Virus record (IMG/VR): IMGVR_UViG_3300042691_050360
Span: 1 to 64,000 of that record
DNA: 64,000 nucleotides
Direction: 5' to 3' (one strand)
Source: a virus
This document shows, piece after piece, positions 1-64,000 of this stretch. Numbering within the stretch: position 1 is the first letter of the stretch; every line of letters begins with the position of its first letter. Made by a program: the position numbers and the translations under genes. A model generated the notes under the pieces. The model ran no database searches. It was not told where the DNA came from and saw only the letters and a list, made by a program, of their open reading frames with translations.

Positions 1-180
1 TCTTTTTACTCTCCCTTCACTACTCCATGTGATTTTACCGCTCCATCTAATAGCAGCTTAAACACAGCAAACTTGAATTGCTCGCAAGTGCCGAGCCCTG
101 TGGCTTATGAGCCAATTCAGGCAAAGGATGGTTGCACGGTGGAGGGTGGTTATTCTTCTCAGAAATTCACTTCGATCCAT

Positions 181-408
181 ATGGATATCGAAGATTGTTA
201 CACAATCATCAAACTTGTGTTGAAGGGTGTAGTAGCAAGAGAGAGAACAATTTCGAAAGATTATGTTTTGAAAGATTTCTATGAAAACAAATCTGAAGAT
301 CAGAGGATCTTATCAAGCAGGGAAGAATTAATTCAGCTTGAGTTGAAATTAATTGCTGCTAAAAAGGCAAAACTCACGGCGGAGCTTGCTGAATTAGCAA
401 ATGCCTAA
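181..408 (+). CDS. hypothetical protein with C-terminal coiled coil
   Basis: ORF 73..408 in track; first ATG at 181 is the more likely start; followed by a hairpin. Confidence 0.55.
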   Translation: MDIEDCYTIIKLVLKGVVARERTISKDYVLKDFYENKSEDQRILSSREELIQLELKLIAAKKAKLTAELAELANA

Positions 409-410
409 TA

Positions 411-446
411 AAAATTGGGTGAATCCGGAACAATTCACCCAATTTT
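411..446. terminator. 14-bp inverted repeat (AAAATTGGGTGAAT...ATTCACCCAATTTT), probable intrinsic terminator
   Basis: Perfect inverted repeat 411-424/433-446 directly after the stop at 408, with T-run. Confidence 0.7.
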
Positions 447-461
447 CTCGTATAATATAAT

Positions 462-533
462 TACGGGGTGGAGCAGTGGTAGCTTGCCTGGCTCATAACC
501 AGGAGGTCGAAGGTTCGAGCCCTTCCCCCGTAC
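462..533 (+). tRNA. tRNA-Met(CAT), initiator-like scaffold, no encoded CCA
   Basis: Acceptor TACGGGG/CCCCGTA, D arm GAGC/GCTT, anticodon arm CCTGG-CTCATAA-CCAGG, T arm GAAGG-TTCGAGC-CCTTC. Confidence 0.92.
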
Positions 534-539
534 TTGCTC

Positions 540-616
540 GCTCTGTTCGTCTAGCGGTTCAGGATGTCGCCTTTTCACGGCGAAGATCGCGGGTTCGAAT
601 CCCGCACAGAGTACCA
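540..616 (+). tRNA. tRNA-Glu(TTC) with encoded CCA
   Basis: Acceptor GCTCTGT/ACAGAGT, anticodon arm TCGCC-TTTTCAC-GGCGA, T arm GCGGG-TTCGAAT-CCCGC, ends ACCA. Confidence 0.95.
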
Positions 617-648
617 TTTTTTCAAAGAAATAATTGTATAAAACAATT

Positions 649-1167
649 ATGTATGATTTAGCTTCTAAGGTTTTAATGGTAGATCATGTGGATGGTCTTC
701 TTCCACGATATGAAGTAGATCCCAGCTCGATTTCTCTTATTTTTTACCCACGGCGTCCGTCTCACATCGAAAAACATTTTTACAATCTGGACATATTAGT
801 GCCCACAACAGAAGATGATATTAATTGGGATTATGAATTAATTCAGATGTTAATTCAAAGTGTAGATGAATCTGACACAATCAGAAACATAAGTGCAGAA
901 AGTTTAGACGATCACTTTGCTTGGTTAGATGCAGCTTCTTTTTTTGAAGAAAATGAACTTATTTGCACACAAGTGGTAGTTCATCCATCTCGTGCCGTGG
1001 AAATGCCACTTCTTGATGTACACGAGTCAGAGCTTTGCCCCGAAAACAAAGCTTTTTTCCTACCTCCGCCACAATTCCTGGGTGTTTTAGCCACAAGAAA
1101 CAATAAAACAGAATTTGGAATGAGTATTTTAAATTCAAATTTTGTTGTTTGCTTTAATTTCGAATGA
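649..1167 (+). CDS. hypothetical protein; possible shortened major-capsid-protein paralog
   Basis: ATG 649 preceded by GTATAAA+6 nt; segments KVLMVD..GLLPRYEVD and PENKAFFLPPPQFLG..R..GMSILN recall HK97-fold capsids of large phages (by eye). Confidence 0.4.
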   Translation: MYDLASKVLMVDHVDGLLPRYEVDPSSISLIFYPRRPSHIEKHFYNLDILVPTTEDDINWDYELIQMLIQSVDESDTIRNISAESLDDHFAWLDAASFFEENELICTQVVVHPSRAVEMPLLDVHESELCPENKAFFLPPPQFLGVLATRNNKTEFGMSILNSNFVVCFNFE

Positions 1168-1430
1168 ACGATTCCTCACACGATCTGATACAATCTCTTA
1201 TAATGCTGAAAGAGCTTGTTGAGGAAGAGTTCAAAGATAAGATTCTCATTTGGAAGCTTTATAAAGTGTATGCAGATGCGGTGAGAGATTATTTATCTCA
1301 TGGAGGGGTAAAGATTTCAGATCTTGATTTATTCACACAATCTGAATTTCATGGTTCCCTTATTGACCTAACCGCCTGCACTTCTTATTGTGTTGGGGAG
1401 AAGGGTTTATACCCTTTGATTAGAGCATGA
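1164..1430 (+). CDS. hypothetical protein
   Basis: ATGA overlaps with both neighbours. Confidence 0.7.
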   Translation: MNDSSHDLIQSLIMLKELVEEEFKDKILIWKLYKVYADAVRDYLSHGGVKISDLDLFTQSEFHGSLIDLTACTSYCVGEKGLYPLIRA

Positions 1431-2434
1431 GGTTACATTGGAGTGTTTATAACAGTGGCATGTCTAATCAGATTATGTCTATTCAAGTGGGCATGATTTT
1501 GTCTTTAATTTCAAAGCGAAGATTGGTTTTACATTTAGATCATCCTTTAGCTTTTTCAGATTGTGGTTTATTTGTTAATGATTTGTTTGATATAGATGCA
1601 GATATAGTTTCTGGTTCTATAGTTGATATGGATTTATTCCCTTCTGATTTTGGTGTGTGTTATTACTCATCAGAGAAGCCGAATGATAGTTTCGCTCTTG
1701 GCCGGGAGTGTGTGAATATTTTGGATTACAATTCAAGTGATATTGGTGGTAATTCGCCTAACACATTGGGTTATTATTCATTTAAGATTTTGTTTGATAA
1801 TAAATCAGATTATGTACACAATCTTTCACGCAATCTTCGCCCCAAGGAGAGATATTCAATTTTGGCCCGTGATATTTACAGAGAGATAGGATGCAACAAT
1901 TCGATACATGTGAGAAGGGGAGATTTTTGCAAGATTGATTTTTTTGCTGAGAATTTCACATCATCTTTTGATAAATCTGAAAGCATAATATACAACAATT
2001 TCTATCACTATCCAATTTTAGTTCACACCAATGAAGAAGATGAACAATATTTCACATGTGAAAATCAGATGATATTTATTGATAAGATCATTAAGGAAAG
2101 AAATCCCGAGTTAGATAGTGTGGAGGTGGGTTTAGTGTCTATGCTAATTGCAACAATGTCAGATAATTTCATTGGCAGTTTAGGATCTACATTCACGGGT
2201 TTAATTCATCAGTCAAGAAAGATAAACAATCCTTCTGAGAAATTCAAATATTTATTTTCTGAGAAAACTATTTTAAACAGATTGGGTGAGGAGATTAGAG
2301 TAAATGGTCAATACACTTGGAATCAATTAAAATTAAGACATTGGTCTGATTGTAATTGGCAGCGAGAATTCCCCGAGTGTTATGACACCCACACATCTTT
2401 ATTCAATGCTCAAGAATTATTTGATCTGAGCTGA
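1427..2434 (+). CDS. O-fucosyltransferase-like glycosyltransferase (GT-B; NodZ/POFUT-like)
   Basis: N-terminal GMSNQ, HVRRGDF, and SDNFIGSLGSTFT motifs typical of GDP-fucose transferases. Confidence 0.8.
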   Translation: MRLHWSVYNSGMSNQIMSIQVGMILSLISKRRLVLHLDHPLAFSDCGLFVNDLFDIDADIVSGSIVDMDLFPSDFGVCYYSSEKPNDSFALGRECVNILDYNSSDIGGNSPNTLGYYSFKILFDNKSDYVHNLSRNLRPKERYSILARDIYREIGCNNSIHVRRGDFCKIDFFAENFTSSFDKSESIIYNNFYHYPILVHTNEEDEQYFTCENQMIFIDKIIKERNPELDSVEVGLVSMLIATMSDNFIGSLGSTFTGLIHQSRKINNPSEKFKYLFSEKTILNRLGEEIRVNGQYTWNQLKLRHWSDCNWQREFPECYDTHTSLFNAQELFDLS

Positions 2435-2578
2435 ATGGATATTTTCCATTTTCTTTTCCAGATTGTTTATGAATATATCAGCTTTGCCGATATATTCTGT
2501 TAGATTGTGTTTTTCTTTCTTTTTCGCCAGGTACACTGCGGTTCCAATTAAAACAAGGAACATAATTTTGTATTTCAT
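2417..2578 (-). CDS. small (53 aa) protein with N-terminal hydrophobic anchor
   Basis: Read by hand: MKYKIMFLVLIGTAVYLAKKKEKHNL...; fills the gap and has GTAAAAG+6 nt before the ATG; below the track cutoff. Confidence 0.6.
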   Translation of the reverse strand: MKYKIMFLVLIGTAVYLAKKKEKHNLTEYIGKADIFINNLEKKMENIHSAQIK

Positions 2579-2612
2579 GAGATGCTTTTACAATTTTTTT
2601 CGTATATATTGT

Positions 2613-3230
2613 ATGGCTAAATTAAGATTATATGGAGATATTCATGCTGATGGCAAAGTAATCAACGACATGATTCAATCTTGCCATCTTTTTGATTTAA
2701 CCATTCAGATTGGAGATTATGGTGCCGGCTTCGGAGCCGAGCGTTATCTTGATTCTGCCGATAGTGAAAAACTCAAGGTATTACATGGCAATCATGATAA
2801 TCCTCAGATTTTGAATAAATACCCACATGATCTTGGTAGATTTGGTGTGTATGAATTTGCTGGTAAAAAGATTTTCTTTGTTGCTGGTGCTTGGTCTATC
2901 GACTATGCCCATCGCACCCCAGGACTCAGCTGGTGGGCCGATGAAGAACTTTCATATAAGGAAGCAGAAGATTGTCTTGTGTTATGGGAGCAGGTATGCG
3001 GCGAGATTGATTTAGTAATTTCTCACGATGGCCCTCCAAATTTCACTCAATTAATCAAAGGCATTTTCCCCAAGGAAACTCATACAGGAAGATTGCTTTG
3101 GGAGATGTGGAAGATTCATGAGCCGCCATTATGGAGAATTGGTCATTGGCACAAGTCTTTCTCTAAACAGATTGGCAACACACATTTCAAGTGTTTAGAT
3201 ATCAATCAGCAAGAGGTGCTGGAATGGTAA
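2613..3230 (+). CDS. calcineurin-like metallophosphoesterase
   Basis: GDIH, GDYG, GNHD, SHDGP and GHWH motifs; ATG 2613 is the likely start. Confidence 0.9.
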   Translation: MAKLRLYGDIHADGKVINDMIQSCHLFDLTIQIGDYGAGFGAERYLDSADSEKLKVLHGNHDNPQILNKYPHDLGRFGVYEFAGKKIFFVAGAWSIDYAHRTPGLSWWADEELSYKEAEDCLVLWEQVCGEIDLVISHDGPPNFTQLIKGIFPKETHTGRLLWEMWKIHEPPLWRIGHWHKSFSKQIGNTHFKCLDINQQEVLEW

Positions 3231-5507
3231 TCACTGTTGTTTGAGCCATTCCAGGGCTTGTTCTTTCGTGCTGAATGTCCCCATTCTCTGTGCTCTCCAC
3301 GCTTCATCTAGCATGAGTTTCACAGATGGCCCGGTCAACCCAAGGACATTCATGATATCATTTCCATTAAGTAATCCAGCCACTTTCTTCATTCTTCGAT
3401 CAAGCCATGCAAGGGCAGATTCTCTTGATTGCATATCTGGATCGTGTCTCAAGATTAGGTTTCTGTGTTCTTTAAGGATTTCTCCAACAATCGGCCCACC
3501 TTTATTATCAAGATAGGGCATAATATCTCTGCCTTGTAGAAGATCGGGGTGCTTGCCCTCGTAGACATTGTGTTGTTTTGCCAGATCAGACATCATTCTG
3601 GCTTCTTGTGGCAGTTCTTTATTAAGTGGTGGTCTGCCTGAGTGATCCGCTTCTATTAGAAGCTCAAGCATTCTAATATTTGCTGGATGTATTTTCTCTG
3701 CAAGTGATTTAACAAAGGCTTCTTGTTTTGGTGTATTAGAATGATGAATATGGCTCAGATGGAATTGCACTAGCGGCACCACTTTATCAATGATGTGTTT
3801 TGGGGCTCCTATTGACTGTAGGAAGGCTTTAGCCTTCTTTCCGCCCTTGTCCTCATGCCCATGAGATGTAATCCTGTCTATGCCTTTTTTATTTATTACA
3901 TCGGTAGTTTCTGGTTTAGCAAAGTCGTGTGCCAGGGCGGAATAAATCAACACTTCACGGTCTTCAGGGCTAAGATTCTCTCTTGTGGCAATATTTGCCG
4001 CTTCGTTCATTACATAGGCTGTATGAGTGGCAACATCACCTAGCTCAACAAGGAGATATATGTGCTTATCAGCAATACCATTGTTATGAGTATCAACATC
4101 ACCTATACCACGAAGATAGAAGTAAAAGATTACGTTATTATCAACGATAGAGAATTTAGGGTCAATTACGCCGGGGGATATGCTAAGATTTCCGTACCCG
4201 GAAGAACCCCTGGGAGCATTTTCTTGCATAGATACATCATGGAGATTCATTTGGGAAGAATCTTGAGCACTAGCGAGCATGTTCATCACATAGACGGCGA
4301 CAGACTTAATAATTCCTTGGATAATTTGGTTGTTCTCGATGGCAGAGCCCATAATTCTGAGCACACTAGGCTTAGGAATCTTAAACATGATCCCAATAAT
4401 TTTGTCTGCTTGTTGTGCGGAGGTTCTAATTTGCCGCACAAAGCTTTTGGATGGTGTGATAAATGCTGGAGGAAAAACCAATGGAGAAAACATAAGGTCA
4501 CTAATCCCTGCACTCTTTGTGGACACCAAATTAATAAAAACAGCCCCAGGCTTGACAGGAAATTGTGTGTGAGCTGTAACATCTCTAGATTTACCGCTTG
4601 CAGGGTTTGCTCCAGAGTTAAGGAGAAGCTCCCTGGACAAAAGATCAATGGGCTTGGATATTGCCACGCCTGCAGTGAAAGAATCAGGAGGCACAATTCT
4701 AACTGACCAGCCTTCGGGATGCCACTCCGAATCCTGAGGAGTATTTTTCAGATCGTGTATTTCAGGGAAGTTTTCAGACCATCCTGTGGTGTAGAGAAAG
4801 TCTAGTGCCTTTCCTGGTTCAATTCCTTTTGTCACGAGTTTTTTAAATTCTTCATACACTCTTTCCTTTGGAAGGTGTTGATATTCTGTTCTTATAGATT
4901 GTGCTAGTTCTGCGGTTTCTGGAGCTAAACTTAAACCAAACCTAGAACCCAAAGATAAAAGTCTAAGCACTCTAAGTGGGTCTTCAGAGAAGGCACTAGA
5001 TGTATGCTTTAATGTTTTATTTTTAATATCTTCAACGCCGTTATAATTATCGATTAAATTATTTGTCAAAGGGTCATATAAAATAGAATTAATAGTTACG
5101 TCTCTTCTACTTGCAGCATCTTTTTCTGAAAGATTTGGATTTGATTTTACAGCAAAATCTTGGTGTTTTTGTCCAGATTTAGATTCAGTTCTGGGTAAAG
5201 AAAAATCATAATCTTCTCCGTCAGCATTTAATTTTATAACACCAAAAGATTTCCCCACCTCAGAAACATCTCCAAATTTTGATAAAATTTCAATAAGTTT
5301 TTCATAAGTCAATCTGAAAACCTCAACATCATAGTCTTTGGGCTTAAAATTTGTTTTATGAATTTGATTGAATAATGAATCTCTAACAATTCCGCCGACT
5401 AAATATCCAGTGCCATTTTGTTTTTGTATTTCTGAAAGTATTTTTTGTAAAACTTCTGGAATCGGTATGTTTAAGCTATTTGATTTCTGAGCAAAATTAT
5501 ACCACAT
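3231..5507 (-). CDS. cca: CCA-adding tRNA nucleotidyltransferase with HD domain, interrupted by a 224-codon in-frame insertion
   Basis: GGIVRD, DYDV, RRDVTINS and FSEDPLRVLR motifs; HD region WHPEG//DVATHT...AHDFAKP; foreign sequence between HPEG and DVATH. Confidence 0.9.
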   Translation of the reverse strand: MWYNFAQKSNSLNIPIPEVLQKILSEIQKQNGTGYLVGGIVRDSLFNQIHKTNFKPKDYDVEVFRLTYEKLIEILSKFGDVSEVGKSFGVIKLNADGEDYDFSLPRTESKSGQKHQDFAVKSNPNLSEKDAASRRDVTINSILYDPLTNNLIDNYNGVEDIKNKTLKHTSSAFSEDPLRVLRLLSLGSRFGLSLAPETAELAQSIRTEYQHLPKERVYEEFKKLVTKGIEPGKALDFLYTTGWSENFPEIHDLKNTPQDSEWHPEGWSVRIVPPDSFTAGVAISKPIDLLSRELLLNSGANPASGKSRDVTAHTQFPVKPGAVFINLVSTKSAGISDLMFSPLVFPPAFITPSKSFVRQIRTSAQQADKIIGIMFKIPKPSVLRIMGSAIENNQIIQGIIKSVAVYVMNMLASAQDSSQMNLHDVSMQENAPRGSSGYGNLSISPGVIDPKFSIVDNNVIFYFYLRGIGDVDTHNNGIADKHIYLLVELGDVATHTAYVMNEAANIATRENLSPEDREVLIYSALAHDFAKPETTDVINKKGIDRITSHGHEDKGGKKAKAFLQSIGAPKHIIDKVVPLVQFHLSHIHHSNTPKQEAFVKSLAEKIHPANIRMLELLIEADHSGRPPLNKELPQEARMMSDLAKQHNVYEGKHPDLLQGRDIMPYLDNKGGPIVGEILKEHRNLILRHDPDMQSRESALAWLDRRMKKVAGLLNGNDIMNVLGLTGPSVKLMLDEAWRAQRMGTFSTKEQALEWLKQQ
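4038..4709 (+). mobile_element. 672-nt insertion in cca carrying an antisense HNH endonuclease gene
   Basis: Removing it restores the conserved WHPEGDVxTHT; almost entirely occupied by the + strand HNH ORF. Confidence 0.85.
4062..4706 (+). CDS. HNH homing endonuclease with C-terminal CxxC repeats
   Basis: LHRYIMEIHLGR..EHVHHIDGDRLNNSLDNL..H HNH motif; six CxxC pairs; AAGGAG at 4050-4055 (GTG 4062, alternative ATG 4086). Confidence 0.9.
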   Translation: MLISNTIVMSINITYTTKIEVKDYVIINDREFRVNYAGGYAKISVPGRTPGSIFLHRYIMEIHLGRILSTSEHVHHIDGDRLNNSLDNLVVLDGRAHNSEHTRLRNLKHDPNNFVCLLCGGSNLPHKAFGWCDKCWRKNQWRKHKVTNPCTLCGHQINKNSPRLDRKLCVSCNISRFTACRVCSRVKEKLPGQKINGLGYCHACSERIRRHNSN

Positions 5508-5549
5508 ATTATATAAATACGATATTATTAAAAAAAATCCTTATATTAC

Positions 5550-5583
5550 AGGTACCATTAAGGGCACTTCGTAAATATAATTA
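5550..5583 (+). promoter_or_regulatory. example of sigmaH-like leaderless promoter (AGG 34 nt upstream of start); divergent twin at 5508-5541 on minus strand drives cca
   Basis: Same geometry at 11 genes, see findings. Confidence 0.7.
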
Positions 5584-6678
5584 GTGAAGCAATTTAATTT
5601 CAAAGAAAGAGCTATATTAATTCATGGAGAAAAATACAATTATGACAAAGTTGACTACAAAGACACCATAACTCATATAGAAATCATATGCCCTATTCAT
5701 GGCTCGTTTTTACAAAAACCAAAAAGACATATTAAAGGTAGTGGTTGTCCAAAATGTGGTGGAACTAATAAACTAACACAATCTGACTTTATTGAAAGAT
5801 CTCAAAAAATTCATAAAAATAAATATGATTATAGTCTTTCTGTTTATGAAAATTATGAACATAAAGTTATCATCATTTGCCCGACGCACGGTGAATTTAC
5901 GCAGTCGCCACACATGCATCTTTCTGGACAGGGTTGCCCAAGGTGTGGCGGAACTAATAAACTAACACAGTCTGAATTTATTGAAAGATCTCAAAAAATT
6001 CATAACGATAAATATGATTATAGTCTTTCTGTTTATAAAAATTATGAAGAAAAAGTAATAATTGTTTGCAAAATGCATGGACAGTTTTTACAAACCCCGC
6101 ATATGCACCTATATGGAAATGGATGCCCCGCCTGCCGTGAAAATATTAAAAGAAGTTTAGAAGATTTTATTAAAATATCAAACAATGTGCACAATTTTAA
6201 ATACAATTATGACAAAACAATATATATAAATGACAGAACGGAGGTTATAATAACTTGCCCCAAGCATGGTGACTTTAATTCAGCTCCAAATAATCATATT
6301 TTTGGGGCAACAGGTTGCTATAAATGTAAATCTTCCAAGGGCGAAGAGCTCATTAGAAGATATTTAACTGAACAAAACATTCAGTTCGAAGAACAGAAAA
6401 GATTTTCTGACTGTGTAAATAAAAGATGTCTCCCGTTTGATTTTTTTATCCCTTGTAAAAATATTTTAATAGAATTTCAGGGCTACCAACATTTTAATGT
6501 AGTAAAAAGGTCAAAAACAATGGACGATAATGTATTAAAATTAAATCTTGAAAAAATACAACAAAATGACAAAATTAAAAAAGAGTGGTGTAAAAATAAC
6601 AATATTAAATTAATAGAAATAAGCTATTTAGAAAAAAAAGATATTAATGAAATATTGAAAAATCACTTGTTGGCTTAA
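5584..6678 (+). CDS. putative homing endonuclease: DUF723-type CxxHG repeats plus C-terminal PD-(D/E)xK (Vsr-like) domain
   Basis: Four CxxHG...GCxxC repeats; LPFDFFIP..LIEFQGYQH..DKIK nuclease motif. Confidence 0.85.
   Translation: MKQFNFKERAILIHGEKYNYDKVDYKDTITHIEIICPIHGSFLQKPKRHIKGSGCPKCGGTNKLTQSDFIERSQKIHKNKYDYSLSVYENYEHKVIIICPTHGEFTQSPHMHLSGQGCPRCGGTNKLTQSEFIERSQKIHNDKYDYSLSVYKNYEEKVIIVCKMHGQFLQTPHMHLYGNGCPACRENIKRSLEDFIKISNNVHNFKYNYDKTIYINDRTEVIITCPKHGDFNSAPNNHIFGATGCYKCKSSKGEELIRRYLTEQNIQFEEQKRFSDCVNKRCLPFDFFIPCKNILIEFQGYQHFNVVKRSKTMDDNVLKLNLEKIQQNDKIKKEWCKNNNIKLIEISYLEKKDINEILKNHLLA
5743..6048 (+). repeat. near-identical ~115-nt direct repeat with 189-nt period inside the DUF723 endonuclease
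   Basis: GGAACTAATAAACTAACACA...GATTATAGTCTTTCTGTTTAT at 5761 and 5950. Confidence 0.9.
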
Positions 6679-6740
6679 CCACACAATCTTATATTAGCTG
6701 AATTTCAGATGAAAACCTATGGAAATAAGCGGGCGAAATT

Positions 6741-7328
6741 TCAATTTCTTATATTTTTAACCACTTGTTTCCAATCCATTATGCTCAAGATTGCGTCTAT
6801 ATATCCTTCACGATCTGTGCCAAAATCTGCAAAATAGGCATGCTCGTACATATCTATAGCTCCAATGAGTTCACAGTTCCACATAGGGAAAGTATTCTGT
6901 GTATCTCCAATCACATTAATAATCATCTCGTGATCGTAGCAATATCCGATGAATGCCCATCCTCTGGCTGAAAGAGCAGTGGCTTTCAGATCGTTGATAT
7001 AGTTTGAGAATGTGCCATAATCTTCTTTAATCAGGGCAAGAAATTCTTTAGTTGGTTTGCCATCTCCATTGAGATGATTAAAAAACACTTTATGGTTTAA
7101 GAATCCTCCATATGAAAATGATTCAGCCATTTTTTGGCTTCGAACATCTGAGAACGTGGAATTTACATCTTTAAGGTTCTTTCTTTGATCGAGTGCTTCC
7201 ACAGCTTTGTTATTATTTTTAGCATATCCTTGCCAAAGCTTAAGATGTTCTTCGTTGGTTTTCTTAGAAACGCCAATTTTATTCAGTTTATTAACTGGAA
7301 GTTCTTTGGGAATTTCTAATTTTACCAC
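6741..7328 (-). CDS. Fe/Mn superoxide dismutase family protein
   Basis: EEHLKL..GY, NHKVFFNHL and DMYEHAYFAD metal-ligand motifs. Confidence 0.9.
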   Translation of the reverse strand: MVKLEIPKELPVNKLNKIGVSKKTNEEHLKLWQGYAKNNNKAVEALDQRKNLKDVNSTFSDVRSQKMAESFSYGGFLNHKVFFNHLNGDGKPTKEFLALIKEDYGTFSNYINDLKATALSARGWAFIGYCYDHEMIINVIGDTQNTFPMWNCELIGAIDMYEHAYFADFGTDREGYIDAILSIMDWKQVVKNIRN

Positions 7329-7375
7329 AATCTGTATTTAGAGGTAGAGTGGATGAATTCCTTTAATTAGATTAT

Positions 7376-8548
7376 GTGGAAGTATACAATCTGATACTAG
7401 ATCGGGGCTATTTAGGTGCCTTAAAGTATGCGAGCGAAATTGAAGATAAGAATTTTCGTTTAGCTTCAGAGATTGATCAGATTGTGTCTGAATTGTATCG
7501 CATTGCTAGTGGTGGTTCAGGATTTCGCTATGCTCAATCCGCGATGCCAAAGTTTAACACTTACACGCCTCGTTCGATGCCATCGGCCCCTGTTCAAACT
7601 AATGAACCCGAAAGCATTTCCACTCCTTCTTTTTCACCTGACTCTCGTCCTGCTGGAATGTCAGCACCCGGTGGGATAGGATCGGCGGCTGGTTCCATTG
7701 GTGGCCTCGTGCTAAAAATTAAAGGCCTTATAGAAAGTATGGATAGCGGAAAAATTCCGAAATCATATGGCCGGAGACTTATTAACCAATTGTTAGGCAA
7801 CACTCTCCTCGACAAGAGTCAGGTGAGAAAACTTTCACGTTTGGTTGATACAAAACAATGGACAAAAGCTACCCAATATGTTCAGCAAATTCATGACCAA
7901 TTAAATCCCGCAACCGCGACCACAAGTCCTTGGATCGGAGACAAGGCCAGAAAGTTAAAGACAAATCTTAAATTGGAAAAATCTAGATTAATTCTTAAAA
8001 TTCTAGAAGGTCTTGCAACTAAATTCCCATCACTTATGGGAGTTCTTCAGTTTATAAGCAAGAATGCGAAGTTTTTAGGAGCTTTAGCTATTCCTTTTGA
8101 TACTTATGATATTTACACAGACTATGAGAGAGAGGGATTATCATCTCGCGTAATTTGCAAAATTATTAGTATTATTCTAGGAATTAGTTCACTTATAGCA
8201 ACCGCCAGTGTTGCTGGTGCTAGTTTGGCACCTGGTCTTGCAGCCTTGTGGGCCATATCTTCATTTGGGTGCGGGTTCATTCCGCAATCAGACAAAAAAG
8301 AAGATGCTTATAAAAACTTAACACAATCTGAAATTGACAAAGCCGAATCCACGGTCACTTTAGAGAGTTTGCCACAATCTGATCAAAATCTGGTTCGAGG
8401 TCTATTCAATATCAAGAGCAAGGCAGATTTGATTAACAATCTTCGCGGTTTGAGAGATTCCAAGAAATTCGAGAAACCTGTTGAGTCCTTGGCTTATATT
8501 CAAAGGCAGCTTGCTTCAGGTAATGGTCAGATTGTGCCTATAGGTTAA
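7376..8548 (+). CDS. hypothetical protein, probable virion cargo; C-terminal hydrophobic segments
   Basis: 390-aa ORF; KYA/RLA/RIA/RYAQ motifs; AGG 34 nt upstream of the GTG. Confidence 0.6.
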   Translation: MEVYNLILDRGYLGALKYASEIEDKNFRLASEIDQIVSELYRIASGGSGFRYAQSAMPKFNTYTPRSMPSAPVQTNEPESISTPSFSPDSRPAGMSAPGGIGSAAGSIGGLVLKIKGLIESMDSGKIPKSYGRRLINQLLGNTLLDKSQVRKLSRLVDTKQWTKATQYVQQIHDQLNPATATTSPWIGDKARKLKTNLKLEKSRLILKILEGLATKFPSLMGVLQFISKNAKFLGALAIPFDTYDIYTDYEREGLSSRVICKIISIILGISSLIATASVAGASLAPGLAALWAISSFGCGFIPQSDKKEDAYKNLTQSEIDKAESTVTLESLPQSDQNLVRGLFNIKSKADLINNLRGLRDSKKFEKPVESLAYIQRQLASGNGQIVPIG

Positions 8549-8597
8549 CACTTAAATGTTAACATTTGAAAAAAAATAATGTTATTTAAGTGTTAAC
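8544..8597. terminator. long inverted repeat between convergent genes (bidirectional terminator candidate)
   Basis: GTTAACACTTAAAT...ATTTAAGTGTTAAC with inner TAACATT/AATGTTA. Confidence 0.65.
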
Positions 8598-8605
8598 GGC
8601 TGGCT

Positions 8606-8965
8606 TCATTTAAGAGTGAGGAGATACTTGAGTTTATTAAGTAGTCCTAGCATTTCATCTCTGATATTGAGAAGATCTGTATCTTTTTCTTCAAGTGCTT
8701 TTGGTAAATCTTCCGTAAGAACATCAATAAATGCATCAATCACGGCTTCTTTATTTTCTGATATATTAACGAGCGAGATATTAAATTTGTCTTTAGCAAC
8801 AGGTCTTTCATTTTTGCCAATATATACTTCCATGAATTCATCGATTTTTTCATCGAGTCCAGAGTATGTATCTCCAAAGGCATTATGTTCTGCGAAGCTC
8901 TTTGTTTGCCAATGGAACACTCGCATTTGGTTTTGAAGTGTCAGAAACAGTTCGACAATATTCAT
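8606..8965 (-). CDS. Dps/ferritin-like four-helix protein (DUF5856-like)
   Basis: FHWQT..AEH.AF...Y......DEFME pattern of Dps-type ferroxidase centres. Confidence 0.8.
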   Translation of the reverse strand: MNIVELFLTLQNQMRVFHWQTKSFAEHNAFGDTYSGLDEKIDEFMEVYIGKNERPVAKDKFNISLVNISENKEAVIDAFIDVLTEDLPKALEEKDTDLLNIRDEMLGLLNKLKYLLTLK

Positions 8966-9021
8966 AATAATTATTTAGTGAAAAATCAGATTGTGTCCTG
9001 GATTCGTAATCTTCAGGCAGC

Positions 9022-9045
9022 AAAAAAGCCCCTTGCGAGGCTTTT
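9022..9045 (-). terminator. intrinsic terminator downstream of the glycosyltransferase
   Basis: Minus strand AAAAGCC-TCGCAAGG-GGCTTTTTT. Confidence 0.75.
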
Positions 9046-9068
9046 CATAGTTTTGCATTATTGCTCGA

Positions 9069-9875
9069 CTACCTAATCACGCACATTTTTTCATGTCCAA
9101 CCTTGATTTCAGGATCGACATAGCACTTAATGCCCTTCTCTCGGAGTTCCAAGAAGAAGCTTGCATCTTCACTTGAAAAGTCAAAAATGGAACCGCCCTT
9201 AAGTTCATGGAACTGTGGTTTGAAGAATGGGTACTCAAAAGATTCATGCACACCATATCTGACCATAAGCCATCCAAACCCGATGTACACACATGGGAAA
9301 ACACCATTGTTTTCTTTGTATTCTTGTTCTTTCTTCTTCTCTTCCATATCGGCCAGTGTAAGGAACTTGAAAGATCCATTTTCCTGGAAGAAGTCTTCAT
9401 CCCATTTGTCCACACAAGTAGTGTGATGTCCATCAGCCATGAGGTACAATCCTGAGAGCATTGGCATGCTCGGGGTCTTTTGCATTCTTTCTAGCATCTT
9501 GAAGAAATCATCTGGCGTGAAAACGATATCTGAATCGATCCACATGATATAATCATATGTATATTCGTCGTTGAATGGCTTTTGATGTCTTCCTCTTAGA
9601 ACGTGTGCTCTAAGGCATGCAGATCGTGCATAGTACACAACGGGGCTGTATGCGTTACTCAGAGCGAAAGAGATGCCATTTTGGTACATGGCATTGCAGA
9701 GATTAGTCCAGCTTTGTAAAAAGTTGGCAGTGAACTCTCTTCCTGGCACACAGAAGATAACATTAATATGCGGCTTCGCTCCTGGTGCTGGTGCTTGAGG
9801 GGTTGGGTTTTGCACTGATTGTTGCAAAAACTGTGTTTTCTGATCCTTAGAGCTTGAGTCATGCTTAAACTTCAT
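9069..9875 (-). CDS. GT-A fold glycosyltransferase (GT2-like)
   Basis: MWIDSDI DxD motif, GFGWLMV, SEDASF, VGHEK. Confidence 0.85.
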   Translation of the reverse strand: MKFKHDSSSKDQKTQFLQQSVQNPTPQAPAPGAKPHINVIFCVPGREFTANFLQSWTNLCNAMYQNGISFALSNAYSPVVYYARSACLRAHVLRGRHQKPFNDEYTYDYIMWIDSDIVFTPDDFFKMLERMQKTPSMPMLSGLYLMADGHHTTCVDKWDEDFFQENGSFKFLTLADMEEKKKEQEYKENNGVFPCVYIGFGWLMVRYGVHESFEYPFFKPQFHELKGGSIFDFSSEDASFFLELREKGIKCYVDPEIKVGHEKMCVIR

Positions 9876-9879
9876 AATA

Positions 9880-10065
9880 TTATTTTACAGGATTTTTTCC
9901 TTCACGAAGCTTTTCCAATCGCTTTCTTCTCTTTTTCACTGAGGGTTTTTCGTACCTTGATCGCTCCCTCACTTCTTTGATGATTCCTTCCATTGTAACG
10001 GCTGTATTGAATCTCTTCAGTAAGCTGTCTATGTTTTCATTTTGTCTTTTAACTATTCTGACCAT
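9880..10065 (-). CDS. rpsU: ribosomal protein bS21
   Basis: NENIDSLLKRF...GIIKEVRER..YEKPSVKKRRK is the bS21 signature. Confidence 0.92.
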   Translation of the reverse strand: MVRIVKRQNENIDSLLKRFNTAVTMEGIIKEVRERSRYEKPSVKKRRKRLEKLREGKNPVK

Positions 10066-10582
10066 TTTTTACTCCAAAAGTATTATTTTTTGTTTGCAAT
10101 ACCATTATACCGTTATTTTCTTCGTTCATTAAATCCAGAACAATTTTACAATCAAGGAATTCATTTAGGAAGTTTGACAATTTTTTTGCATTTTCAAGTA
10201 GTGCTTGATATACGACGATTGTTTCTCCGTCTGTGAAAAAGAATCCGGGCAAATTTTGATCAACAAGATATATGTCTCCTGCCAATTTAATATTAGCCGT
10301 GTCTACATTTAGTTGCTTTAGCTGCAAAATGTGATCTTTTTCAAGGAATTGCTCAGCTGTGTCATTGGTGAAGATTTTAAATGTGAATCTTTCTGCTGGC
10401 TTTGTCAATTTGGGTTTATATATCCATCGTCCATCCATATAGAAGAACGGGCTATAATTGCCGTTTATTTTCAATCTAACAATATTATCTGGGAAAAATT
10501 CTTCAATTCTTTTGCTAAGTGCTCTCAATGTTGATTGATCATCTACATCAAGGCACACAAAGGGTTTTGATTTACTTTCCAC
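10049..10582 (-). CDS. hypothetical protein
   Basis: 177-aa ORF in operon-like array; CGTATATT+5 nt before GTG. Confidence 0.7.
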   Translation of the reverse strand: MESKSKPFVCLDVDDQSTLRALSKRIEEFFPDNIVRLKINGNYSPFFYMDGRWIYKPKLTKPAERFTFKIFTNDTAEQFLEKDHILQLKQLNVDTANIKLAGDIYLVDQNLPGFFFTDGETIVVYQALLENAKKLSNFLNEFLDCKIVLDLMNEENNGIMVLQTKNNTFGVKNGQNS

Positions 10583-10585
10583 GTT

Positions 10586-11329
10586 TTAATATACGGGCAT
10601 TTTGATGTGGATTTCATTGAATTTCATAACATTTTTAAGAGTTTTGTATCCTGTAAGTTTATAGATGATTGTTTTCTCAAGATAATCTCTATGCACGAAG
10701 AATCCTTTTGTTTTGTAATTATCTTGAGACACACATTCTATGATATAGAATTTCATATTTGCGAGCATTTGACACACCCTCACACAATCTGAGCTTATAT
10801 CGTCTCCGAAATACACATACATTGAGTTTGACATTATTGATTGTATGATTTGTTCTTCTTCCGTGCCTTGCATAACTTGACACAATCTTCCATCATATTG
10901 ATTTTCATCTTTAGCATCTAGAAAATCATTTAGGTTCTTTTGCTCTATTGGCAGCAAGATTTCTTGTCGAAAATATTGTTTAAAATTGGGTTTAAGATTT
11001 TTTATAATTACTATTGGTTCTTCAGATTGCACGATTATAGTTTCACCGAAGCTTCTCAATTCTTTGTATATGATTATGGCTTCTGTTTTATTTCGCGGGG
11101 CAATAATGAGCCATTGCGTATTTTCCGTTAAGATATTTCTCCAGAAAAAATCAATAAATTGTGGGGATTCTTTGTAAATGAATATAAGTTGTGCATCGTC
11201 TTCATTTTTGATTTGTTTCGTTTTTATTAATGCATTAATTCTCGAATGCATTGGAAAATTTTCCCCTAGCATTTTCATTGATGTTATTTCGTGTTTAAGA
11301 ATTGCAATAAACAGGCTATAATCGACCAT
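10586..11329 (-). CDS. hypothetical protein
   Basis: Track start 11344; ATG 11329 follows GTATAAT+6 nt. Confidence 0.7.
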   Translation of the reverse strand: MVDYSLFIAILKHEITSMKMLGENFPMHSRINALIKTKQIKNEDDAQLIFIYKESPQFIDFFWRNILTENTQWLIIAPRNKTEAIIIYKELRSFGETIIVQSEEPIVIIKNLKPNFKQYFRQEILLPIEQKNLNDFLDAKDENQYDGRLCQVMQGTEEEQIIQSIMSNSMYVYFGDDISSDCVRVCQMLANMKFYIIECVSQDNYKTKGFFVHRDYLEKTIIYKLTGYKTLKNVMKFNEIHIKMPVY

Positions 11330-11384
11330 GATTACATTATACATACTGGCAGGTTATTGAGCTGGATTGGGCGTATAAGTTTAT

Positions 11385-12287
11385 GTGGCCTCTAAAGATC
11401 CTTCTCTTCATGTTTTCGATTTTGATGATACATTATTCACAACAGACAACACAGTTGGCGTTTTGATTCCTGGTCGAGAGAGAATCGATCTTAATTCTTA
11501 TGAGTTCGGTCAATTAGAAAAAAACCATGAATTGCCCAGTATGGGTATTTCAAGAGAAGATTTAAAATCCGCGAAGATTTCGTTTGATAATTTCGAGCAT
11601 GTCAAGAACCCCCGTCCCATTAAAAAGAATCTTCTTATCTTTGGAAACATTTTGTTACACAGTCCTCAGAATTTATTCATTGTTACAGCCAGGGGTAGTG
11701 GATCTAACAAGGCTGATATTAAGAATATCATAGATGATTATTTTGGCCCGATTTTACCAGAGACGGGATTTGATATCGGCCACATTGTTACCAGAGATGA
11801 GCAAATGCATTATAAAGGTGATACAGCGGACAAAAAGAAACAAACAATCGAAGATCTTCAGGAGTTTAAAGGATTAAATAAGGTTCATTTCCTTGATGAT
11901 GCTCCTAAAAATGTGGAAAAAGTTGGTGAGATACCTGGTGCTAGAGCTCGCTTAGTGAAGCATCCCCATGAGGAAAAGGAAAACCAGGAAGATAATATAT
12001 TTAAAGGAGCTAGTAAAAAAATGCCAAGAGAAAACGTGCCACATAAAGTAGATGAAATTGCTGATTCGATTATTAAGCAAATGAAGAAAGATAAAAAAAA
12101 TATTTCTGAAGAAAAGATGTATGATATTGCTTATGGAACGGCTTGGAAGACTTATTACAAGCAGAATCCAAAAGAAAAATCTAAGCGTGAGAAGAAATCA
12201 GACGAAATTCTTAATAATATAAGAATAGCTGACATGCTTGATTCGATTGAATATTACGAGTTAGCAGATTTTGTATCAGAGCTTTAA
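11385..12287 (+). CDS. HAD-superfamily phosphatase with C-terminal extension
   Basis: DFDDT motif I, VTAR motif II, FLDD motif IV; tail with AYGTAWK and LD..EYYELAD motif. Confidence 0.8.
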   Translation: MASKDPSLHVFDFDDTLFTTDNTVGVLIPGRERIDLNSYEFGQLEKNHELPSMGISREDLKSAKISFDNFEHVKNPRPIKKNLLIFGNILLHSPQNLFIVTARGSGSNKADIKNIIDDYFGPILPETGFDIGHIVTRDEQMHYKGDTADKKKQTIEDLQEFKGLNKVHFLDDAPKNVEKVGEIPGARARLVKHPHEEKENQEDNIFKGASKKMPRENVPHKVDEIADSIIKQMKKDKKNISEEKMYDIAYGTAWKTYYKQNPKEKSKREKKSDEILNNIRIADMLDSIEYYELADFVSEL

Positions 12288-13273
12288 TTCGTAGATTTAA
12301 CCCAGATTTCAAGAGCTGGAATTGTTCCTAGGCCAGCAACAGAACCACTAGCTAGTGCAATCGATGTAATACCAAGTGCTTTATATGTGGAATTATTATA
12401 AATTCCAATATTTGCTCTTCCGATTAAGTTGGTTGTATTAAGATTGATTGTCGTACTAACTCCAGTAGATAGGTAAACAGTTAGACCCAAGTTAGAAACG
12501 ACACCTGTGCTTGCTCCTCCGGTTAAGGACGACGTACCGAATCTGAACTCTAAATATTCTGGATTTTGAATTGGTCTAAACGCGAACAAGTTAGTTGTGA
12601 GCGAACTGACTGGGCCACTGAGCGTGAGGGTGTTTGAATTATAATATCCGGTTACCGTTGTGCTAAGTGCGATATTCGCGGCTGTTGGTATAGATGCGGA
12701 GTTGCTGGCGACAATTATGTCACCTGGTAGAGCAAAATTAGAGATTGATGTTTGGAAGCCTGAAACAGCAACATTATTGCCAGAAATACTTACAGCGGTT
12801 GCAGTATTTTGCCTGTTAGTTGCAGACGAATTCGGTGGATAGATTACGAAGGCCGAGCCAGTCCAGGTTGCGAAACCCACTTGCTGAACTAATTCTTGAG
12901 TATTAGCTTGATACCACAATGATTTAAATGCGTTAGCCCAGGCGACATTTTTTGATGGGGTGATGCCAGTGAAATAATCCCTTAACGAAGATCCGTAAGT
13001 GTTTGTGAAGAAATTATTGACAGTCTGAGCTACCGATCTGGCTATATTGACTGATGCGTTGCTATAAACACTTTCAGCATTAAGATGGGCATTAACCACT
13101 GAGATGCCATTGGTTACATCTGATGTGCTCATGCTTGACAAGAATAATTGTCTAGCGGGAAAATAATTAATCAATGTTGAGGATGGGTTGTAAACTTCCT
13201 CAAATCCCTTCGCATAAGTTGAGCCAATTATGCCTTGGTAATTGTTAAAAAAACTTGTATCAGAAATAGCCAT
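12284..13273 (-). CDS. Ser/Thr/Asn-rich probable virion structural protein
   Basis: Composition typical of beta-rich structural proteins; no catalytic motif. Confidence 0.5.
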   Translation of the reverse strand: MAISDTSFFNNYQGIIGSTYAKGFEEVYNPSSTLINYFPARQLFLSSMSTSDVTNGISVVNAHLNAESVYSNASVNIARSVAQTVNNFFTNTYGSSLRDYFTGITPSKNVAWANAFKSLWYQANTQELVQQVGFATWTGSAFVIYPPNSSATNRQNTATAVSISGNNVAVSGFQTSISNFALPGDIIVASNSASIPTAANIALSTTVTGYYNSNTLTLSGPVSSLTTNLFAFRPIQNPEYLEFRFGTSSLTGGASTGVVSNLGLTVYLSTGVSTTINLNTTNLIGRANIGIYNNSTYKALGITSIALASGSVAGLGTIPALEIWVKSTN

Positions 13274-13300
13274 CCTGATACAAGTTTTCGGACTACGAAA

Positions 13301-13558
13301 TTAGTTTTCCTTCTTTGTTTGCATTGCGTGAACCATTGCCTTAACTTCTGGTTGCTTGAAAAAGTTGAATGTCAACTGATCAAAACCAAGAGCCATGACA
13401 ATTGCCTGAGGCAAGACCGAAAGTCCCGCTTCTACTGCAACTTTAAGATCTTGTGTGACGTTAAGTTCCTTACTGAAAGCAGTAAGGAAAGCTGTCAAGA
13501 CAAAGATAACTACCTTTTGAACCAAAAGGTTGAACTTAAAATCCTTAAAATAACTCAT
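13301..13558 (-). CDS. small membrane protein (holin-like)
   Basis: Two hydrophobic segments, strong SD AAGGAGGT. Confidence 0.5.
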   Translation of the reverse strand: MSYFKDFKFNLLVQKVVIFVLTAFLTAFSKELNVTQDLKVAVEAGLSVLPQAIVMALGFDQLTFNFFKQPEVKAMVHAMQTKKEN

Positions 13559-13574
13559 ATTTTTACCTCCTTAT

Positions 13575-14561
13575 TCATATACGGTTTTTAAACCTCAGAA
13601 TCGCATTTTCTTGAAAATCTTTGATGTTGTCTACACCTGTGTAAGTCAAAGCAGATTTAATCCCCGATATAAACTCTTTCAAAACATCTGCAGTTTCGCC
13701 TGTGTAAGGCATTTTAATTGTAGTTCCTTCGGGGGCAACATGTGTTTTCTTACCAGCAAAAAATGTATCCATTGCTGTTTTCGATGACATGCCATAGTGG
13801 AGCTTGTATAGAACACCATTTTCGTTTACTAATTCAGATGGTGAATCAGATGTGGGGGCCAGTACACTTCCTAAACAGACAAAATCTGCACCAGCGGCAA
13901 GTGCTTTAGCAGCATCACCTGAAGTGGCAATTCCTCCATCAGCAATGATAGAAGCATGATTTTTGTGTAAAGCACATTCAAGAACAGATTGTAGTGTTGG
14001 GATGTGATGCCCCGTGATATTTTTTGTCGTGCAAACTTTTCCGCCAGCTACTCCAACTCGCACAGCATCTGCTCCAGCATTAGAAAGGAATTGATATCCT
14101 TCAACTGTGGCAACATTCCCCGCCACTACTGTTTTATATCCAATGTTTTTAACCTTAGTCACGAACTCACCCATTTTTTTAGAGTGACCATGAGCAATAT
14201 CAATTAAAACTATTGCTTTATCTCCGAGAATATTAAATATATCCTTTGCGGTATCTAGATCTTCTTCTTTAATTCCAATGGAATAAGGAAAATAGTTTAG
14301 CTTTTGCCCTTGTGCAAGGAAGACGAGCTGATCTCGTGAAAGGAATCTGTGGCAGAAAGCGAGCGAACCACTATCATCGAAAGTTTCTGCCATAAAAGGC
14401 CCTACTACAGATGCCATATTTGACGCAATTACAGGGTGTTGAAGTGTTACACTTGAAGAGAGTTTGCTTGACAAATCTGGATTAGCTCTGCTTTCTATCT
14501 CAGAATACCTTGGTTCAAGCCATACGTCATCGAATGATAATAAATTAGATGGTTTAAGCAC
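13575..14561 (-). CDS. GMP reductase / IMP dehydrogenase family (no CBS domains)
   Basis: LSFDDV, DIAHGHS, AGNVAT, GVAGGKVCTT catalytic Cys, ADGGI, YGMSS, PEG. Confidence 0.9.
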   Translation of the reverse strand: MLKPSNLLSFDDVWLEPRYSEIESRANPDLSSKLSSSVTLQHPVIASNMASVVGPFMAETFDDSGSLAFCHRFLSRDQLVFLAQGQKLNYFPYSIGIKEEDLDTAKDIFNILGDKAIVLIDIAHGHSKKMGEFVTKVKNIGYKTVVAGNVATVEGYQFLSNAGADAVRVGVAGGKVCTTKNITGHHIPTLQSVLECALHKNHASIIADGGIATSGDAAKALAAGADFVCLGSVLAPTSDSPSELVNENGVLYKLHYGMSSKTAMDTFFAGKKTHVAPEGTTIKMPYTGETADVLKEFISGIKSALTYTGVDNIKDFQENAILRFKNRI

Positions 14562-14575
14562 GATTATTTGTACGT

Positions 14576-15040
14576 TTAAAAATCGTCTAAATCAAAGAAA
14601 CTTTCTTCTGCGTCGAAATCTTCGCAATCATTCATTCCCTTTACAGCATTTACCCAATCTTTAAGCTCAATGGATTCCGATCCTACATCAGAAAGAATAG
14701 CTTTGATTTTATCAACCACACCTTCTTTATTTCGGCAATCACATCCCGACATCAAAGCATCGTCTAGTTCATCAATTTCTCTCTTGAATTCGTCAGAAAA
14801 TAAAAGCATTTCAATTAAGTGCTCACCAGCTTCGGTAACCACTTCCATTACTTTGCCATTTTCAAACTCAGTCTTTACCTTAATTTTCTCGTTTAAATCA
14901 CTTACTCCAGAATGATTAAGGAGATCAAGGAAGAGCACGAAAACTTTTTTGACATAATCATTTACATTGCCTTGCAAATTCGTGGTATCTTCTTTTTCAC
15001 TTAATTTGTAGTATATCGAATTTAATAAATCTGGTCTCAT
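14576..15040 (-). CDS. hypothetical acidic protein
   Basis: 154-aa ORF in array. Confidence 0.7.
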   Translation of the reverse strand: MRPDLLNSIYYKLSEKEDTTNLQGNVNDYVKKVFVLFLDLLNHSGVSDLNEKIKVKTEFENGKVMEVVTEAGEHLIEMLLFSDEFKREIDELDDALMSGCDCRNKEGVVDKIKAILSDVGSESIELKDWVNAVKGMNDCEDFDAEESFFDLDDF

Positions 15041-15044
15041 CGCC

Positions 15045-15623
15045 TTACCTCATTGTAGTTTCCACTAAATATTCCGGGATCATATTAAAAACCTCAACTC
15101 CAGAACCAGGAAGTTCAAGAACTACATGCTTACTATCAATTATTACAGGAAGATTAAGAATCTCCTCTGGAAATAAATTCAAGATCATTTTTGGAGTCAT
15201 CAGGTCATCAAAATCCCAGCTTCCCTTCAAATCGAAAAAATGATCATTGTAGATTTTTAAGCAATTTTTAAAAGAAGTTTTAATCTTAACTCCTTCTGAT
15301 TTTACAAGTTTTTCCACAAGATTGTGACTGGCAGTTTTTGGATTTGATTTTCCACCTTGAGAAGGTGTGTATTCAGTCATATTAGGACTCTTGCCCTTTC
15401 TCTTTTTCTTCTCGTTCTTTCTTTTGGCCTTAATTCGATTTTTTCTTTCTTTTTCATCAAGCGTCTTTGCTTTAGAAGCTGGTGTACAGACTGGGTATTT
15501 GCCTTTGTCAGCGTCAGATCGACCACATTCTTCGTAGCCGCCTTCCTTCTTGGGCCTTGATACATCTACCCACTTCTCCTCTTTAAACCACTCCTTGAGT
15601 CCAGCTTCCCTAAAGATACCCAT
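15045..15623 (-). CDS. conserved phage protein (DUF5872-associated, GLKEWFKEEKWVD type)
   Basis: GLKEWFKEEKWVDV...CGRS...YPVCTP motif; AGG 34 nt upstream. Confidence 0.65.
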   Translation of the reverse strand: MGIFREAGLKEWFKEEKWVDVSRPKKEGGYEECGRSDADKGKYPVCTPASKAKTLDEKERKNRIKAKRKNEKKKRKGKSPNMTEYTPSQGGKSNPKTASHNLVEKLVKSEGVKIKTSFKNCLKIYNDHFFDLKGSWDFDDLMTPKMILNLFPEEILNLPVIIDSKHVVLELPGSGVEVFNMIPEYLVETTMR

Positions 15624-15637
15624 TAATATTAGTTTCT

Positions 15638-16336
15638 TTATTTTGTAATTGATTCCTTTTTCAATAAAACATCACAAAATTCTTTAAAAATTTCATAAGT
15701 AGATGTATTTCTGCCAATATTTGCAGAGTAACATGCCAAAACTACATTCTCCTTGACATAACCTAACTCTCTGTTTATCCGATCTATGCTCGGTTGAAAA
15801 GGATATTTTTCAATTTCAGAAGGAACTAAAGGAACCTCAAACCAATAACATTTCCCTTTTTGCTGCTCAAACAGTTTCAAAACAAAATTTTCATCTATTT
15901 CTACTAAGTCTTTTGAGTGCTTCTTTGCATTTATTACTAGCATTTTTGCCCAATTTTTTACTCTATATTCCAAGGCAACCTTGCCAGCTGTTATACTGCG
16001 ACAAATTTTACAATAGTTTCTATAACCATCTTTTGTTTTTTCGTCTTTTGTATAATTTTCAATTGATAAATTTTTTTTACATCTAGTACATGTCTTAAAA
16101 AAAATCGCCGGAAAAGTTTTATTTTTTCTCTGATCTCTCCAGGTTTTTTTTGTTTGTTTAGCTTTTTCTTTATCTAGGCCGGTTCTTTTCTCGGGAATAC
16201 CTGATGTTCTTCTTTTCACTCTATCTTTTTCATTGATGCATGAACGGCATATTGAACCCTTACCATCCTTGGTCAATTTATTATTTGGGAAATCATCAAG
16301 ATTTTTTGTTGATTTGCAACAAGAACAGCTTTTCAT
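15638..16336 (-). CDS. putative homing endonuclease (CxxC zinc repeats plus His-Me finger)
   Basis: Two KxCxxC..F/Y......DG....C..C repeats; QQKGKCYW, PSIDRIN..GY..ENV...C..AN. Confidence 0.8.
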   Translation of the reverse strand: MKSCSCCKSTKNLDDFPNNKLTKDGKGSICRSCINEKDRVKRRTSGIPEKRTGLDKEKAKQTKKTWRDQRKNKTFPAIFFKTCTRCKKNLSIENYTKDEKTKDGYRNYCKICRSITAGKVALEYRVKNWAKMLVINAKKHSKDLVEIDENFVLKLFEQQKGKCYWFEVPLVPSEIEKYPFQPSIDRINRELGYVKENVVLACYSANIGRNTSTYEIFKEFCDVLLKKESITK

Positions 16337-16362
16337 ACATTCTATTTATACAAATAAAATGT

Positions 16363-16641
16363 TTACCCCTTGCTCTTGTATGTGCCGCCTTTTGATTTGT
16401 ATAATTTTGTTAAATATGCAGACCCATAAGCACTAGGCCAAACATCAAATTTAGCTTTAGCCTGTGATTTGCATTTGTTATATAACGCCATATTAGATGG
16501 CACATTCTTAGAAGTCCCCTTGTATTTAGGCTTCTTCTTAGCTAGTCGAAGAGCAAAATCAAGCATCGCCTCAGCCAGGGCTATGTTGCCATTTTCGTAT
16601 TCATAAATACTTTGATCGACAATCTGAGAAATTCTTAGCAT
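16363..16641 (-). CDS. DUF5872-like small basic protein
   Basis: P.NMALY...K..AKAKFDVWPSAY.S..L.K.YK.KGG.Y motif. Confidence 0.65.
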   Translation of the reverse strand: MLRISQIVDQSIYEYENGNIALAEAMLDFALRLAKKKPKYKGTSKNVPSNMALYNKCKSQAKAKFDVWPSAYGSAYLTKLYKSKGGTYKSKG

Positions 16642-16658
16642 AAAATCTATTTAAGATT

Positions 16659-17345
16659 CTATGCTTCATTTCCCTCTACATCTTCCACTACGAAACAGCT
16701 GGTGTATCTTGACCAAGATTTGTCTGTTCCTGATTCAAAAATTTCTTCTCTTGTGCCGTTAAGTAATGGTTTGAGTTCTTCTGTGATCCAGTTTTTAAAT
16801 TTCAATTTATCAAATTTAACAGGAATCCAGGCTAATTCGCCAGATAAATTGCCAAAATTTAGATCGAAATCGAATTTTTTGGGCTGGAATGCAATTAGGC
16901 CAAGACCCTCTATTTTCTTGGATTCTCCGCGTAGGGGTTTCTCAAGAGCGTATGCGTACGCCATAAGCTGTAGGAAGTAAATATGAGAAAGTTTTTCTGA
17001 GATATGTGTGGTTTTATAATCAACCACAAAATAATTACCATTCAATCTGTCAAGTAAACAATCTATTTTACCTTTGAAGCCCACTTTGAAATCACCCAGT
17101 TCAATTAATTGACTTTGGACGTAGATATCATCGTGCGTGATGTGCCCCTCGGGTGCACCAGTTACAATATCTGTACATGTGACTTTTTCAAAGGCATCTT
17201 TCATGCACGAGTCGATTGTATTAAATACTGAAGGGAAAGCTTGCTTAGGTCTTTGAATCTCCAAAACATACTTATCATAAAATCCTATTTTAGAGTCAGA
17301 CCAGAAATAGGAAAGATCAGAAGGCGAGAGCCATATTTCTTTCAT
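16659..17345 (-). CDS. PD-(D/E)xK RecB/Cas4-like nuclease
   Basis: LSPS, GKIDCL, VVDYKT, QLMAY motifs. Confidence 0.85.
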   Translation of the reverse strand: MKEIWLSPSDLSYFWSDSKIGFYDKYVLEIQRPKQAFPSVFNTIDSCMKDAFEKVTCTDIVTGAPEGHITHDDIYVQSQLIELGDFKVGFKGKIDCLLDRLNGNYFVVDYKTTHISEKLSHIYFLQLMAYAYALEKPLRGESKKIEGLGLIAFQPKKFDFDLNFGNLSGELAWIPVKFDKLKFKNWITEELKPLLNGTREEIFESGTDKSWSRYTSCFVVEDVEGNEA

Positions 17346-17899
17346 TATTTCTGTTTACGTTTACTTGTAGTAGTTTTTCTTCTTTTTGTTGTTTTTTTAA
17401 CATAGATTGTGTCTTCGTCATCTTCAGAATCTTCTTTAGAAGCAAATTTAGTGGCAAAGTTTTCTCTTGTTTCCTGCGGGTGTCTATATCTATAAATTTC
17501 TATTTTAGCACCTGGGTTTTCTTTATCGGGCATAGTAATCATATGGGTTCCATTATCAATCCAATGAATCAACTGGTCATTAGCAATCACCTCGTATTTT
17601 TCTAAAATATCGCCCAAACTTTGCATATACCCCACTTCGTCCCCCAATACCCAGCTGTTTAAAGTAATTGTTAATTTTATACCTACACCATAAGACATAG
17701 GCTTATGTCCAAGATTCTTCCACACGCTTTCAAACAACTCTTGGACATTTTTTTCATAATCTTCAAACCTTTTTGACGGTAAAATCTTAGTGAATCTTCC
17801 TCTTCTAACAATTCTTTGTGAAGTTTTCTTAGTTGCGGGTCTACCGGGGACAAAAAATTCTAAAATTTTCTCCCCGTCTTTGAGTTGAGATATGTCCAT
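17345..17899 (-). CDS. RusA-like Holliday junction resolvase
   Basis: FFVPGRPATKK N-terminus; D.....SLGDIL....IAND acidic motif. Confidence 0.75.
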   Translation of the reverse strand: MDISQLKDGEKILEFFVPGRPATKKTSQRIVRRGRFTKILPSKRFEDYEKNVQELFESVWKNLGHKPMSYGVGIKLTITLNSWVLGDEVGYMQSLGDILEKYEVIANDQLIHWIDNGTHMITMPDKENPGAKIEIYRYRHPQETRENFATKFASKEDSEDDEDTIYVKKTTKRRKTTTSKRKQK

Positions 17900-17915
17900 A
17901 TATTAATTGTACAGC

Positions 17916-18965
17916 TTAGGTTATATCAGAGTAGAATAGATCGTTTAATGCATATGGGCTGTCTCCTGGCCCATAAGATGTTCCGTACATAGAAAAGTCA
18001 AAAGTAGTTTTAGTTGTGTCTCCTGCGTTTAATTGCAAATCTTTCGACTTTACAATTAGCGGTGCTTGGTATTGCAATAAGACATTATTTCTTGGGCCCA
18101 CGGAGATTGTGTTTTCTGTGTAATAGTAATCAAATTGTCCTTCATTATAATTGTCAGTGAAAATTAATTGTTCAAATCCAACAATATCTACACTTTGCTT
18201 AAATGTGTATCCTTTGACCATAAACACAACCACATTCCCTAGATTAACAAAGAATTTATTATCAATATCAAATGTAATATCGAAGCTTGTTCCGCTCATG
18301 AATACCGGGCTATCTGTGATATAAAAAGGTGTAGTTGGGCCATTTTGAGTGGTTCTCGAAAAAGCCATATTAGTCCATATATCATAATTTCTCGCCACTC
18401 GGCCAATGTATTTAGTGATATCATAATATCCAGCGGGATCTTGTGAAGCGAAATTAGAAATTGAGAAACCCAGAATCGGCAATAAAATGTTAGAATGGAT
18501 AACCAATGTTTGCGTAACACCAGACTCGGCCACTTTAATGGTGTAGCTTTTAACAACAAGATTGTAATCAAGTGCTTGATCAGTGCTTTGGGCTGTTGGA
18601 TGTCCATGCAATTGCTGCCATTGCCAATTTACCAGCTGCAAACCTAAATAGTTCAGTGAGTTATATGGCAAGAATTGAGAGTTTAGCCCTGGCGGGGTGG
18701 ATTGGCCTCTGATTATTAGCGGTGCTTCGATTGTGTAAGTGTAGTATGGCGTAGTTACGTCTTGAACCACCACTCCTGGTTTTCCTTGGATCATCGGTTT
18801 AGCAGATGCTTGATTTTCAAACTTTATGTCAAATTTGCTTGCAATTATTCGAGCTGGCATTGAAACAGGAATTGATGCTGTGATACCCAAACTTTCAAAA
18901 ATTGATTGTATATTTATTTCAACTACATAAAAGTTTGAAATATATGAAATTGGCAGCAGGGGCAT
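17916..18965 (-). CDS. probable virion structural protein (tail/baseplate-like)
   Basis: Beta-strand-rich composition; ATG 18965 has AGG 34 nt upstream. Confidence 0.5.
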   Translation of the reverse strand: MPLLPISYISNFYVVEINIQSIFESLGITASIPVSMPARIIASKFDIKFENQASAKPMIQGKPGVVVQDVTTPYYTYTIEAPLIIRGQSTPPGLNSQFLPYNSLNYLGLQLVNWQWQQLHGHPTAQSTDQALDYNLVVKSYTIKVAESGVTQTLVIHSNILLPILGFSISNFASQDPAGYYDITKYIGRVARNYDIWTNMAFSRTTQNGPTTPFYITDSPVFMSGTSFDITFDIDNKFFVNLGNVVVFMVKGYTFKQSVDIVGFEQLIFTDNYNEGQFDYYYTENTISVGPRNNVLLQYQAPLIVKSKDLQLNAGDTTKTTFDFSMYGTSYGPGDSPYALNDLFYSDIT

Positions 18966-19020
18966 AGTTTTAATTTCTACTTTTAAACTTTGCAAACCTG
19001 ATTTCGTGTATAATTAAAGA

Positions 19021-19662
19021 ATGTTTGATCAAAAACAATACGTTAAAGAAAAAATCCTCACCAAGCTAGAACAATCTGAAGATTACGATGTTAAGCTCAG
19101 TGATTCAGTTTCCGAGCTGTTAGAGACAGTGAATGTAGGCTTGATGCCTAGTAGAGCAGAGGTGTTCGAAGATGCTGTGGTTGGATGGGTTAATTTCTGT
19201 AACATCGTAAAAGATATGATTTTGAACGGTCTGGAATTGACCAAAGAAAATTTCAAGAATAAGTTTCTCGAATCTTCCAACCCACGGGTGGAAAAGGCAA
19301 TTGAAAGAGGGCCAGAAGAAATTGACGAAACTCTACTAGATAAGGAAGATCCTGTAGAAAAGGCAAAACGATTGATTTCAATTGCTGAAGAATCTTATGA
19401 AGATAAGGTGATAGACGATTTTGATTTTGATCTTCTGACAGAAGAGGGTCTTCGAGCAGCGAAGCTTATTGATCAAAATGCTACCGCTATGGATGGAGAT
19501 TTTATTTACCCCGATTCTGACCGCGTTGTTAAATACATCAGAATCAATAAAGGTGATGAGATTGTCAGCCCTTATTCAGGCACAAAAGAAATCTACCAAA
19601 TCTCTTACAATAGATGGCTCGATATTGACACAGACCAAGAATTTTTGGTATTTTTTAACTAA
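19021..19662 (+). CDS. hypothetical protein
   Basis: 213-aa ORF; GTATAAT+6 nt before ATG. Confidence 0.75.
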   Translation: MFDQKQYVKEKILTKLEQSEDYDVKLSDSVSELLETVNVGLMPSRAEVFEDAVVGWVNFCNIVKDMILNGLELTKENFKNKFLESSNPRVEKAIERGPEEIDETLLDKEDPVEKAKRLISIAEESYEDKVIDDFDFDLLTEEGLRAAKLIDQNATAMDGDFIYPDSDRVVKYIRINKGDEIVSPYSGTKEIYQISYNRWLDIDTDQEFLVFFN

Positions 19663-19979
19663 TCACAATCTGAAGAAGGATCTTCTTCCTCATCGAGTGG
19701 AAGATCTTCTTCATCCAATGCTATAATGCTATACACAGGGTTTAATAGCGTTTTAATGCTTTCCACGGAATCAAAGATAATCTCCTGATTCATATCAAGT
19801 CTTCCGATTTGATTCTTAATATCTTTTAAATGTTCTGAAAACGATTTGAACATTTCACACAAAATCTCACCAAGATCTTGATTGTTTCCATTTCCATCAG
19901 CGAATTTCTTACTTAATTCCTCTAATCTTTTAGATGTCATAATTGTCGTCCTTTGTTTTTTCTTCGGCCTCTTCGCCAC
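19659..19979 (-). CDS. hypothetical protein with acidic tail
   Basis: ORF track; true start may be ATG 19940. Confidence 0.6.
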   Translation of the reverse strand: MAKRPKKKQRTTIMTSKRLEELSKKFADGNGNNQDLGEILCEMFKSFSEHLKDIKNQIGRLDMNQEIIFDSVESIKTLLNPVYSIIALDEEDLPLDEEEDPSSDCD

Positions 19980-20172
19980 CTGCTTCTTCTACGGTATCTT
20001 TCAAATCCAGAACATTACTATTAATTACATCTAGTTTTGTGTTGATTTGTTGATTTGGCGTAATTTTCTTTTTAGTGAGCATAAAATTATTAACCGCTAA
20101 TAGGGTTTTTTCAAGCTTATCTGCTTGTTTGTGCATTCCCAAATTATCTAGCCGGTTAATTTTTTCAAACAT
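19930..20172 (-). CDS. small protein with LDxxG..QAD helical motif
   Basis: MFEKINRLDNLGMHKQADKLE; ATG 20172 follows the upstream stop. Confidence 0.65.
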   Translation of the reverse strand: MFEKINRLDNLGMHKQADKLEKTLLAVNNFMLTKKKITPNQQINTKLDVINSNVLDLKDTVEEAGGEEAEEKTKDDNYDI

Positions 20173-20173
20173 A

Positions 20174-20353
20174 TTATCTTCTGAATCTAATTTCGGGGTA
20201 AACTTTGTCGGGTTTGGCCTCTTCTGTATACACAATCATAGCAATCAATTCGTTAATTTTCGTTAATGTTTCTGTGTTCTGGGGTTCCACGGTGCTTCTC
20301 AATTCGTATATTTTATCAAGAACTAGATCTCTATCTATTTTAGCCAACGCCAT
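20174..20353 (-). CDS. hypothetical 59-aa protein
   Basis: Read by hand (MALAKIDRDLVLDKIYEL...); AGGG 33 nt upstream with AGAAAT box; below track cutoff. Confidence 0.65.
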   Translation of the reverse strand: MALAKIDRDLVLDKIYELRSTVEPQNTETLTKINELIAMIVYTEEAKPDKVYPEIRFRR

Positions 20354-20371
20354 AGTTTAAATTTCTGCAAA

Positions 20372-20791
20372 ATGATCAATTTCCCTGTGAATGAAATAAT
20401 TAAATCAGATTCTGGTTGGACTTGTAACGTCTTTATTTTCGATCAAATAAACGCGAGCGGATTATTTGTAAGTTCTGAAAGCTATGACAACATGACTGTT
20501 GATCCTTTTGTAGATTATTGCTATAGATATTATCGGCGTACCAAAAAGATTGTGATATCTTCCTCTAAAGTAATTGATTTTAATTACTGTGCGTTACATT
20601 TCCAATACACACATTGGAAATGTTTAATATGTAGGAAATTAAGTCACATTTCCGAGCCAGATTGTTTTTGTCCGTCGTATAGTAAATGTTGGACTCCTGT
20701 AGATGGAATTATTTCGGGTGTTTTATTTTCTAATGAATTAGATTTCCCTTATCACTTCAGCGATAATAGTCTTTCAAACATAATTTTATGA
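20372..20791 (+). CDS. hypothetical Cys-containing protein
   Basis: ATGA overlap with the sbcC-N gene. Confidence 0.6.
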   Translation: MINFPVNEIIKSDSGWTCNVFIFDQINASGLFVSSESYDNMTVDPFVDYCYRYYRRTKKIVISSSKVIDFNYCALHFQYTHWKCLICRKLSHISEPDCFCPSYSKCWTPVDGIISGVLFSNELDFPYHFSDNSLSNIIL

Positions 20792-21912
20792 GCAGATATA
20801 TTAAGTCGATAACCTTAAAAAACTTCCAGAGTTATAAAGATCAAACTGTAAATTTCAAGCCAGGTTTGAATTTGCTTCTGGGAACATCAGATTCTGGCAA
20901 ATCTGCTATTTTGAGGGCAATGTCTTTCGTTCTTTACAATTACCCGAAGAAAGACAGTTTAATTCATTGGGGTGAGACCGAAACCAGTGTTACTATTGAA
21001 TTCAGCGATGGTGTGAAAGTCACGCGGATTAAAGGGGAGGGCAGAAATGCAATTGTTGCTATTGATGCGAATGGGAATAAAATTGAAAAAGAAAAGATTG
21101 ATAAAGATATTCCCGATGACATTAAATTACTTCTAGGGAACCCTCCGCAGGATGAATTCAATGGCTTGATTTCTTATGCTGATCAATTTTCACCAATGTT
21201 CCTGGTGGACTTATCACCCACAGATTTACCCCGCTCTCTTTCAGGTTTAACAGGAATTGAGATGCTTGAAGAGTCGGCAAAGCAATTAATGCAAAATTAC
21301 AAAGCCCTTGAGAAGCAAAACAAAACTGATGAAAAGGAATATTCAGCTCTCATTGCTGAGGCTCAAACTTATAGCTTTGTGGATTTTTATGAGAATAAGC
21401 TGAAAGATCTTGATAAGGATATTCAAGCAATTTCAGAACTCGAAAGTAAAATATCATTGATGGAAAGCTTTGTTAAAGATTGTGACTTTAATATAAACTT
21501 CAATTGCATTGATGACTTGGATTATTTAATTGAATTGATATCTGATAGCATTGAAGCCGCGAAACAAACTCAGCTTTTGATTGACAAATACGAAAAATTG
21601 AAAGTTTTTAATCTTCTTAATCATGGAGAATGTTCAGAAGATCAATTGAACGATTTAGAAGTTATCATTCAGAAGATAGAACAAAAACTATTAAACATAT
21701 CCGAACATCATGTTGAAGTTGAGAACTTTAAGAAGCTTGAGCAAGTAAATGCTGATGTCATTGCGATTAATCAAAATGGAAAAATTTTGACTAATGATTT
21801 TAATACTATGAAAACACAGCTAGATGAAGCGGAAAATGATTATAATTCATTTAAGGAGTTCTTAATTAAAGAGAAAATTCAATGCGAAGCTTGCGGGAGT
21901 GTACTTCGTTGA
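20788..21912 (+). CDS. SbcC/Rad50 ATPase, N-terminal half ending in the zinc hook
   Basis: LKNFQSY, Walker A GTSDSGKS, Q-loop, coiled coil, terminal CEAC. Confidence 0.9.
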   Translation: MSRYIKSITLKNFQSYKDQTVNFKPGLNLLLGTSDSGKSAILRAMSFVLYNYPKKDSLIHWGETETSVTIEFSDGVKVTRIKGEGRNAIVAIDANGNKIEKEKIDKDIPDDIKLLLGNPPQDEFNGLISYADQFSPMFLVDLSPTDLPRSLSGLTGIEMLEESAKQLMQNYKALEKQNKTDEKEYSALIAEAQTYSFVDFYENKLKDLDKDIQAISELESKISLMESFVKDCDFNINFNCIDDLDYLIELISDSIEAAKQTQLLIDKYEKLKVFNLLNHGECSEDQLNDLEVIIQKIEQKLLNISEHHVEVENFKKLEQVNADVIAINQNGKILTNDFNTMKTQLDEAENDYNSFKEFLIKEKIQCEACGSVLR

Positions 21913-22865
21913 AAAAAAGAATTCTCGTAGTTGGGGACAACCATTTGGATTCTAAAACCCCAGCATCTCGTCTGGATAATTACATGGAATCTGGGCTTAT
22001 GGAGCTCAAAGAGACGCTTAGAATTGCTAAAGCCACCAAGTGCGATGATTATGTTCTTCTTGGTGATTTATTTAATAGAATTGATGTGGGCGGTGAATGC
22101 AGGAACAGAGCTATTGAAATTTTGGCTTCAGATGATGGGGAACCTTGGCCGTTTGAAAAACATTTAACTATCGGCAATCATGATATAGCACACGATCCAG
22201 ATAAAATGGAAAAATCTGCGGCACAATCTTTGGTTTCCGCTGGCATTCTGAAGTGTGCAGATACCATCCCAGGAATGATGCGTTTTATGCATTTCACCCC
22301 TTATCTGGATCAGTCCCTAAGAGATGGCATACTCAAGGAGTATGATGAAAAGATTATCTTCCTTCATGCGTCTATCACTGAAAAGCCATTGATGTTCGAT
22401 CATGTTTTGTTTAGTGAGCTGGAAGTAAACCCAAGAACAAAACTTCTCTTCTCTGGTCATATCCATAGAAGAATGCAAGCTGAAAAGCCCGGTGTGAAGT
22501 TTTTCAATCCGGGGTCATTGGGCCGTCCAGAGATTTCATCAGATTATGAAAAGAATAAAGTAAGTGTTCTCTTAGTTGAATATGATTTTGACACAGACGA
22601 ATATAAGACAAAATTAATTGAGCTAAAAAGCTCTCTGCCTTATGATGTGGTTTTCGATATTGATGCCAATAAGAAGCGGAAAATTGAAAACAAAAACACT
22701 GAACTATTCATTAATGCTGTAACTGGAGTTTCAGTAGACAGTGGCATAACATCGAGTATCACAGAAGATTTGCTCGCTTTTGCGAAGAAGGCGAATATTT
22801 CAGAAAAAGTTTCAGATATGGCAATACAGACAATAAACATCATTAAATCAGGAGGACAGATATGA
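21909..22865 (+). CDS. SbcD/Mre11 nuclease
   Basis: GDNH, GDLF, GNHD, GHIH, NPGS; TTG 21909 likely start. Confidence 0.9.
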   Translation: MKKRILVVGDNHLDSKTPASRLDNYMESGLMELKETLRIAKATKCDDYVLLGDLFNRIDVGGECRNRAIEILASDDGEPWPFEKHLTIGNHDIAHDPDKMEKSAAQSLVSAGILKCADTIPGMMRFMHFTPYLDQSLRDGILKEYDEKIIFLHASITEKPLMFDHVLFSELEVNPRTKLLFSGHIHRRMQAEKPGVKFFNPGSLGRPEISSDYEKNKVSVLLVEYDFDTDEYKTKLIELKSSLPYDVVFDIDANKKRKIENKNTELFINAVTGVSVDSGITSSITEDLLAFAKKANISEKVSDMAIQTINIIKSGGQI

Positions 22866-23125
22866 ATTACGCAGATCAATTAAAACAAAAAGAATCAAAG
22901 CTTTTCGATTTGAGGGCAAAGGCTATGGCAAAGAAGCAATCCATCACGGAGATGCTAGAGAAGAGGCAGAAAGCCGAAACCGAGGTGCAAAACAGCCTTG
23001 GAATTTCTCTATCAGAAGTTCCTGCGGCTCTAGCTGAATGCAAAGATCAATTGAGTAAATTATGTAATAAACTCAGCGAGGAGGTTGAAGAAATTGAACT
23101 TGAATTCGCAAAAATTAAATGCTAA
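22862..23125 (+). CDS. small coiled-coil protein in the Sbc cluster
   Basis: Heptad-like 87 aa; SD GGAGG. Confidence 0.75.
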   Translation: MNYADQLKQKESKLFDLRAKAMAKKQSITEMLEKRQKAETEVQNSLGISLSEVPAALAECKDQLSKLCNKLSEEVEEIELEFAKIKC

Positions 23126-23756
23126 GATAAACAATCTGTCACTCAGAGTGGCTACAGCAAAGGGTATAAAAGAGAGAATAAATGTTCAAAGTTCAACATT
23201 GAGAGAAAAGATCGATAGCAACGAAGAGGATGTCAAAATCAAGAAAGAAGCACATCTGCTTCTACTTGGGTTTATTTCTCAGCGGAGAGATGCCGCGATA
23301 AAATCAATTGAGAGCATGGGAACTTATGCTTTGCGGGCAATTTACAATGATGACAGGAAGCTGGTGTTCCTCAAGAATGAAGAGAAGAAAAATAGTTCTG
23401 CCTTTAAGATGGAAGTGGGGATTGAATCAACATTGAATGATGAAAGGATGATCACTGGTCTTAAAGACGAAAGAGGCGGCGGAGTTCTTGAAACTGCTTC
23501 ATTTGCATTAAGAATTGCTGCCCTGGAGTGGCTGGGATACAAAGGCCCTTTGATCCTTGACGAGGCTTACAAATCTGTGTCTTCTGATTCTAAGATCGTT
23601 AATGTGGCTGAGTTTCTTCGTAAATATGTTGACACTTCAGAAAGGCAGGTTTTTTTTGCAACTCACAAAGCGGATGTTTTTGAGGATTACGCGGACAATG
23701 TAATAGTTGTTCGCCAGCATCATGGCGTTTCTAAGGCTGAGGCAAAAGATGGATAA
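23085..23756 (+). CDS. SbcC/Rad50 ATPase, C-terminal half
   Basis: Coiled coil, signature-like RGGG, Walker B LILDEA, H-loop ATHK. Confidence 0.85.
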   Translation: MKKLNLNSQKLNAKINNLSLRVATAKGIKERINVQSSTLREKIDSNEEDVKIKKEAHLLLLGFISQRRDAAIKSIESMGTYALRAIYNDDRKLVFLKNEEKKNSSAFKMEVGIESTLNDERMITGLKDERGGGVLETASFALRIAALEWLGYKGPLILDEAYKSVSSDSKIVNVAEFLRKYVDTSERQVFFATHKADVFEDYADNVIVVRQHHGVSKAEAKDG

Positions 23757-24432
23757 GCATTTTGAGAAATCTCTAGTCGCTTTGCTGAATAATTGGCACG
23801 AAAATCTTTCGCAATCAGATGATCACGAAATAGTAACTTATGAATTTGCTAAAAATAAATTCAGGAACAAATATCTGGCGAAAACTGGAGAGTTCTTAAA
23901 GATCACCAAACGGTTGGAGACGAATCAGTTTAATAAAATATGCATTGGTCTTGCGAAAAATTATGAAGTGGATGAGAAGCTTATAGATGAGTACCTAGAA
24001 TGGTGTTTTGAAAATTATGATTTTTTCATTAAAAAATACAAATCATTCGGCTTAATACCTTGTGCTAATTTTGCAAGTGAATGGACTAAAGACTTCTTGA
24101 AATTTAATTTCAGTAGTAAGGTCACACTACACGATCTGGAAGAAATTGAAGTGCATAAAAGCGTTTTGTCTTATCTTGAACAATACGGCGTTCCGCTTGT
24201 GTCTACTAAGTTACAGAAAGAGAAAAACCTAAATGGTGCTTCATTGTGTAACTTAATAATAAGCAAGCTTCAAGATCTTACGAAATCCAAAGAGGGATTA
24301 TCGAAATTAAAAAATATTCTGCGTGTCACAGTAGAGAATGCCCCCTACTCTCCTGGAATATTATTTAGTAATTACAAAAAAAGTCTCGCTGATTTATTCA
24401 TTTATTTTGGTGATGAGCCTTGGTGCAAATAA
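23749..24432 (+). CDS. hypothetical protein
   Basis: Coupled ORF in replication operon. Confidence 0.7.
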   Translation: MDKHFEKSLVALLNNWHENLSQSDDHEIVTYEFAKNKFRNKYLAKTGEFLKITKRLETNQFNKICIGLAKNYEVDEKLIDEYLEWCFENYDFFIKKYKSFGLIPCANFASEWTKDFLKFNFSSKVTLHDLEEIEVHKSVLSYLEQYGVPLVSTKLQKEKNLNGASLCNLIISKLQDLTKSKEGLSKLKNILRVTVENAPYSPGILFSNYKKSLADLFIYFGDEPWCK

Positions 24433-26039
24433 TGCTTAAGTCTGAAGAATATATAAAAGAATTAGAAAATCAAATTAAATCAAATCGCTCTTTGATTTAT
24501 ATCACCACGCATGAAGAGCACAGAATCAAAGAAGCTGTGCAGGCAATAGCCTGCAAGCGTTCTAAACCATGGTCTTTTGTTTTCTGGGATATTGCATCTG
24601 GCGGTATGTCAAATTCTGAAGATTTTAAATTGGAAAAAGATTTAGATCAGCATGGAATTTTAGATTGGTTCAATGATCTTATTGTTGAGAAAGATGATTT
24701 TTGCATTTTAGTTCTGCATGATTTTTATAAATTTTTAGCACCTGATGGACATCCAGGTCAGACAGAAATAACTACAATCAGGTCTTTGAAGAATTTAATT
24801 GAGAAATGCAATGTAGAGCGAAAATGCATCATTTTGACCGGGGCAAAATATTTTATGCCACTTGAATTTGAGAAGCTCGCTTGTTTAATAGACTGGCCCC
24901 TCCCAGAGAAGGAGCTGATTAGAGAAAAGGTTCGTAGCTTAATAGGGAAGACGAAGAACAAAACCGATCTTTCCAAGAACTTCCGCACGGATTACGAAGA
25001 CTCTGAATTAGAGAATATCACCAGGGCTTTTCAGGGCCTCTCATTGAGAGAAATTGAGATGATATGTACTTATTTCATCTTAACAGAAAAGGAATTTAGC
25101 CCGCAAAAAATCGCTTCTAAGAAACAAGACATCATTAAACAATCTGGAATTCTAGAATGGATCGATTTAGAATTCGATTTAAACAAAGTGGGTGGATTAG
25201 ATAATCTAAAAAACTGGCTAAACAAAAGAAAGGGTGCCTTCTCAGAGAATGCACAAAATTATGGATTGCCAGCAAACCCTAAGGGGCTTTTAATTATTGG
25301 AATCCAGGGTGCTGGTAAAACTAGAATCTCAAAGGCTATAGCTTCTTTCTGGTCACTGCCTTTGCTCCGGCTTGACATTGGAAGAGTTTTTTCTGGAATC
25401 GTGGGTAGTTCTGAAGAAAACCTACGATCTGTAATTAAAACTGCTGAATCGGTAGCACCTTGCATCATGTGGTGCGATGAAATTGATAAAGCTTTTTCCG
25501 GCGTGAGCGGAGCCACAGACTCAGGTACATCATCTAGAATTTTTGGAACATTCCTTACCTGGATGCAAGAGAAAAAATCGGCAGTTTTCGTTGTCGCCAC
25601 AGCAAATGTTGTCGCCAACTTGCCTCCGGAACTTATCAGGAAAGGTAGGTTCGATGACATCTTCTTCGTTGATTTACCCGATGATGAAGAAAGAAAACAG
25701 ATCTGGACTATTCACCTTGAGCAAAGAAGTTTTGAGACCAAAAATTTTGATTTAGAAAGGCTTGTAATTGAGTCAAATGGGTTTACTGGTGCGGAGATTG
25801 AAGCGGCGATAGTTTCTGCAATGTATGAGGGGTTTTCGGACAACGAGAGGCCCATTTCAACCGTAGATATTATTAAGGAATTAAAAGAATCGGTTCCGAT
25901 TTACGTTACAATGAAAGAAAAAATTGAAGAATTACGAGGCTGGGCTAGTAAACGAGCAAGAAATGCTTCTAAGGCTAAAAACATTGTCATTATGAATGAT
26001 GTACCAGCATCTGCACCTGGTGGTGATGAAGAATTATGA
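24432..26039 (+). CDS. AAA+ ATPase, Ycf46-like
   Basis: Degenerate N-terminal AAA; VGGLDNLKNWL, GIQGAGKT, DEIDK, PPELIRKGRFD. Confidence 0.9.
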   Translation: MLKSEEYIKELENQIKSNRSLIYITTHEEHRIKEAVQAIACKRSKPWSFVFWDIASGGMSNSEDFKLEKDLDQHGILDWFNDLIVEKDDFCILVLHDFYKFLAPDGHPGQTEITTIRSLKNLIEKCNVERKCIILTGAKYFMPLEFEKLACLIDWPLPEKELIREKVRSLIGKTKNKTDLSKNFRTDYEDSELENITRAFQGLSLREIEMICTYFILTEKEFSPQKIASKKQDIIKQSGILEWIDLEFDLNKVGGLDNLKNWLNKRKGAFSENAQNYGLPANPKGLLIIGIQGAGKTRISKAIASFWSLPLLRLDIGRVFSGIVGSSEENLRSVIKTAESVAPCIMWCDEIDKAFSGVSGATDSGTSSRIFGTFLTWMQEKKSAVFVVATANVVANLPPELIRKGRFDDIFFVDLPDDEERKQIWTIHLEQRSFETKNFDLERLVIESNGFTGAEIEAAIVSAMYEGFSDNERPISTVDIIKELKESVPIYVTMKEKIEELRGWASKRARNASKAKNIVIMNDVPASAPGGDEEL

Positions 26040-26752
26040 TCTCGACACACATGTTTAACCAACCTGAGCTGATCGAGCTCGATCTGAAGAAAAAGCTCGC
26101 AAATTTATATTCTTCCGCAGGCATACCTGTGAATTATCACTTTAAGACATTAGAAACAGATTGGTCTAGAAGTTATTCCCCCAGCGGCACGTTAACCGGA
26201 ACTGCAAAGAAGAGGTCTGAAGATATTTTTAACTTTATCAAAGGCTATATTACTGCACTAGATAGCATTGCCGCAGGCGATGGATTGAAAGTAAAATTCA
26301 AGACATCCATCAAGATGATTACTGATATTATTTTGGATGGCAGTAAATCATCTGGAAAAACTATGTTGATGTCTTTAATAGCACAAGAGTCAATTAATCG
26401 CGGGTATTCTGTGAAATATGTTGAATGGGCTGAATACTGTGACAGGTTTATATCCTTTGATTCACGAGGGATAAACGAAGACTTTTTCTCAGATTGTCTT
26501 AATTGTGATTTTTTGTTTTTTGACAATTTATATCAATATGATATTTCCAACAACAAATTCTTCGTTGTGCAGTTAGATCGTTTAATTTCTTCTAGAATCA
26601 ACAAAGGAAAAGTTACAATCTGTTCCATTGATACAATTAATAATCAAAACCCAGCTTTTGGATTCATTTGGAATAAATTCTCGCGGGAAACTTTTACCTT
26701 TAAACTACCGGAGGCCAATTTAAAAATTGAAAATAAGTCAAAGAGATCTTGA
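26036..26752 (+). CDS. DnaC/IstB-like helicase loader
   Basis: AGIP, GSKSSGKT, LFFDNL; immediately upstream of DnaB. Confidence 0.75.
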   Translation: MISTHMFNQPELIELDLKKKLANLYSSAGIPVNYHFKTLETDWSRSYSPSGTLTGTAKKRSEDIFNFIKGYITALDSIAAGDGLKVKFKTSIKMITDIILDGSKSSGKTMLMSLIAQESINRGYSVKYVEWAEYCDRFISFDSRGINEDFFSDCLNCDFLFFDNLYQYDISNNKFFVVQLDRLISSRINKGKVTICSIDTINNQNPAFGFIWNKFSRETFTFKLPEANLKIENKSKRS

Positions 26753-28223
26753 ATTTAAGGTGCTTAAATGCATCACCACATACGACACAGCCCTGGATAT
26801 AGCCACGGAAAAATCATTACAAGATTTCTACTTCCTTTCTAAAGAGCCGGGGATAGAAATTCCACTTACTGGGAAGATTTTTAACCTATGCAAGAGTTAC
26901 TACAAAGATTCAGGTGGCTTTAAGCTGACAGAAACTGTTCTAGAGAGTTTGCTTCTTAAGAAGAATGTACAGCCAGCCGCTCAGGCAAAGATGCTTACCA
27001 TTTGGTATGATCTTTGCGAAGAAGAGGTTAGTTTAGATGATTTACCACATCTTATAGATTTGATGAAGGATCGTTATGTTGTAACCCTCCAGGCTGAATG
27101 TATTGACAAGGTTGCTGAGTTAGTCAACAAAGATCAGGTCACTGAATCTATAACTATTATTTCAGACTATGTGAGTGTGATGCATGAAGTTAAAGATGAC
27201 TTCCAAAAGGACAAAGTAGCCTTTGATATGTCCGATGCTTCAAACTTCTTCCTTGCAGAATATGACGAGCGAGCTTTAAACCCCAATCTTTACAAAGGTA
27301 TTGACTGTGGACTGTCTCATATTGACCATAAAACCTTTGGTTTTATGCCTTCACAGTTAATTGTACTTCTTGCTCCGTCTTCAGGTGGTAAGTCCGTTCA
27401 ACTTCTGAACTGGGCGGATCACGCTCATAGAGTTTGTAAGAAAAATGTTGTTTACTTCTCATTCGAAATGTCTTCTTGGCTTTGTAAGACCCGACACGCT
27501 TCGCTGATTAGCGAAGTGGACTACAGTCATATTAAGGGCATGAACATAACTGCCGCCGAAAGAGAGCAGCTTGACAAAGCTCTTCAAGCCGCCAATAATG
27601 GTAAATATTTCGAATATATTGAGGCTATTGAAGATCCTACGCCTGAGTTTATTGAGCAAAAGATTAAAGAGCTTACGCTGTCCAGGGGTAAGCCAGATCT
27701 TGTTGTCGTAGACTATGTTGGAAACATGACCACGCGAGGTACAAGTAAAAATGCAAAGCACTGGGAGAAGAATGGTGACGCATCTGAGGGTTTATTTAAA
27801 CTAGCTAAGAGATTCGGGATTCCAATTCTAACAGCTCAACAGGTCAACAGAGATGCAATTAAGGAAAACAGAAAACGCAAAGATGACGGAAAATCTGCTG
27901 CTTATTATCAGGACGCAGCATCTGGTGATCAACGGCTTATGCACCTTGCTACTTATGTAATTGGAATGGAGCCAAATAAAGATGAGCATCTCTGCTGGTA
28001 TCACCCAGTTAAAATGCGAGACTCTTGGTTTCCCCCGTTTGCGGCAAAATGGATTCCTGAGTACAACAAGGTGGTTGAACTAACTGATTCTCAACAATCA
28101 GCTCTTGATTTTGTGAAATCAGCAGATATTAACAGCTTTGCTGAAGAGAAAAATAAGCCGGTCAAAACTTATGTTGAAACTCAAGTGGACTTGTCAGGAT
28201 GGGCGGACGAAATTGATTTCTGA
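26727..28223 (+). CDS. dnaB: replicative helicase DnaB
   Basis: APSSGGKS, FSFEM, VVVDY, AQQVNR, KMRD motifs. Confidence 0.9.
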   Translation: MKISQRDLEFKVLKCITTYDTALDIATEKSLQDFYFLSKEPGIEIPLTGKIFNLCKSYYKDSGGFKLTETVLESLLLKKNVQPAAQAKMLTIWYDLCEEEVSLDDLPHLIDLMKDRYVVTLQAECIDKVAELVNKDQVTESITIISDYVSVMHEVKDDFQKDKVAFDMSDASNFFLAEYDERALNPNLYKGIDCGLSHIDHKTFGFMPSQLIVLLAPSSGGKSVQLLNWADHAHRVCKKNVVYFSFEMSSWLCKTRHASLISEVDYSHIKGMNITAAEREQLDKALQAANNGKYFEYIEAIEDPTPEFIEQKIKELTLSRGKPDLVVVDYVGNMTTRGTSKNAKHWEKNGDASEGLFKLAKRFGIPILTAQQVNRDAIKENRKRKDDGKSAAYYQDAASGDQRLMHLATYVIGMEPNKDEHLCWYHPVKMRDSWFPPFAAKWIPEYNKVVELTDSQQSALDFVKSADINSFAEEKNKPVKTYVETQVDLSGWADEIDF

Positions 28224-28734
28224 TTTTGATGAAATAAATCTTCAATTCCATGCTGACAAATGGCTGGAAGAGAATTATGGTTGTGAATTTTTCCATGGCG
28301 GTGGAGGATTTCTCAATTCGTCTTGTCCGTTTGAAGATCATAACGACTCCAGCCCATCTTTCGGCGTGAACACAGAGAAGGGCTTTTTTAAATGTTTTGG
28401 TTGCGGTAGAGAGGGTTCATTAATTAAGCTCGTTAGTTTGATTATGGATATTAATTTCTTTCAAGCAATAAATGTAATTGCTGTTTACGAGAACATTAAT
28501 ATAGACAATCTTGATACTTTGGCCGTAAAGAATGATAAGTTCAAAAAAGTTATCGCAGAAAAAGACACTGAAATCGTAAAAAATAAAAGGCTTATAAAGA
28601 AGGTAACAATCAAGATAAAAAAAGTATTGCAGAAAGATTTTGACAAAGCAGATCAAATGTTTCAGCAATTAGACGATTATATCAGAGAAAACGACTATAA
28701 TAGTATTAAGGAGATGATAAATGGAATTGCATGA
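28213..28734 (+). CDS. DnaG primase zinc-binding (CHC2) domain, stand-alone
   Basis: CPFEDHNDSSPSF...CFGC. Confidence 0.85.
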   Translation: MISDFDEINLQFHADKWLEENYGCEFFHGGGGFLNSSCPFEDHNDSSPSFGVNTEKGFFKCFGCGREGSLIKLVSLIMDINFFQAINVIAVYENINIDNLDTLAVKNDKFKKVIAEKDTEIVKNKRLIKKVTIKIKKVLQKDFDKADQMFQQLDDYIRENDYNSIKEMINGIA

Positions 28735-29011
28735 CGCTTTAGGGAAAAAAATAATTGACTCGGCAACTTTGGAAAGAATACAAAACAGGGTGAAAGAACT
28801 CACTGAAAATCCACCGAATCTAATTTGTGTTAATGTGGTGCTTAATGGCAACGCCGCTTTAAAGCACATGATTTGTCGAGAGATTATTATGCAATCTGCA
28901 GACATCTCTGAGCAAGATGCGGATTGGTATATTTTAAGATCTGGAGCAGAACGCGAGTTATTGCGGTTAGCCACTATCTCTGTTGAAAAACCAATCAATG
29001 ATCAAAATTAA
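28721..29011 (+). CDS. hypothetical protein
   Basis: SD AAGGAG; coupled ORF. Confidence 0.7.
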   Translation: MELHDALGKKIIDSATLERIQNRVKELTENPPNLICVNVVLNGNAALKHMICREIIMQSADISEQDADWYILRSGAERELLRLATISVEKPINDQN

Positions 29012-29612
29012 TTCCGGCATGGCTCAATACGCCTTGAAGAATAACCTTCATGTGGAGCTTTTCATTTGGTGTTATTTGAAATCCATCAATAATAGTGGAT
29101 TCCACTCAATAAAAGATTTTGATGGTTGTCGAATCAATAATTCCTCTATCAAAAGAAAGCTCAAATCTAATATTTTCTTCTCCACATCGGGTGATAAAAT
29201 ATTCTTGAAAAGCCTAAAGAATATGCCGGCAAGTTTAAGCAAGAGAACATTCTTTTGTGGGCCGGAAGATCTTAATAAATTCCCCAGAAAATTAGCTCAT
29301 GGATCTGGAAACATAATTAAAGAATGGAATAGTACGACAATTAAGTATCTTATGATTTGCTTGGTTGCCTGTCAATATTCTGGAGAGAAGCCATATGCAT
29401 TAAAGCTGATCGCAGAAGACACTGGGTGCAGTATAACGATCATTCAAAGGGCCCTGAAGAATCTTTATGTTGAAAAATGGTTTCAAGAGCAAATTCAAGA
29501 GAGTGGCAGGTCGTATTATTGTGGCAAAAAATTGCTTAATTTCTCCCCTAACTATTACAAGTTAAATATCGGATCTTATTCCGCGAAAAAACCATCTTCA
29601 GCCCGTATATAG
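28983..29612 (+). CDS. hypothetical protein, possible HTH
   Basis: LKLIAEDTGCSITIIQRALK resembles an HTH. Confidence 0.55.
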   Translation: MKNQSMIKINSGMAQYALKNNLHVELFIWCYLKSINNSGFHSIKDFDGCRINNSSIKRKLKSNIFFSTSGDKIFLKSLKNMPASLSKRTFFCGPEDLNKFPRKLAHGSGNIIKEWNSTTIKYLMICLVACQYSGEKPYALKLIAEDTGCSITIIQRALKNLYVEKWFQEQIQESGRSYYCGKKLLNFSPNYYKLNIGSYSAKKPSSARI

Positions 29613-29618
29613 ATATAT

Positions 29619-32600
29619 ATGTGCAATAACAAAGATTTTGTTCATCTCCACTGCCACACTCACTTCAGTGTTCAAGATGCTTTACCTACCCCTGAAAAAC
29701 TTATTCTGGGAGCAAAAGCACAGGGATTTACATCTATTGCCATCACAGATCACGGCAAGATGGCTGGTCACGTTGAGTTTGCTGATGCTGCACACCGTAA
29801 CCAAATCAAACCAATCTTGGGCTGTGAATTTTATTTAGCAAAAGACAGATACGAAAAGAATCCTCTTGCAGAAGATGGAACGAAGAAAGGGCGAGAAAAG
29901 CTTTCTCACTTGACAATTCTGGCACAAAACAAACAAGGATATAGAAACATTCTCCAATTGGGACATGAGGCTTCTAATCCAGATTGTTATTACTATTTCC
30001 CAAGAATTGACTTTGATTATCTTGCTCAGCATAACGAGGGGCTTATCATTTTGTCGGGCTGTTTGGCGTCAGAGCTTCAACAAGCTTTGCTCAAGGGCAC
30101 ATACGAAGATGGTCTTCGTGTTGCTAAGAAGTACAAAGAAGTGTTTAATGACAGGTATTTTATCGAATTACAATATCATGGAATCGAAGAACAAAAACAC
30201 AATCTTCCCATGTTGATGAAAATCGCCAAAGACCTTGATATTCGCACGGTAGCATCCAACGACGTACACTATGTTGAATCGCAGGATTGGGAGTTACATG
30301 ATGTCCTTATTCAGATGAAGGACTTGAGAAATGACAAAGGGTCTAAGAATACGGGCAAAAAAGAAGCTTATGGTTCACACCAATTTTGGCTAAAGTCTTA
30401 CGACGAGATGAATAAGATTTTTGGAGGCAGAGTTCCTGAATCTCTTTCTAACACCAAGTTGATTGAAGAGATGGTAGAGGACTATTATCAAGTGGATCTT
30501 CCTCATATGTTGCCAGAAGGAAAAATTGATAATAACAATCTTGTTTTTAAGAATTTCTGGGAAACTAAGCTACCCCACCATGAATCAAAAGAAGCTTATT
30601 TGGCTTATCAATGCTTTGTTGGTCTGAAGAGGCTTGGGCTAGAAAAGAACCAAGAATATGTAAAGCGGCTGAAATACGAGATAGAAACAATCTGGTACAT
30701 GGGTGTAACAGATTACTTCTTGATTCAAAAAGAAATGGTCGATTACATGACCGAAAAAGACATCCTTTTTGGTGTCAGAGGTTCTGGCGTTGGTTCACTC
30801 GTTAACTATTGCTTAGGAATTTCTTCAGCCGATCCAATTAAGTTTGGCCTGATGTTTGAGCGATTCTTAAACCCAGGACGAGGAAACCAATACGCTATTG
30901 ATCTTGAGGGCTACGAAGTAAGTAGTTCGACAATTGACGAGGCAGAGGCTATAAATTGGCTCAGATCTACATGTAAAGAGTTTCTTTCTAAGCCGGAAAA
31001 CACGAAGTATGAATCAAGAATCGCCCGAGAACTTTGGGTTTTAGAGAATCAAAAAATGGCTATCACTTTGAATGAGGCAGTTAATGCTAATCACAAATTG
31101 AAGCAAAATTCATCTAATTTTGTGTTATTCTATGCAATTGGGCTAATAGATGTAGCTCCAGTTGGTGATTTGATTATCAAGAAAGTGTCTGGGTTACCTG
31201 ATATTGACACTGATATTGATGACTCGAAGCGTCAAGAGGTCATTGAATGGGCTAAGCTTAGATTTGGTGAAGAAAATGTTAAGGCTGTTGGAACCTGGGG
31301 CACTTACAAAGCAAAAGCTGCTGTTCAGGGCACACTAAAAACATCAGAAAAGTTCAAGAAGCAATTTGGCGATAATCTAGCACAAATGGCAATGAAGGTA
31401 TCTGGCACTATTCCAAACAAGCCTGGTATCACAATTGAAGAAGCCAAGAAAGAAAGCGAGGATTTTGCTTATTGGGCGAACAGGTTCAAGAAAGAAATAG
31501 ATAACGCAACTAAACTGAATGGCACTATTTCAAATCTTGGAGTTCATGCGGCGGCCATCGTTGTTTCAAAAGAACCAATACACCATGTAGTGCCTATTGA
31601 GAACTCAAAGGGTACGCTTTGTACTGCGTTTGACATGTCTAACGTAGAGAGAACCGGTGCGGTTAAATACGACTATCTTGGTCTTGCAACATATAGGCAG
31701 ATTTCGCTGGCAAGAAAACTAATCAAACAAAGACACAATCAGGATATTGATTTGCTCAAAATTCCTTTGGATGATCCACATGTATTCAAGAGTGTTTTTT
31801 CAAAAGGTCTCACATCCACCGTTTTCCAATTTGCAAGCCCAGGCATGCAGAAGGCGTTGAAAGAAATTAAAGCTTCAACTATGAATGACTTAATTGCTGT
31901 CGCCGCTCTATATCGCCCCGGCCCCATGGATTATATTCCAGATTATGCCAAGGGGAAATTTAACCCTGGTGCTATCAAATACTGCCACCCATTGGTTGAA
32001 AAGCACCTTTCTCCCACCTTTGGCATCATGGTCTATCAGGAGCAAGCTATGTTCCTTGCTCGTGAAATGGCTAATTTAGATTGGCTTGAAGTTGATAAAC
32101 TACGAAAGGGTATTTCAAAAAAGTCAGGAAAGCAATTTGACGAAGCTTGCGAAAACTTTGCAAGAAAAGCATCTGAACGTGGTATTTCGAACGAAGTTAT
32201 TAAAGAAGTTTTACAATTGATGTCTAAATTCGGTGGCTACGCATTTAACAAGAGCCACGCCTGTATGTATGCAATCGTTGCTTATTGGACAGCATATTTC
32301 AAGACATACTACCCAGCAGAATGGATGGCGGCCTGTATCGAAGCTGATAAAGACGACACAGATAAGCTGGATATTTATATCCGGGAGTGTGAGAGATTGG
32401 GTGTTAGAATTAAAGAGCCAAACGTAAGCGAATCTGATTTAACAACTACTGTATCGGAAGATGGATTAATCTACTTGCCGATCACATCCTTGAAAGGTGT
32501 TGGATTGAGTGGAAATAGTATTGTTGAAAACAAGCCTTATACCAGTCTGGATGATTTCTCAGAGCGTAGCGGATGTAATAAATCATTATTCGTTGCATTA

Positions 32601-32825
32601 GCCGCTGGTGGGGCATTGAAGTGCTTGGTTGACGATCCTGAAGTGGATGAAGAATTTTTCTTAGATTATTGGCTGGAATATTCCAAATCAAAATCGAAAA
32701 GCAAGAAACAATCTGCCGAAATCGTCGTAAATACTAATAGCATGAGCTTATTGGAAATCAGAAATCTTTCTAAGAAGACTGAATCTTCCGGATCAGATCT
32801 ACTATCATTGCTGGATAATTTCTAA
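29619..32825 (+). CDS. dnaE: DNA polymerase III alpha subunit
   Basis: PHP HLHCHT/ITDHG, RGSG, FERFLNP, PDIDTD, HAAA, KYDYLGL, FNKSH. Confidence 0.95.
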   Translation: MCNNKDFVHLHCHTHFSVQDALPTPEKLILGAKAQGFTSIAITDHGKMAGHVEFADAAHRNQIKPILGCEFYLAKDRYEKNPLAEDGTKKGREKLSHLTILAQNKQGYRNILQLGHEASNPDCYYYFPRIDFDYLAQHNEGLIILSGCLASELQQALLKGTYEDGLRVAKKYKEVFNDRYFIELQYHGIEEQKHNLPMLMKIAKDLDIRTVASNDVHYVESQDWELHDVLIQMKDLRNDKGSKNTGKKEAYGSHQFWLKSYDEMNKIFGGRVPESLSNTKLIEEMVEDYYQVDLPHMLPEGKIDNNNLVFKNFWETKLPHHESKEAYLAYQCFVGLKRLGLEKNQEYVKRLKYEIETIWYMGVTDYFLIQKEMVDYMTEKDILFGVRGSGVGSLVNYCLGISSADPIKFGLMFERFLNPGRGNQYAIDLEGYEVSSSTIDEAEAINWLRSTCKEFLSKPENTKYESRIARELWVLENQKMAITLNEAVNANHKLKQNSSNFVLFYAIGLIDVAPVGDLIIKKVSGLPDIDTDIDDSKRQEVIEWAKLRFGEENVKAVGTWGTYKAKAAVQGTLKTSEKFKKQFGDNLAQMAMKVSGTIPNKPGITIEEAKKESEDFAYWANRFKKEIDNATKLNGTISNLGVHAAAIVVSKEPIHHVVPIENSKGTLCTAFDMSNVERTGAVKYDYLGLATYRQISLARKLIKQRHNQDIDLLKIPLDDPHVFKSVFSKGLTSTVFQFASPGMQKALKEIKASTMNDLIAVAALYRPGPMDYIPDYAKGKFNPGAIKYCHPLVEKHLSPTFGIMVYQEQAMFLAREMANLDWLEVDKLRKGISKKSGKQFDEACENFARKASERGISNEVIKEVLQLMSKFGGYAFNKSHACMYAIVAYWTAYFKTYYPAEWMAACIEADKDDTDKLDIYIRECERLGVRIKEPNVSESDLTTTVSEDGLIYLPITSLKGVGLSGNSIVENKPYTSLDDFSERSGCNKSLFVALAAGGALKCLVDDPEVDEEFFLDYWLEYSKSKSKSKKQSAEIVVNTNSMSLLEIRNLSKKTESSGSDLLSLLDNF

Positions 32826-33481
32826 TGGAAGATAATTTTATAGAACAGTTAATTGATTGGGAGAAGTTTGACGCTTCTTCTCAGGTTTCGCGGAGAATCA
32901 ATGGTGTAACTAAAGAACACATTGAAATCGAAGTTAAAATCTGGGAACAACAGCTATCTCTTCTCAACCCACTCAATCATGACAAAGTAATGAAAGAAAT
33001 TGATGCATGGGACATTTCAGTTCCAGCTAATCATGCACTAACACAAGAAAATATCGCATCAACCTACGCACGTCTTGTATCCTACAAAGTTCGCATCAGC
33101 AAGCTTTGGGCGGACGCAAGATCGTGGCGAGAGATGTGTGAACACGCGGCTAAATACCTTGAAGAAATCGCTCAAGGTGCCTTTGCTGGCACTGGAGTAG
33201 AAAAGAAAGCAAATGCCGCTCACGTTGTCCAACCTTTCATTCATCTAAAGGTTCAAACTTCTCGGCTTGAAAATTATTTGGAGAAAATTCATTCTTCGAT
33301 TACTTTCTGTGCCTTGCAACTTGATCTTTTATTGAAAGAAAGGCAATCTCGTGCTAAGCTTAATCATAGGCTTGGCATGGAAGGTGAGGCTTCATCTTAT
33401 GACTCTCCACAAGTGGAGCAACCTGATGAAGATTCAGACGGAGAGAATTGGACACCAATCCGAAAAAATCGCAGAAGATAA
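32825..33481 (+). CDS. hypothetical helical protein (possible recombination mediator)
   Basis: Position between pol and SSB/RecA; no firm motif. Confidence 0.6.
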   Translation: MEDNFIEQLIDWEKFDASSQVSRRINGVTKEHIEIEVKIWEQQLSLLNPLNHDKVMKEIDAWDISVPANHALTQENIASTYARLVSYKVRISKLWADARSWREMCEHAAKYLEEIAQGAFAGTGVEKKANAAHVVQPFIHLKVQTSRLENYLEKIHSSITFCALQLDLLLKERQSRAKLNHRLGMEGEASSYDSPQVEQPDEDSDGENWTPIRKNRRR

Positions 33482-33540
33482 GATAATCTTTTGCAAAAGA
33501 AACGATAATAAATATGACTTCTTAAGTCCTAAGGAAAAAA

Positions 33541-34419
33541 ATGAAAAGAGTTACACCTAAAACACTAGCAGACAGACAAAACAACAAAGGCAAGTATGCC
33601 GACCTTCCAAAGTTGAAGGACATTCTCGTAGATCTTTCGGTTCGGGATTCCCCGAAGGTTATTCGAAAGCTTCGGCTTATCGGAGAGGCCTTGGAGTTTT
33701 CTGAAATGCAAGATAAGATTCGAATTCCAGGAACCAAAGAAACCAAGCGTGTTCCATTCCCTGATGCTCATCGAAATGGCTTGCCTACTCGAATTGGGCA
33801 CGACGACCATGCACTTTGCCCTTGGCGTAAGCTTGGTTATGTTGCATCTCGAAGATTCGCACAGAAGTGTCTCGAAGAGCAAGAAGATGGTACATGGGTA
33901 CACAAGATTCTTGTCAAGGGCCCTTCGGTCTTTGATCCGTTCTTCGACTGGCAACTAGGTCGCCGAGAGGAAGATGATGGAGATATTTCTACATTCTTGG
34001 GCGGAGATGTTGCACCAGCAGTTAAGATTCAGGCCCTGAAGGACGCTACTAAGCTGGGTGGAGTAGACTATCGAGTCTTCGTCAACCCTAAGGATATGGC
34101 TCTCACCGAAGATCACATTAATCTCTTGCGAGCTGTTCGAGTTCCGTCAGCCGACGAGCTGAATGCGTTCCGCAACGAATACAATGAAGATCGAGAGAAC
34201 GATCCAGAAATGCCAGAGTGGCGAGACTGGTTTGAGTTTGGTCATGACATTCGTCGAATCTTTAAGTATACACCTCCTGTATCAGACGATGCCGCTGAAT
34301 CTAGTTCAGCTGCACCTGCCCAGGAAGATACTGCTGGCGAAGATAACGAAGAAACCACTTCTGCATCTCCAGCCGCTGACGCTGATCTTGACGTTTCTGA
34401 TGTTAACTGGGACTTCTAA
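33541..34419 (+). CDS. putative single-stranded DNA-binding protein
   Basis: Acidic flexible tail ending DVNWDF; directly upstream of RecA. Confidence 0.6.
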   Translation: MKRVTPKTLADRQNNKGKYADLPKLKDILVDLSVRDSPKVIRKLRLIGEALEFSEMQDKIRIPGTKETKRVPFPDAHRNGLPTRIGHDDHALCPWRKLGYVASRRFAQKCLEEQEDGTWVHKILVKGPSVFDPFFDWQLGRREEDDGDISTFLGGDVAPAVKIQALKDATKLGGVDYRVFVNPKDMALTEDHINLLRAVRVPSADELNAFRNEYNEDRENDPEMPEWRDWFEFGHDIRRIFKYTPPVSDDAAESSSAAPAQEDTAGEDNEETTSASPAADADLDVSDVNWDF

Positions 34420-35627
34420 TGGCTAAGGAAAAGCAACCTCTCAGTAAAGAAGAAAGACAAAAGCTGCTCGATGCTAGGCTTAAGTCTATTGGCTCCCTTT
34501 ATAAAGTTATAAAGGGAGATGATTTCGATACAAGGCACAAAGACTTCATTCCTCTTGGCATCCCCGAGATTGAAACGGAGATGGGCGATCTGCCTGGATT
34601 TATGACAGGTAATCTAATTGAGCTGATCGGTGCAAGCGGATCGGGAAAGACCTACGTTGCTTTAAAAACTGCCGCACAGGCACAAAAGAAAGGAATGAAG
34701 GTCGCCTTTTTCAATGTAGAAAATTCTTTCTACGAAAAGAGAGCGAATCAAATCGGAGTAATCACAAGAGATCCTAATCTGTTTGAGATGATTCCGAATT
34801 TGGGATCGGGTGAGGACGTGTGCGACACTGTGTGTGCCATGGTTGAATCAGAGCTTTATGGGTTAATTATCGTTGACTCTGTTACAGCTCTTATCCCGAA
34901 TGATAGCTTGGAAAAGGGTTTCAATGACCCTCGTAAGATTGGTGAACATGCAAAACTCGTGGGTGAATTAGCTAAAAAGCTTACATATCTCACCGGTGAG
35001 CACGATACTTCGGTAATTCTAATTAACCAATTCAGGTTTGGATCTGGCTCAATGCCTAACACTTTTGTGAAAAAAGCTACTGGTGGAGAAGGCTTGTACT
35101 TCTATGACCATTATAGGTTCTCATTCAAGAAGATTGGCGGAGCAGCTGGAGCTATATACAACGCGGAGAAGCAGATCATCGGCGGGAGAACTGAGCTGAC
35201 AATGGAAAAAATTCGCTATGCTCCACCTATGACTAAGGTAATTTTTCCGATTTACTTCACAGAAGAAGACTCCAATATTGTTGTTGACTTCTTGATGCGA
35301 GCTAAGGCAAAGCATGTGGAGTTAATTAAGGAAGTGGGTTCTAAAAGCAAAAAGCGTTATCAATATGTCACCGAAGATGGTGAAATTATTGAATCAGGCG
35401 ATGTTAAGGAATTTATTAACCTTTTAATGGAAACTCCTGCCCCTTCAAAGCGTACAAAAAATGATCCTTCAACTACTGCATTTGAATTTATCTGTCGAAA
35501 GATTAAATTTGATGAAAAGACAGTGGGAGATATGATCGAAAAGTTGAATCAAGATGAAAATTTTGAAACTCCCAACGAGCTAATTGGATACGCTGAAGAG
35601 CCAGAAATTGATGAAAGTTCAGATTGA
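34419..35627 (+). CDS. recA: RecA/UvsX recombinase
   Basis: GASGSGKT, IIVDSV, INQFR, TGGEGL.F. Confidence 0.9.
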   Translation: MAKEKQPLSKEERQKLLDARLKSIGSLYKVIKGDDFDTRHKDFIPLGIPEIETEMGDLPGFMTGNLIELIGASGSGKTYVALKTAAQAQKKGMKVAFFNVENSFYEKRANQIGVITRDPNLFEMIPNLGSGEDVCDTVCAMVESELYGLIIVDSVTALIPNDSLEKGFNDPRKIGEHAKLVGELAKKLTYLTGEHDTSVILINQFRFGSGSMPNTFVKKATGGEGLYFYDHYRFSFKKIGGAAGAIYNAEKQIIGGRTELTMEKIRYAPPMTKVIFPIYFTEEDSNIVVDFLMRAKAKHVELIKEVGSKSKKRYQYVTEDGEIIESGDVKEFINLLMETPAPSKRTKNDPSTTAFEFICRKIKFDEKTVGDMIEKLNQDENFETPNELIGYAEEPEIDESSD

Positions 35628-36336
35628 ACAATTCCAGAGAGAACTATCTCTGGCTTCGGGTGCCCAAAAGGTACTTGAGGACAGAGACTTTTCAAAACCC
35701 ACTTTGATTAATTTTGAAGTGGGTTTTTGCCCCGCTTACGCAGGATATGATTTTGATTTATTAAATGGCAGAATTGTCCTGCCTATTTATGATGCCTATG
35801 GAAACTGGGTTGGTTTTGCCGGACGTAAAGTTGACGATTATTCGACAACGGTTAAAGAATATTATCAGCAAAAGACAACTAAGCTACAAGGTCTTGATAG
35901 ATTTATGAAGTGGAAGGTTACCAAGTGGGTTAACACTCCGTATGCAAAATCAAATCATTTATTTAACTTAAATCGTGCTAAGAGATATATTCATGAAGCA
36001 GGGTATTGCATTATTGTTGAGGGTTATTTTGATGTAATGAGGCTATCGCAGCTTGGTTTCAATAATGTTGTGGCCCTTTCTGGCACAAGTTTAACGGAAA
36101 CACAATGCGACTTAATTTACAGATATTGTAACAAAGTTTTAATAATGCTTGATGGTGATGATGCGGGGAAAACAGCCACCAATAAAACAATGGAAAGAGC
36201 TCGGCAGAATAATATTTTTGCAAACATAGTAGAGCTACCAGACAATCTTGACCCAGATGATTTGGATGAAGAAACTATGAAAATAATTGATTCAGAAGTG
36301 AGAGCCTCTGATGAGGAGATGTATATTAAACTATGA
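35611..36336 (+). CDS. DnaG primase catalytic/TOPRIM domain
   Basis: GFAGR, LFNL, VEGYFDV, DGDDAG, DPDD; lacks zinc domain. Confidence 0.9.
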   Translation: MKVQIEQFQRELSLASGAQKVLEDRDFSKPTLINFEVGFCPAYAGYDFDLLNGRIVLPIYDAYGNWVGFAGRKVDDYSTTVKEYYQQKTTKLQGLDRFMKWKVTKWVNTPYAKSNHLFNLNRAKRYIHEAGYCIIVEGYFDVMRLSQLGFNNVVALSGTSLTETQCDLIYRYCNKVLIMLDGDDAGKTATNKTMERARQNNIFANIVELPDNLDPDDLDEETMKIIDSEVRASDEEMYIKL

Positions 36337-38078
36337 ATTCAAAAGAATGGATTGTCAAAGACGTGGACAGAGAATTATCCGCAGTATTAGCTGATGAATG
36401 TGAATTGCCTAAGTCAATTGCTACCGTCTTGGTTGGCCGCGATATTGATACAAAAGAAAAGGCGGCAATATTCATCGATAAGCCAACTAAGCTAATTAGA
36501 AGCCCTTCGAAGCTTCCAGATTGTGCCAAAGCGGTTGAAAGATTAAAAACGGCGATTGAAAATAAAGAAAAGATTTTTGTCTGGGGAGACTATGACGTAG
36601 ATGGTATTACTTCTACATCTATTATTGTAACCTGCTTTGAGATGTTTGGTGCTAAATTCATTTACAAAGTTCCAAACAGATTTGATGATGGCTATGATAT
36701 TAAACGACACTCTGTAGATGAATGTATCAAAGAAGGTGCTACTCTCCTTCTGAGTGTAGACTGTGGCATTGTTGCTTTTGACACTGCGGAATATGCAAAG
36801 GAGAAAGGAATTGATGTTATAATTACGGATCACCACACAGCTTCTGAAGATGGAAGAATTCCAGATTGTGTTGCTGTTGTTAACCCCTCTCGTATTGATT
36901 CAGAATATGGCTTTGCTGGGCTCTGTGGTGCCACTGTCGCGTTCAAACTAATGCTTGCTCTTGGTAATGCACTTAATTATGATTTAAATAAAATCATTGC
37001 CGAAACAATAGAATTTGTGGCACTTGGAACAGTAGCTGACGTTGCCCCCATGATGGATGAAAATAGAGTTCTCGTTCATAAGGGCTGTCAAGCTTTGACT
37101 AATTCAAGTAAGCCAGGGATTCAAGAGCTTTTGAAAATTGCTGGTGCCAAAGAAGTGGACACAACCACTATAGGATTTGGTATTGGCCCAAGAATGAATG
37201 CAATTGGAAGATTGTCCGACCCAATGATTGCTGTAGAGTTAATGCTTGAGAAAAATCAACAAAGGGCTAAGTTCCTAGCAAATCAGCTAGATACTGCAAA
37301 CAAAAGAAGACAATCTAAACAAGAACATATGTATCAAGAGGCAATTGCTTTGATTGAAGAGGAAAAACTTCACGAAATGCCTGTAATTGTTTGCTGGGCT
37401 AAATCTTGGCATGCTGGTTTGATTGGCCTTATGGCTGGGAAGATTGCAGAGCGTTATCATAGACCCGCTGTAGTTCTCTCACTTAACGAGGAAGGAAAAG
37501 CTAAAGGATCGTGCAGATCAGTTAAATCAATTAATATTCTCCAGGCTTTGAAGAGTCCTAAAGTCCTTGAGTATTATTCAAAAAAGATTGATGGAGCTCC
37601 AATTGTTGGTGGTCACGCTTTCGCCGCTGGCATGGAAGTGCCCGAGCAAAATCTTAAAGCTTTCAGGGATGTACTTGGTGAGGCTTTACAGGATTTAAAT
37701 CCAGATTTTGTTGCTGGTAAAAAAGTTTTTATTGCTGATTCTAGAATCGTGCCTGGAGAAATTAATGATAATACTTTCGATGCCTTGACGGGACTAGCAC
37801 CTTTTGGATCTGGTCATCCTGAGCCAATTTTCTGGGTGAAAAATCTCACAGTACAAGATCAAAAACTCCTATCATCTGATAAGCACTTAAAGTTAACGCT
37901 ATACCATGACCGCGTAAAATACAAAAAATTCTCTGCACTTTTATGGCATAAAGCGGCGGACTATCCAGATAATTACGTTGATAAAAATATTGATGTGCTG
38001 TTCTCATTCGGAAAAGAAACTAGGGGTTTTGGATCAAGATTTTACCTAAATATGGTTGATTTTAGACTTTCTAGCTAA
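36333..38078 (+). CDS. recJ: ssDNA exonuclease RecJ
   Basis: GDYDVDG, TDHH, GTVAD, GSCRS, GGHAFAAG, PFG. Confidence 0.95.
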   Translation: MNSKEWIVKDVDRELSAVLADECELPKSIATVLVGRDIDTKEKAAIFIDKPTKLIRSPSKLPDCAKAVERLKTAIENKEKIFVWGDYDVDGITSTSIIVTCFEMFGAKFIYKVPNRFDDGYDIKRHSVDECIKEGATLLLSVDCGIVAFDTAEYAKEKGIDVIITDHHTASEDGRIPDCVAVVNPSRIDSEYGFAGLCGATVAFKLMLALGNALNYDLNKIIAETIEFVALGTVADVAPMMDENRVLVHKGCQALTNSSKPGIQELLKIAGAKEVDTTTIGFGIGPRMNAIGRLSDPMIAVELMLEKNQQRAKFLANQLDTANKRRQSKQEHMYQEAIALIEEEKLHEMPVIVCWAKSWHAGLIGLMAGKIAERYHRPAVVLSLNEEGKAKGSCRSVKSINILQALKSPKVLEYYSKKIDGAPIVGGHAFAAGMEVPEQNLKAFRDVLGEALQDLNPDFVAGKKVFIADSRIVPGEINDNTFDALTGLAPFGSGHPEPIFWVKNLTVQDQKLLSSDKHLKLTLYHDRVKYKKFSALLWHKAADYPDNYVDKNIDVLFSFGKETRGFGSRFYLNMVDFRLSS

Positions 38079-38114
38079 ATTCAACGTATATATTCTTAGT
38101 GCATTAGGGAAATT

Positions 38115-39023
38115 ATGAAAGTAGATTTAATTAATTCAGAAATACAATTAAGACTTGAGGATGCCGTCTTAAAGTATCAAGCGGTGTCCGCAAAAGGTGA
38201 TAAAAACGATATAGAATTAGCTTATAAGAAAATAACTAAACTATACAATCCTCTAGATTTCTATCACAATTGGTATGATCAATATTATTATCTTTTTGAT
38301 TCTCAGGAAGATTTTGTCGCAGATTATTTGAGAGTTTTTGCCACGGTATTGCTTGGCTGGAAACCAAGAAACCAAAGGGGCAAGTCGAGATATGAAGGAT
38401 CTGGAGAATTTAAGAACTATTTTATCGGATCGCTTTACCATAATTACATAAACATGGTAAAATCTGATCAGGCGGCAAAAAGAAATATAACAAAACTATG
38501 CCCAATCTGCGATGAATGGGTCAACCCGATTTCCACTCACCTGATTACCGACCACTCACACATTCTTTGGCAATATCTGGAAGAAATGGATATTGATATT
38601 GAAAGTCTTTCATCATGCCCTTTATGCACTAATTTCAAGGTGGCAAAGAGCAACAACGATCCTAAGAAAATTACAGAACTCCTAAAGGCACATTTTATTT
38701 CAAAACACACAAGCTTGCTGTTCAATAAATTCAATGAAATGTACCCCGAAATATCAACTATTTCCCCGAAAATCTCATCCACATCTGTGCATGAGGGCGA
38801 TGAAGAGCTTGATTTATATGAAGTAGTTGAAGAAAAAAACAACTTACTTAGCAAATTGCACTTTTTAAATCTCACAGACGTGCAAAAACACGCAATCGAG
38901 CAAGTTTTAAACGGCGATACGAATTTGACGTACAAGCCTGATAAATATAAATGTACAAAAGAACAGTGGGAGATCGAAATGGAATCCCTTAGGGAGACGA
39001 TAAGTATTTATGGATATGAATGA
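38115..39023 (+). CDS. sigma-factor-like protein with two C2H2-type zinc fingers
   Basis: Region-2-like EDFVADY..F..YF segment; CPIC..H...H and CPLC..H...H. Confidence 0.45.
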   Translation: MKVDLINSEIQLRLEDAVLKYQAVSAKGDKNDIELAYKKITKLYNPLDFYHNWYDQYYYLFDSQEDFVADYLRVFATVLLGWKPRNQRGKSRYEGSGEFKNYFIGSLYHNYINMVKSDQAAKRNITKLCPICDEWVNPISTHLITDHSHILWQYLEEMDIDIESLSSCPLCTNFKVAKSNNDPKKITELLKAHFISKHTSLLFNKFNEMYPEISTISPKISSTSVHEGDEELDLYEVVEEKNNLLSKLHFLNLTDVQKHAIEQVLNGDTNLTYKPDKYKCTKEQWEIEMESLRETISIYGYE

Positions 39024-39402
39024 AAAACCTGTTTTGGCTGAAAACACTTCAGCAACCGATGAAAGATTTACTTTTCCTGGCGACCCTCTAACTCTAAAAG
39101 TGAGAGGAGGGGATGTTGACCCCGACAGGCCAGAAAGGAAACCAACTGATCCAGTGGCGTTATCAAGAGCTATTCTTCATGTTTTGGGCAAAAATGAATA
39201 TGTAAGAATCTTATCAGTAGGCCCTAAAGCTTTGACAATCGCAATGAAGGCATTTAGAATAGCTTCGAGCGAGGCAGAAAGCCGCACCAATGGAGCTGTT
39301 TTGGTTTGTAGACAGTCGGAATATGAAGCAATTATCGCAAATAAAAAAACGAAAGGCGTATGCACAAGAATTTTCGGAATCCCAATCAAAAACGCCCTAT
39401 AG
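39010..39402 (+). CDS. SpoVS-like (Alba-fold) protein
   Basis: P.ALSRAI..L......SVGPKAL..AMKA..IA matches the SpoVS pattern. Confidence 0.75.
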   Translation: MDMNEKPVLAENTSATDERFTFPGDPLTLKVRGGDVDPDRPERKPTDPVALSRAILHVLGKNEYVRILSVGPKALTIAMKAFRIASSEAESRTNGAVLVCRQSEYEAIIANKKTKGVCTRIFGIPIKNAL

Positions 39403-39752
39403 TTCAGCACATTGTTGATAATATCCTGCCTAAATTAATTCAAAATCAAGTTGAAAAACCAATTGAAATTTTGCCCGTTTTAGAGAGAGAAAATGTCAAA
39501 AATTTAATCGAAAAAAGAGTGGATTTTGTAGGCAAAATACTGCCGCTGAGAGAAGATAAGATAAAGAAAAGGCTACTATGTTTTATTAAAAAAAATAGAG
39601 TGGCCTTGCGTTATGAACAAGCTTGCTGCCGACATGTAAAGCAATTTACTGTAGCAGCTTTTTTGTTCTGTGAAATTTGCGATGCAGTGCACTCGTCTCT
39701 CTCTTGGGATCGGTGCAGAAACTGCGGAAATTTTAACAAATACAAAATGTAG
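39360..39752 (+). CDS. hypothetical protein with zinc ribbon
   Basis: CxxC pairs near C-terminus; start uncertain. Confidence 0.5.
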   Translation: MHKNFRNPNQKRPIVQHIVDNILPKLIQNQVEKPIEILPVLERENVKNLIEKRVDFVGKILPLREDKIKKRLLCFIKKNRVALRYEQACCRHVKQFTVAAFLFCEICDAVHSSLSWDRCRNCGNFNKYKM

Positions 39753-39842
39753 GGCGGCTGGAAACAGTATATTATAAGTATAAAATGGAGAAAAAAAACA
39801 CTAACTTATTAAAATTCCTTCCCCTCACTGGAGAAAAAAAAG

Positions 39843-40817
39843 ATGCTTTTTGAAGAACAATTATCAAGAAAACCCAATTTATACCCCTGGACTCAGGATT
39901 TTATAGACGTAATGGAGGAAGGACACTGGACGGCTAAAGAGTTCAATTTTCAGAGTGATTTACATGATTACAAAATCAAGTTTGACGATCAACAAAAAGA
40001 AGTAATTAAAAACACTTTGTCGGCAATCGCACAGATAGAAGTGGCGGTGAAAAAGTTTTGGTCAAAAGTGGGAGATAACTTCCCTCATCCCAGCATTAAT
40101 GACCTGGGGATTGTTATGTCCCATGTTGAAGTAATTCATAATATTGCATACGAAAAACTACTGAACATTCTAAACCTGGATGATGTTTTCGAAGAAAACC
40201 TTAAACTAGACATTATCAAGGGAAGGGTTAAATATCTAAGAAAATACACACACAGGTATTATGAGAACTCCAAAAAGCAGTACCTATACGCCTTGGTTTT
40301 GTTCACGCTTTTTGTCGAGAATGTCTCTTTGTTTTCGCAATTTTATATCATCAACTGGTTCAATCGTTATCATAATGTTTTGAAAGACACCGCACAGCAG
40401 GTTTCTTATACCGCTAAAGAGGAGACTATTCATGCTCTGGTTGGCATCAAGCTAATCAACACACTTCGTGAAGAATATCCTGATCTTTTCGATGAAGAAT
40501 TTGAAAACAAAATCTTAGATGAAACAATTGAAGCTTTTAATTGCGAAGCGAAAATCATTGATTGGATTCTGAGCGATTACACAGGTGAAAAATTAACACC
40601 AGACCACCTGAAAAACTTCGTCAAAGACCGGCTTAATCAATCTTTGTCGGCGATTGGATTCAGACAAGTTTTTGAAGACATTGATAAAGATATTTTGGCT
40701 GAAACCGAATGGTTTAATGAGGATGTTCTTGGTAATACCAACACTGACTTTTTCCATTCCAGACCGGTTAATTATTCGAAAGGAAATAAAAGTTATGATT
40801 CGGGAGATTTGTTTTAA
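39843..40817 (+). CDS. nrdB: ribonucleotide reductase class I beta subunit
   Basis: EVIH, EETIH, LFVENVSLFSQF, DFFH.RP..Y. Confidence 0.95.
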   Translation: MLFEEQLSRKPNLYPWTQDFIDVMEEGHWTAKEFNFQSDLHDYKIKFDDQQKEVIKNTLSAIAQIEVAVKKFWSKVGDNFPHPSINDLGIVMSHVEVIHNIAYEKLLNILNLDDVFEENLKLDIIKGRVKYLRKYTHRYYENSKKQYLYALVLFTLFVENVSLFSQFYIINWFNRYHNVLKDTAQQVSYTAKEETIHALVGIKLINTLREEYPDLFDEEFENKILDETIEAFNCEAKIIDWILSDYTGEKLTPDHLKNFVKDRLNQSLSAIGFRQVFEDIDKDILAETEWFNEDVLGNTNTDFFHSRPVNYSKGNKSYDSGDLF

Positions 40818-42466
40818 TGAAAAATATTGAGTGGCTAAATGAGGATTCGCGTGTATTTTTGTCAAGAGGTTATTTGCGAGAAGGAGTGCAAGCCGAAGAT
40901 CGGATTAAAGTTATAATCGAAACGGCAAGTAAATATCTTTATAAAATTGAAGAGTTTAGAGAAAAATTTGAAGATTATCTAGCAAGAGGCTATTACTCCT
41001 TGGCGTCACCAGTTTGGAGCAACTACGGCGAGGATAGGGGACTCCCCATTAGCTGTAATGGCCAATTCATTGGTGATTCCATGGATGATATTCTTTACAA
41101 CAACAGCGAAACGGGAATGATGACCAAATATGGAGCTGGAACCTCTGCTTATTTTGGTGCATTGAGAGGTAGAGGGTCTAATATCTCCGCTGGTGGCACA
41201 TCTTTTGGCGGAGTTCACTTTATGCAATTGTTTGACACCACCACAAGAATCGTTAGCCAGTCTAATGTCAGAAGGGGTTCATTCGCCGCGTATTATCCTG
41301 TTGAAGGTCCGGACATTTATGAATTCCTGGAAATCAGAGAGAACGGAAACGCGATACAAGATATGAGTATTGGTGTTACTATTACAGATGAATGGATGAA
41401 TTCCATGAAAGATGGGGATAAAGAAAAACGAAAATTGTGGGCAAGAATAATTCAGAAACGATTTGAAACTGGATATCCTTATATTTTCTGGACAGACACT
41501 GTGAACAATAACGCCCCTCTGTGGTATAGAGATCGCGGCATGAAGATACACGGATCAAATTTGTGTTCGGAAATATGCTTGCCAGCTGATGAAAACAATT
41601 CATTTGTTTGTGATTTGTCTTCCATGAATATGCTTTACTACGATGAGTGGAAGGACACAGATGCAGTTGAAATACTCACCTATTTCCTGGACGCAGTAAT
41701 GGAAGAGTATATTCATAAAACAAAAGATCTGCCTTTTATGAACAAAGCTCATAATTTTGCTAAAAATCATAGGGCACTTGGATTAGGTGGGCTAGGGTGG
41801 CATTCTTATTTGCAAAGTAAATCAATTGCGTTTGAGTCCCTTGATGCTAAAATTAGAAATATTCAAATCTGGAAGCTCATTGAAGAAAAATCAATTATCG
41901 CCTCAAAGAGAATGGCGGAATTATATGGTGAACCACCTGTTATGAAGGGCTACGGTAGGCGAAACTCCACTCTGGTGGCGATTGCACCTACTACTTCATC
42001 TTCATTTATTCTCGGACAAGTTTCTCCGAGTATTGAACCGCTGAATTCAAATTACTTTGTTAAAGATCTAGCTAAGGGTAAATTCACCTATAGAAATCCT
42101 CATCTAAAAGAAGTGCTTGCTAACTATGGCAAGGATGATAGCAAAACCTGGAAATCTATTTTGTCTCATGGCGGGAGTGTTCAGCACCTTGAATTCTTAA
42201 CCGATCATGAGAAAATGGTTTTCAAGACCTTTGGAGAGATTTCTCAAAAGGAAATTGTTATTCAGGCTTCTGCAAGACAAAAATATATTGATCAAAGTCA
42301 AAGTCTAAATCTAATGATTCACCCAGACACGCCATTGAGGGATGTTAACGAGCTAATGCTATTTGCTTGGGAGCAAGGCATCAAGACTTTGTACTACCAA
42401 AGAGGGACAAATCCAAGCCAGGAATTAGCAAGAAATATTCTTAATTGCGAAAGCTGCGAGGCTTAA
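40817..42466 (+). CDS. nrdA: ribonucleotide reductase class I alpha subunit (no ATP cone)
   Basis: PISC, SNLCSEI, APTTSSS, KTLYY, terminal CESC. Confidence 0.95.
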   Translation: MKNIEWLNEDSRVFLSRGYLREGVQAEDRIKVIIETASKYLYKIEEFREKFEDYLARGYYSLASPVWSNYGEDRGLPISCNGQFIGDSMDDILYNNSETGMMTKYGAGTSAYFGALRGRGSNISAGGTSFGGVHFMQLFDTTTRIVSQSNVRRGSFAAYYPVEGPDIYEFLEIRENGNAIQDMSIGVTITDEWMNSMKDGDKEKRKLWARIIQKRFETGYPYIFWTDTVNNNAPLWYRDRGMKIHGSNLCSEICLPADENNSFVCDLSSMNMLYYDEWKDTDAVEILTYFLDAVMEEYIHKTKDLPFMNKAHNFAKNHRALGLGGLGWHSYLQSKSIAFESLDAKIRNIQIWKLIEEKSIIASKRMAELYGEPPVMKGYGRRNSTLVAIAPTTSSSFILGQVSPSIEPLNSNYFVKDLAKGKFTYRNPHLKEVLANYGKDDSKTWKSILSHGGSVQHLEFLTDHEKMVFKTFGEISQKEIVIQASARQKYIDQSQSLNLMIHPDTPLRDVNELMLFAWEQGIKTLYYQRGTNPSQELARNILNCESCEA

Positions 42467-42483
42467 GGCTGTAAAATATAATT

Positions 42484-42876
42484 ATGACTACAGAATACGA
42501 AGCAAAAGTTGTAAAAATCTTGGACGCTCTTCATGAGCATGAAGAAGAAGATAACTTGCATACCTTGCAGCTTTTGCTTCAAGATGCAGAAGAGGGATAT
42601 GTCTTCAAAGTTGTGCTTGAAGAGAAAAATGTAAGAGAGTTAGTGGGTGCCAGGGACCCTCTAACGAGTAAGCAGATGATTGAGCTCGCAATTATGCTAA
42701 GGAGCAGGGAAGAGCCTGTGAAAATGATGGTTCCTACTGATTCAAAAGAGATATCTTTGGAGGATTTGCAAGAAACTAAAAAACTAGATCCTCCGAAAAG
42801 AAATAGAAATCGAAGACGGAGAAGAAATAACAAAAAACCGAGCAATTTCAATAACGCGAAACGTAAAGATAGTTGA
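42484..42876 (+). CDS. hypothetical protein with basic tail
   Basis: GTAAAAT+6 nt before ATG. Confidence 0.7.
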   Translation: MTTEYEAKVVKILDALHEHEEEDNLHTLQLLLQDAEEGYVFKVVLEEKNVRELVGARDPLTSKQMIELAIMLRSREEPVKMMVPTDSKEISLEDLQETKKLDPPKRNRNRRRRRNNKKPSNFNNAKRKDS

Positions 42877-43325
42877 TGGATAATTACATTAACCTTGCGT
42901 TACGAACCGACCCCTCACCAGAGCAGTACGAAGTAATCGCCAAGCGAAACGAACAACCAAACATAATGCGTCTTGAGCACGGTATTATGGGAATCGTCAC
43001 AGAAGCTGGCGAGCTCATGGATCAGCTTAAGAAACATATTGTTTATGGAAAGGATCTTGATTTAGTAAATTTAGCCGAAGAAACCGGTGATGTGTTTTGG
43101 TACTTGGCACTTTGCGTGGCAGCTTTGGCGGAACTCATGGGGCGTGAACCCGAAGAATTGGAGCGGTCTATTAAAGAAATTAATATAGCAAAGCTGAAGG
43201 CAAGATATCCTGAAAAATTCTCTGAAGTTGACGCTGTTGTGAGAAATCTTACCGCAGAGAGAGATATCTTGGACAAAGTGGAAGGGACCAATAAAATCGG
43301 TCAAGACGGGGAGGATGTAGAATAA
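42873..43325 (+). CDS. MazG-like nucleotide pyrophosphohydrolase
   Basis: EAGELMD..KK, EETGDVFWY, NIAKLKARYP. Confidence 0.9.
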   Translation: MMDNYINLALRTDPSPEQYEVIAKRNEQPNIMRLEHGIMGIVTEAGELMDQLKKHIVYGKDLDLVNLAEETGDVFWYLALCVAALAELMGREPEELERSIKEINIAKLKARYPEKFSEVDAVVRNLTAERDILDKVEGTNKIGQDGEDVE

Positions 43326-43807
43326 TGGGTAAGACAATTCACTATTCAGAATCTAAAGAGCTGTACGAGATTGCCAAAAAACTCAAGGTGAAATATATCA
43401 ACCTTGTTGGATACATCGATCTTGACAAAATCTTCTTTTCATATAAGGGTGGAGATATTCGTGATGATTTTACCTACGAAGTGTTGGGGCTTAAGAATGA
43501 ATGGGTTAAACACACACAAGATCCTGATGAAGATGTCAAGGTTTACTGTATCGCATCTAGCTTTGATTTTTATCAAAAAGCAGATGGGCCTTTGCTTGAA
43601 TGGATCATGCTAGATTGCTTGTACTCAATCCACCCAAAGATGGATGGCAAAATCCGAAGAAAGGATGTCCATGAATTTTCAAGAATTTTGGATACACTTG
43701 ATGAGCTCGGCCATGCGAAAGATTGGCGTAAAAACACCCACCTTCCAGAGCTTCTAGGAGAGGAAACGATCTTGTTCGGCTTAGAGGCAGAAGATGACGC
43801 TCTATAA
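43325..43807 (+). CDS. phage metallopeptidase-like protein, HExxH degenerate
   Basis: Overall pattern incl. KDVHEF; expected HELxH reads DCLYS. Confidence 0.45.
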   Translation: MGKTIHYSESKELYEIAKKLKVKYINLVGYIDLDKIFFSYKGGDIRDDFTYEVLGLKNEWVKHTQDPDEDVKVYCIASSFDFYQKADGPLLEWIMLDCLYSIHPKMDGKIRRKDVHEFSRILDTLDELGHAKDWRKNTHLPELLGEETILFGLEAEDDAL

Positions 43808-44783
43808 TAAATACAGGCCCAAATCTTTTTCTGAATTAATTCAGAGCAATTACAATAACGGGCTGTCGAAAGACAGCCTTACTCACCATGCATATCTATT
43901 CTTTGGCCCTCCAGGCACAGGAAAGACATCTGCGGCAAGATTGTGTATGGCTGAGTATCTTGATGAGAAAGATCTTGCTCAGGCAATCTCTGGCAATCAC
44001 CCAGACTATGTAGAAATCAATTGTGCAGTTAATAATGGCGTGGACGATATCAGAGCGATTGTGTCAGATGTAGTGAATACAATTCCGGTACAATCTGATT
44101 ACAAATTTATCATATTCGACGAGAGCCATATGCTTACAAGTCAAGCACAGAACGCCTTACTAAAGACAGTAGAAGAGCCGCCAGAGCATATCAAGTTCTT
44201 CTTCTGCACCACTGAAATTAACAAAGTTTTACCCGCAATTAGGTCAAGATGCCAGATTGTGCCGTTTTTGAAACTCTCAGATGACAATCTCACAAAAATA
44301 ATTAAGAATGTGTGTGCTGGTGAGCAAATTGATTTCAATAAAGATTCCGCACAAATGGTAGCTTCACTGTCTGATGGATCAGCTAGATCCGCCATAAATA
44401 TGCTTGAGCAATGCCAATCTGTATTTAGCTCTCCAGAATCTGTTGGTCAAATTCTTGGAACAACTAGCTTTGATAATTTTAGAAAGCTTACAGAGTTTAT
44501 TTGCGAAAAAAATAGCATTGAGGCAATCAGACTTCTTGATGAGCTATTTAACAATTCTGTTGATCCTGGATCTTTGATGAATAAATACGCGGATTATCTC
44601 GCTGATTTGATTACACGAAGACTAATTGACAAGAATAGCGTTCCCTTTGATGGCAAAAAAATGATGATAATTGCAGATTGTGTCACGGATATTTTGAAAG
44701 ACTTTAAGATATTACAGAATATAAAACTTATTTCAAAAATAAACGTACTAAAAGCTATGTCCAAAATCCACACAATCTTGTAA
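43794..44783 (+). CDS. dnaX: clamp loader subunit (DnaX gamma/tau-like)
   Basis: KYRP, HAYLF.GPPGTGKT, DESH, NALLKT.EEP, SRC. Confidence 0.92.
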   Translation: MTLYNKYRPKSFSELIQSNYNNGLSKDSLTHHAYLFFGPPGTGKTSAARLCMAEYLDEKDLAQAISGNHPDYVEINCAVNNGVDDIRAIVSDVVNTIPVQSDYKFIIFDESHMLTSQAQNALLKTVEEPPEHIKFFFCTTEINKVLPAIRSRCQIVPFLKLSDDNLTKIIKNVCAGEQIDFNKDSAQMVASLSDGSARSAINMLEQCQSVFSSPESVGQILGTTSFDNFRKLTEFICEKNSIEAIRLLDELFNNSVDPGSLMNKYADYLADLITRRLIDKNSVPFDGKKMMIIADCVTDILKDFKILQNIKLISKINVLKAMSKIHTIL

Positions 44784-44793
44784 AATTAATTTA

Positions 44794-45522
44794 ATGCAAC
44801 ATTGTGATCAAGATTTATCTATTTTGGCGAAAAAAGCAAAAGACGGTGACCAGAAGTCATTCGAAGAAATACTAAAAATTCTTGATCCTGACATTAAAAA
44901 GTTAGCTCATAAATATTACATCGTCGGCGGAGATAGTCAGGACGTAATACAAGAATGTCGGCTTGGGGTTTGGAAGGCTGTTAAAGATTTTGATGACAAA
45001 GCCGGAATGTCATTTAAAAACTTCAGCCTCAGTCTATGTGTCAAGAGACATCTTATAACCGCAATGTCTCACGCAAATACACAAAAATTCAGATTGCAAA
45101 ATGAAGCTGTGAGTCTTAGTTCGCCAGTTTCACAAAGTGAAGAAGAAGGCATGCAGACATATGCAGATTACATTCAAGATCCCAACAGTGACCTGCTGAG
45201 TAACTATATTATTGAAGAGGAATTTAACACCAATCTTCAAATGATTTCAGAGAAATTAACTAAACTTGAAATGTCTATCTTTGGGCAATATGCATTTTCA
45301 TCTTCTTATAAAGATATAGCAGATGCTTTAAAGGTTAAACCAAAAACAGTAGATAATGCCCTGATGCGGATAAGGAAAAAGAGCTCAGAAACTTACGAGG
45401 CCTATCTATCAACGCATAGCGTGATCATGTACGGGGTGTCAACAATTTACTCAGGAATATCTACACTCAATATATGCGAAAATGCAACAATAGGTATATG
45501 CTCAAATATGTCTATTTTTTGA
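44794..45522 (+). CDS. RNA polymerase sigma factor, sigmaH-like
   Basis: YYIVGGDSQDVIQE...KAV.DF, SFKNF..LC.KR..ITA, SYKDIA, K.VDNAL.R. Confidence 0.88.
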   Translation: MQHCDQDLSILAKKAKDGDQKSFEEILKILDPDIKKLAHKYYIVGGDSQDVIQECRLGVWKAVKDFDDKAGMSFKNFSLSLCVKRHLITAMSHANTQKFRLQNEAVSLSSPVSQSEEEGMQTYADYIQDPNSDLLSNYIIEEEFNTNLQMISEKLTKLEMSIFGQYAFSSSYKDIADALKVKPKTVDNALMRIRKKSSETYEAYLSTHSVIMYGVSTIYSGISTLNICENATIGICSNMSIF

Positions 45523-45555
45523 ATTTAGCACACACAATCTGAGCGTATATAATGT

Positions 45556-46650
45556 ATGAAGGCGAATTTGTCTACAAACTTACTTGCGTGTGCACTGTCT
45601 AGGTGTTTTGATGCATGTGAAAAAAAAACTTCTGAATCAATAGTCAGCCTGTCTTTCAAGGATTCAAATCTTTATCTTTCCGCCAAGGGTGCCTTTACTC
45701 TCTACGAGGAAACCATCTCGGTAATTTCGGCAGATGATGAGCAGACTTTTTGTATCAAAACGTCAGTTTTGCTTGAATTCGTTAAATACATTTCTGCAGA
45801 CAGTTTGTTATTGGTTTATGACGATGAAAAGAAATCTTGCTTAGTCTCAAGTTCTGATAAAAAATCCAAGATTGCTTTGCAGGTCTTGGATTCCTCTGTG
45901 GACATGGGACAATCTAGCGAATATAATGTTACATTTAATGTTAGTAATGCTCAGGAGCTTGTATCTAAACTTAGCTTTGCTTCTAAATTTTGCTCAAACA
46001 ACTTTCAAGATCACCCTCTCACTGCTATTCACTGCGAAGTGGATGTTGATAAATTCAAGATTAAGAGTACAAACGGCCCGTCTTTTTACTCATCCAGCTT
46101 GACGATCAACACTAACGATAATATTCAAATTTTTCTACCCAAGAAATCACCTTCCATTTTGAAGAATGTGTTTCACGAAGTTGCTTTTGATAAGTGTTCC
46201 ATAAACTCACGCACAATGCTATTTGAGTCGGGCAATTGTAAATTAACTTTCTTCATCGAAAAAAGTGGCAATTCTTTTCCTGATCAAGTTATGGATTGGT
46301 TGGAGAAAAAATCAAGCTCATCTATTAAGGTTTCCGTTTATGAGCTCTCTAAAACGCTTAAGTTCTTCAATGGTGTTTTCTCTGAAGCATCTGTTAATTT
46401 CAACATTAAAGATGGAAAACTCAATCTTGAATCCAAAGAAAATAATATGGCGGCAAAAGAAAGCGTAGTGACTGAAGAATGTACAGGCGAGGCTAATTCT
46501 GCCTACAATTCAAAATACTTCCTTGACTGCTTAGATTCTCTACAGTCTTCATGGGTTAACCTGGATTTCATTGAAATGAAAAGTGATTTCTATCTTTGCA
46601 GACTTACTCAAGCTAACACACTGATTTTACTATGTCCAACTACATTCTAG
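45556..46650 (+). CDS. dnaN: DNA polymerase III beta sliding clamp
   Basis: 364 aa, three-domain pattern, STNG, FP, YNSKYFLDCL, C-terminal LLCP; next to clamp loader. Confidence 0.75.
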   Translation: MKANLSTNLLACALSRCFDACEKKTSESIVSLSFKDSNLYLSAKGAFTLYEETISVISADDEQTFCIKTSVLLEFVKYISADSLLLVYDDEKKSCLVSSSDKKSKIALQVLDSSVDMGQSSEYNVTFNVSNAQELVSKLSFASKFCSNNFQDHPLTAIHCEVDVDKFKIKSTNGPSFYSSSLTINTNDNIQIFLPKKSPSILKNVFHEVAFDKCSINSRTMLFESGNCKLTFFIEKSGNSFPDQVMDWLEKKSSSSIKVSVYELSKTLKFFNGVFSEASVNFNIKDGKLNLESKENNMAAKESVVTEECTGEANSAYNSKYFLDCLDSLQSSWVNLDFIEMKSDFYLCRLTQANTLILLCPTTF

Positions 46651-47483
46651 AAGGGGAGGCTTTTTTCATCCTAGAGAAATTATACGATCTCACGGAAGGA
46701 AAAAAGATTGAAATTAATCCCGAGAAAATCAATTCTTTCTCGTTGCTTGGCAGTCCTGATTACTATGTTTTCTTTGATCCAGATAAGGATACATTAGAAA
46801 AACACAATCTTGATAATTTCATAATATGCTTCATGGATAAGAACGTAGATCAGAGGCTTGATTACATTAAAAAAATCAAAAAAAATGCTACACTGTTAAG
46901 TTTTGATCCAATTCCTACTACAGACCCTGAGTCTTTAAAAAAGGTTTTTCCGAAGTTCAAGGTGGATTTATACTCCTTGCCGTTCAAGAAAACAGGATTG
47001 AAGTACAAGGGTAGTAAGCAAAATTATGAATGGTTCGATTTGTGTTTAATTTCTGATATCTATACCCTAGGAGATGTTAGCATATTCGGGAAGATTTTTG
47101 ATTCTTATTTCGACATTTGGCTTTTCTCCGATTTACTTTGGAGCGGGAATGTCAAGTGCATGGAGCAAATCAAAAACATCAATGATAAAAACTTCGAAGA
47201 TTACTTCAATAGAATCCGCGAAACTTCTAAAGACTATATCGAGGTATATCAAACTGGGGCGAAAAATCTTTACTCTCACAAACAACTATATGCCGAGTCT
47301 TTAATTAATAGCGATTTTCGATTTGCTAAGATCAAAGAGAAACTAAATCTTCTCAAGCCCGAAGGGGTTCTAGATTGTATTGGTTCATTTGATGTATGTT
47401 TAAAAAATGTTAGAGAGGGATCAAACCCGAAAGTAGAATTAATAAAGTTATTTTATAAATTCAAAAACAATGCTGTCAAATGA
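46632..47483 (+). CDS. hypothetical protein, possible HolA/delta-like subunit
   Basis: N-terminal YILEGE and position beside dnaN/dnaX. Confidence 0.4.
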   Translation: MSNYILEGEAFFILEKLYDLTEGKKIEINPEKINSFSLLGSPDYYVFFDPDKDTLEKHNLDNFIICFMDKNVDQRLDYIKKIKKNATLLSFDPIPTTDPESLKKVFPKFKVDLYSLPFKKTGLKYKGSKQNYEWFDLCLISDIYTLGDVSIFGKIFDSYFDIWLFSDLLWSGNVKCMEQIKNINDKNFEDYFNRIRETSKDYIEVYQTGAKNLYSHKQLYAESLINSDFRFAKIKEKLNLLKPEGVLDCIGSFDVCLKNVREGSNPKVELIKLFYKFKNNAVK

Positions 47484-48024
47484 TTATATCCACATAGACC
47501 ATTTAGTTGAAAGAGTCAAACAAGGCGAATATGATGCTTTACATGAACTTTGTGACTTTTATAAGCCATTTATAGCGTCTTCAGCGAGCAGGGTTTGCAA
47601 TAAATACAAGACCGTGGAGAAAGATGATTTAATCTCTGAAAGCGTATTCATATTGAAAGAACTATGTAAAATATACGACAAAGACAAAAGTTTTTTCTCT
47701 TATTTTCTTGAAACAAGAATGCAATCTTACATGATAGCTAAGGTCAAGTCAAAGTATTGTGAAAATGTGACGATTATACCCCTTAGCGAACATGATTCCT
47801 ATGAGCCTTGCGAGAATTGCACCTTCTTTGAAGACCACACCGAGCTAAGAGATGAAATTGATAATTTGCCCGATAAAATGCAACAGATTATAGAAATGGT
47901 GTACTTTAAACAACTCACACAAGATGAATGTGCAGTGATTTTAAATATCTCACAGGCGGCAGTAAGCAAGAGATTAAAGAAGGCTATTGAAAATCTAAGA
48001 GAAAAATTAGAGAATCGGTTATAA
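47470..48024 (+). CDS. sigma-70 family sigma factor (regions 2 and 4)
   Basis: DDLISE..YD..F..F; LP......YF..LTQDECA..L.ISQAAVSK. Confidence 0.88.
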   Translation: MLSNDYIHIDHLVERVKQGEYDALHELCDFYKPFIASSASRVCNKYKTVEKDDLISESVFILKELCKIYDKDKSFFSYFLETRMQSYMIAKVKSKYCENVTIIPLSEHDSYEPCENCTFFEDHTELRDEIDNLPDKMQQIIEMVYFKQLTQDECAVILNISQAAVSKRLKKAIENLREKLENRL

Positions 48025-48088
48025 AAAGTCTAATTCGTAATTACTATTATGTAGTGCTTCTAATTTTTAGTGGCTGCAAAGAGGGCTC

Positions 48089-48808
48089 ATGCAAAAAACA
48101 GACAATGAAATTTTTTACAATTGGACAAACTCCAACAACTCAAACGATCAACTCCAATTAAGAACAATTAAATCTCGAATAGCACCGATGCTTGCGAAAC
48201 AGGTTTTTGCTCATTCAGAAATTGAGGAAATTTTAGTAGCCGAGGGATACAAGCAAAACCTAATCAAAGAAGCTCTAAAAATGGCAGATAAAGAAAACGA
48301 GGTGGAAGAGCCTGTTAAAACAGCCGAAGAAGCCATCATCCCGAAGAGATATTCTGATCTTTCTCACAGATTTGAGAAACTTTTGGAAACTAAGGGTCCA
48401 ACTAAATTTGTTAATACTCTAACTAAGGGCGAAAACCCGCTCATGAAGCTATCCAGAAAGGAATTGGAAACTTTCCAAAAAATAGCAGACACGGCTTACA
48501 CCAACACAGTTCATCATGCAACCCTTCACGCATTTATGAAGCCGTCGATTATTTCTGAGCTTGCAGAAAATGTATGTCGAGCCCGAAAAATCAGCAAAAA
48601 TTGCCGAGTTGCAAAGGTTGCCGAAAATGTTTACCAAATTAGCCACAATGATAAGAAAATCGAAGTTTCTCTTGGGCCAGTTAAATCATCTAGCACGAAA
48701 TTTGCAAGCTCAAGCTATGGCGAGCTTGGATTCCCTGACGAATATGTTATCTTGGCGTACGAAGAATCGTCACCATACTCTCAGATCAAAAAAGATCTTG
48801 GCCTTTAA
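48089..48808 (+). CDS. hypothetical protein with repeated KxA motifs
   Basis: KMA, KTA, KIA, KVA, KFA motifs; upstream of packaging genes. Confidence 0.7.
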   Translation: MQKTDNEIFYNWTNSNNSNDQLQLRTIKSRIAPMLAKQVFAHSEIEEILVAEGYKQNLIKEALKMADKENEVEEPVKTAEEAIIPKRYSDLSHRFEKLLETKGPTKFVNTLTKGENPLMKLSRKELETFQKIADTAYTNTVHHATLHAFMKPSIISELAENVCRARKISKNCRVAKVAENVYQISHNDKKIEVSLGPVKSSSTKFASSSYGELGFPDEYVILAYEESSPYSQIKKDLGL

Positions 48809-48823
48809 GGGCTGATTTAAGGT

Positions 48824-48856
48824 TTATACAGCCCGTTGCTACAACAGGCTGTATAA
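48824..48856. promoter_or_regulatory. hairpin overlapping the TATAAT box of the putative terS gene
   Basis: TTATACAGCC-C-GTTG-CTA-CAAC-A-GGCTGTATAA; TATAAT 48852-48857, ATG 6 nt later. Confidence 0.6.
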
Positions 48857-48863
48857 TTCAAAT

Positions 48864-49547
48864 ATGACATCATCAAACGAGCCTGTAATTGACAATATCA
48901 TCTTAGATGATTCAAGTCTATTAAAGATAGAAGATGGCGATGATATTATGCTTTTCAGCAGTCTCAAGGCAGACGCCAGGCCTATTATCCCATATAACCT
49001 AAATGTATCTGGCATAGAATACCCTCAATTGTATTCTGGTAAATGTGCGATTTGTAACTCCCCGCACAGAACATTGCTTGAACATGTCTATATTGATTGT
49101 GGAAAAAAGATCAACACCACAATCAAGTTTTTTGAAAGGCACTTTCGGGCAAAATTGAACTGGACTCAGGTCAACCAGCATATTAAGTTTCACTGCGATT
49201 TAAATAAAATTGAAACTCCTGGATTGCTTCACTATGAAGATAGAGAGCATGAAGTTTCAAGATGGAAATACAGAGAATATGAACTTGCGGAAACAATGAT
49301 TCTTATGGAGATTAATGATGTCAGAGGAATCAATGCAAGATCTCCCGACGACATCCTTAAAAGAGCATCAATGATCGAAAAACTCACTGGCAAACTGCTA
49401 TTGATTAAAGAAAAGAGAGATGATAATTCAATGGGGCTACCTAATGTTTTTGAAGTTCTGCATGACCTTCACAACCAGATGATCAACGAAGAGGATCAAA
49501 GAATTATTCGAGAAAAGGTTAAATTCCTAAAGCAATCTATTAGTTAA
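48864..49547 (+). CDS. putative terminase small subunit
   Basis: CxxC...H...H plus helical body, directly upstream of TerL. Confidence 0.55.
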   Translation: MTSSNEPVIDNIILDDSSLLKIEDGDDIMLFSSLKADARPIIPYNLNVSGIEYPQLYSGKCAICNSPHRTLLEHVYIDCGKKINTTIKFFERHFRAKLNWTQVNQHIKFHCDLNKIETPGLLHYEDREHEVSRWKYREYELAETMILMEINDVRGINARSPDDILKRASMIEKLTGKLLLIKEKRDDNSMGLPNVFEVLHDLHNQMINEEDQRIIREKVKFLKQSIS

Positions 49548-49557
49548 CGGCAGATAA

Positions 49558-51663
49558 ATGGACAAGAAAAAGCAACAAAAGCAAGCAATGGAGCAGCGGG
49601 AGAAAATGATCCGCGATGCTGCAAAGCTAGAGCAAATTTTTGCTCAATTTGAAGGAGATGAAGATTTCGAATCTCAATACACTTCGCGTTACGAAGTTCC
49701 AGCCCCCGAACCTAAAGACACATCTAAATACAATCCGAATAAGCTAGTTGACATTGAGACATTCATCACGCATCCGTTCTTTTTAAATCTAAGGCCTTAT
49801 CCCTGGCAGATTTTAGCACTTAAATTATTTTACGCTGGTGCTGAAGGTAATACCATTCTTGAATTCAATGAAGCTAAGAAAGAAGAAGTTACTGGGTGTG
49901 GAGATTGTGTTTGGAAATATGTTGTTGATAATGAAATTGACTGTGCAAAAAAAATCGAAGAAGAAGATAGTTACCAACCAGTTTTGAAGCCATTCAATTC
50001 GAGATGTCTTCAGTGTCTTCGGTGCCCAGTTCAGACTCGCAAAACTAGACTAGAGCATGAAATTAAAATTGCGGCTGATAAAGAGTCTGAAAAATTAATG
50101 ACAGATATTTTAGAAAATGAATTGGAAGATTTATTCCAATCTGAAATAGATTTAATTGATGAGATTCCAGATGAAGCCGTGAAGATGCAAATCAAAAATA
50201 AAATTAGAAGTAAATTTCAAGAACTTGTTCTAATTATCGGCCGACGAGGCTCCAAATCGTTTATGACTGTTGCTATTGCTCTTTATGAACTGTATCGACT
50301 TTTGTCAATGAAGCATCCACAGAAAAAACTAGGATTGCCAGATTTTCAAGAAATCGTAATTCTTAATGTTGCTAAAAACGAAGATCAGGCAAAAGATTCT
50401 ATTTTTACGCCGATGAAAAATAGTGCCGTTGCATCTCCCTTCTTTCAAAAATATATAGGTGTAGATAATGTTCTGGAAATGAAGTTTCTTACAGAAAGGG
50501 ATATTGAGGAAAACGACAGGAGAAAAGCAAGAGGACTTGCTGAGCTAGATGGAACCATTATTTTAAAATGCGGATCTTCATCTGCTTCTGGCTTGGTTGG
50601 AAAAACATGTTGGTGCATCATTCTCGACGAGCTTGCTGCAATGGCAGGAGACAACCCCAACTCGGGGATGGATAAAAAACTATACGATGAGCTAAAGCCG
50701 TCCATCGCAACCTTCGGTAAAGAAGGAAAAATAATTTGTCTTTCTAACCCTAAGGGACCTTTCGGTCAACTATTTACATTATATAACACGAGGCTTGAAG
50801 ACTCAATGACGCTAGTGTTAAAAATTCCAACGTGGCAGATTAATGCAAATATTGATAAGCTCTGGCTTGCGGCACAAAAGAAGAATGACCCCGTAGAGTA
50901 TAATATGCAATTCGGGGCTGAATTTGGAAATAACTCGCAAAATCCTTACTTATCGCCAGAGGATGTTGATTATGCATTTGTTAATTCTAACCAAATAACA
51001 AGATTAGAAAAAAGGGATACGGCTGGCGAATACTATTGCCATGTAGATCCGGCTAACAGATCGGATTACTATTGTATCGCTGTGGCTGAGGCGATCCCAA
51101 CAGGAATAACAGATGTGAACGGAAAGATGATTAAATCTTTCAATATTGTTCATTTACATTTTTGGGCACCTCAGAAGATGAAACAGCCCGTGCCTGTCAG
51201 AGAGGTTGAAGAATATTTAATAAATCTGCACTCAAACTTTAGGTTTAAGCAAATAAGCTTTGATCAATGGGGCTCCATGGAGACGATAAATAAATTACAG
51301 CAAATGGGGCTACCAGTTGTTCTTCGAGTATTCAACAAAGAATATAAAGACAAGATTTATCTCAATCTTTTAGAGGTTTTCAGAGATAAGAGAATCCGTT
51401 TCTATAAAATGTCAGCGGGCAGAGTAAAAGACTCAAGGGAGCAATGGATGGAAATTAATGAGATACCAGAAGCTAAAGACCAATTTACATTTTTGCAGAA
51501 AAAATGGAAAAATGGAAGGCAGGTTATCGAGGCACTTTCTGGATACAAAGATGATATCCCAGATGCCGTGGCTGCGGCGATTCACGAAGCAAATTCTGAC
51601 TCTGTTTTAATGCGAACCTTGCCAAGGGCTAGGGTTGCCTATACCGGTGGTCGGATTAGGTAA
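49558..51663 (+). CDS. terminase large subunit
   Basis: YPWQ, GRRGSKS Walker A, ILDELA Walker B, SNP, nuclease HVDPA/FDQW/DDIPDA. Confidence 0.9.
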   Translation: MDKKKQQKQAMEQREKMIRDAAKLEQIFAQFEGDEDFESQYTSRYEVPAPEPKDTSKYNPNKLVDIETFITHPFFLNLRPYPWQILALKLFYAGAEGNTILEFNEAKKEEVTGCGDCVWKYVVDNEIDCAKKIEEEDSYQPVLKPFNSRCLQCLRCPVQTRKTRLEHEIKIAADKESEKLMTDILENELEDLFQSEIDLIDEIPDEAVKMQIKNKIRSKFQELVLIIGRRGSKSFMTVAIALYELYRLLSMKHPQKKLGLPDFQEIVILNVAKNEDQAKDSIFTPMKNSAVASPFFQKYIGVDNVLEMKFLTERDIEENDRRKARGLAELDGTIILKCGSSSASGLVGKTCWCIILDELAAMAGDNPNSGMDKKLYDELKPSIATFGKEGKIICLSNPKGPFGQLFTLYNTRLEDSMTLVLKIPTWQINANIDKLWLAAQKKNDPVEYNMQFGAEFGNNSQNPYLSPEDVDYAFVNSNQITRLEKRDTAGEYYCHVDPANRSDYYCIAVAEAIPTGITDVNGKMIKSFNIVHLHFWAPQKMKQPVPVREVEEYLINLHSNFRFKQISFDQWGSMETINKLQQMGLPVVLRVFNKEYKDKIYLNLLEVFRDKRIRFYKMSAGRVKDSREQWMEINEIPEAKDQFTFLQKKWKNGRQVIEALSGYKDDIPDAVAAAIHEANSDSVLMRTLPRARVAYTGGRIR

Positions 51664-51690
51664 AATCTAAGTTAATTTAGAAATTTAAAA

Positions 51691-52722
51691 GTGATGAGTA
51701 TACGGCTTGGTCAATTTGGGGGCGTGGGGGGTCAATATGCTCCAAATGCTCCAGGCGGATCTCCGAATTTCCAAGGCGGGTCTAGCGGACACGCTGGATA
51801 CGGAATAAATAATTTCTCGGGTGACATCTCATTAGATGACCTGATGGGTTTTTATCGTAAGCCGGACATACTTTCATTTGAAAGACCCATTGAAAGCTTG
51901 CTTGAAACCTTCCACGACAATCTTGAGAAAGATGCTGTGCCTTATCTTTTAGATTTTGATGAACGTGTTAAATTGAATCTAAAGAAGAAAATCCGAAACA
52001 AAGAGCAACATTTGAAAGATTTAGCCACAGAAAAGTCTACAGAGCCAACACCAATTAATAAAAAAATCAAGACTGTGGAGGAGTTGCTTCAGAAGTTTAG
52101 AAGGAACGATGGTATTGATTTTAACAAGATGGCCGCTAAAACATCAAGCTATTTTCGCCCGAAAACTGCACCACCTTTACTAGATCAATTCCTGCCAACA
52201 GTAGAAGAATATGAAGATGAAGGCAATCCTCTTAATCTAACAGGAAACAAGCTAAAGCAACCGTTTCTGGGGCCTTATGATCCCATGTATGAGCCAGAAG
52301 ATGGCATAGATAAATATGTTCAGCAAAAGCAAAGCCCAGAAAGAATTGATATGCATGCTTATTTCACGGGCTTGATGGATGCTGAACAGCCCGGTACCAC
52401 CCCTTCTTATAACGATCCAAAGCCAAAATATGACTTACCTTCCCCGATAACTCCGGAATCAAAAAAGAACAATAGAAGCTTAGAAGGTAAGCTTGAAGCT
52501 TTAAAAAACAACACAAACAATCTTGGTGGTCAAGGAACTAATATGGAATACACCCTTGATTGGGACAGGATGCTTAAAGGACAGTATCCAGAGCGAGGAG
52601 TTACCAATGAAGGGCCGTATGAAAACTCTGGATTAAATGATTATTCTCAAAATGATATGCTTAGCGTTTCTGACTCACCTATGTACAGCAGAAATCCTTA
52701 TTTCGGGGTGAGTATACTTTGA
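51691..52722 (+). CDS. hypothetical head-cluster protein
   Basis: Gly-rich N-terminus; AGGT 33 nt upstream. Confidence 0.75.
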   Translation: MMSIRLGQFGGVGGQYAPNAPGGSPNFQGGSSGHAGYGINNFSGDISLDDLMGFYRKPDILSFERPIESLLETFHDNLEKDAVPYLLDFDERVKLNLKKKIRNKEQHLKDLATEKSTEPTPINKKIKTVEELLQKFRRNDGIDFNKMAAKTSSYFRPKTAPPLLDQFLPTVEEYEDEGNPLNLTGNKLKQPFLGPYDPMYEPEDGIDKYVQQKQSPERIDMHAYFTGLMDAEQPGTTPSYNDPKPKYDLPSPITPESKKNNRSLEGKLEALKNNTNNLGGQGTNMEYTLDWDRMLKGQYPERGVTNEGPYENSGLNDYSQNDMLSVSDSPMYSRNPYFGVSIL

Positions 52723-53159
52723 AAAATGTACTAAAGTCTATAGATTTACTTGAGCAAAATGGCTATTATAGACTGGCTGATTTATTTCAGAATCAGCTAA
52801 TTAAGACTGCCGCGTGGCCTTACAATCTTTCTGCTATAGATGAGCTTCCTCTTTCAGCTAGATTTTATACCTGGGACAGGAATGAACAAGATTTTAATGA
52901 ATTTGACAGAAAGTTTTACAAAGAGCTTTATTACAGGCTTCCGGATTACAGGAACCTTAAAACTGATTCGGATGAAAAATTAAATCTTGAGGGAGAGATG
53001 CATGGCGAGGATGCGGTTCCGGGGCCAGCTTATGTTGATCCTACACCAATGGCCAGCTCACCTTCTATGAACGGTGGGCTGGACTACTTCACCTGGGATC
53101 AGGCTCATGATATTAATAATGGCCCAGAGTATTGGAAAAATCTCAAGCCCAGAGGGTAA
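52719..53159 (+). CDS. hypothetical head-cluster protein with LE..G...LAD and KTA motifs
   Basis: SIDLLEQNGYYRLADLFQNQLIKTAA. Confidence 0.75.
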   Translation: MKNVLKSIDLLEQNGYYRLADLFQNQLIKTAAWPYNLSAIDELPLSARFYTWDRNEQDFNEFDRKFYKELYYRLPDYRNLKTDSDEKLNLEGEMHGEDAVPGPAYVDPTPMASSPSMNGGLDYFTWDQAHDINNGPEYWKNLKPRG

Positions 53160-53186
53160 AAACAAAATTAAAGAGAAAATTAATTT

Positions 53187-53636
53187 ATGCCACAGCCAAT
53201 CGTACCCATTCATAAACAAGAAAGTATGTCTATCACATTCGGCGATTCCATGCAGCCTGAGTTTCAATTGTCTGAATTGCAAGCAATTTTGTTACAACCT
53301 ACTGCATCGGCTAAAAGCAATGCCCGATATTCTGGTAATACAATTACAGCTTTGCAAGAAATTGATAAAAATACAGATTTTGTAGTTACTGCAGTAACCG
53401 ATTCAAATGAGAGATACTGCTCGGTTCCTTCTGAGATTGATGAGAACACAATGCTCACTTTGAAGGCGGAAGGTCTGATCAGCGGATATGGACGAAGCGT
53501 TAAAATTACTGATCGTGGCAGAACTGCTTTGAGAGATGCTTATCTTTCTACTAAAAACAGCTTGAAAGAAAATAGAACTTCTGATAAATTTGATTTCAGA
53601 TCTTTTTCAAGAATTGCTAAAAAAACCGGAGAATAA
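53187..53636 (+). CDS. winged-helix-like protein
   Basis: LKAEGLI......ITDRGR wing motif; AGGG 34 nt upstream. Confidence 0.6.
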   Translation: MPQPIVPIHKQESMSITFGDSMQPEFQLSELQAILLQPTASAKSNARYSGNTITALQEIDKNTDFVVTAVTDSNERYCSVPSEIDENTMLTLKAEGLISGYGRSVKITDRGRTALRDAYLSTKNSLKENRTSDKFDFRSFSRIAKKTGE

Positions 53637-55364
53637 ATGTTTGAAAATCAAAATACTCTAGAATTACTGGCTAAGTATGCTTATAATACTTCTGTTAGCA
53701 AAAAGCCGTCAGATATTATCGTAGCAATGATGAAGCTTGCACAAAATGATAAGATTTATGATGAGATTTTTAATTTACCAGAGATGAGAATCAAATCAAT
53801 TCTTTCAGAACCCGGAAAATACGAATATAAAAAAGACGATATACGAAAAGTGCTACAGGATTCTTTGGGTGCAATAAGTAGCTACGTCATGTCTAAAGCA
53901 AAAAATGACGAAATAGCCTCAGCGGTGGCTGAATTAATGCCGGTGGCATTTGTTGATAAAAGTGTTGAAAGGCTTGAAGAATTCAACGGGGTGGCGGCAA
54001 AAGATTTTTCCTTAAAAGCATTATCAAATGGAGCGTTAAATGCAGCTAGTCAGCTTGTTCAGCAAAGACTATTGAAGCAAAAACAAGTGGAAAAGGACAA
54101 ACCCAAACCACTTTCCCTAGATGTGGAGCTTAAAGGTGGTAAAGGAGATGGAAAGCAGACTTTTCAGGACTTTATTAAGGATGAATCTTCAGCAGGAGCA
54201 TTTGAGGGCATTTATCAACAGGGATCTGAAGGAGGTCTTGATGATAAAGCAGCATCGCTCGATTCAATCATCAAGAAGATACTCGATGACCCCGAACAGG
54301 ATATTCTAAGCCTGTATGTTGAAAACAAGATTATTCCTCAGTTTAATAATCTGAAAAAAAGATTATCGACTAATAATCCACAGGAAAGGGCATCTGCTGA
54401 AGCCGATCTTGATCTTTTTTATGAGAATTTCTTCAAGTATGTCTCTGATAATATCGGACAACAAAAAAGAATCTACGATCAGGGTGGAGGAAGAAGAGAA
54501 TACAGTCTTCAGCAAGTTCAGGAATATGTCAATGATCAGCTTAAAGAACTTGATCTCGATAATGTTTTAGAGTACGTCTTTAAGCAAAACTTCTATAATT
54601 TGCCAAAGTGGGCCAAAAAAGCTGAACCAAGTCTTGTAAAGCAAGTTCTAAAATCTATAATTAAATCATCTTTAATTTTTAGTGCCAAGAGTGCAATGGA
54701 TGTTAGTCTTCCATCTGCAGAAACAAGGGGTCAGGGCGGCAGTGCACAGCTATCTCAGATTGAGTTAGTTCACCACATTTTGAAAAAAGAAATCAGAAAA
54801 ATTGCCCAAGATGAGGGAGAGCAACAAAAACTAATTAGCGAAGCTCTTAAGCTCTTAGGGTCAAAAATTGACAAAGAAACTGGCAAAGTTGTGCATAAAA
54901 CAAAAGATGCTCTTTCTTATTCACTTTTCCAACATGCAACTCCGGCATTGATGTCTGCTTTAATGCAAAAGTCTATGGAAGTATACGGCGAGCGATTCGC
55001 AGATCTTTCCCCAGATGAGCAAGAAGCGTTAATCAATGAAGTTCAGTCTAAAGTTTATACTAAAGCTAGAATGCCTTACACACAAGATGTAGGTGGATAC
55101 GAGTTAAAGACCACTCCCTATCATGCACTTGAAAACGCTGAAAGTATATCACGGGAAAATATCCGAGAGAGACTTCAGCAGGCTATGGACATTAAGGGAG
55201 GCAGAGCTCTACCAGGTGGATTCATGAAGAAGCGGGTTGAAATAGAGCGACTTGCACCACCGGAAGATTACGATTTCAATAGCGATCTTGACGATCTTGA
55301 TGATGATTTTGGCAAAGAGAGTGCTCTGTCTTATATGATTAAAAAATATGCTATTAAACATTAG
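53637..55364 (+). CDS. hypothetical protein with sigma region-3-like segment
   Basis: PLSLDVEL....TFQDFIKD; KYA/KLAQ motifs. Confidence 0.65.
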   Translation: MFENQNTLELLAKYAYNTSVSKKPSDIIVAMMKLAQNDKIYDEIFNLPEMRIKSILSEPGKYEYKKDDIRKVLQDSLGAISSYVMSKAKNDEIASAVAELMPVAFVDKSVERLEEFNGVAAKDFSLKALSNGALNAASQLVQQRLLKQKQVEKDKPKPLSLDVELKGGKGDGKQTFQDFIKDESSAGAFEGIYQQGSEGGLDDKAASLDSIIKKILDDPEQDILSLYVENKIIPQFNNLKKRLSTNNPQERASAEADLDLFYENFFKYVSDNIGQQKRIYDQGGGRREYSLQQVQEYVNDQLKELDLDNVLEYVFKQNFYNLPKWAKKAEPSLVKQVLKSIIKSSLIFSAKSAMDVSLPSAETRGQGGSAQLSQIELVHHILKKEIRKIAQDEGEQQKLISEALKLLGSKIDKETGKVVHKTKDALSYSLFQHATPALMSALMQKSMEVYGERFADLSPDEQEALINEVQSKVYTKARMPYTQDVGGYELKTTPYHALENAESISRENIRERLQQAMDIKGGRALPGGFMKKRVEIERLAPPEDYDFNSDLDDLDDDFGKESALSYMIKKYAIKH

Positions 55365-55713
55365 ATTCATAGCTAAGTCATCTGAAGATCTTTCCAAGGG
55401 CTTGATGTTTTCCAAGCCCCTGGAAAATGATGAATGTGCACTTTTCATATTCAAATATCTTGATGATCATAGTTTTTGGAATAAAAATGTTGATTTTCCC
55501 ATATCATTACTTTTCATGGACGAAAACTTTGAAATTAAAAACATAGGCAAGCTTGATGCTCATCAAGAAAAACCTTGCAGGGCTGAATACCCCATGACAA
55601 AATATGTTTTGGAAGGTCATTCTGATCTACCAAAAGAATATGATATTAAGGTGGGAGACTTCTGTCTTCCAGAAAATCATAAAATAAAATTGATAAGAGG
55701 TAAAAGTAAATAA
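55348..55713 (+). CDS. DUF192 family protein
   Basis: GLMF, LFIF, FWNKN..FP, YVLE, VGD. Confidence 0.85.
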   Translation: MLLNIRFIAKSSEDLSKGLMFSKPLENDECALFIFKYLDDHSFWNKNVDFPISLLFMDENFEIKNIGKLDAHQEKPCRAEYPMTKYVLEGHSDLPKEYDIKVGDFCLPENHKIKLIRGKSK

Positions 55714-55743
55714 TCTTAGAAAATAGATTTATTGGAGTAAAAA

Positions 55744-56760
55744 ATGGCAGATAGAGTTTTTCCTAACAACACAGAAGTAGACATGGGTTCTAAAATTTCA
55801 TTTAGCGGAATTGATTGGACGAGCGTGGAGCAAAATATGCAAAACAACAAGTTCGCAAGCTCCCAAGACGAACAGATCAAAAATCTTTTAAAGATGGCTG
55901 AAATGGTAATGGGGGAGGAAGCCGAGGATGAAGAGGAGGTCGAATCTGTGAAGGGAGACGATAAAGCTGAACCAGCTGAAGAAAACGCCGACAAAGATGA
56001 AAACTTTGATGGCGGGAAAATAACAGAAATGTTAAAAGAATCAAAATCAAACACAACTATGAAAAAAATCGCATTTACTCATCCAAGTCAGATTAGTGCT
56101 GAAGCTATTGAAGTTGCAAAAGCCGCTGGTGACGAAAATCTTGTCAAAACAATCCTGTCTGCTAGAAAAGCTAATAGAAAGCGGATCGCTAGTATTATTG
56201 AAGAGAAGATTGAAAATGAAACTCGGCTTGCTCAAAGACAAGCTCAGCGAGAAAACATTATCAAGGTTGCTCAGGAAGCAGAAGTTCCCGCGAGCCAGCT
56301 TGATTCAATGAGCACAGACGATTTACGACAATTGGTCGCTTCTTTCCAAGGCAACGCCCCTGATTATTTCAAGGCAGCTCTTGACAAGAGAGAAAATGAA
56401 GCGGAGATGATGGGGGCAATGGCTTTCACTTCGCCCACAAAGTTTAGCAAAGCTCAGCGTTCTGCATTTAACAAGATTGCTCAATCTCTTGGGATGCCAA
56501 GAGAATATGTTGATTCTATGTGTGCCAAGGTGTACGCAAAGGAAGTGGAAGCTCTAGCTAAAGAAGTTAAAGAAATTTATGCATCAAATGTTTCGGAGAA
56601 AACAAAAACCTCTCTGATCACAGCTACTATCAAAGAAGCCAAGCTTTCGCCAGATTCTAAAGCAGAATTCATTGATTACTGGAATGATGTTCTTGGTTAC
56701 CAAGATAAAGAGTTCTGGCCAGCGGTTGCCGCAGATTACGACAGTTCAAAGGAGAATTAA
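55744..56760 (+). CDS. head-cluster protein (scaffold/internal protein-like)
   Basis: Acidic/helical, many KxA motifs, SD GGAG. Confidence 0.7.
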   Translation: MADRVFPNNTEVDMGSKISFSGIDWTSVEQNMQNNKFASSQDEQIKNLLKMAEMVMGEEAEDEEEVESVKGDDKAEPAEENADKDENFDGGKITEMLKESKSNTTMKKIAFTHPSQISAEAIEVAKAAGDENLVKTILSARKANRKRIASIIEEKIENETRLAQRQAQRENIIKVAQEAEVPASQLDSMSTDDLRQLVASFQGNAPDYFKAALDKRENEAEMMGAMAFTSPTKFSKAQRSAFNKIAQSLGMPREYVDSMCAKVYAKEVEALAKEVKEIYASNVSEKTKTSLITATIKEAKLSPDSKAEFIDYWNDVLGYQDKEFWPAVAADYDSSKEN

Positions 56761-56764
56761 TTAA

Positions 56765-57583
56765 ATGTCAATTTTCAGAAAAGCCTCAGAATTAAATAAT
56801 TTACCCACTTCTGTGAGTGGTGCTCTTTTTGAAAATCATGATATTAATTTTCCTGATGAATTCGAGGGCCTTCTGAAAGAGGCATCTAGTAATAAATCGG
56901 TATACGAAAATAGACTTAAAAGTTTCCGAGAAGCTGGTTTAATTAAACACGAGTTTGAAGCACCTGCACCGGCTGTTTACCAAGAGGGCCAGGGTGGAAT
57001 CAGGAGAGCTGGTTTTGGCAAGCGTTTGGACGGTGAAAAATCGGAGCTTTTCGGTGAAGATGCTGTTCGATCTATAAACCATAACACAAATAAATATGCT
57101 GAAAATCTTCTCGATAATGGCTTTTCTATTTGGGAGCCCACATTCGACGACATTCAGGATGCCTTTGAGCAATCACAGAAACAATCTGATTCCGTGTTTG
57201 ATCGAAAGTCGGCAGCTGAAAAGAAATCTGTAGCTCATAACAACTGGGAAAAAGAGCAAACGAATCAGATCCGAAAAGCGAATGTTCTTCCTTATAGAGG
57301 ACTTGGAGTATGCAGACTTGCTAATGAAACTCCAATTCACCATGGGGATTTCGGAACATTTGACGAATTCTATGCAAATACTAGCGATAGTATTCGAGAC
57401 ATGGTAAGAGAGTCAAATAGTGCTAGAAAAGCTAAAATCTCAAGAAAGGGTGTAGACCCAGCTGAGCGAATTAATCAATGGCAAAATAAGGAAGCTATCG
57501 CAGCACGAACAATGGAAGCTCTTGAGAATAACTCATTAATGGCAAAGTTCGCTGATAGTATCGGTGTTGAACTTTATGATTAA
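56765..57583 (+). CDS. head-cluster hypothetical protein
   Basis: RKA, KEA, REA, KYA, RLA, KFA motifs. Confidence 0.75.
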   Translation: MSIFRKASELNNLPTSVSGALFENHDINFPDEFEGLLKEASSNKSVYENRLKSFREAGLIKHEFEAPAPAVYQEGQGGIRRAGFGKRLDGEKSELFGEDAVRSINHNTNKYAENLLDNGFSIWEPTFDDIQDAFEQSQKQSDSVFDRKSAAEKKSVAHNNWEKEQTNQIRKANVLPYRGLGVCRLANETPIHHGDFGTFDEFYANTSDSIRDMVRESNSARKAKISRKGVDPAERINQWQNKEAIAARTMEALENNSLMAKFADSIGVELYD

Positions 57584-58364
57584 GGAGTCTCAACTCGGTG
57601 GAGTGACACTTGATGAAATACTCGAAGTATTAAATCATTGCATGAATGAGAATGACCCTAAGGTGATTTGCGTTCAGGTTGAAAATCTAAGGAGTAGATG
57701 CCAAACTCCTGAATATTCTGATAGATTGGGGCAGATTTTGGGAGCTTTCAAAATCCCCGATGCCCCAATCAACGCAGTGACTAAAGACCCTATTAGTGGG
57801 GAACCTTACCCAAACTCAAAAAGTTTGTTGCAAAAACTGATACAAGATTTAGAGGGGCAAAAAAAGATGAGCAATAATAGTTTTAATTTCGCTAAATATG
57901 CACAAGCTAAAACGGACAAGAAAAAAACTCGTGGCAATCCGTTTCGAGTTTTAATGGGTAAAATTGGTAAGTTACTTGACCACGGCCTTGAAAAAAGAGA
58001 AATTACACGATATCTTCTCAAAGAAAAGATTTGGAACGAAGAAACTATCTCAAGGGCTGTCGGTATAGTTAAAGAGTATAATAAGAAGAAACATAGAAAA
58101 GGACTTAAAAAAGAATCTCAAACCTTACTCAATACTGCTGAAGAGTGGCCAAAGATGGATATTGATTATAGTAAGCGTTCAAATGCCGAGTTGATTACAT
58201 CAGTATGTTGGCTTAATTCGTTGCAGAAAATGAATTCAAAAGATAATGCGTTTGGTAAAGAGGTTGAAGACCGATCTGGCGTGAAAACTATGATTAGTAA
58301 AATCAAGAGTGTGCTTAAAGAAAGGGGCATGTCTCAGAGTGCTCTTGATGAAATTTTGAAGTGA
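57576..58364 (+). CDS. head-cluster hypothetical protein
   Basis: KESQ, KYAQ motifs; KTRGNPFRVLMG segment. Confidence 0.75.
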   Translation: MIKESQLGGVTLDEILEVLNHCMNENDPKVICVQVENLRSRCQTPEYSDRLGQILGAFKIPDAPINAVTKDPISGEPYPNSKSLLQKLIQDLEGQKKMSNNSFNFAKYAQAKTDKKKTRGNPFRVLMGKIGKLLDHGLEKREITRYLLKEKIWNEETISRAVGIVKEYNKKKHRKGLKKESQTLLNTAEEWPKMDIDYSKRSNAELITSVCWLNSLQKMNSKDNAFGKEVEDRSGVKTMISKIKSVLKERGMSQSALDEILK

Positions 58365-58368
58365 AATT

Positions 58369-59421
58369 ATGAGAAAGTTAGCGGGCACTGATGTAATTGT
58401 ATTAATCAAAACAGCTCTAAAGGATGAAATAGTCCTTAGAGAAGCACAGACTTTATCAAGAAACGATTTTGCATCAAACGACTTACTCACAGATTGTTTT
58501 TTCCGAATTTGCCCCGCTGGATTCTCATCTGATCAATTTGCCAGTAAAACAGCAAGTGCTGAAGTTTTAAAAACTCTTGAGGCTGTAAAGAAAGAAATTC
58601 TTGATTCGGGTGTGAGAAAAGCTTTTAATTATATCCAAAATGTAAGAAATTCAGAAGACAATGCAGTTGTATTAGAGAACGCACTTAACGAAACAAATAA
58701 ATTATCTAAAGTAGAATTTCAACACAGAGCTGCAAATCTAATAAACTTTTTATCCAAGTATATAGATGGAGAGTCAAATAGACAAGCCCTGGCGAGCTCT
58801 TGCACCAAGGTTATTCATGGTGAACTAGACGATGCCTCTAACATGTTGCGTAATATTTTCGCCCGGTCAAATCCTCAACAAAACATTAAAACTGCATTTG
58901 TAACCATTAAGCAACAGATTGGAGAAGGTTATCAGATGTGCCCTAAAGGAATTTTTCAGTCAGGGTATCCAGTTCCTATGCCTATCTCAAGCTGCAGAGA
59001 TTATTGCGTAGACGCAAGACTAAATCCAGATGGCACTGTTGGCTGTAACTACGTTAAATGGCTTAATGACCACGTTATCACGCAGGAACAAGCACTTAAT
59101 ATCCCAGACAAGATCTTGACAGAGCAAACCACATCCAATCTTGAGCCAGGACAGAGAACTAAATTCCCAATGTCTGACCAAGATTCTCAAGACATGAGAA
59201 TGGTTAGAGATGAAAAACTAACAGAATCTGTAACAACAAAGTCATGGGAAGAGCAATTAAGCAAAGTTCACGAAAAGAGCCAAGCAGGAAAAGAAGATAA
59301 AAGTACGCTTTTGGCTTCTGAAGATGCACTCGAAAAGCTTCTAAAAAATGTCAGAGACGTGTTCGACGAAGACGATCTTGATAACTTAGAACAACAATTA
59401 AGAGAAGCCGTAGGTGAATAA
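58369..59421 (+). CDS. head-cluster protein with Cys cluster
   Basis: CPKG..CRDYC..CNY; KLA, KTA, REA motifs. Confidence 0.75.
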   Translation: MRKLAGTDVIVLIKTALKDEIVLREAQTLSRNDFASNDLLTDCFFRICPAGFSSDQFASKTASAEVLKTLEAVKKEILDSGVRKAFNYIQNVRNSEDNAVVLENALNETNKLSKVEFQHRAANLINFLSKYIDGESNRQALASSCTKVIHGELDDASNMLRNIFARSNPQQNIKTAFVTIKQQIGEGYQMCPKGIFQSGYPVPMPISSCRDYCVDARLNPDGTVGCNYVKWLNDHVITQEQALNIPDKILTEQTTSNLEPGQRTKFPMSDQDSQDMRMVRDEKLTESVTTKSWEEQLSKVHEKSQAGKEDKSTLLASEDALEKLLKNVRDVFDEDDLDNLEQQLREAVGE

Positions 59422-59764
59422 AATGTCCTGGTACAGATTGGCTAAAGATTATGTGAATACATATAATCAAAATGCATTAACTCAATATTACCAAGCAAAG
59501 GATAAAGCTCAGTTTACAAATTCGCTCGAAATCCCCGATCAACCTGACAGTAACCCAGAAGAGATGGGACTTGAAAAAGCCCTTAATCCAGAAAGAGATA
59601 ATATAGTCAAGAATCCAAAGATGATGAACGAGATTAAACAACCAGTAAGGGTTAAAGCAACAGGTCAAGGATCTGATGCACTGCTTAACATTAATAAAGA
59701 TATGCCGATATATAACAACGGCGGAAACAATTTCATAAATACGACAGACTGGAACACAAACTAG
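59414..59764 (+). CDS. small protein with N-terminal WYRLA motif
   Basis: MNKMSWYRLAK. Confidence 0.7.
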   Translation: MNKMSWYRLAKDYVNTYNQNALTQYYQAKDKAQFTNSLEIPDQPDSNPEEMGLEKALNPERDNIVKNPKMMNEIKQPVRVKATGQGSDALLNINKDMPIYNNGGNNFINTTDWNTN

Positions 59765-59782
59765 GTTCACAACCTAGTTTTT
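59760..59782 (+). terminator. short hairpin with T-run, overlapping a probable AGG-type promoter for the portal gene
   Basis: ACTAGGTT-CAC-AACCTAGT followed by TTTT. Confidence 0.5.
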
Positions 59783-59822
59783 CATAAAATCTATGTACAA
59801 TCTAAACTAGGAGCTAAAAAGT

Positions 59823-62174
59823 TTGTTCAGAGATTCCAATATTCCATCATTGACTTCAGTTATGACATCTATGGCACAGAGTGTCTTTGAAAAAACTGCT
59901 TCTAGACAACCTAATGCAACAACTGGTGACCAGGAATGGCCACAAATCAGAACAGCAAAGGGTATTGGGCCAACAGGGGGGCGATATGCACAAATGTCCT
60001 CCAATATGCTTAACAACACAACTACGTCGCCCAATTTTTATTCCCCGTTTCTTACACCGTCGTCTTTCCAAATACCTAGCACCAGAAAGGAAATCTACCT
60101 CTGGTCAAACTGGTGGAGAAATAACGAGCCAAAAGTTGCAGCCGCGATTAACTTTTATACTAACTTTCCATTTAATGGCTGGAAGCTGGAATGTAAATCT
60201 GGAGTAGTTAAAGACTATTTTGAGAAGTTAATTAAAAAACTGAATTTTCAAAAGTTTCTTCCGTTGATATCTAATTCATACCACCTGTATGGAGATGCGT
60301 TCGTGCTTACTGAAATAGACTGCCCTGCGTGTGGCGGGGGAATGATTAACCAAAGAACCGGTGAACTGTGCGAGCACCAAGGTGCAACTTGGAAATCTAT
60401 TTCCATCCTGAATCCAGATTCAGTTATGATTACGCCGGGGTTCGTTTCTACAGAGCCCACTTATGCATATCTACCCAATGACCGGGAAATAAAAGTGGTC
60501 ATGGAGGGCAGACCGAGAGAGCTCTTTGATCAAATTCCAGATGTGGTAAAAGCGAAGATCAGAGCAAAGCAACCAATACCGCTCGATCCTATGTGCATTC
60601 ACCACTTTAAATATGGTTCGGATTATTGGTCAGACTACGGAACTTCAATTGTTAAGCCGCTTTTTGTTACTCTGGCTTATAAAGATAAACTGAGACAGGC
60701 ACAATGGCTGATTGCAGAAAGGCACATTATCCCAACCAAGATTGTTATGGTGGGAGATAACGAAAGACCAGCTTCACAGGCCGACCTTGATTCTGTGCAA
60801 GATCAACTCTCCGCTGTTGCGAATGATCCTAATTTAACACTGGTTGTGCCGCATGCCTTCAAATATGAATTCGTTGGTGCCAATGGCCAAATCCTCCCAG
60901 TTTCGAATGAATTTGAACTTTTAGATCAAGAGATTCTTGATGGATTGATGGTTAATAAAGCACTTCTCAATGGAGAGGGCCCGGCTTATGGTAATGCACA
61001 AGTTGGATTGCTTGCCATGAACGAGCGTCTTGAAACTTGGCGAAGAGAGGTTTCTCACTGGATTCAAGAAAAGCTTTTCAAAAAAGTTGCAGAATGGAAC
61101 GGGTTTTATGCAGAGGGCGAAGGCGGACAACAAGAGCTAATCTATCCTACAATTGTTTTTGACCCACTTCGGCTTAAAGATAACACTGGAACTCTTCAGA
61201 TGTTGGTCACAGCACAGAGCAACGGCGTTATATCTGCGGAAACCTTAGTTGAAGAATTTGGCCTTAACTGGGATCAAGAAGTTGAAAGACTCAGGTTTGA
61301 ACAAGGAATGAATTTTGTTAATTCTTCCGAGGTTATGAATACAGATCTTAATGTTGGTTTTGGTGGAGTTAGTGGGGAAGGTTTCGGGGCAGGTTCTGCA
61401 CCAGGCGGTGCACCACTTGGGGGAATGATGGATGCTGGTGCTCCACCAGCCCCCGGAGGAATGGGTGACATGGGTGCGGGAGCACCAGCTGAAGCACCCG
61501 CCGGAGGAATGGGTGCTCCAGAGCCAGCCGCAATGGCGGAAGTCCTTCATGGACAATATAAGTTCGCTTCAAATTTGATGAATGAAATTTCTTTCAACAG
61601 AACATCAATGGCAAGCCTTGATGATAGGGAATTTATTAGCGAAGTGGACAGAGAGCTGAATCAGAAGTTGGCCGTTACTGGCAGAGCACATGTTGGCGAT
61701 ATTCCTGAAGATCTGGAACCCGTGAAGCCTTGGTCTTGGCATCCTATCGGAGAACCTATGAACTACGATGCTGTAAAGCTGGTTAAAATGGCTAAGGTTA
61801 AACAAAAGCAAAATATCCACGGATATACTTCTTTGGAGAAAAAGCTTTATCAGATTGTGATGCAGATTGGTGCACCTCTGGCTTTTTACGCTCAATATGA
61901 GGCTGGGCCAGGAAAGGAATACATTCTCGATGGTGCCTTCCCTCAAATTAAACTGGCTGTGGAAGCAGATGGAGAAATCTGGCACAATAACCCACAAAAA
62001 ATAGAATCTGACAAAAACAGAGATGTGTCTATTTCAAGACAGGGTTGGACAATCCTTAGGTTCACTGACAAAGAAATTACCAAGCAACCTAAGGATGTAG
62101 CAATGGTTATTAAGCAAGCCATCCAGAAGTTACTTGGTAATTATAACACACCAAGCGGGCAACAGACTGTTTAG
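59823..62174 (+). CDS. portal protein fused to C-terminal DUF559/Vsr-like endonuclease domain
   Basis: EPKVAAAINFY..FP, YGDAF, LNPD, YGTS portal pattern; Gly/Ala/Pro linker; LD.AFP..KLAVEADG..WH...D..RD....GW.ILRF. Confidence 0.8.
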   Translation: MFRDSNIPSLTSVMTSMAQSVFEKTASRQPNATTGDQEWPQIRTAKGIGPTGGRYAQMSSNMLNNTTTSPNFYSPFLTPSSFQIPSTRKEIYLWSNWWRNNEPKVAAAINFYTNFPFNGWKLECKSGVVKDYFEKLIKKLNFQKFLPLISNSYHLYGDAFVLTEIDCPACGGGMINQRTGELCEHQGATWKSISILNPDSVMITPGFVSTEPTYAYLPNDREIKVVMEGRPRELFDQIPDVVKAKIRAKQPIPLDPMCIHHFKYGSDYWSDYGTSIVKPLFVTLAYKDKLRQAQWLIAERHIIPTKIVMVGDNERPASQADLDSVQDQLSAVANDPNLTLVVPHAFKYEFVGANGQILPVSNEFELLDQEILDGLMVNKALLNGEGPAYGNAQVGLLAMNERLETWRREVSHWIQEKLFKKVAEWNGFYAEGEGGQQELIYPTIVFDPLRLKDNTGTLQMLVTAQSNGVISAETLVEEFGLNWDQEVERLRFEQGMNFVNSSEVMNTDLNVGFGGVSGEGFGAGSAPGGAPLGGMMDAGAPPAPGGMGDMGAGAPAEAPAGGMGAPEPAAMAEVLHGQYKFASNLMNEISFNRTSMASLDDREFISEVDRELNQKLAVTGRAHVGDIPEDLEPVKPWSWHPIGEPMNYDAVKLVKMAKVKQKQNIHGYTSLEKKLYQIVMQIGAPLAFYAQYEAGPGKEYILDGAFPQIKLAVEADGEIWHNNPQKIESDKNRDVSISRQGWTILRFTDKEITKQPKDVAMVIKQAIQKLLGNYNTPSGQQTV

Positions 62175-62470
62175 GATTTCTTGAAAAAATTCAAGATCCT
62201 AGATAGGAGAGATGGCTTCTTGCATTTGCAATTATCAGGGCAACCAAATGCTTGTTGTTCTGATAAAACAATACGGTCACTTTCGGTGCAAACCACGCCA
62301 TCTACGGTGGCAGCTTCGCGGCGGATTGGTTTAGCTTCGCCCGTGTCCGCCTTCAGAGAGATATATTCCAAAGCTTCTTCCTCGCTTTGGAATAATTTAA
62401 CAGCTCTCTTTCCGCCCTCCTTCATCATGGCGTACTTGCCGTTTTTCTTGACCACATAATAATTACTCAT
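62171..62470 (-). CDS. small protein, DUF2188-like N-terminus
   Basis: YVVK..GKY...EG.KRA.K.F....EA; GTATATT+6 nt before ATG 62470. Confidence 0.6.
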   Translation of the reverse strand: MSNYYVVKKNGKYAMMKEGGKRAVKLFQSEEEALEYISLKADTGEAKPIRREAATVDGVVCTESDRIVLSEQQAFGCPDNCKCKKPSLLSRILNFFKKS

Positions 62471-62525
62471 AATATAAATATACATACAGGGGCAAGGAAA
62501 AGTTTCCAAGAAATATAATTTAAGC

Positions 62526-64000
62526 ATGATTAAAAGAGGCATAAGCGGTGGAATGTTGTCTGTTAGTTCTTTAATTGACAAGAGCGAAAGATCAGCATTA
62601 GTTAAAAACACTATGGTAAAAACATCTTCTTCTATACGGGAAGCTGCTAAAATTGGTCTTCAGTCGTTGTATGCTAATGCCGATGAAGTTCTCGAAAGAT
62701 ATAAAGATTTTGATATTATCAAGGAAATGAAGGCCAGAAACGGTGCCAACCTTCTCTGGGTAAGAGCAAGAGCTATTGATGCAGATGTTTGTAATGCAAA
62801 CGGTGACTATTTTGAAGAGTCCGAGCTAACTAAAGAAGTGGATTGCCAGGGCAAGAAAATGCCGGCATACAAAACATTCGAAGGTGTGCCTATTTACACC
62901 AACCATAAAAATGACAACATCGAAGAAGCAAAGGGGATGGTTGTTTATGCTGAATGGGATGATGAAGAAAAGTGCGTCTATTGTGTGTTCTTCATAGACG
63001 AAGATGCTTATCCAGATATCGCCAGAGGAGTGCGACAGGGCTATATCCATGATGTATCAATGGGTTGTTCTGTTAATGAAGGTAAGTGCTCCATCTGCGG
63101 CAACAAAGCAACCACTGAAAAAGATTATTGCGATTGTCTTAAAAAATACAAAGGTAAGATGCACCCATCCGGGAAGAAAGCATTTGAATATAACTATGGA
63201 ATTAAATTCATAGAACTTTCCTGCGTAGGAGATGGTGCCTTTGATGCATGTGAAATTCTTGAGCTTTATGATCAAGATGATCTTCTCCAGAAAGCCGCTG
63301 GAACAATTAAATCAGCACAAGCTTTAAACTCATCAATTTCGCTCGCTGTTTCCATGAATGATGAAATTTCTGACAAAAGAGAAGTGGAATCTGCCTTAAG
63401 ACAGCTACAAAATCTGAACAAAGATATTATTAAAATTGCTCAGACAGCTGGAACCCTAGTTGGTGGACAATTAATAGGAAATGCTGGAGCCCAAAATGCT
63501 ACAGTAGTTAAGGTTTTGCAAGGACTCGGTATTGACCCAAGCGGAAGCTTGAATATTCTTGATCTTGTAAATCTTGCACTCAACTTCCTTGAAGTGGCTG
63601 TTTTAAATCTATTCTCAAGAAAAGATAATATCGACCTTACGCATGTGGCTAAGCTCACAAAAGCAATGGGTGAATTACAGAATACGCTCCAAGACATGAT
63701 CGATGACGGAATTGAAACAGCTGGGCAAAAAGGCGGACAACCAATGATTCCAGCACAGCCTCAGCCTCAAGGCCAGCCAGCTGGAGCTGCTCCGGCAGCA
63801 CCCGCTCAAGAGCCTGCACCAGCTCAGGCTGCAGCACCGCCGGCACAGCAAATGAGTTTCACTCCTGCTGTTGGACAAATGATTTCCCCGTTTTCTCAAC
63901 AACCAATGGCTATGCCATTGGGCGGAGGAGTTTCAGCAAGCAACAACAATGTGAGAATGGTCTGGGCTTCATCAAACAATGAAGTGGAATCAACTCCTAT
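62526..64000 (+). CDS. prohead maturation protease-like polyprotein (partial, runs off window)
   Basis: Open frame from ATG 62526 read by hand: N.NGD.F, PIYTNH, VSMGC..CSICG..YC, FIELSCV.DGA, then Gln/Pro/Ala linker; follows portal. Confidence 0.75.
   Translation, partial: MIKRGISGGMLSVSSLIDKSERSALVKNTMVKTSSSIREAAKIGLQSLYANADEVLERYKDFDIIKEMKARNGANLLWVRARAIDADVCNANGDYFEESELTKEVDCQGKKMPAYKTFEGVPIYTNHKNDNIEEAKGMVVYAEWDDEEKCVYCVFFIDEDAYPDIARGVRQGYIHDVSMGCSVNEGKCSICGNKATTEKDYCDCLKKYKGKMHPSGKKAFEYNYGIKFIELSCVGDGAFDACEILELYDQDDLLQKAAGTIKSAQALNSSISLAVSMNDEISDKREVESALRQLQNLNKDIIKIAQTAGTLVGGQLIGNAGAQNATVVKVLQGLGIDPSGSLNILDLVNLALNFLEVAVLNLFSRKDNIDLTHVAKLTKAMGELQNTLQDMIDDGIETAGQKGGQPMIPAQPQPQGQPAGAAPAAPAQEPAPAQAAAPPAQQMSFTPAVGQMISPFSQQPMAMPLGGGVSASNNNVRMVWASSNNEVESTP

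What the first reader, a model, noticed from the sequence alone, without database searches (positions are those of the whole stretch)
4038..4709. Antisense HNH element inserted in frame in the CCA enzyme, with both strands kept open: neither intein nor intron
Seen: the conserved HD-domain motif WHPEG-DVxTHT of the minus-strand cca gene is split by exactly 672 nt (224 codons). On the opposite strand, 645 of those nt encode an intact HNH endonuclease, codon-aligned with the host frame. The host frame has no stop across the insert, so the HNH gene avoids TTA, CTA and TCA in all of its ~18 Leu and ~15 Ser codons, although these codons are common elsewhere in this AT-rich genome. The insert peptide starts W, has no terminal His-Asn and no +1 Cys/Ser/Thr, and leaves no room for a group I/II ribozyme core. 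Known: homing endonucleases at conserved sites normally spare the host by RNA splicing, protein splicing, or by splitting the gene into two reassembling parts. Inference: this is another strategy. The element hides antisense and is recoded for read-through, so the host protein keeps its C-terminal domains, or the insert is skipped by an unrecognised RNA-level or ribosome-bypass mechanism.
Basis: partly seen in the sequence, partly recalled or inferred. Interest (0 to 1): 0.92.

Follow-up and report, generated by a model that had tools for sequence, protein, structure and literature searches.

The report
Backwards nuclease gene, translated through
A selfish DNA-cutting gene sits backwards inside a phage's tRNA-repair (CCA-adding) gene without breaking it: the host appears to translate the mirror-image sequence as an extra protein segment, and some relatives have kept that segment after the nuclease gene itself died, which may be a new protein domain being born.

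Summary
Observation confirmed. A 224-codon insert in the cca gene of a 166.5-kb phage carries an intact antisense, codon-aligned HNH gene, and both frames are open. An empty allele 98% identical in protein exists. Over 50 occupied alleles occur in phages and in the single-copy chromosomal cca of some Acidobacteria; none read has a host-frame stop. In 18 alleles the HNH uses 0 TTA/CTA/TCA codons against 127 expected, and also avoids codons that would give the host Cys, Tyr or Trp. Patchy presence and conflicting trees fit homing. There is no intron, intein or bypass signature. Best reading (0.82): plain read-through, with the mirror peptide looped out just before the HD domain. Two alleles with a dead HNH keep a shortened mirror peptide with sense-coding signatures and a confident predicted fold (pLDDT 80). 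The idea is not new: ShiLan (PMC11855218) is a same-strand read-through HNH insertion, and antisense nucleases are known in inteins. This scan found the same element before on other DNA (e1-3911175, e1-5595182). No expression data were available.

The parts
4710..5507 (-). cca 5' part, residues 1-266: class II nucleotidyltransferase head and RNA-binding region, ending in WHPEG
   Evidence: Pfam PF01743 E 6e-18, PF12627; solved CCA-adding enzymes as best PDB matches; AF2 pLDDT mostly above 90
4038..4709 (-). in-frame insert, 224 codons, residues 267-490: the mirror peptide of the HNH gene plus short ends
   Evidence: absent from empty alleles; stop-free here and in all occupied alleles read
4086..4706 (+). 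HNH endonuclease gene (206 aa from the conserved ATG; 214 aa from GTG 4062): HNH_3 core and Cys-rich C-terminal DNA-binding region
   Evidence: Pfam PF13392, PHROG HNH families to E 6e-16; intact in nearly all occupied alleles
4050..4055 (+). Shine-Dalgarno-like AAGGAG, 6 nt before the in-frame GTG at 4062
   Evidence: sequence; several relatives have an SD 7-11 nt before the ATG; function inferred
4692..4709 (-). first strand of the insert (residues 267-272, starts with the near-invariant W); it lies over the HNH stop codon at 4704-4706
   Evidence: W first in 54 of 59 occupied alleles; predicted strand 268-272
4404..4613 (-). predicted disordered part of the mirror peptide (residues 299-368); the part shortened in the dead-HNH alleles
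   Evidence: pLDDT below 50, mostly under 30; deletions in L047 and L048
4104..4400 (-). predicted folded core of the mirror peptide (residues 370-468: strand, two helices, strand hairpin), mirror of the HNH catalytic core and N-terminus
   Evidence: pLDDT about 55-73 for the ordered elements; same elements at mean pLDDT 80 in L047; kept in dead alleles
4038..4064 (-). last strand of the insert (hydrophobic-hydrophobic-V-x-hydrophobic-G), outside the conserved HNH reading frame
   Evidence: conserved as amino-acid pattern with free third codon positions; predicted strand 482-488
3231..4037 (-). cca 3' part, residues 491-758: HD phosphohydrolase domain (H495, H527, D528, D621) and C-terminal helical region
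   Evidence: Pfam PF01966; ligands invariant in 73 aligned sequences; HDxxK kept in 58 of 59 occupied alleles

Best explanation
A homing endonuclease gene that lives in cca without any splicing. Shown: it is inserted antisense and codon-aligned at one conserved site, and both frames are under selection. Inferred: the HNH is transcribed from the opposite strand and nicks or cuts empty cca alleles near the junction, so repair copies the cassette across (homing in co-infection or phage-to-chromosome recombination). The host ribosome reads straight through and makes a 758-aa enzyme in which the mirror peptide leaves and re-enters the chain at the loop just before the first HD helix, so the HD domain and C-terminus still fold. 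The HNH pays by giving up TTA, CTA and TCA and by avoiding synonymous codons that would put Cys, Tyr or Trp into the host protein. Part of the mirror peptide is predicted to fold, and when the HNH decays the host can keep that part as a sense-coded segment.
For: No host-frame stop in any insert read: 18 distinct phage/metagenome alleles and 10 Acidobacteria alleles, while the two other host-strand frames hold 5-38 stops. 0 forbidden codons against 127 expected from each allele's own cca flanks; free-standing HNH controls of similar GC use them in 235 of 665 Leu/Ser codons. A-ending codons appear in 10 of 57 columns where the host residue would be Cys, Tyr or Trp and in 33 of 43 where it would be Ser (Fisher 3e-9, columns as units). 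Dead-HNH alleles L047 and L048 (13 and 9 antisense stops) are homologous to the mirror peptide (HMM P 4e-12 and 2e-8, hhalign 97%), have 0 host stops against about 12.5 expected, a sense-type GC1>GC3 profile and a kept hydrophobic pattern. AF2: host domains fold confidently around the insert. HD ligands are kept. Homing: occupied state needs 16 changes on the flank tree, 13 forced by well supported branches, with near-identical empty sisters; HNH and flank trees conflict, e.g. L061/L067 74% versus 38% identity. In four Acidobacteria genomes the occupied gene is the only PF01743 gene; in G001 13 of 59 tRNA genes lack an encoded CCA and no archaeal-type enzyme was found.
Against: No transcript, protein or activity data. 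An open frame with amino-acid selection shows translation but cannot by itself exclude later excision at protein level. About 70 residues of the live insert are predicted disordered and the rest only at pLDDT 55-73. The phage's own tRNA genes mostly encode CCA (13 of 14), so cca may be dispensable in this phage and could tolerate partial loss of activity. Alleles are related, so summed codon counts are not independent events. Cleavage by the HNH is inferred from its motif and distribution only.
Confidence: 0.82

Rival explanations
1. The insert is removed from the RNA by an unrecognised intron-like mechanism; the open frame is a back-up.
For: In the window a 19-nt inverted repeat (79%) pairs the start of the 3' flank with the insert's 5' part (4019-4037 with 4657-4675), and the insert can be read as GC...AG in one register.
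Against: That pairing is not conserved: over 20 alleles mean z is +0.4 and own partners pair no better than foreign ones; junction bases vary at third positions. No Rfam intron match, no unusual folding (z +0.5). Splicing would not explain selection on host amino acids or stop-free dead alleles.
Confidence: 0.05
2. The insert is translated and then cut out or cleaved at protein level by a non-canonical, intein-like reaction.
For: It would also need an open frame; both ends are conserved (first W, last G) and the predicted fold brings the ends together.
Against: No Cys/Ser at position 1, no terminal Asn/Gln, and the next residue is D in 47 of 59 and C/S/T in only 4. No intein profile match, whereas true inteins elsewhere in related cca genes were detected. 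The predicted fold is alpha/beta, not the all-beta Hint fold.
Confidence: 0.05
3. Ribosomes hop over the insert (T4 gene 60-like bypass).
For: Both ends carry a Gly codon, which could serve as take-off and landing sites.
Against: The two Gly codons match in only 8 of 20 alleles and not in the window (GGC versus GGT); there is no stop after the take-off site and no conserved structure. Bypass does not predict amino-acid selection inside the insert.
Confidence: 0.03
4. Read-through happens, but the insert cripples the HD domain; the element is merely tolerated in a dispensable gene and the mirror peptide is inert filler.
For: The site is next to the first metal-binding His; most tRNA genes of this phage encode CCA; much of the insert is predicted disordered.
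Against: HD ligands persist even in very divergent occupied alleles; occupied single-copy genes in bacteria with CCA-less tRNA genes; purging of stops implies that the C-terminal part is needed.
Confidence: 0.05

Closest known systems
ShiLan domain / hidden HNH insertions in actinophage DNA methylases (Arsenault, Gosselin, Gogarten 2025, PMC11855218; first report PMC9957025)
   Same: About 200-codon insertion at a conserved site, no stop in the host frame, HNH with zinc-finger regions in another frame, no intron or intein signature, patchy distribution read as homing, proposed to loop out of the host protein; splicing untested experimentally.
   Different: ShiLan's HNH is on the same strand in frame 3; here it is antisense and codon-aligned, so it needs its own transcript and loses three specific codons. 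Host is cca of large phages and Acidobacteria chromosomes, not a dispensable methylase. The paper reports a poorly predicted in-frame product and no dead-nuclease descendants; here a core is predicted to fold and persists after HNH loss.
Inteins with antisense homing endonucleases (LAGLIDADG, VSR-like; bioRxiv 10.1101/2025.01.02.630785)
   Same: Nuclease gene on the opposite strand of an open host frame; both strands coding; mobile.
   Different: There the mirror peptide is removed with the intein; here there is no splicing domain and the peptide would stay in the mature enzyme.
Intron-less homing endonucleases that split or sit inside genes: mobE in nrdA of phage Aeh1, mobA with the T4 gene 60 bypass (own knowledge; review PMC2988022 was listed but not read)
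   Same: HNH homing endonuclease at a conserved site of a functional gene without self-splicing.
   Different: Those split the host into two proteins or rely on ribosome hopping; here the host frame stays continuous.
Overprinted (overlapping) genes of viruses and bacteria (e.g. review PMC8227390, abstract only)
   Same: A new reading frame arises on top of an older gene and comes under selection.
   Different: The new frame is not a separate gene but a segment inside another enzyme, and it can outlive the ancestral frame.

Membership tests
ShiLan-type hidden HNH insertion | In-frame insertion with no stop in the host frame at a conserved site | tested here: met
ShiLan-type hidden HNH insertion | HNH endonuclease encoded in an alternative frame of the insert | tested here: met
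   PF13392 and PHROG HNH on the opposite strand
ShiLan-type hidden HNH insertion | [quoted passage not shown] | tested here: not met
   antisense and codon-aligned, host is cca; so it works like ShiLan but is not the same element
ShiLan-type hidden HNH insertion | Disjunct distribution consistent with homing | tested here: met
ShiLan-type hidden HNH insertion | Sequence homology to the ShiLan HNH | not tested
   no ShiLan sequence was fetched
Intein | C/S/A at position 1, terminal N/Q, C/S/T as first residue after the insert | tested here: not met
   starts W, ends G, next residue D in 47 of 59
Intein | Hint splicing domain by profile | tested here: not met
   no Pfam or PHROG match of the host-frame insert; the same scan detects inteins in P0117
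Intein | Hint fold by structure search | tested here: inconclusive
   predicted fold is alpha/beta; no clear match to any fold, which does not exclude a family
Group I / group II intron | Ribozyme core detectable by covariance model; conserved splice-site nucleotides and end pairings | tested here: not met
   no Rfam intron hit at E up to 10; no conserved pairing or junction bases beyond amino-acid needs; under 60 nt lie outside the HNH gene
Group I / group II intron | Spliced RNA product | not testable with these tools
   no RNA holder listed
Programmed translational bypass (T4 gene 60) | Matched take-off and landing codons, stop after take-off | tested here: not met
   8 of 20 match, none required; no stop
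HNH homing endonuclease | Intact HNH catalytic motif and DNA-binding extension, conserved under selection | tested here: met
   motif intact in live alleles; HNH frame more conserved than mirror frame, 63% versus 43% in the core
HNH homing endonuclease | Cleaves the empty allele near the insertion site | not testable with these tools
   needs an in vitro assay
Class II CCA-adding enzyme with HD domain | Pol-beta head, RNA-binding region, HD metal ligands | tested here: met
   CCA versus CC or A specificity not tested

The most novel reading that the evidence does not exclude
The mirror peptide of the HNH gene has become a real folded protein domain. It is shaped by selection while the nuclease is alive, kept and trimmed after the nuclease dies (L047, L048), and the unrelated-looking 110-162 aa domains fixed at the same site in other cca clades (P0065-P0089 group, P0068/P0071) are its later descendants. 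That would be a traceable series of de novo domain birth from the antisense strand of a selfish gene. The first two steps are well supported; descent of the last group is only suggestive.
Probability: 0.45. Interest if true: 0.88.

Novelty: new variant of a known kind. Interest (0 to 1): 0.72.

Why it matters
It strengthens the case that homing endonucleases can persist inside working genes with no splicing at all, which ShiLan suggested but could not separate from a dispensable host. Here the element also sits in a single-copy bacterial housekeeping gene, and its cost is written in a simple codon signature that can be scanned for. Gene callers annotate only the long host ORF, so these nucleases are invisible in annotations. 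The family holds live, decaying and dead alleles at one site, with near-identical empty alleles as controls, which makes two open questions directly testable: how long antisense overlaps arise and are kept, and whether a new folded domain can be born from the antisense frame of an existing gene.

Tried and rejected
Rfam: only chance-level matches. The 19-nt inverted repeat and the 21-nt direct repeat of the window are not general across alleles; rejected as mechanism. The near-identity of the window with L076 from about 210 nt upstream of the junction first looked like a homing tract, but it runs on for kilobases downstream and the break is better explained by the neighbouring DUF723 endonuclease cassette; not used as homing evidence. 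Descent of the 110-162 aa inserts from the mirror peptide: hhalign and HMM tests not significant; anchored global alignments gave some high scores (P0076 with L047 z 3.7, P0071 with the window z 3.2) but not consistently; left open. Searches for more intermediates found none. Fold searches with the L047 model found no clear match (best Z 3.8, TM 0.40, no Foldseek hit), which does not show the fold is new; Atlas feature searches gave no usable hit. No sigma-70 promoter was found directly upstream of the HNH gene; the phage has its own sigma-like genes, so the promoter is unidentified. A scan of viral contigs with the cca 5' part found nothing. No complex prediction was run.

Full report
1. Observation. 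The window is the first 64 kb of a 166.5-kb single-contig phage genome. cca is one open frame, 3231-5507 minus, with nucleotidyltransferase, RNA-binding and HD domains. Exactly 224 codons (4038-4709) lie between WHPEG and DVATHT, and the plus strand carries an HNH_3 gene with Cys clusters, codon-aligned with cca. In this phase TTA, CTA and TCA of the HNH would be stops in cca. The HNH uses none among 18 Leu and 15 Ser codons (P about 7e-6 from window usage).

2. Empty and occupied alleles. A protein search gave empty alleles of 534-538 aa, one 98% identical, and many occupied alleles of about 690-800 aa with the insert at the same site. A profile of the insert found about 40 CCA proteins at the 50% cluster level. 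DNA was read for 18 distinct phage or metagenome alleles and 10 Acidobacteria alleles. None has a host-frame stop; the HNH is intact in nearly all, with internal stops in L051 and L055 and a shortened C-terminus in L077. The 18 alleles use 0 forbidden codons against 127 expected from their own cca flanks, the other two host-strand frames hold 5-38 stops each, and free-standing HNH genes of similar GC use these codons freely, with one exception, L003. The alleles are related, so 127 is not a count of independent events, but their HNH proteins are often only 55-75% identical.

3. Selection goes beyond stops. HNH codons GCA and ACA (host Cys) have shares of 0.04, ATA and GTA (host Tyr) 0.08-0.09, CCA (host Trp) 0.12, while GGA, CGA and AGA (host Ser) are not depleted. 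By alignment column the A-ending variant is seen in 10 of 57 columns where it would give Cys, Tyr or Trp and in 33 of 43 where it would give Ser. So the host frame is read as protein. These codons are also one step from stops, which may contribute; either way translation of the host frame is implied. The ends are conserved as amino acids: W first in 54 of 59, and a short hydrophobic strand ending in G last, with third positions free.

4. No sign of removal. No Rfam intron, no unusual RNA folding, no conserved pairing between the ends and no conserved junction bases beyond codons. Intein end residues are missing and the residue after the insert is mostly D. The flanking Gly codons match in 8 of 20 alleles, against bypass. 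No RNA run was listed, so splicing was not tested directly.

5. Structure. AlphaFold2 on the read-through protein models the CCA and HD domains mostly above pLDDT 90 with the insert in place. The insert has ordered elements at pLDDT 55-73 (first strand, two short helices, strand-helix-helix, strand hairpin, last strand) and a disordered stretch at 299-368. HD ligands are invariant in the alignment and HDxxK is kept in 58 of 59 occupied alleles. HD-domain phosphatase activity in such enzymes is documented for M. tuberculosis and E. coli (PMC10673834).

6. Dead nuclease, living mirror. L047 (147 aa) and L048 (171 aa) have inserts whose antisense frame has 13 and 9 stops. They are homologous to the mirror peptide (P 4e-12 and 2e-8; no shuffle of 300 comes near; hhalign 97%). 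Their host frame has 0 stops where about 12.5 are expected, GC falls from first to third codon position as in their own flanks (0.44/0.29/0.16 and 0.41/0.37/0.27), and columns that are hydrophobic in live alleles stay hydrophobic (39 of 49 and 37 of 48). Their deletions fall in the predicted disordered stretch, and they lie apart on the flank tree. The L047 insert is predicted as a compact alpha/beta domain, pLDDT 79.7, pTM 0.76, with no clear structural match. Caveats: two alleles only; the alignment was dominated by live alleles whose columns co-vary through the HNH; tolerance and function cannot be told apart here. Two further insert types at the same site (110 aa and 140-162 aa, antisense full of stops, fixed in their clades) share the W start, the closing strand and a similar pattern, but homology was not statistically established.

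7. Mobility. On a tree of the cca flanks the occupied state needs 16 changes, 13 forced by well supported branches, and occupied alleles have empty sisters that are identical or nearly so in the region used (P0003/P0007, P0001/P0005, P0006/P0032, P0052/P0117). The divergent occupied alleles were fetched through the insert, so their empty relatives are under-sampled. HNH and flank trees conflict with strong support: L061 groups with L063 and L067 by HNH (73-74% identity) but not by flanks (38-39%). Patchiness alone could also reflect loss by recombination with empty alleles; the tree conflict points to transfer.

8. Beyond phages. Ten Acidobacteriota genomes (Pyrinomonadaceae, Blastocatellia) carry the element in cca, next to housekeeping genes in L089. 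In four tested it is the only PF01743 gene. In a sample of 151 genomes of the family, 144 have a match and 5 published ones have an ORF of occupied length, two judged by length only. In G001 13 of 59 tRNA genes lack an encoded CCA, six anticodons have only CCA-less genes, and no archaeal-type enzyme was found. This supports a working enzyme, though wobble could make those tRNAs dispensable. Other HNH genes lie antisense and in frame inside giant phage proteins (L001 with LPD38, L007/L008, two in L078); these hosts are GC-richer, where open mirror frames are easier to get.

9. Mechanism. Shown: site, phase, selection on both frames, patchy and incongruent spread, retention after HNH loss. Inferred: antisense transcription of the HNH, cleavage of empty alleles, full-length active product, looped-out geometry. 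I put plain read-through at 0.82, RNA-level removal 0.05, protein-level excision 0.05, bypass 0.03, crippled but tolerated host 0.05.

10. Comparison and novelty. It works like the ShiLan hidden-HNH insertion (PMC11855218) but fails that element's same-strand arrangement and host. Antisense nucleases are known in inteins (bioRxiv 10.1101/2025.01.02.630785), where the mirror peptide is spliced away. My paper searches found no description of an antisense, unspliced HNH in cca or of a mirror peptide that outlives its nuclease; the library is incomplete. The ShiLan lead came from earlier notes of this scan, which also recorded this same element in other genomes; I read the paper myself. Verdict: real, a new variant of a known kind, interest 0.72; the domain-birth reading would deserve 0.88 at probability 0.45.

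Noticed in passing
window:5584-6678 (+): Free-standing DUF723-type endonuclease gene next to the cca start. It is present in L041 and absent in L076; the 5' part of the window's cca resembles L041 and the rest L076, so the gene is a mosaic, probably through transfer of this second element.
   Followed up: partly
P0086, P0117: Related cca genes carry LAGLIDADG inteins in the nucleotidyltransferase head; P0086 has both an intein and a 162-aa insert at the WHPEG site. cca is a hot spot for selfish elements.
   Followed up: partly
L078 (host residues 292-458 and 1265-1467), L001:2857-3468, L008:2278-3285: Other HNH genes lie antisense and in frame inside giant phage proteins of 1345-2450 aa; L078 has two.
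   Followed up: partly
L003:2728-3447: A free-standing HNH gene between a lysin-like and a holin-like gene has a stop-free mirror ORF that overlaps both neighbours, at 36% GC; it may keep ribosomes running across the insert.
   Followed up: partly
window:4022-4042 and 4085-4105: 21-nt direct repeat (90%): the mirror of the HNH start resembles the host motif after the insert. Strong in the window's clade only; relic duplication or coincidence.
   Followed up: partly
window:4050-4089 (+): SD-like AAGGAG followed by a 9-codon ORF whose stop overlaps the HNH ATG; a similar short ORF occurs in L042 but not in L050 or L052.
   Followed up: partly
P0006, P0027, P0032-P0039: cca proteins with a 320-350 aa N-terminal extension that holds an HExxH motif and has no convincing Pfam match.
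   Followed up: no
P0151, P0152, P0155, P0156 and many 100-250 aa hits: Called proteins that begin inside the mirror peptide, and many short database proteins that are only mirrors of HNH genes; likely gene-calling artefacts or contig fragments.
   Followed up: no
window:462-533: One tRNA-Met gene without an encoded CCA end; the other 13 tRNA genes of the genome encode CCA.
   Followed up: partly

Follow-up and report, generated by a model that had tools for sequence, protein, structure and literature searches.

Candidate leaderless promoters with an AGG box at a fixed distance from the start codon in a lake jumbo phage that encodes a SigH-like sigma factor

What is the short AGG box that recurs at a fixed distance before start codons in this phage DNA, and which factor reads it? 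The window analysed here is a stretch of 64,000 nt (positions 1 to 64,000 of IMG/VR record IMGVR_UViG_3300042691_050360) from a 166,522-bp contig (~166.5 kb, approximately 46% complete) of an uncultured jumbo phage from a lake. A DNA-level search of a phage collection returned no match to the contig, and protein searches returned distant matches only (Streptomyces, Mycobacterium, Thermus and cyanobacterial phages); there is therefore no close cultured relative. WhiB, looked for as a clue to the host, was not found, and the GC profile of the relative G003, labelled 'provirus', shows no host-like flank. The initial annotation had proposed that the boxes belong to SigH-like promoters that yield leaderless mRNAs of a late regulon.

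Inspected site by site, AGG begins exactly at -34 of all 11 start codons for which this had been claimed and 33 nt before 20353(-). The base that follows is A, T or G, with no C at any of the 13 claimed sites, and the second box, said to lie 21-22 nt in, begins 22 nt from the first base of AGG (21 nt in the -33 subtype). The layout, which we call class B, is AGG, 19 nt, (T/G)AAAT, about 7 nt, then ATG or GTG; the spacer between the two 4-nt boxes is 18 nt (17 nt in the -33 subtype). Such an arrangement would correspond to a bipartite sigma-70-family promoter with AGG (-34 to -32) as the -35 box and (T/G)AAAT (-12 to -8) as the -10 box. In a set of 25 sites, in which AGG itself is fixed by site selection, base four of the -35 box is A at 11, T at 7, G at 6 and C at 1; the first base of the -10 box is T at 10, G at 9 and A at 6, and its fourth base is A at 18 and T at 5. 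T-type (yTAAAT) and G-type (AGAAAw) boxes have different flanks, share AGG and spacing, and occupy different regions of the genome. Short SD-type leaders had been assigned to 55744 and 13273; one is indeed predicted for 55744, whereas that of 13273 would be only a few nucleotides long (Table 1).

The genome-wide positional enrichment on which the proposal had been staked in advance is present. With genes called crudely as longest ORFs over the entire contig (G000, n = 151 gene starts), AGG stands at -34 of 18 starts against a mean of 2.4 at other positions (Poisson p ~1e-10), with 7 further starts at -33, and AGGA at -34 occurs 9 times against 0.93 expected. An unbiased positional k-mer scan of the same starts returns GTA at -13 (18), TAAA at -12 (19) and AGG at -34 (18) as its top three signals. 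A histogram over all start codons was dropped because coding periodicity turned it to noise, and first-start and motif-first tests were used instead. Started from the motif, AGG-N19-KAAWW has 71 matches, of which 15 are followed at exactly +34 by a start codon that opens an ORF, with at most 2 at each neighbouring offset; the pattern is not over-represented as such (71 vs 77 expected), and the non-random feature of this loose pattern is its placement relative to start codons. A weight matrix trained solely on two relatives and then run on the contig gave 14 matches at >=14 bits against 1.9 in shuffles; at >=12 bits, 20 of 24 matches fall inside the non-coding 5.3% of the genome and 19 of 24 are followed by a start codon at +33 to +36. 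Canonical TTGACA/TATAAT sites show no enrichment in the genome (60 vs 60.3). The 9-mer ACACAATCT, which recurs genome-wide, was rejected as a promoter part, only 14 of 92 copies of the 8-mer being near gene starts.

Table 1. Predicted promoters and sigma factor genes in the window.
Feature	Position	Strand	Gene and remarks
Class B promoter	5508..5541	-	CCA-adding/HD enzyme gene 3231-5507; ATG 5507; 13.6 bits
Boxes of the 5507 promoter	AGG 5539-5541, -10 box 5515-5519	-	
Class B promoter	5550..5583	+	gene 5584-6678, zinc-ribbon/DUF723; GTG start; back to back with 5507 promoter
Class B promoter	7329..7362	-	Fe/Mn superoxide dismutase gene 6741-7328; GTG start; 21.5 bits, top match
Class B promoter	7342..7375	+	gene 7376-8548, no recognised function; GTG start; kept in G001
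Class B promoter	8966..8999	-	gene 8606-8965 (DUF5856)
Class B promoter	11351..11384	+	gene 11385-12287; GTG start; cGTA also in -10 region
Class B-like promoter	13274..13311	-	gene 12284-13273; AGG at -38; predicted leader ~4 nt
Class B promoter, GAAAC box	15624..15657	-	gene 15045-15623; absent from G001 and G003 orthologues
Class B promoter	16337..16370	-	gene 15638-16336; 12.4 bits
Class B promoter	16642..16675	-	gene 16363-16641; weak DUF5872 match, 27.0 bits vs cut-off 27.5
Class B promoter, GAAAT type	18966..18999	-	gene 17916-18965; 17.4 bits; ATG 18965 shared with G001 orthologue
Class B promoter, GAAAT type	20354..20386	-	gene 20174-20353; AGG at -33, likewise 33 in G001 orthologue
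SigH-like sigma	44794..45522	+	242 aa; own upstream box class A, tGTAAAAT at 44779-44786
Second sigma-70-family factor	47470..48024	+	184 aa; ECF-superfamily match; region 4 like FliA/SigF
Class B promoter, GAAAT type	51658..51693	+	gene after terminase; start probably ATG 51694
Class B promoter, GAAAA type	53153..53186	+	gene 53187-53636
Class B-like promoter	55698..55743	+	gene 55744-56760; AGG at -46; predicted leader ~13 nt with GGAG; 10.6 bits
Class B-like promoter	59763..59822	+	portal gene 59823-62174; AGG 59763, TAAAA 59785; 15.7 bits
Class B promoter, GAAAT type	62488..62525	+	1394-aa gene starting 62526; AGG at -38

The contig also holds a second class of putative leaderless promoters, larger than class B and absent from the initial annotation. 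These class A sites carry the box yGTAnAAT, have no -35 signal at all in their upstream regions, and lie ahead of the genes for replication as well as the two sigma genes; sigma genes stand behind class A boxes in G000, G001 and G002. The distance from -10 box to start codon is the same in both classes, and AGG and cGTA are combined in three promoters by a strict call and five by a looser one. A third, anchor-free motif class was not seen in the intergenic regions of the contig, most of the remaining spacers holding leadered class A-like boxes.

Comparison with relatives that carry the sigma gene shows that the AGG spike is shared: it is present in 14 of 83 genes of G001, in G003 (457 genes) at -34 (32), -33 (20) and -35 (14), in 10 of 201 genes of G005, and in 15 + 9 of the 443 genes of G007, where the -10 boxes are mostly GAAWT. 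AGG is in place in 22 of 24 orthologues, with the -10 box retained and the spacer diverged (identity 0.77-0.95 at +22 to +25 vs 0.27-0.64 in the spacer); upstream of 8965, for example, AGG and TAAxx are retained in G001 and G003 and the spacer differs. Individual genes conserve their promoter class, class B being retained in 6/7 and 9/11 orthologue pairs and class A in 9/11 and 8/12; switches are confined to three pairs (A to B, A to AB and AB to B).

The box-to-ATG/GTG distance is fixed, which would place the transcription start on the codon itself; the mRNAs would therefore be leaderless and translated without a Shine-Dalgarno sequence. Of the 45 promoter-proximal genes, 2 show pairing with the anti-SD at <= -6 kcal/mol, against 26 among the other 106 (p = 0.003), in keeping with the reported lack of Shine-Dalgarno sequences. 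TTG is the start codon of none of the class A or B genes (0/45 in G000, 0/89 in G003, 0/27 in G001), a comparison to be read with the caveat that many TTG calls among the remaining genes are longest-ORF artefacts; GTG accounts for about one-third to one-half of the predicted leaderless starts. Judged from this geometry, class B sites are very likely promoters positioned for transcription to start on the start codon, predicted to fall on its first base and 1-4 nt earlier in a minority. At two class B-like sites, before 55744 and the portal gene, leaders of ~13 and ~26 nt are predicted, the latter carrying AGGAG.

The layout has bacterial parallels. In Deinococcus a '-10 motif adjacent to the ORF' is a validated leaderless signature (PMC12340547), and in mycobacteria a 5' ATG or GTG alone supports leaderless translation (PMC4633059). 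Deinococcus-Thermus promoters and mycobacterial RTG mRNAs share with the phage sites a -10 box placed just ahead of the ORF, the absence of an SD and the restriction to ATG and GTG, but they belong to host genomes and the primary sigma, whereas here the layout is phage-wide and comprises at least two promoter classes. The Thermus phage phiYS40, also large, reportedly makes leaderless middle and late transcripts from promoters that lie on start codons, most of its later mRNAs being without a leader. Those promoters are said to be of the -10 type and read by host sigma-A, with no sigma reported for them, whereas the present phage has a distinct -35 box and phage sigmas.

The product of 44794-45522 had been called a SigH-like factor, and this is borne out: its five best NCBIfam matches are SigH-type (E 1.7e-33 to 2.8e-26), the next being generic ECF (2e-15), and its best PDB match is sigma-H (3mzy, E 9e-18), all other PDB matches being at 7e-4 or weaker. 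Pfam finds regions r2 and r4_2. The scores fall beneath the SigH equivalog cut-offs (107.6-115.9 bits vs 208-294.8 for TIGR02859, NF006145, NF006147 and NF006148) and that of SigH-type NF006146 (92.4 bits, cut-off 414), which makes the protein a divergent SigH relative; it has at most 31% identity to the cellular homologues found (Armatimonadota, Clostridia) and more than 100 metagenomic relatives. The window encodes a second sigma factor, 47470-48024, which the initial annotation lacked; it lies in an operon behind the beta-clamp gene 45556, is full-length by TIGR02937 and is as well conserved as the first, which it adjoins in G003, G005, G007 and G008 and from which it is 2.5 kb away here. 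A complete relative encodes a third. The presence of the second gene means that the assignment of class B to the 44794 sigma is not unique.

SigH promoters of Bacillus subtilis, Clostridioides difficile and Sporomusa sphaeroides consist of AGGA, 17-18 nt and GAAT (PMC12456013). The proposed match to them stands for the 17-18 nt spacing and may extend to the AGG(A) box, but not to the -10 box, which is (T/G)AAAT rather than GAAT, with G at about one-third of sites. Also alike are the A-richness of the -10 box, which starts 22 nt from the first base of AGG, and the small size of the sigma, which has only regions 2 and 4; here it is phage-encoded. To our knowledge SigH promoters have not been described as yielding leaderless mRNAs, whereas class B abuts start codons. 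A sigma cascade is known from Bacillus phage SPO1, in which host sigma-A reads early, Gp28 middle and Gp33/34 late promoters (PMC13401047). Likenesses to SPO1 are phage sigmas that would act on host core polymerase, an AGG-rich -35 and sigma genes that may stand behind a promoter class other than the one that they read (both lie behind class A boxes here); the -10 boxes differ. The -35 box of Gp28 is AGGAGA, and SPO1 mRNAs carry SD leaders, unlike those predicted for class B.

The reading that we favour, and hold to be somewhat probable, is that class B sites are leaderless sigma-70-family promoters read by a phage-encoded sigma. The reader would be host core RNA polymerase (no phage RNA polymerase is detectable by Pfam in a 99%-complete relative) with a phage sigma, most probably that of 44794-45522; class A would probably be read by the host primary sigma, giving a cascade from class A through phage sigma to class B. 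We think it rather unlikely that the leaderless promoters are real but are read by something other than a SigH-like sigma, be it the second sigma, the host primary sigma at the -10 box with a phage activator bound at AGG, or separate readers of the T and G types. An activator of this kind is familiar from the MotA/AsiA middle promoters of T4, where it replaces the -35 contact. The conservation of the second sigma beside the first and its full length leave it a candidate; the T-type yTAAAT resembles a weak primary-sigma TAnnnT, which the G-type AGAAAw does not; and the difference in flanks makes two readers possible, the choice of T or G being kept among orthologues (0.82) and the types lying apart in the genome. 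The identity of AGG and spacing in both subtypes nevertheless suggests one -35 reader, AGGA/GAAT geometry is specific to SigH, and the second sigma has a region 4 like that of FliA/SigF, factors whose known promoters do not look like class B.

Since mixed AGG + cGTA promoters occur, both classes could be one modular class, AGG being an optional -35-type element of a yGTAnAAT holoenzyme, needed where the -10 box is weak, with neither separate regulon nor cascade. The common -10 to start codon distance would fit, as would Deinococcus, where a -35 element does no more than strengthen leaderless promoters of the -10-only type (PMC12340547). We regard this as improbable given the gene-by-gene conservation of class, the lack of any -35 signal in class A, the absence of class B from the replication module, and the intact region 4 of the phage sigmas, which needs a -35 target. 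More improbable still is that the boxes are not promoters at all and either represent RNA-level or translation signals in longer leaders or arise incidentally from terminator stems and the AT-rich beginnings of genes. A terminator-like hairpin does have AGG as its 3' arm in two cases (one ahead of 106837-108900(-), beyond the window, the other at the G003 orthologue of 8606), and GGAG within the -10 box at two to three sites (68594, 53187 orthologues) might serve as an SD at a distance. A pair of boxes separated by 18-19 nt, with an unconstrained spacer between them, is, however, the sigma-70 format, the boxes stay while the spacers diverge, SD sequences are depleted, and divergent pairs share spacers of 76 bp and 47 bp, in the latter of which 7329..7362(-) and 7342..7375(+) overlap, which leaves no room for upstream promoters.

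What class B serves is less clear-cut. Superoxide dismutase and the CCA enzyme, both named as members, are upheld by their domains (the Pfam SOD alignment begins at residue 20 of 6741-7328; 3231-5507 is a CCA-adding/HD enzyme). A HAD phosphatase is not: at E <= 0.001 Pfam detects the HAD domain in none of the class B genes scanned, nine in number (3231, 5584, 6741, 7376, 8606, 11385, 15045, 15638 and 16363). Pfam finds no family in 17916, 51691 or 53187, and 20174-20353 was compared against PHROGs only. Because Pfam, PHROGs and ESM Atlas are empty for 7376, 11385, 12284, 17916, 51691, 53187, 55744, 62526, 66776, 73286, 146991 and others, the label 'structural' reflects position only. Within the replication module (20-50 kb) there are five class A promoters and none of class B, and class B is present on the virion side, which makes a late regulon plausible; the terminase operon, however, is preceded by a class A box, a poor fit to a clean early/late split, and most members have no recognisable function.

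On a wider view, it is possible, if on balance doubtful, that a clade of freshwater jumbo phages runs nearly its whole programme on leaderless mRNAs from at least two classes of fixed geometry, with two to three phage sigmas of which a SigH-like one defines a conserved leaderless regulon. That regulon would span virion-side genes and genes for stress and repair (those of superoxide dismutase and the CCA-adding enzyme), would be the first of any phage sigma to be organised around leaderless expression, and would imply a host or phage-modified ribosome pool that efficiently translates 5' AUG and GUG mRNAs; the share of GTG starts would then hint at the translation biology of the host. Phage alternative sigmas and leaderless expression, known separately, would be united in one compact design, with 34 bp from -35 box to first codon and overlapping divergent pairs within 47 bp, and small portable promoter/sigma pairs would become available for tests of orthogonal transcription. 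Genuine start codons and transcription units could also be called by a sequence rule across a large, poorly annotated clade of environmental jumbo phages. An example is the gene assigned a start at 51691(+): AGG does begin 33 nt before 51691, but orthologues and the stored protein make ATG 51694 the most likely start, which puts AGG at -36 and predicts a leader of ~2 nt.

Class B elements consist of AGG, a 19-nt spacer, a (T/G)AAAT box and about 7 nt, followed by ATG or GTG; the box is TAAAT in the T-type and GAAAT or GAAAW in the G-type. The initial annotation had placed AGG exactly 34 nt before 11 start codons and 33 nt before two more, and all 13 sites agree. The enrichment extends genome-wide: on the whole contig (G000), for which our own crude gene calls gave 109 genes, or 151 under a looser call, AGG begins at -34 in 17 of 109 and 18 of 151 genes (mean at other positions ~2.4). 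When every 3- and 4-mer was scored without prior choice of motif at each position from -60 to -1, GTA at -13, TAAA at -12 and AGG at -34 ranked highest (each p ~1e-10), and no Shine-Dalgarno (SD) word entered the top 40. Alignment of the sites on AGG shows conservation elsewhere only at +22 to +26, where the sequence is (T/G)AAAT; 23 of 25 sites have A at +23 and +24. The loose pattern AGG-N19-KAAWW is no commoner than chance genome-wide (71 observed vs 77); it is its placement relative to starts, not its abundance, that is non-random, an ORF-opening start codon lying at exactly +34 in 15 of the 71 matches and at each neighbouring offset in at most two.

A weight matrix trained only on two metagenomic relatives, G001 and G003, gives 14 hits in G000 that reach 14 bits or more, vs 1.9 in shuffles. 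A threshold of at least 12 bits gives 24 sites, of which 20 fall in non-coding DNA (5.3% of the total) and 19 are followed by a start codon at +33 to +36. Canonical TTGACA/TATAAT sites occur no more often than expected (60 vs 60.3). AGG lies further out, at -35 to -38, in a minority (51694, 13273, 62526, 146991, 134340), for which leaders of 1-4 nt are predicted, and a few genes (55744, 59823) have short SD leaders behind class B-type boxes. At 51691-51696 the start is probably ATG 51694 and not the annotated-looking GTG 51691; the orthologues start at the ATG, as does the stored protein. The class B elements are very likely real promoters.

The 64-kb window opens a single virus contig of 166,522 bp (GC ~38%). 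Its CheckV completeness is 46% and relatives reach 347 kb (G003, 99% complete) and 379 kb (G007, 100% complete); the contig thus represents roughly half of a ~350-kb jumbo phage. No DNA-level relatives were found in the cultured-phage collection. The SigH-like sigma encoded at 44794 is 77% identical to its counterpart in G001 (62 kb), 76% in G003, 63% in G002 (38 kb), 52% in G005 (178 kb), 50% in G004 (104 kb) and 46% in G007.

The AGG spike recurs in these relatives. It ranks first among the signals in G001 (14 of 83 genes) and is present in G003 (32, 20 and 14 of 457 genes at -34, -33 and -35, respectively), G005 (10 of 201) and G007 (15 genes at -35 and nine at -34, of 443; box mostly GAAWT). 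AGG is kept in place in 22 of 24 orthologue partners, and identity is 0.77-0.95 at +22 to +25 vs 0.27-0.64 in the spacer. At 8606, 16363, 53187, 80318, 94795 and 160282 (protein identity 41-92%) both boxes survive around a diverged spacer.

A second and larger, probably leaderless class, absent from the initial annotation, has the box yGTAnAAT at -13 to -7 before ~24 genes, with no conserved -35 region upstream. This class A matches class B in its anchoring to the start codon and in its conservation across G001, G003 and G005. Promoter class is conserved gene by gene: class B stays B in 6/7 (G001) and 9/11 (G003) orthologue pairs and class A stays A in 9/11 and 8/12, the only three changes observed going from A to B, A to AB and AB to B, once each.

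Features of G000 and promoter class assignments
Feature	Position	Region	Remark
GMP reductase/IMPDH-type enzyme	13575	window	class A
PD-(D/E)XK nuclease	16659	window	class A
PolIII alpha (DnaE-type polymerase)	29619-32825	window	class A
RecJ	36333	window	class A
Clamp loader	43794	window	
SigH-like sigma	44794-45522 (+)	window	class A
Beta clamp	45556	window	class A
Second sigma	47470-48024 (+)	window	class A
Terminase	49558-51663	window	
Portal	59823-62174	window	
Two homing endonucleases	70364; 105233	outside window	class A; best TATAAT boxes
Class A boxes	19007-19014; 29605-29611; 44779-44786; 45545-45553; 48850-48857	window	
Class A boxes	70351-70358; also at 105 kb	outside window	

The -10 element of the sigma-70 family sits at about -12 to -8 relative to +1, and the class B box occupies -12 to -8 from the first base of the start codon. 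SD-like pairing is rare in class A/B genes, both in G000 (2/45 vs 26/106 of the others, p = 0.003) and in G003 (3/89 vs 55/264, p = 5e-5). Starts are ATG or GTG only, TTG being absent in three phages (0/45, 0/89, 0/27); GTG opens a third of class B genes in G000 and half of T-type genes across three phages. The same ATG/GTG-only rule has been demonstrated experimentally in mycobacteria: an ATG or GTG at the 5' end is both required and enough for leaderless translation, and TTG and CTG fail (PMC4633059). The adjoining of -10 box and ORF likewise resembles Deinococcus, where it is a validated signature of leaderless genes (PMC12340547). Between 7328 and 7376, a spacer of 47 bp accommodates a divergent pair of complete, overlapping class B promoters and nothing else, an arrangement kept in G001. 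Class B genes are likely leaderless or near-leaderless.

The initial annotation had named a SigH-like factor as the reader of class B. The 44794 protein carries sigma regions 2 and 4; its five best NCBIfam matches are all SigH-type models (E 1.7e-33 to 2.8e-26), although at 92-116 bits they fall below the cut-offs of 208-414. The best solved relative is sigma-H 3mzy (E 9e-18; all others 7e-4 or weaker). It belongs to a phage-specific clade of over 100 metagenomic relatives (at least 46% identity), cellular homologues reaching at most 31%. Published SigH promoters have AGGA and GAAT with a 17-18-nt spacer (PMC12456013); class B matches this spacing exactly but has (T/G)AAAT as its -10 box. No phage RNA polymerase was detectable with Pfam, complete relatives included. 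These findings agree with the initial assignment. The window also encodes a second sigma of 184 aa, overlooked before, with a full-length match to TIGR02937 (ECF superfamily; 70.9 bits vs a cut-off of 42.9), a Sigma70_r4 match of 50.5 bits and a region 4 like that of FliA/WhiG/SigF; G003, G005, G007 and G008 retain it 2.5-3 kb downstream of the first. The -10 flanks also differ by type (y before TAAAT, A before GAAA). Given the second sigma and these flanks, the SigH-like sigma as reader of class B, or of both its subtypes, is a best guess. A phage sigma of some kind is the likely reader; for the SigH-like one specifically the chances are about even or marginally better. G003 has a third sigma (320,400-320,987; ECF/SigW-like), absent from the G000 fragment, whose matches to Bacteroidota-type ECF subfamilies may hint weakly at the host.

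Class B was also read as a late regulon. T-type promoters fill the 3-17 kb accessory arm (CCA-adding/HD enzyme, superoxide dismutase, DUF5856, unknowns), and those with a GAAAW box lie on the virion side (18965, 20353, 51691, 53187, 62526, 68594, 78009, 80318, 84491, 146991), where the portal gene has a class B-type promoter with a 26-nt SD leader. ‘Late’ is a reasonable label for this G-type subset only: the terminase operon (48864-51663) is preceded by a class A box, and no recognisable function was found for most class B products. Late expression of class B is slightly less likely than not. The replication module (20-50 kb) has five class A promoters and no class B; with both sigma genes and replication genes behind class A, this fits a cascade in which class A would supply a phage sigma that in turn activates class B.

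Leaderless phage transcripts are known from phiYS40 and lambda cI. Each ingredient is already known, including SigH promoter geometry, -10-adjacent leaderless genes and phage sigma cascades such as that of SPO1 (PMC13401047). Our literature search found no published work in which a leaderless regulon and a sigma encoded by the phage occur together.

Many class B promoters lead straight into a conserved AGATTGTGTGGTA(T), reverse-complementary to a genome-wide 9-mer, ACACAATCT; the gene then starts with GTG and its protein with MWY (3231-5507, 94795 and 102822 in G000; numerous genes in G001 and G003). An orphan copy at 6685-6718 (-) scores very high as a promoter (18.5 bits) and has no ORF of at least 40 codons behind it. 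The divergent pair at 7329-7375 is near-palindromic, each -10 box lying beside the opposite AGG, and a second divergent pair lies at 5508-5583. Outside the window, the class B promoters at 78327-78360 and 78639-78672 (-) serve small genes (78009-78326 and 78363-78638) that share an identical 50 nt upstream, promoter included, and their first two codons. A class A box, cGTATAAT at 449-456, is preceded by a terminator-like hairpin (413-446); its predicted start is within 1-2 bases of the mature 5' end of tRNA-Met (462-533), which would have almost no 5' leader.

Other anchored motifs occur in the relatives. In G003 (15-33 kb), ~45 small genes have a common ~60-nt upstream cassette with TTTCCAGG at -34 and TAACA at -24, and ~25 genes of G007 have AATCCCC at -39 and CGGATATATAA at -14; these add further anchored, phage-specific classes and may be early promoters. 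In G004 (~84-104 kb), whose sigma is the 50% identical one, ~25 small genes each have ATCTTAAAA, 12 nt, TTCTATAATAGT and then ATG, a distinct and very uniform start-codon-anchored class.
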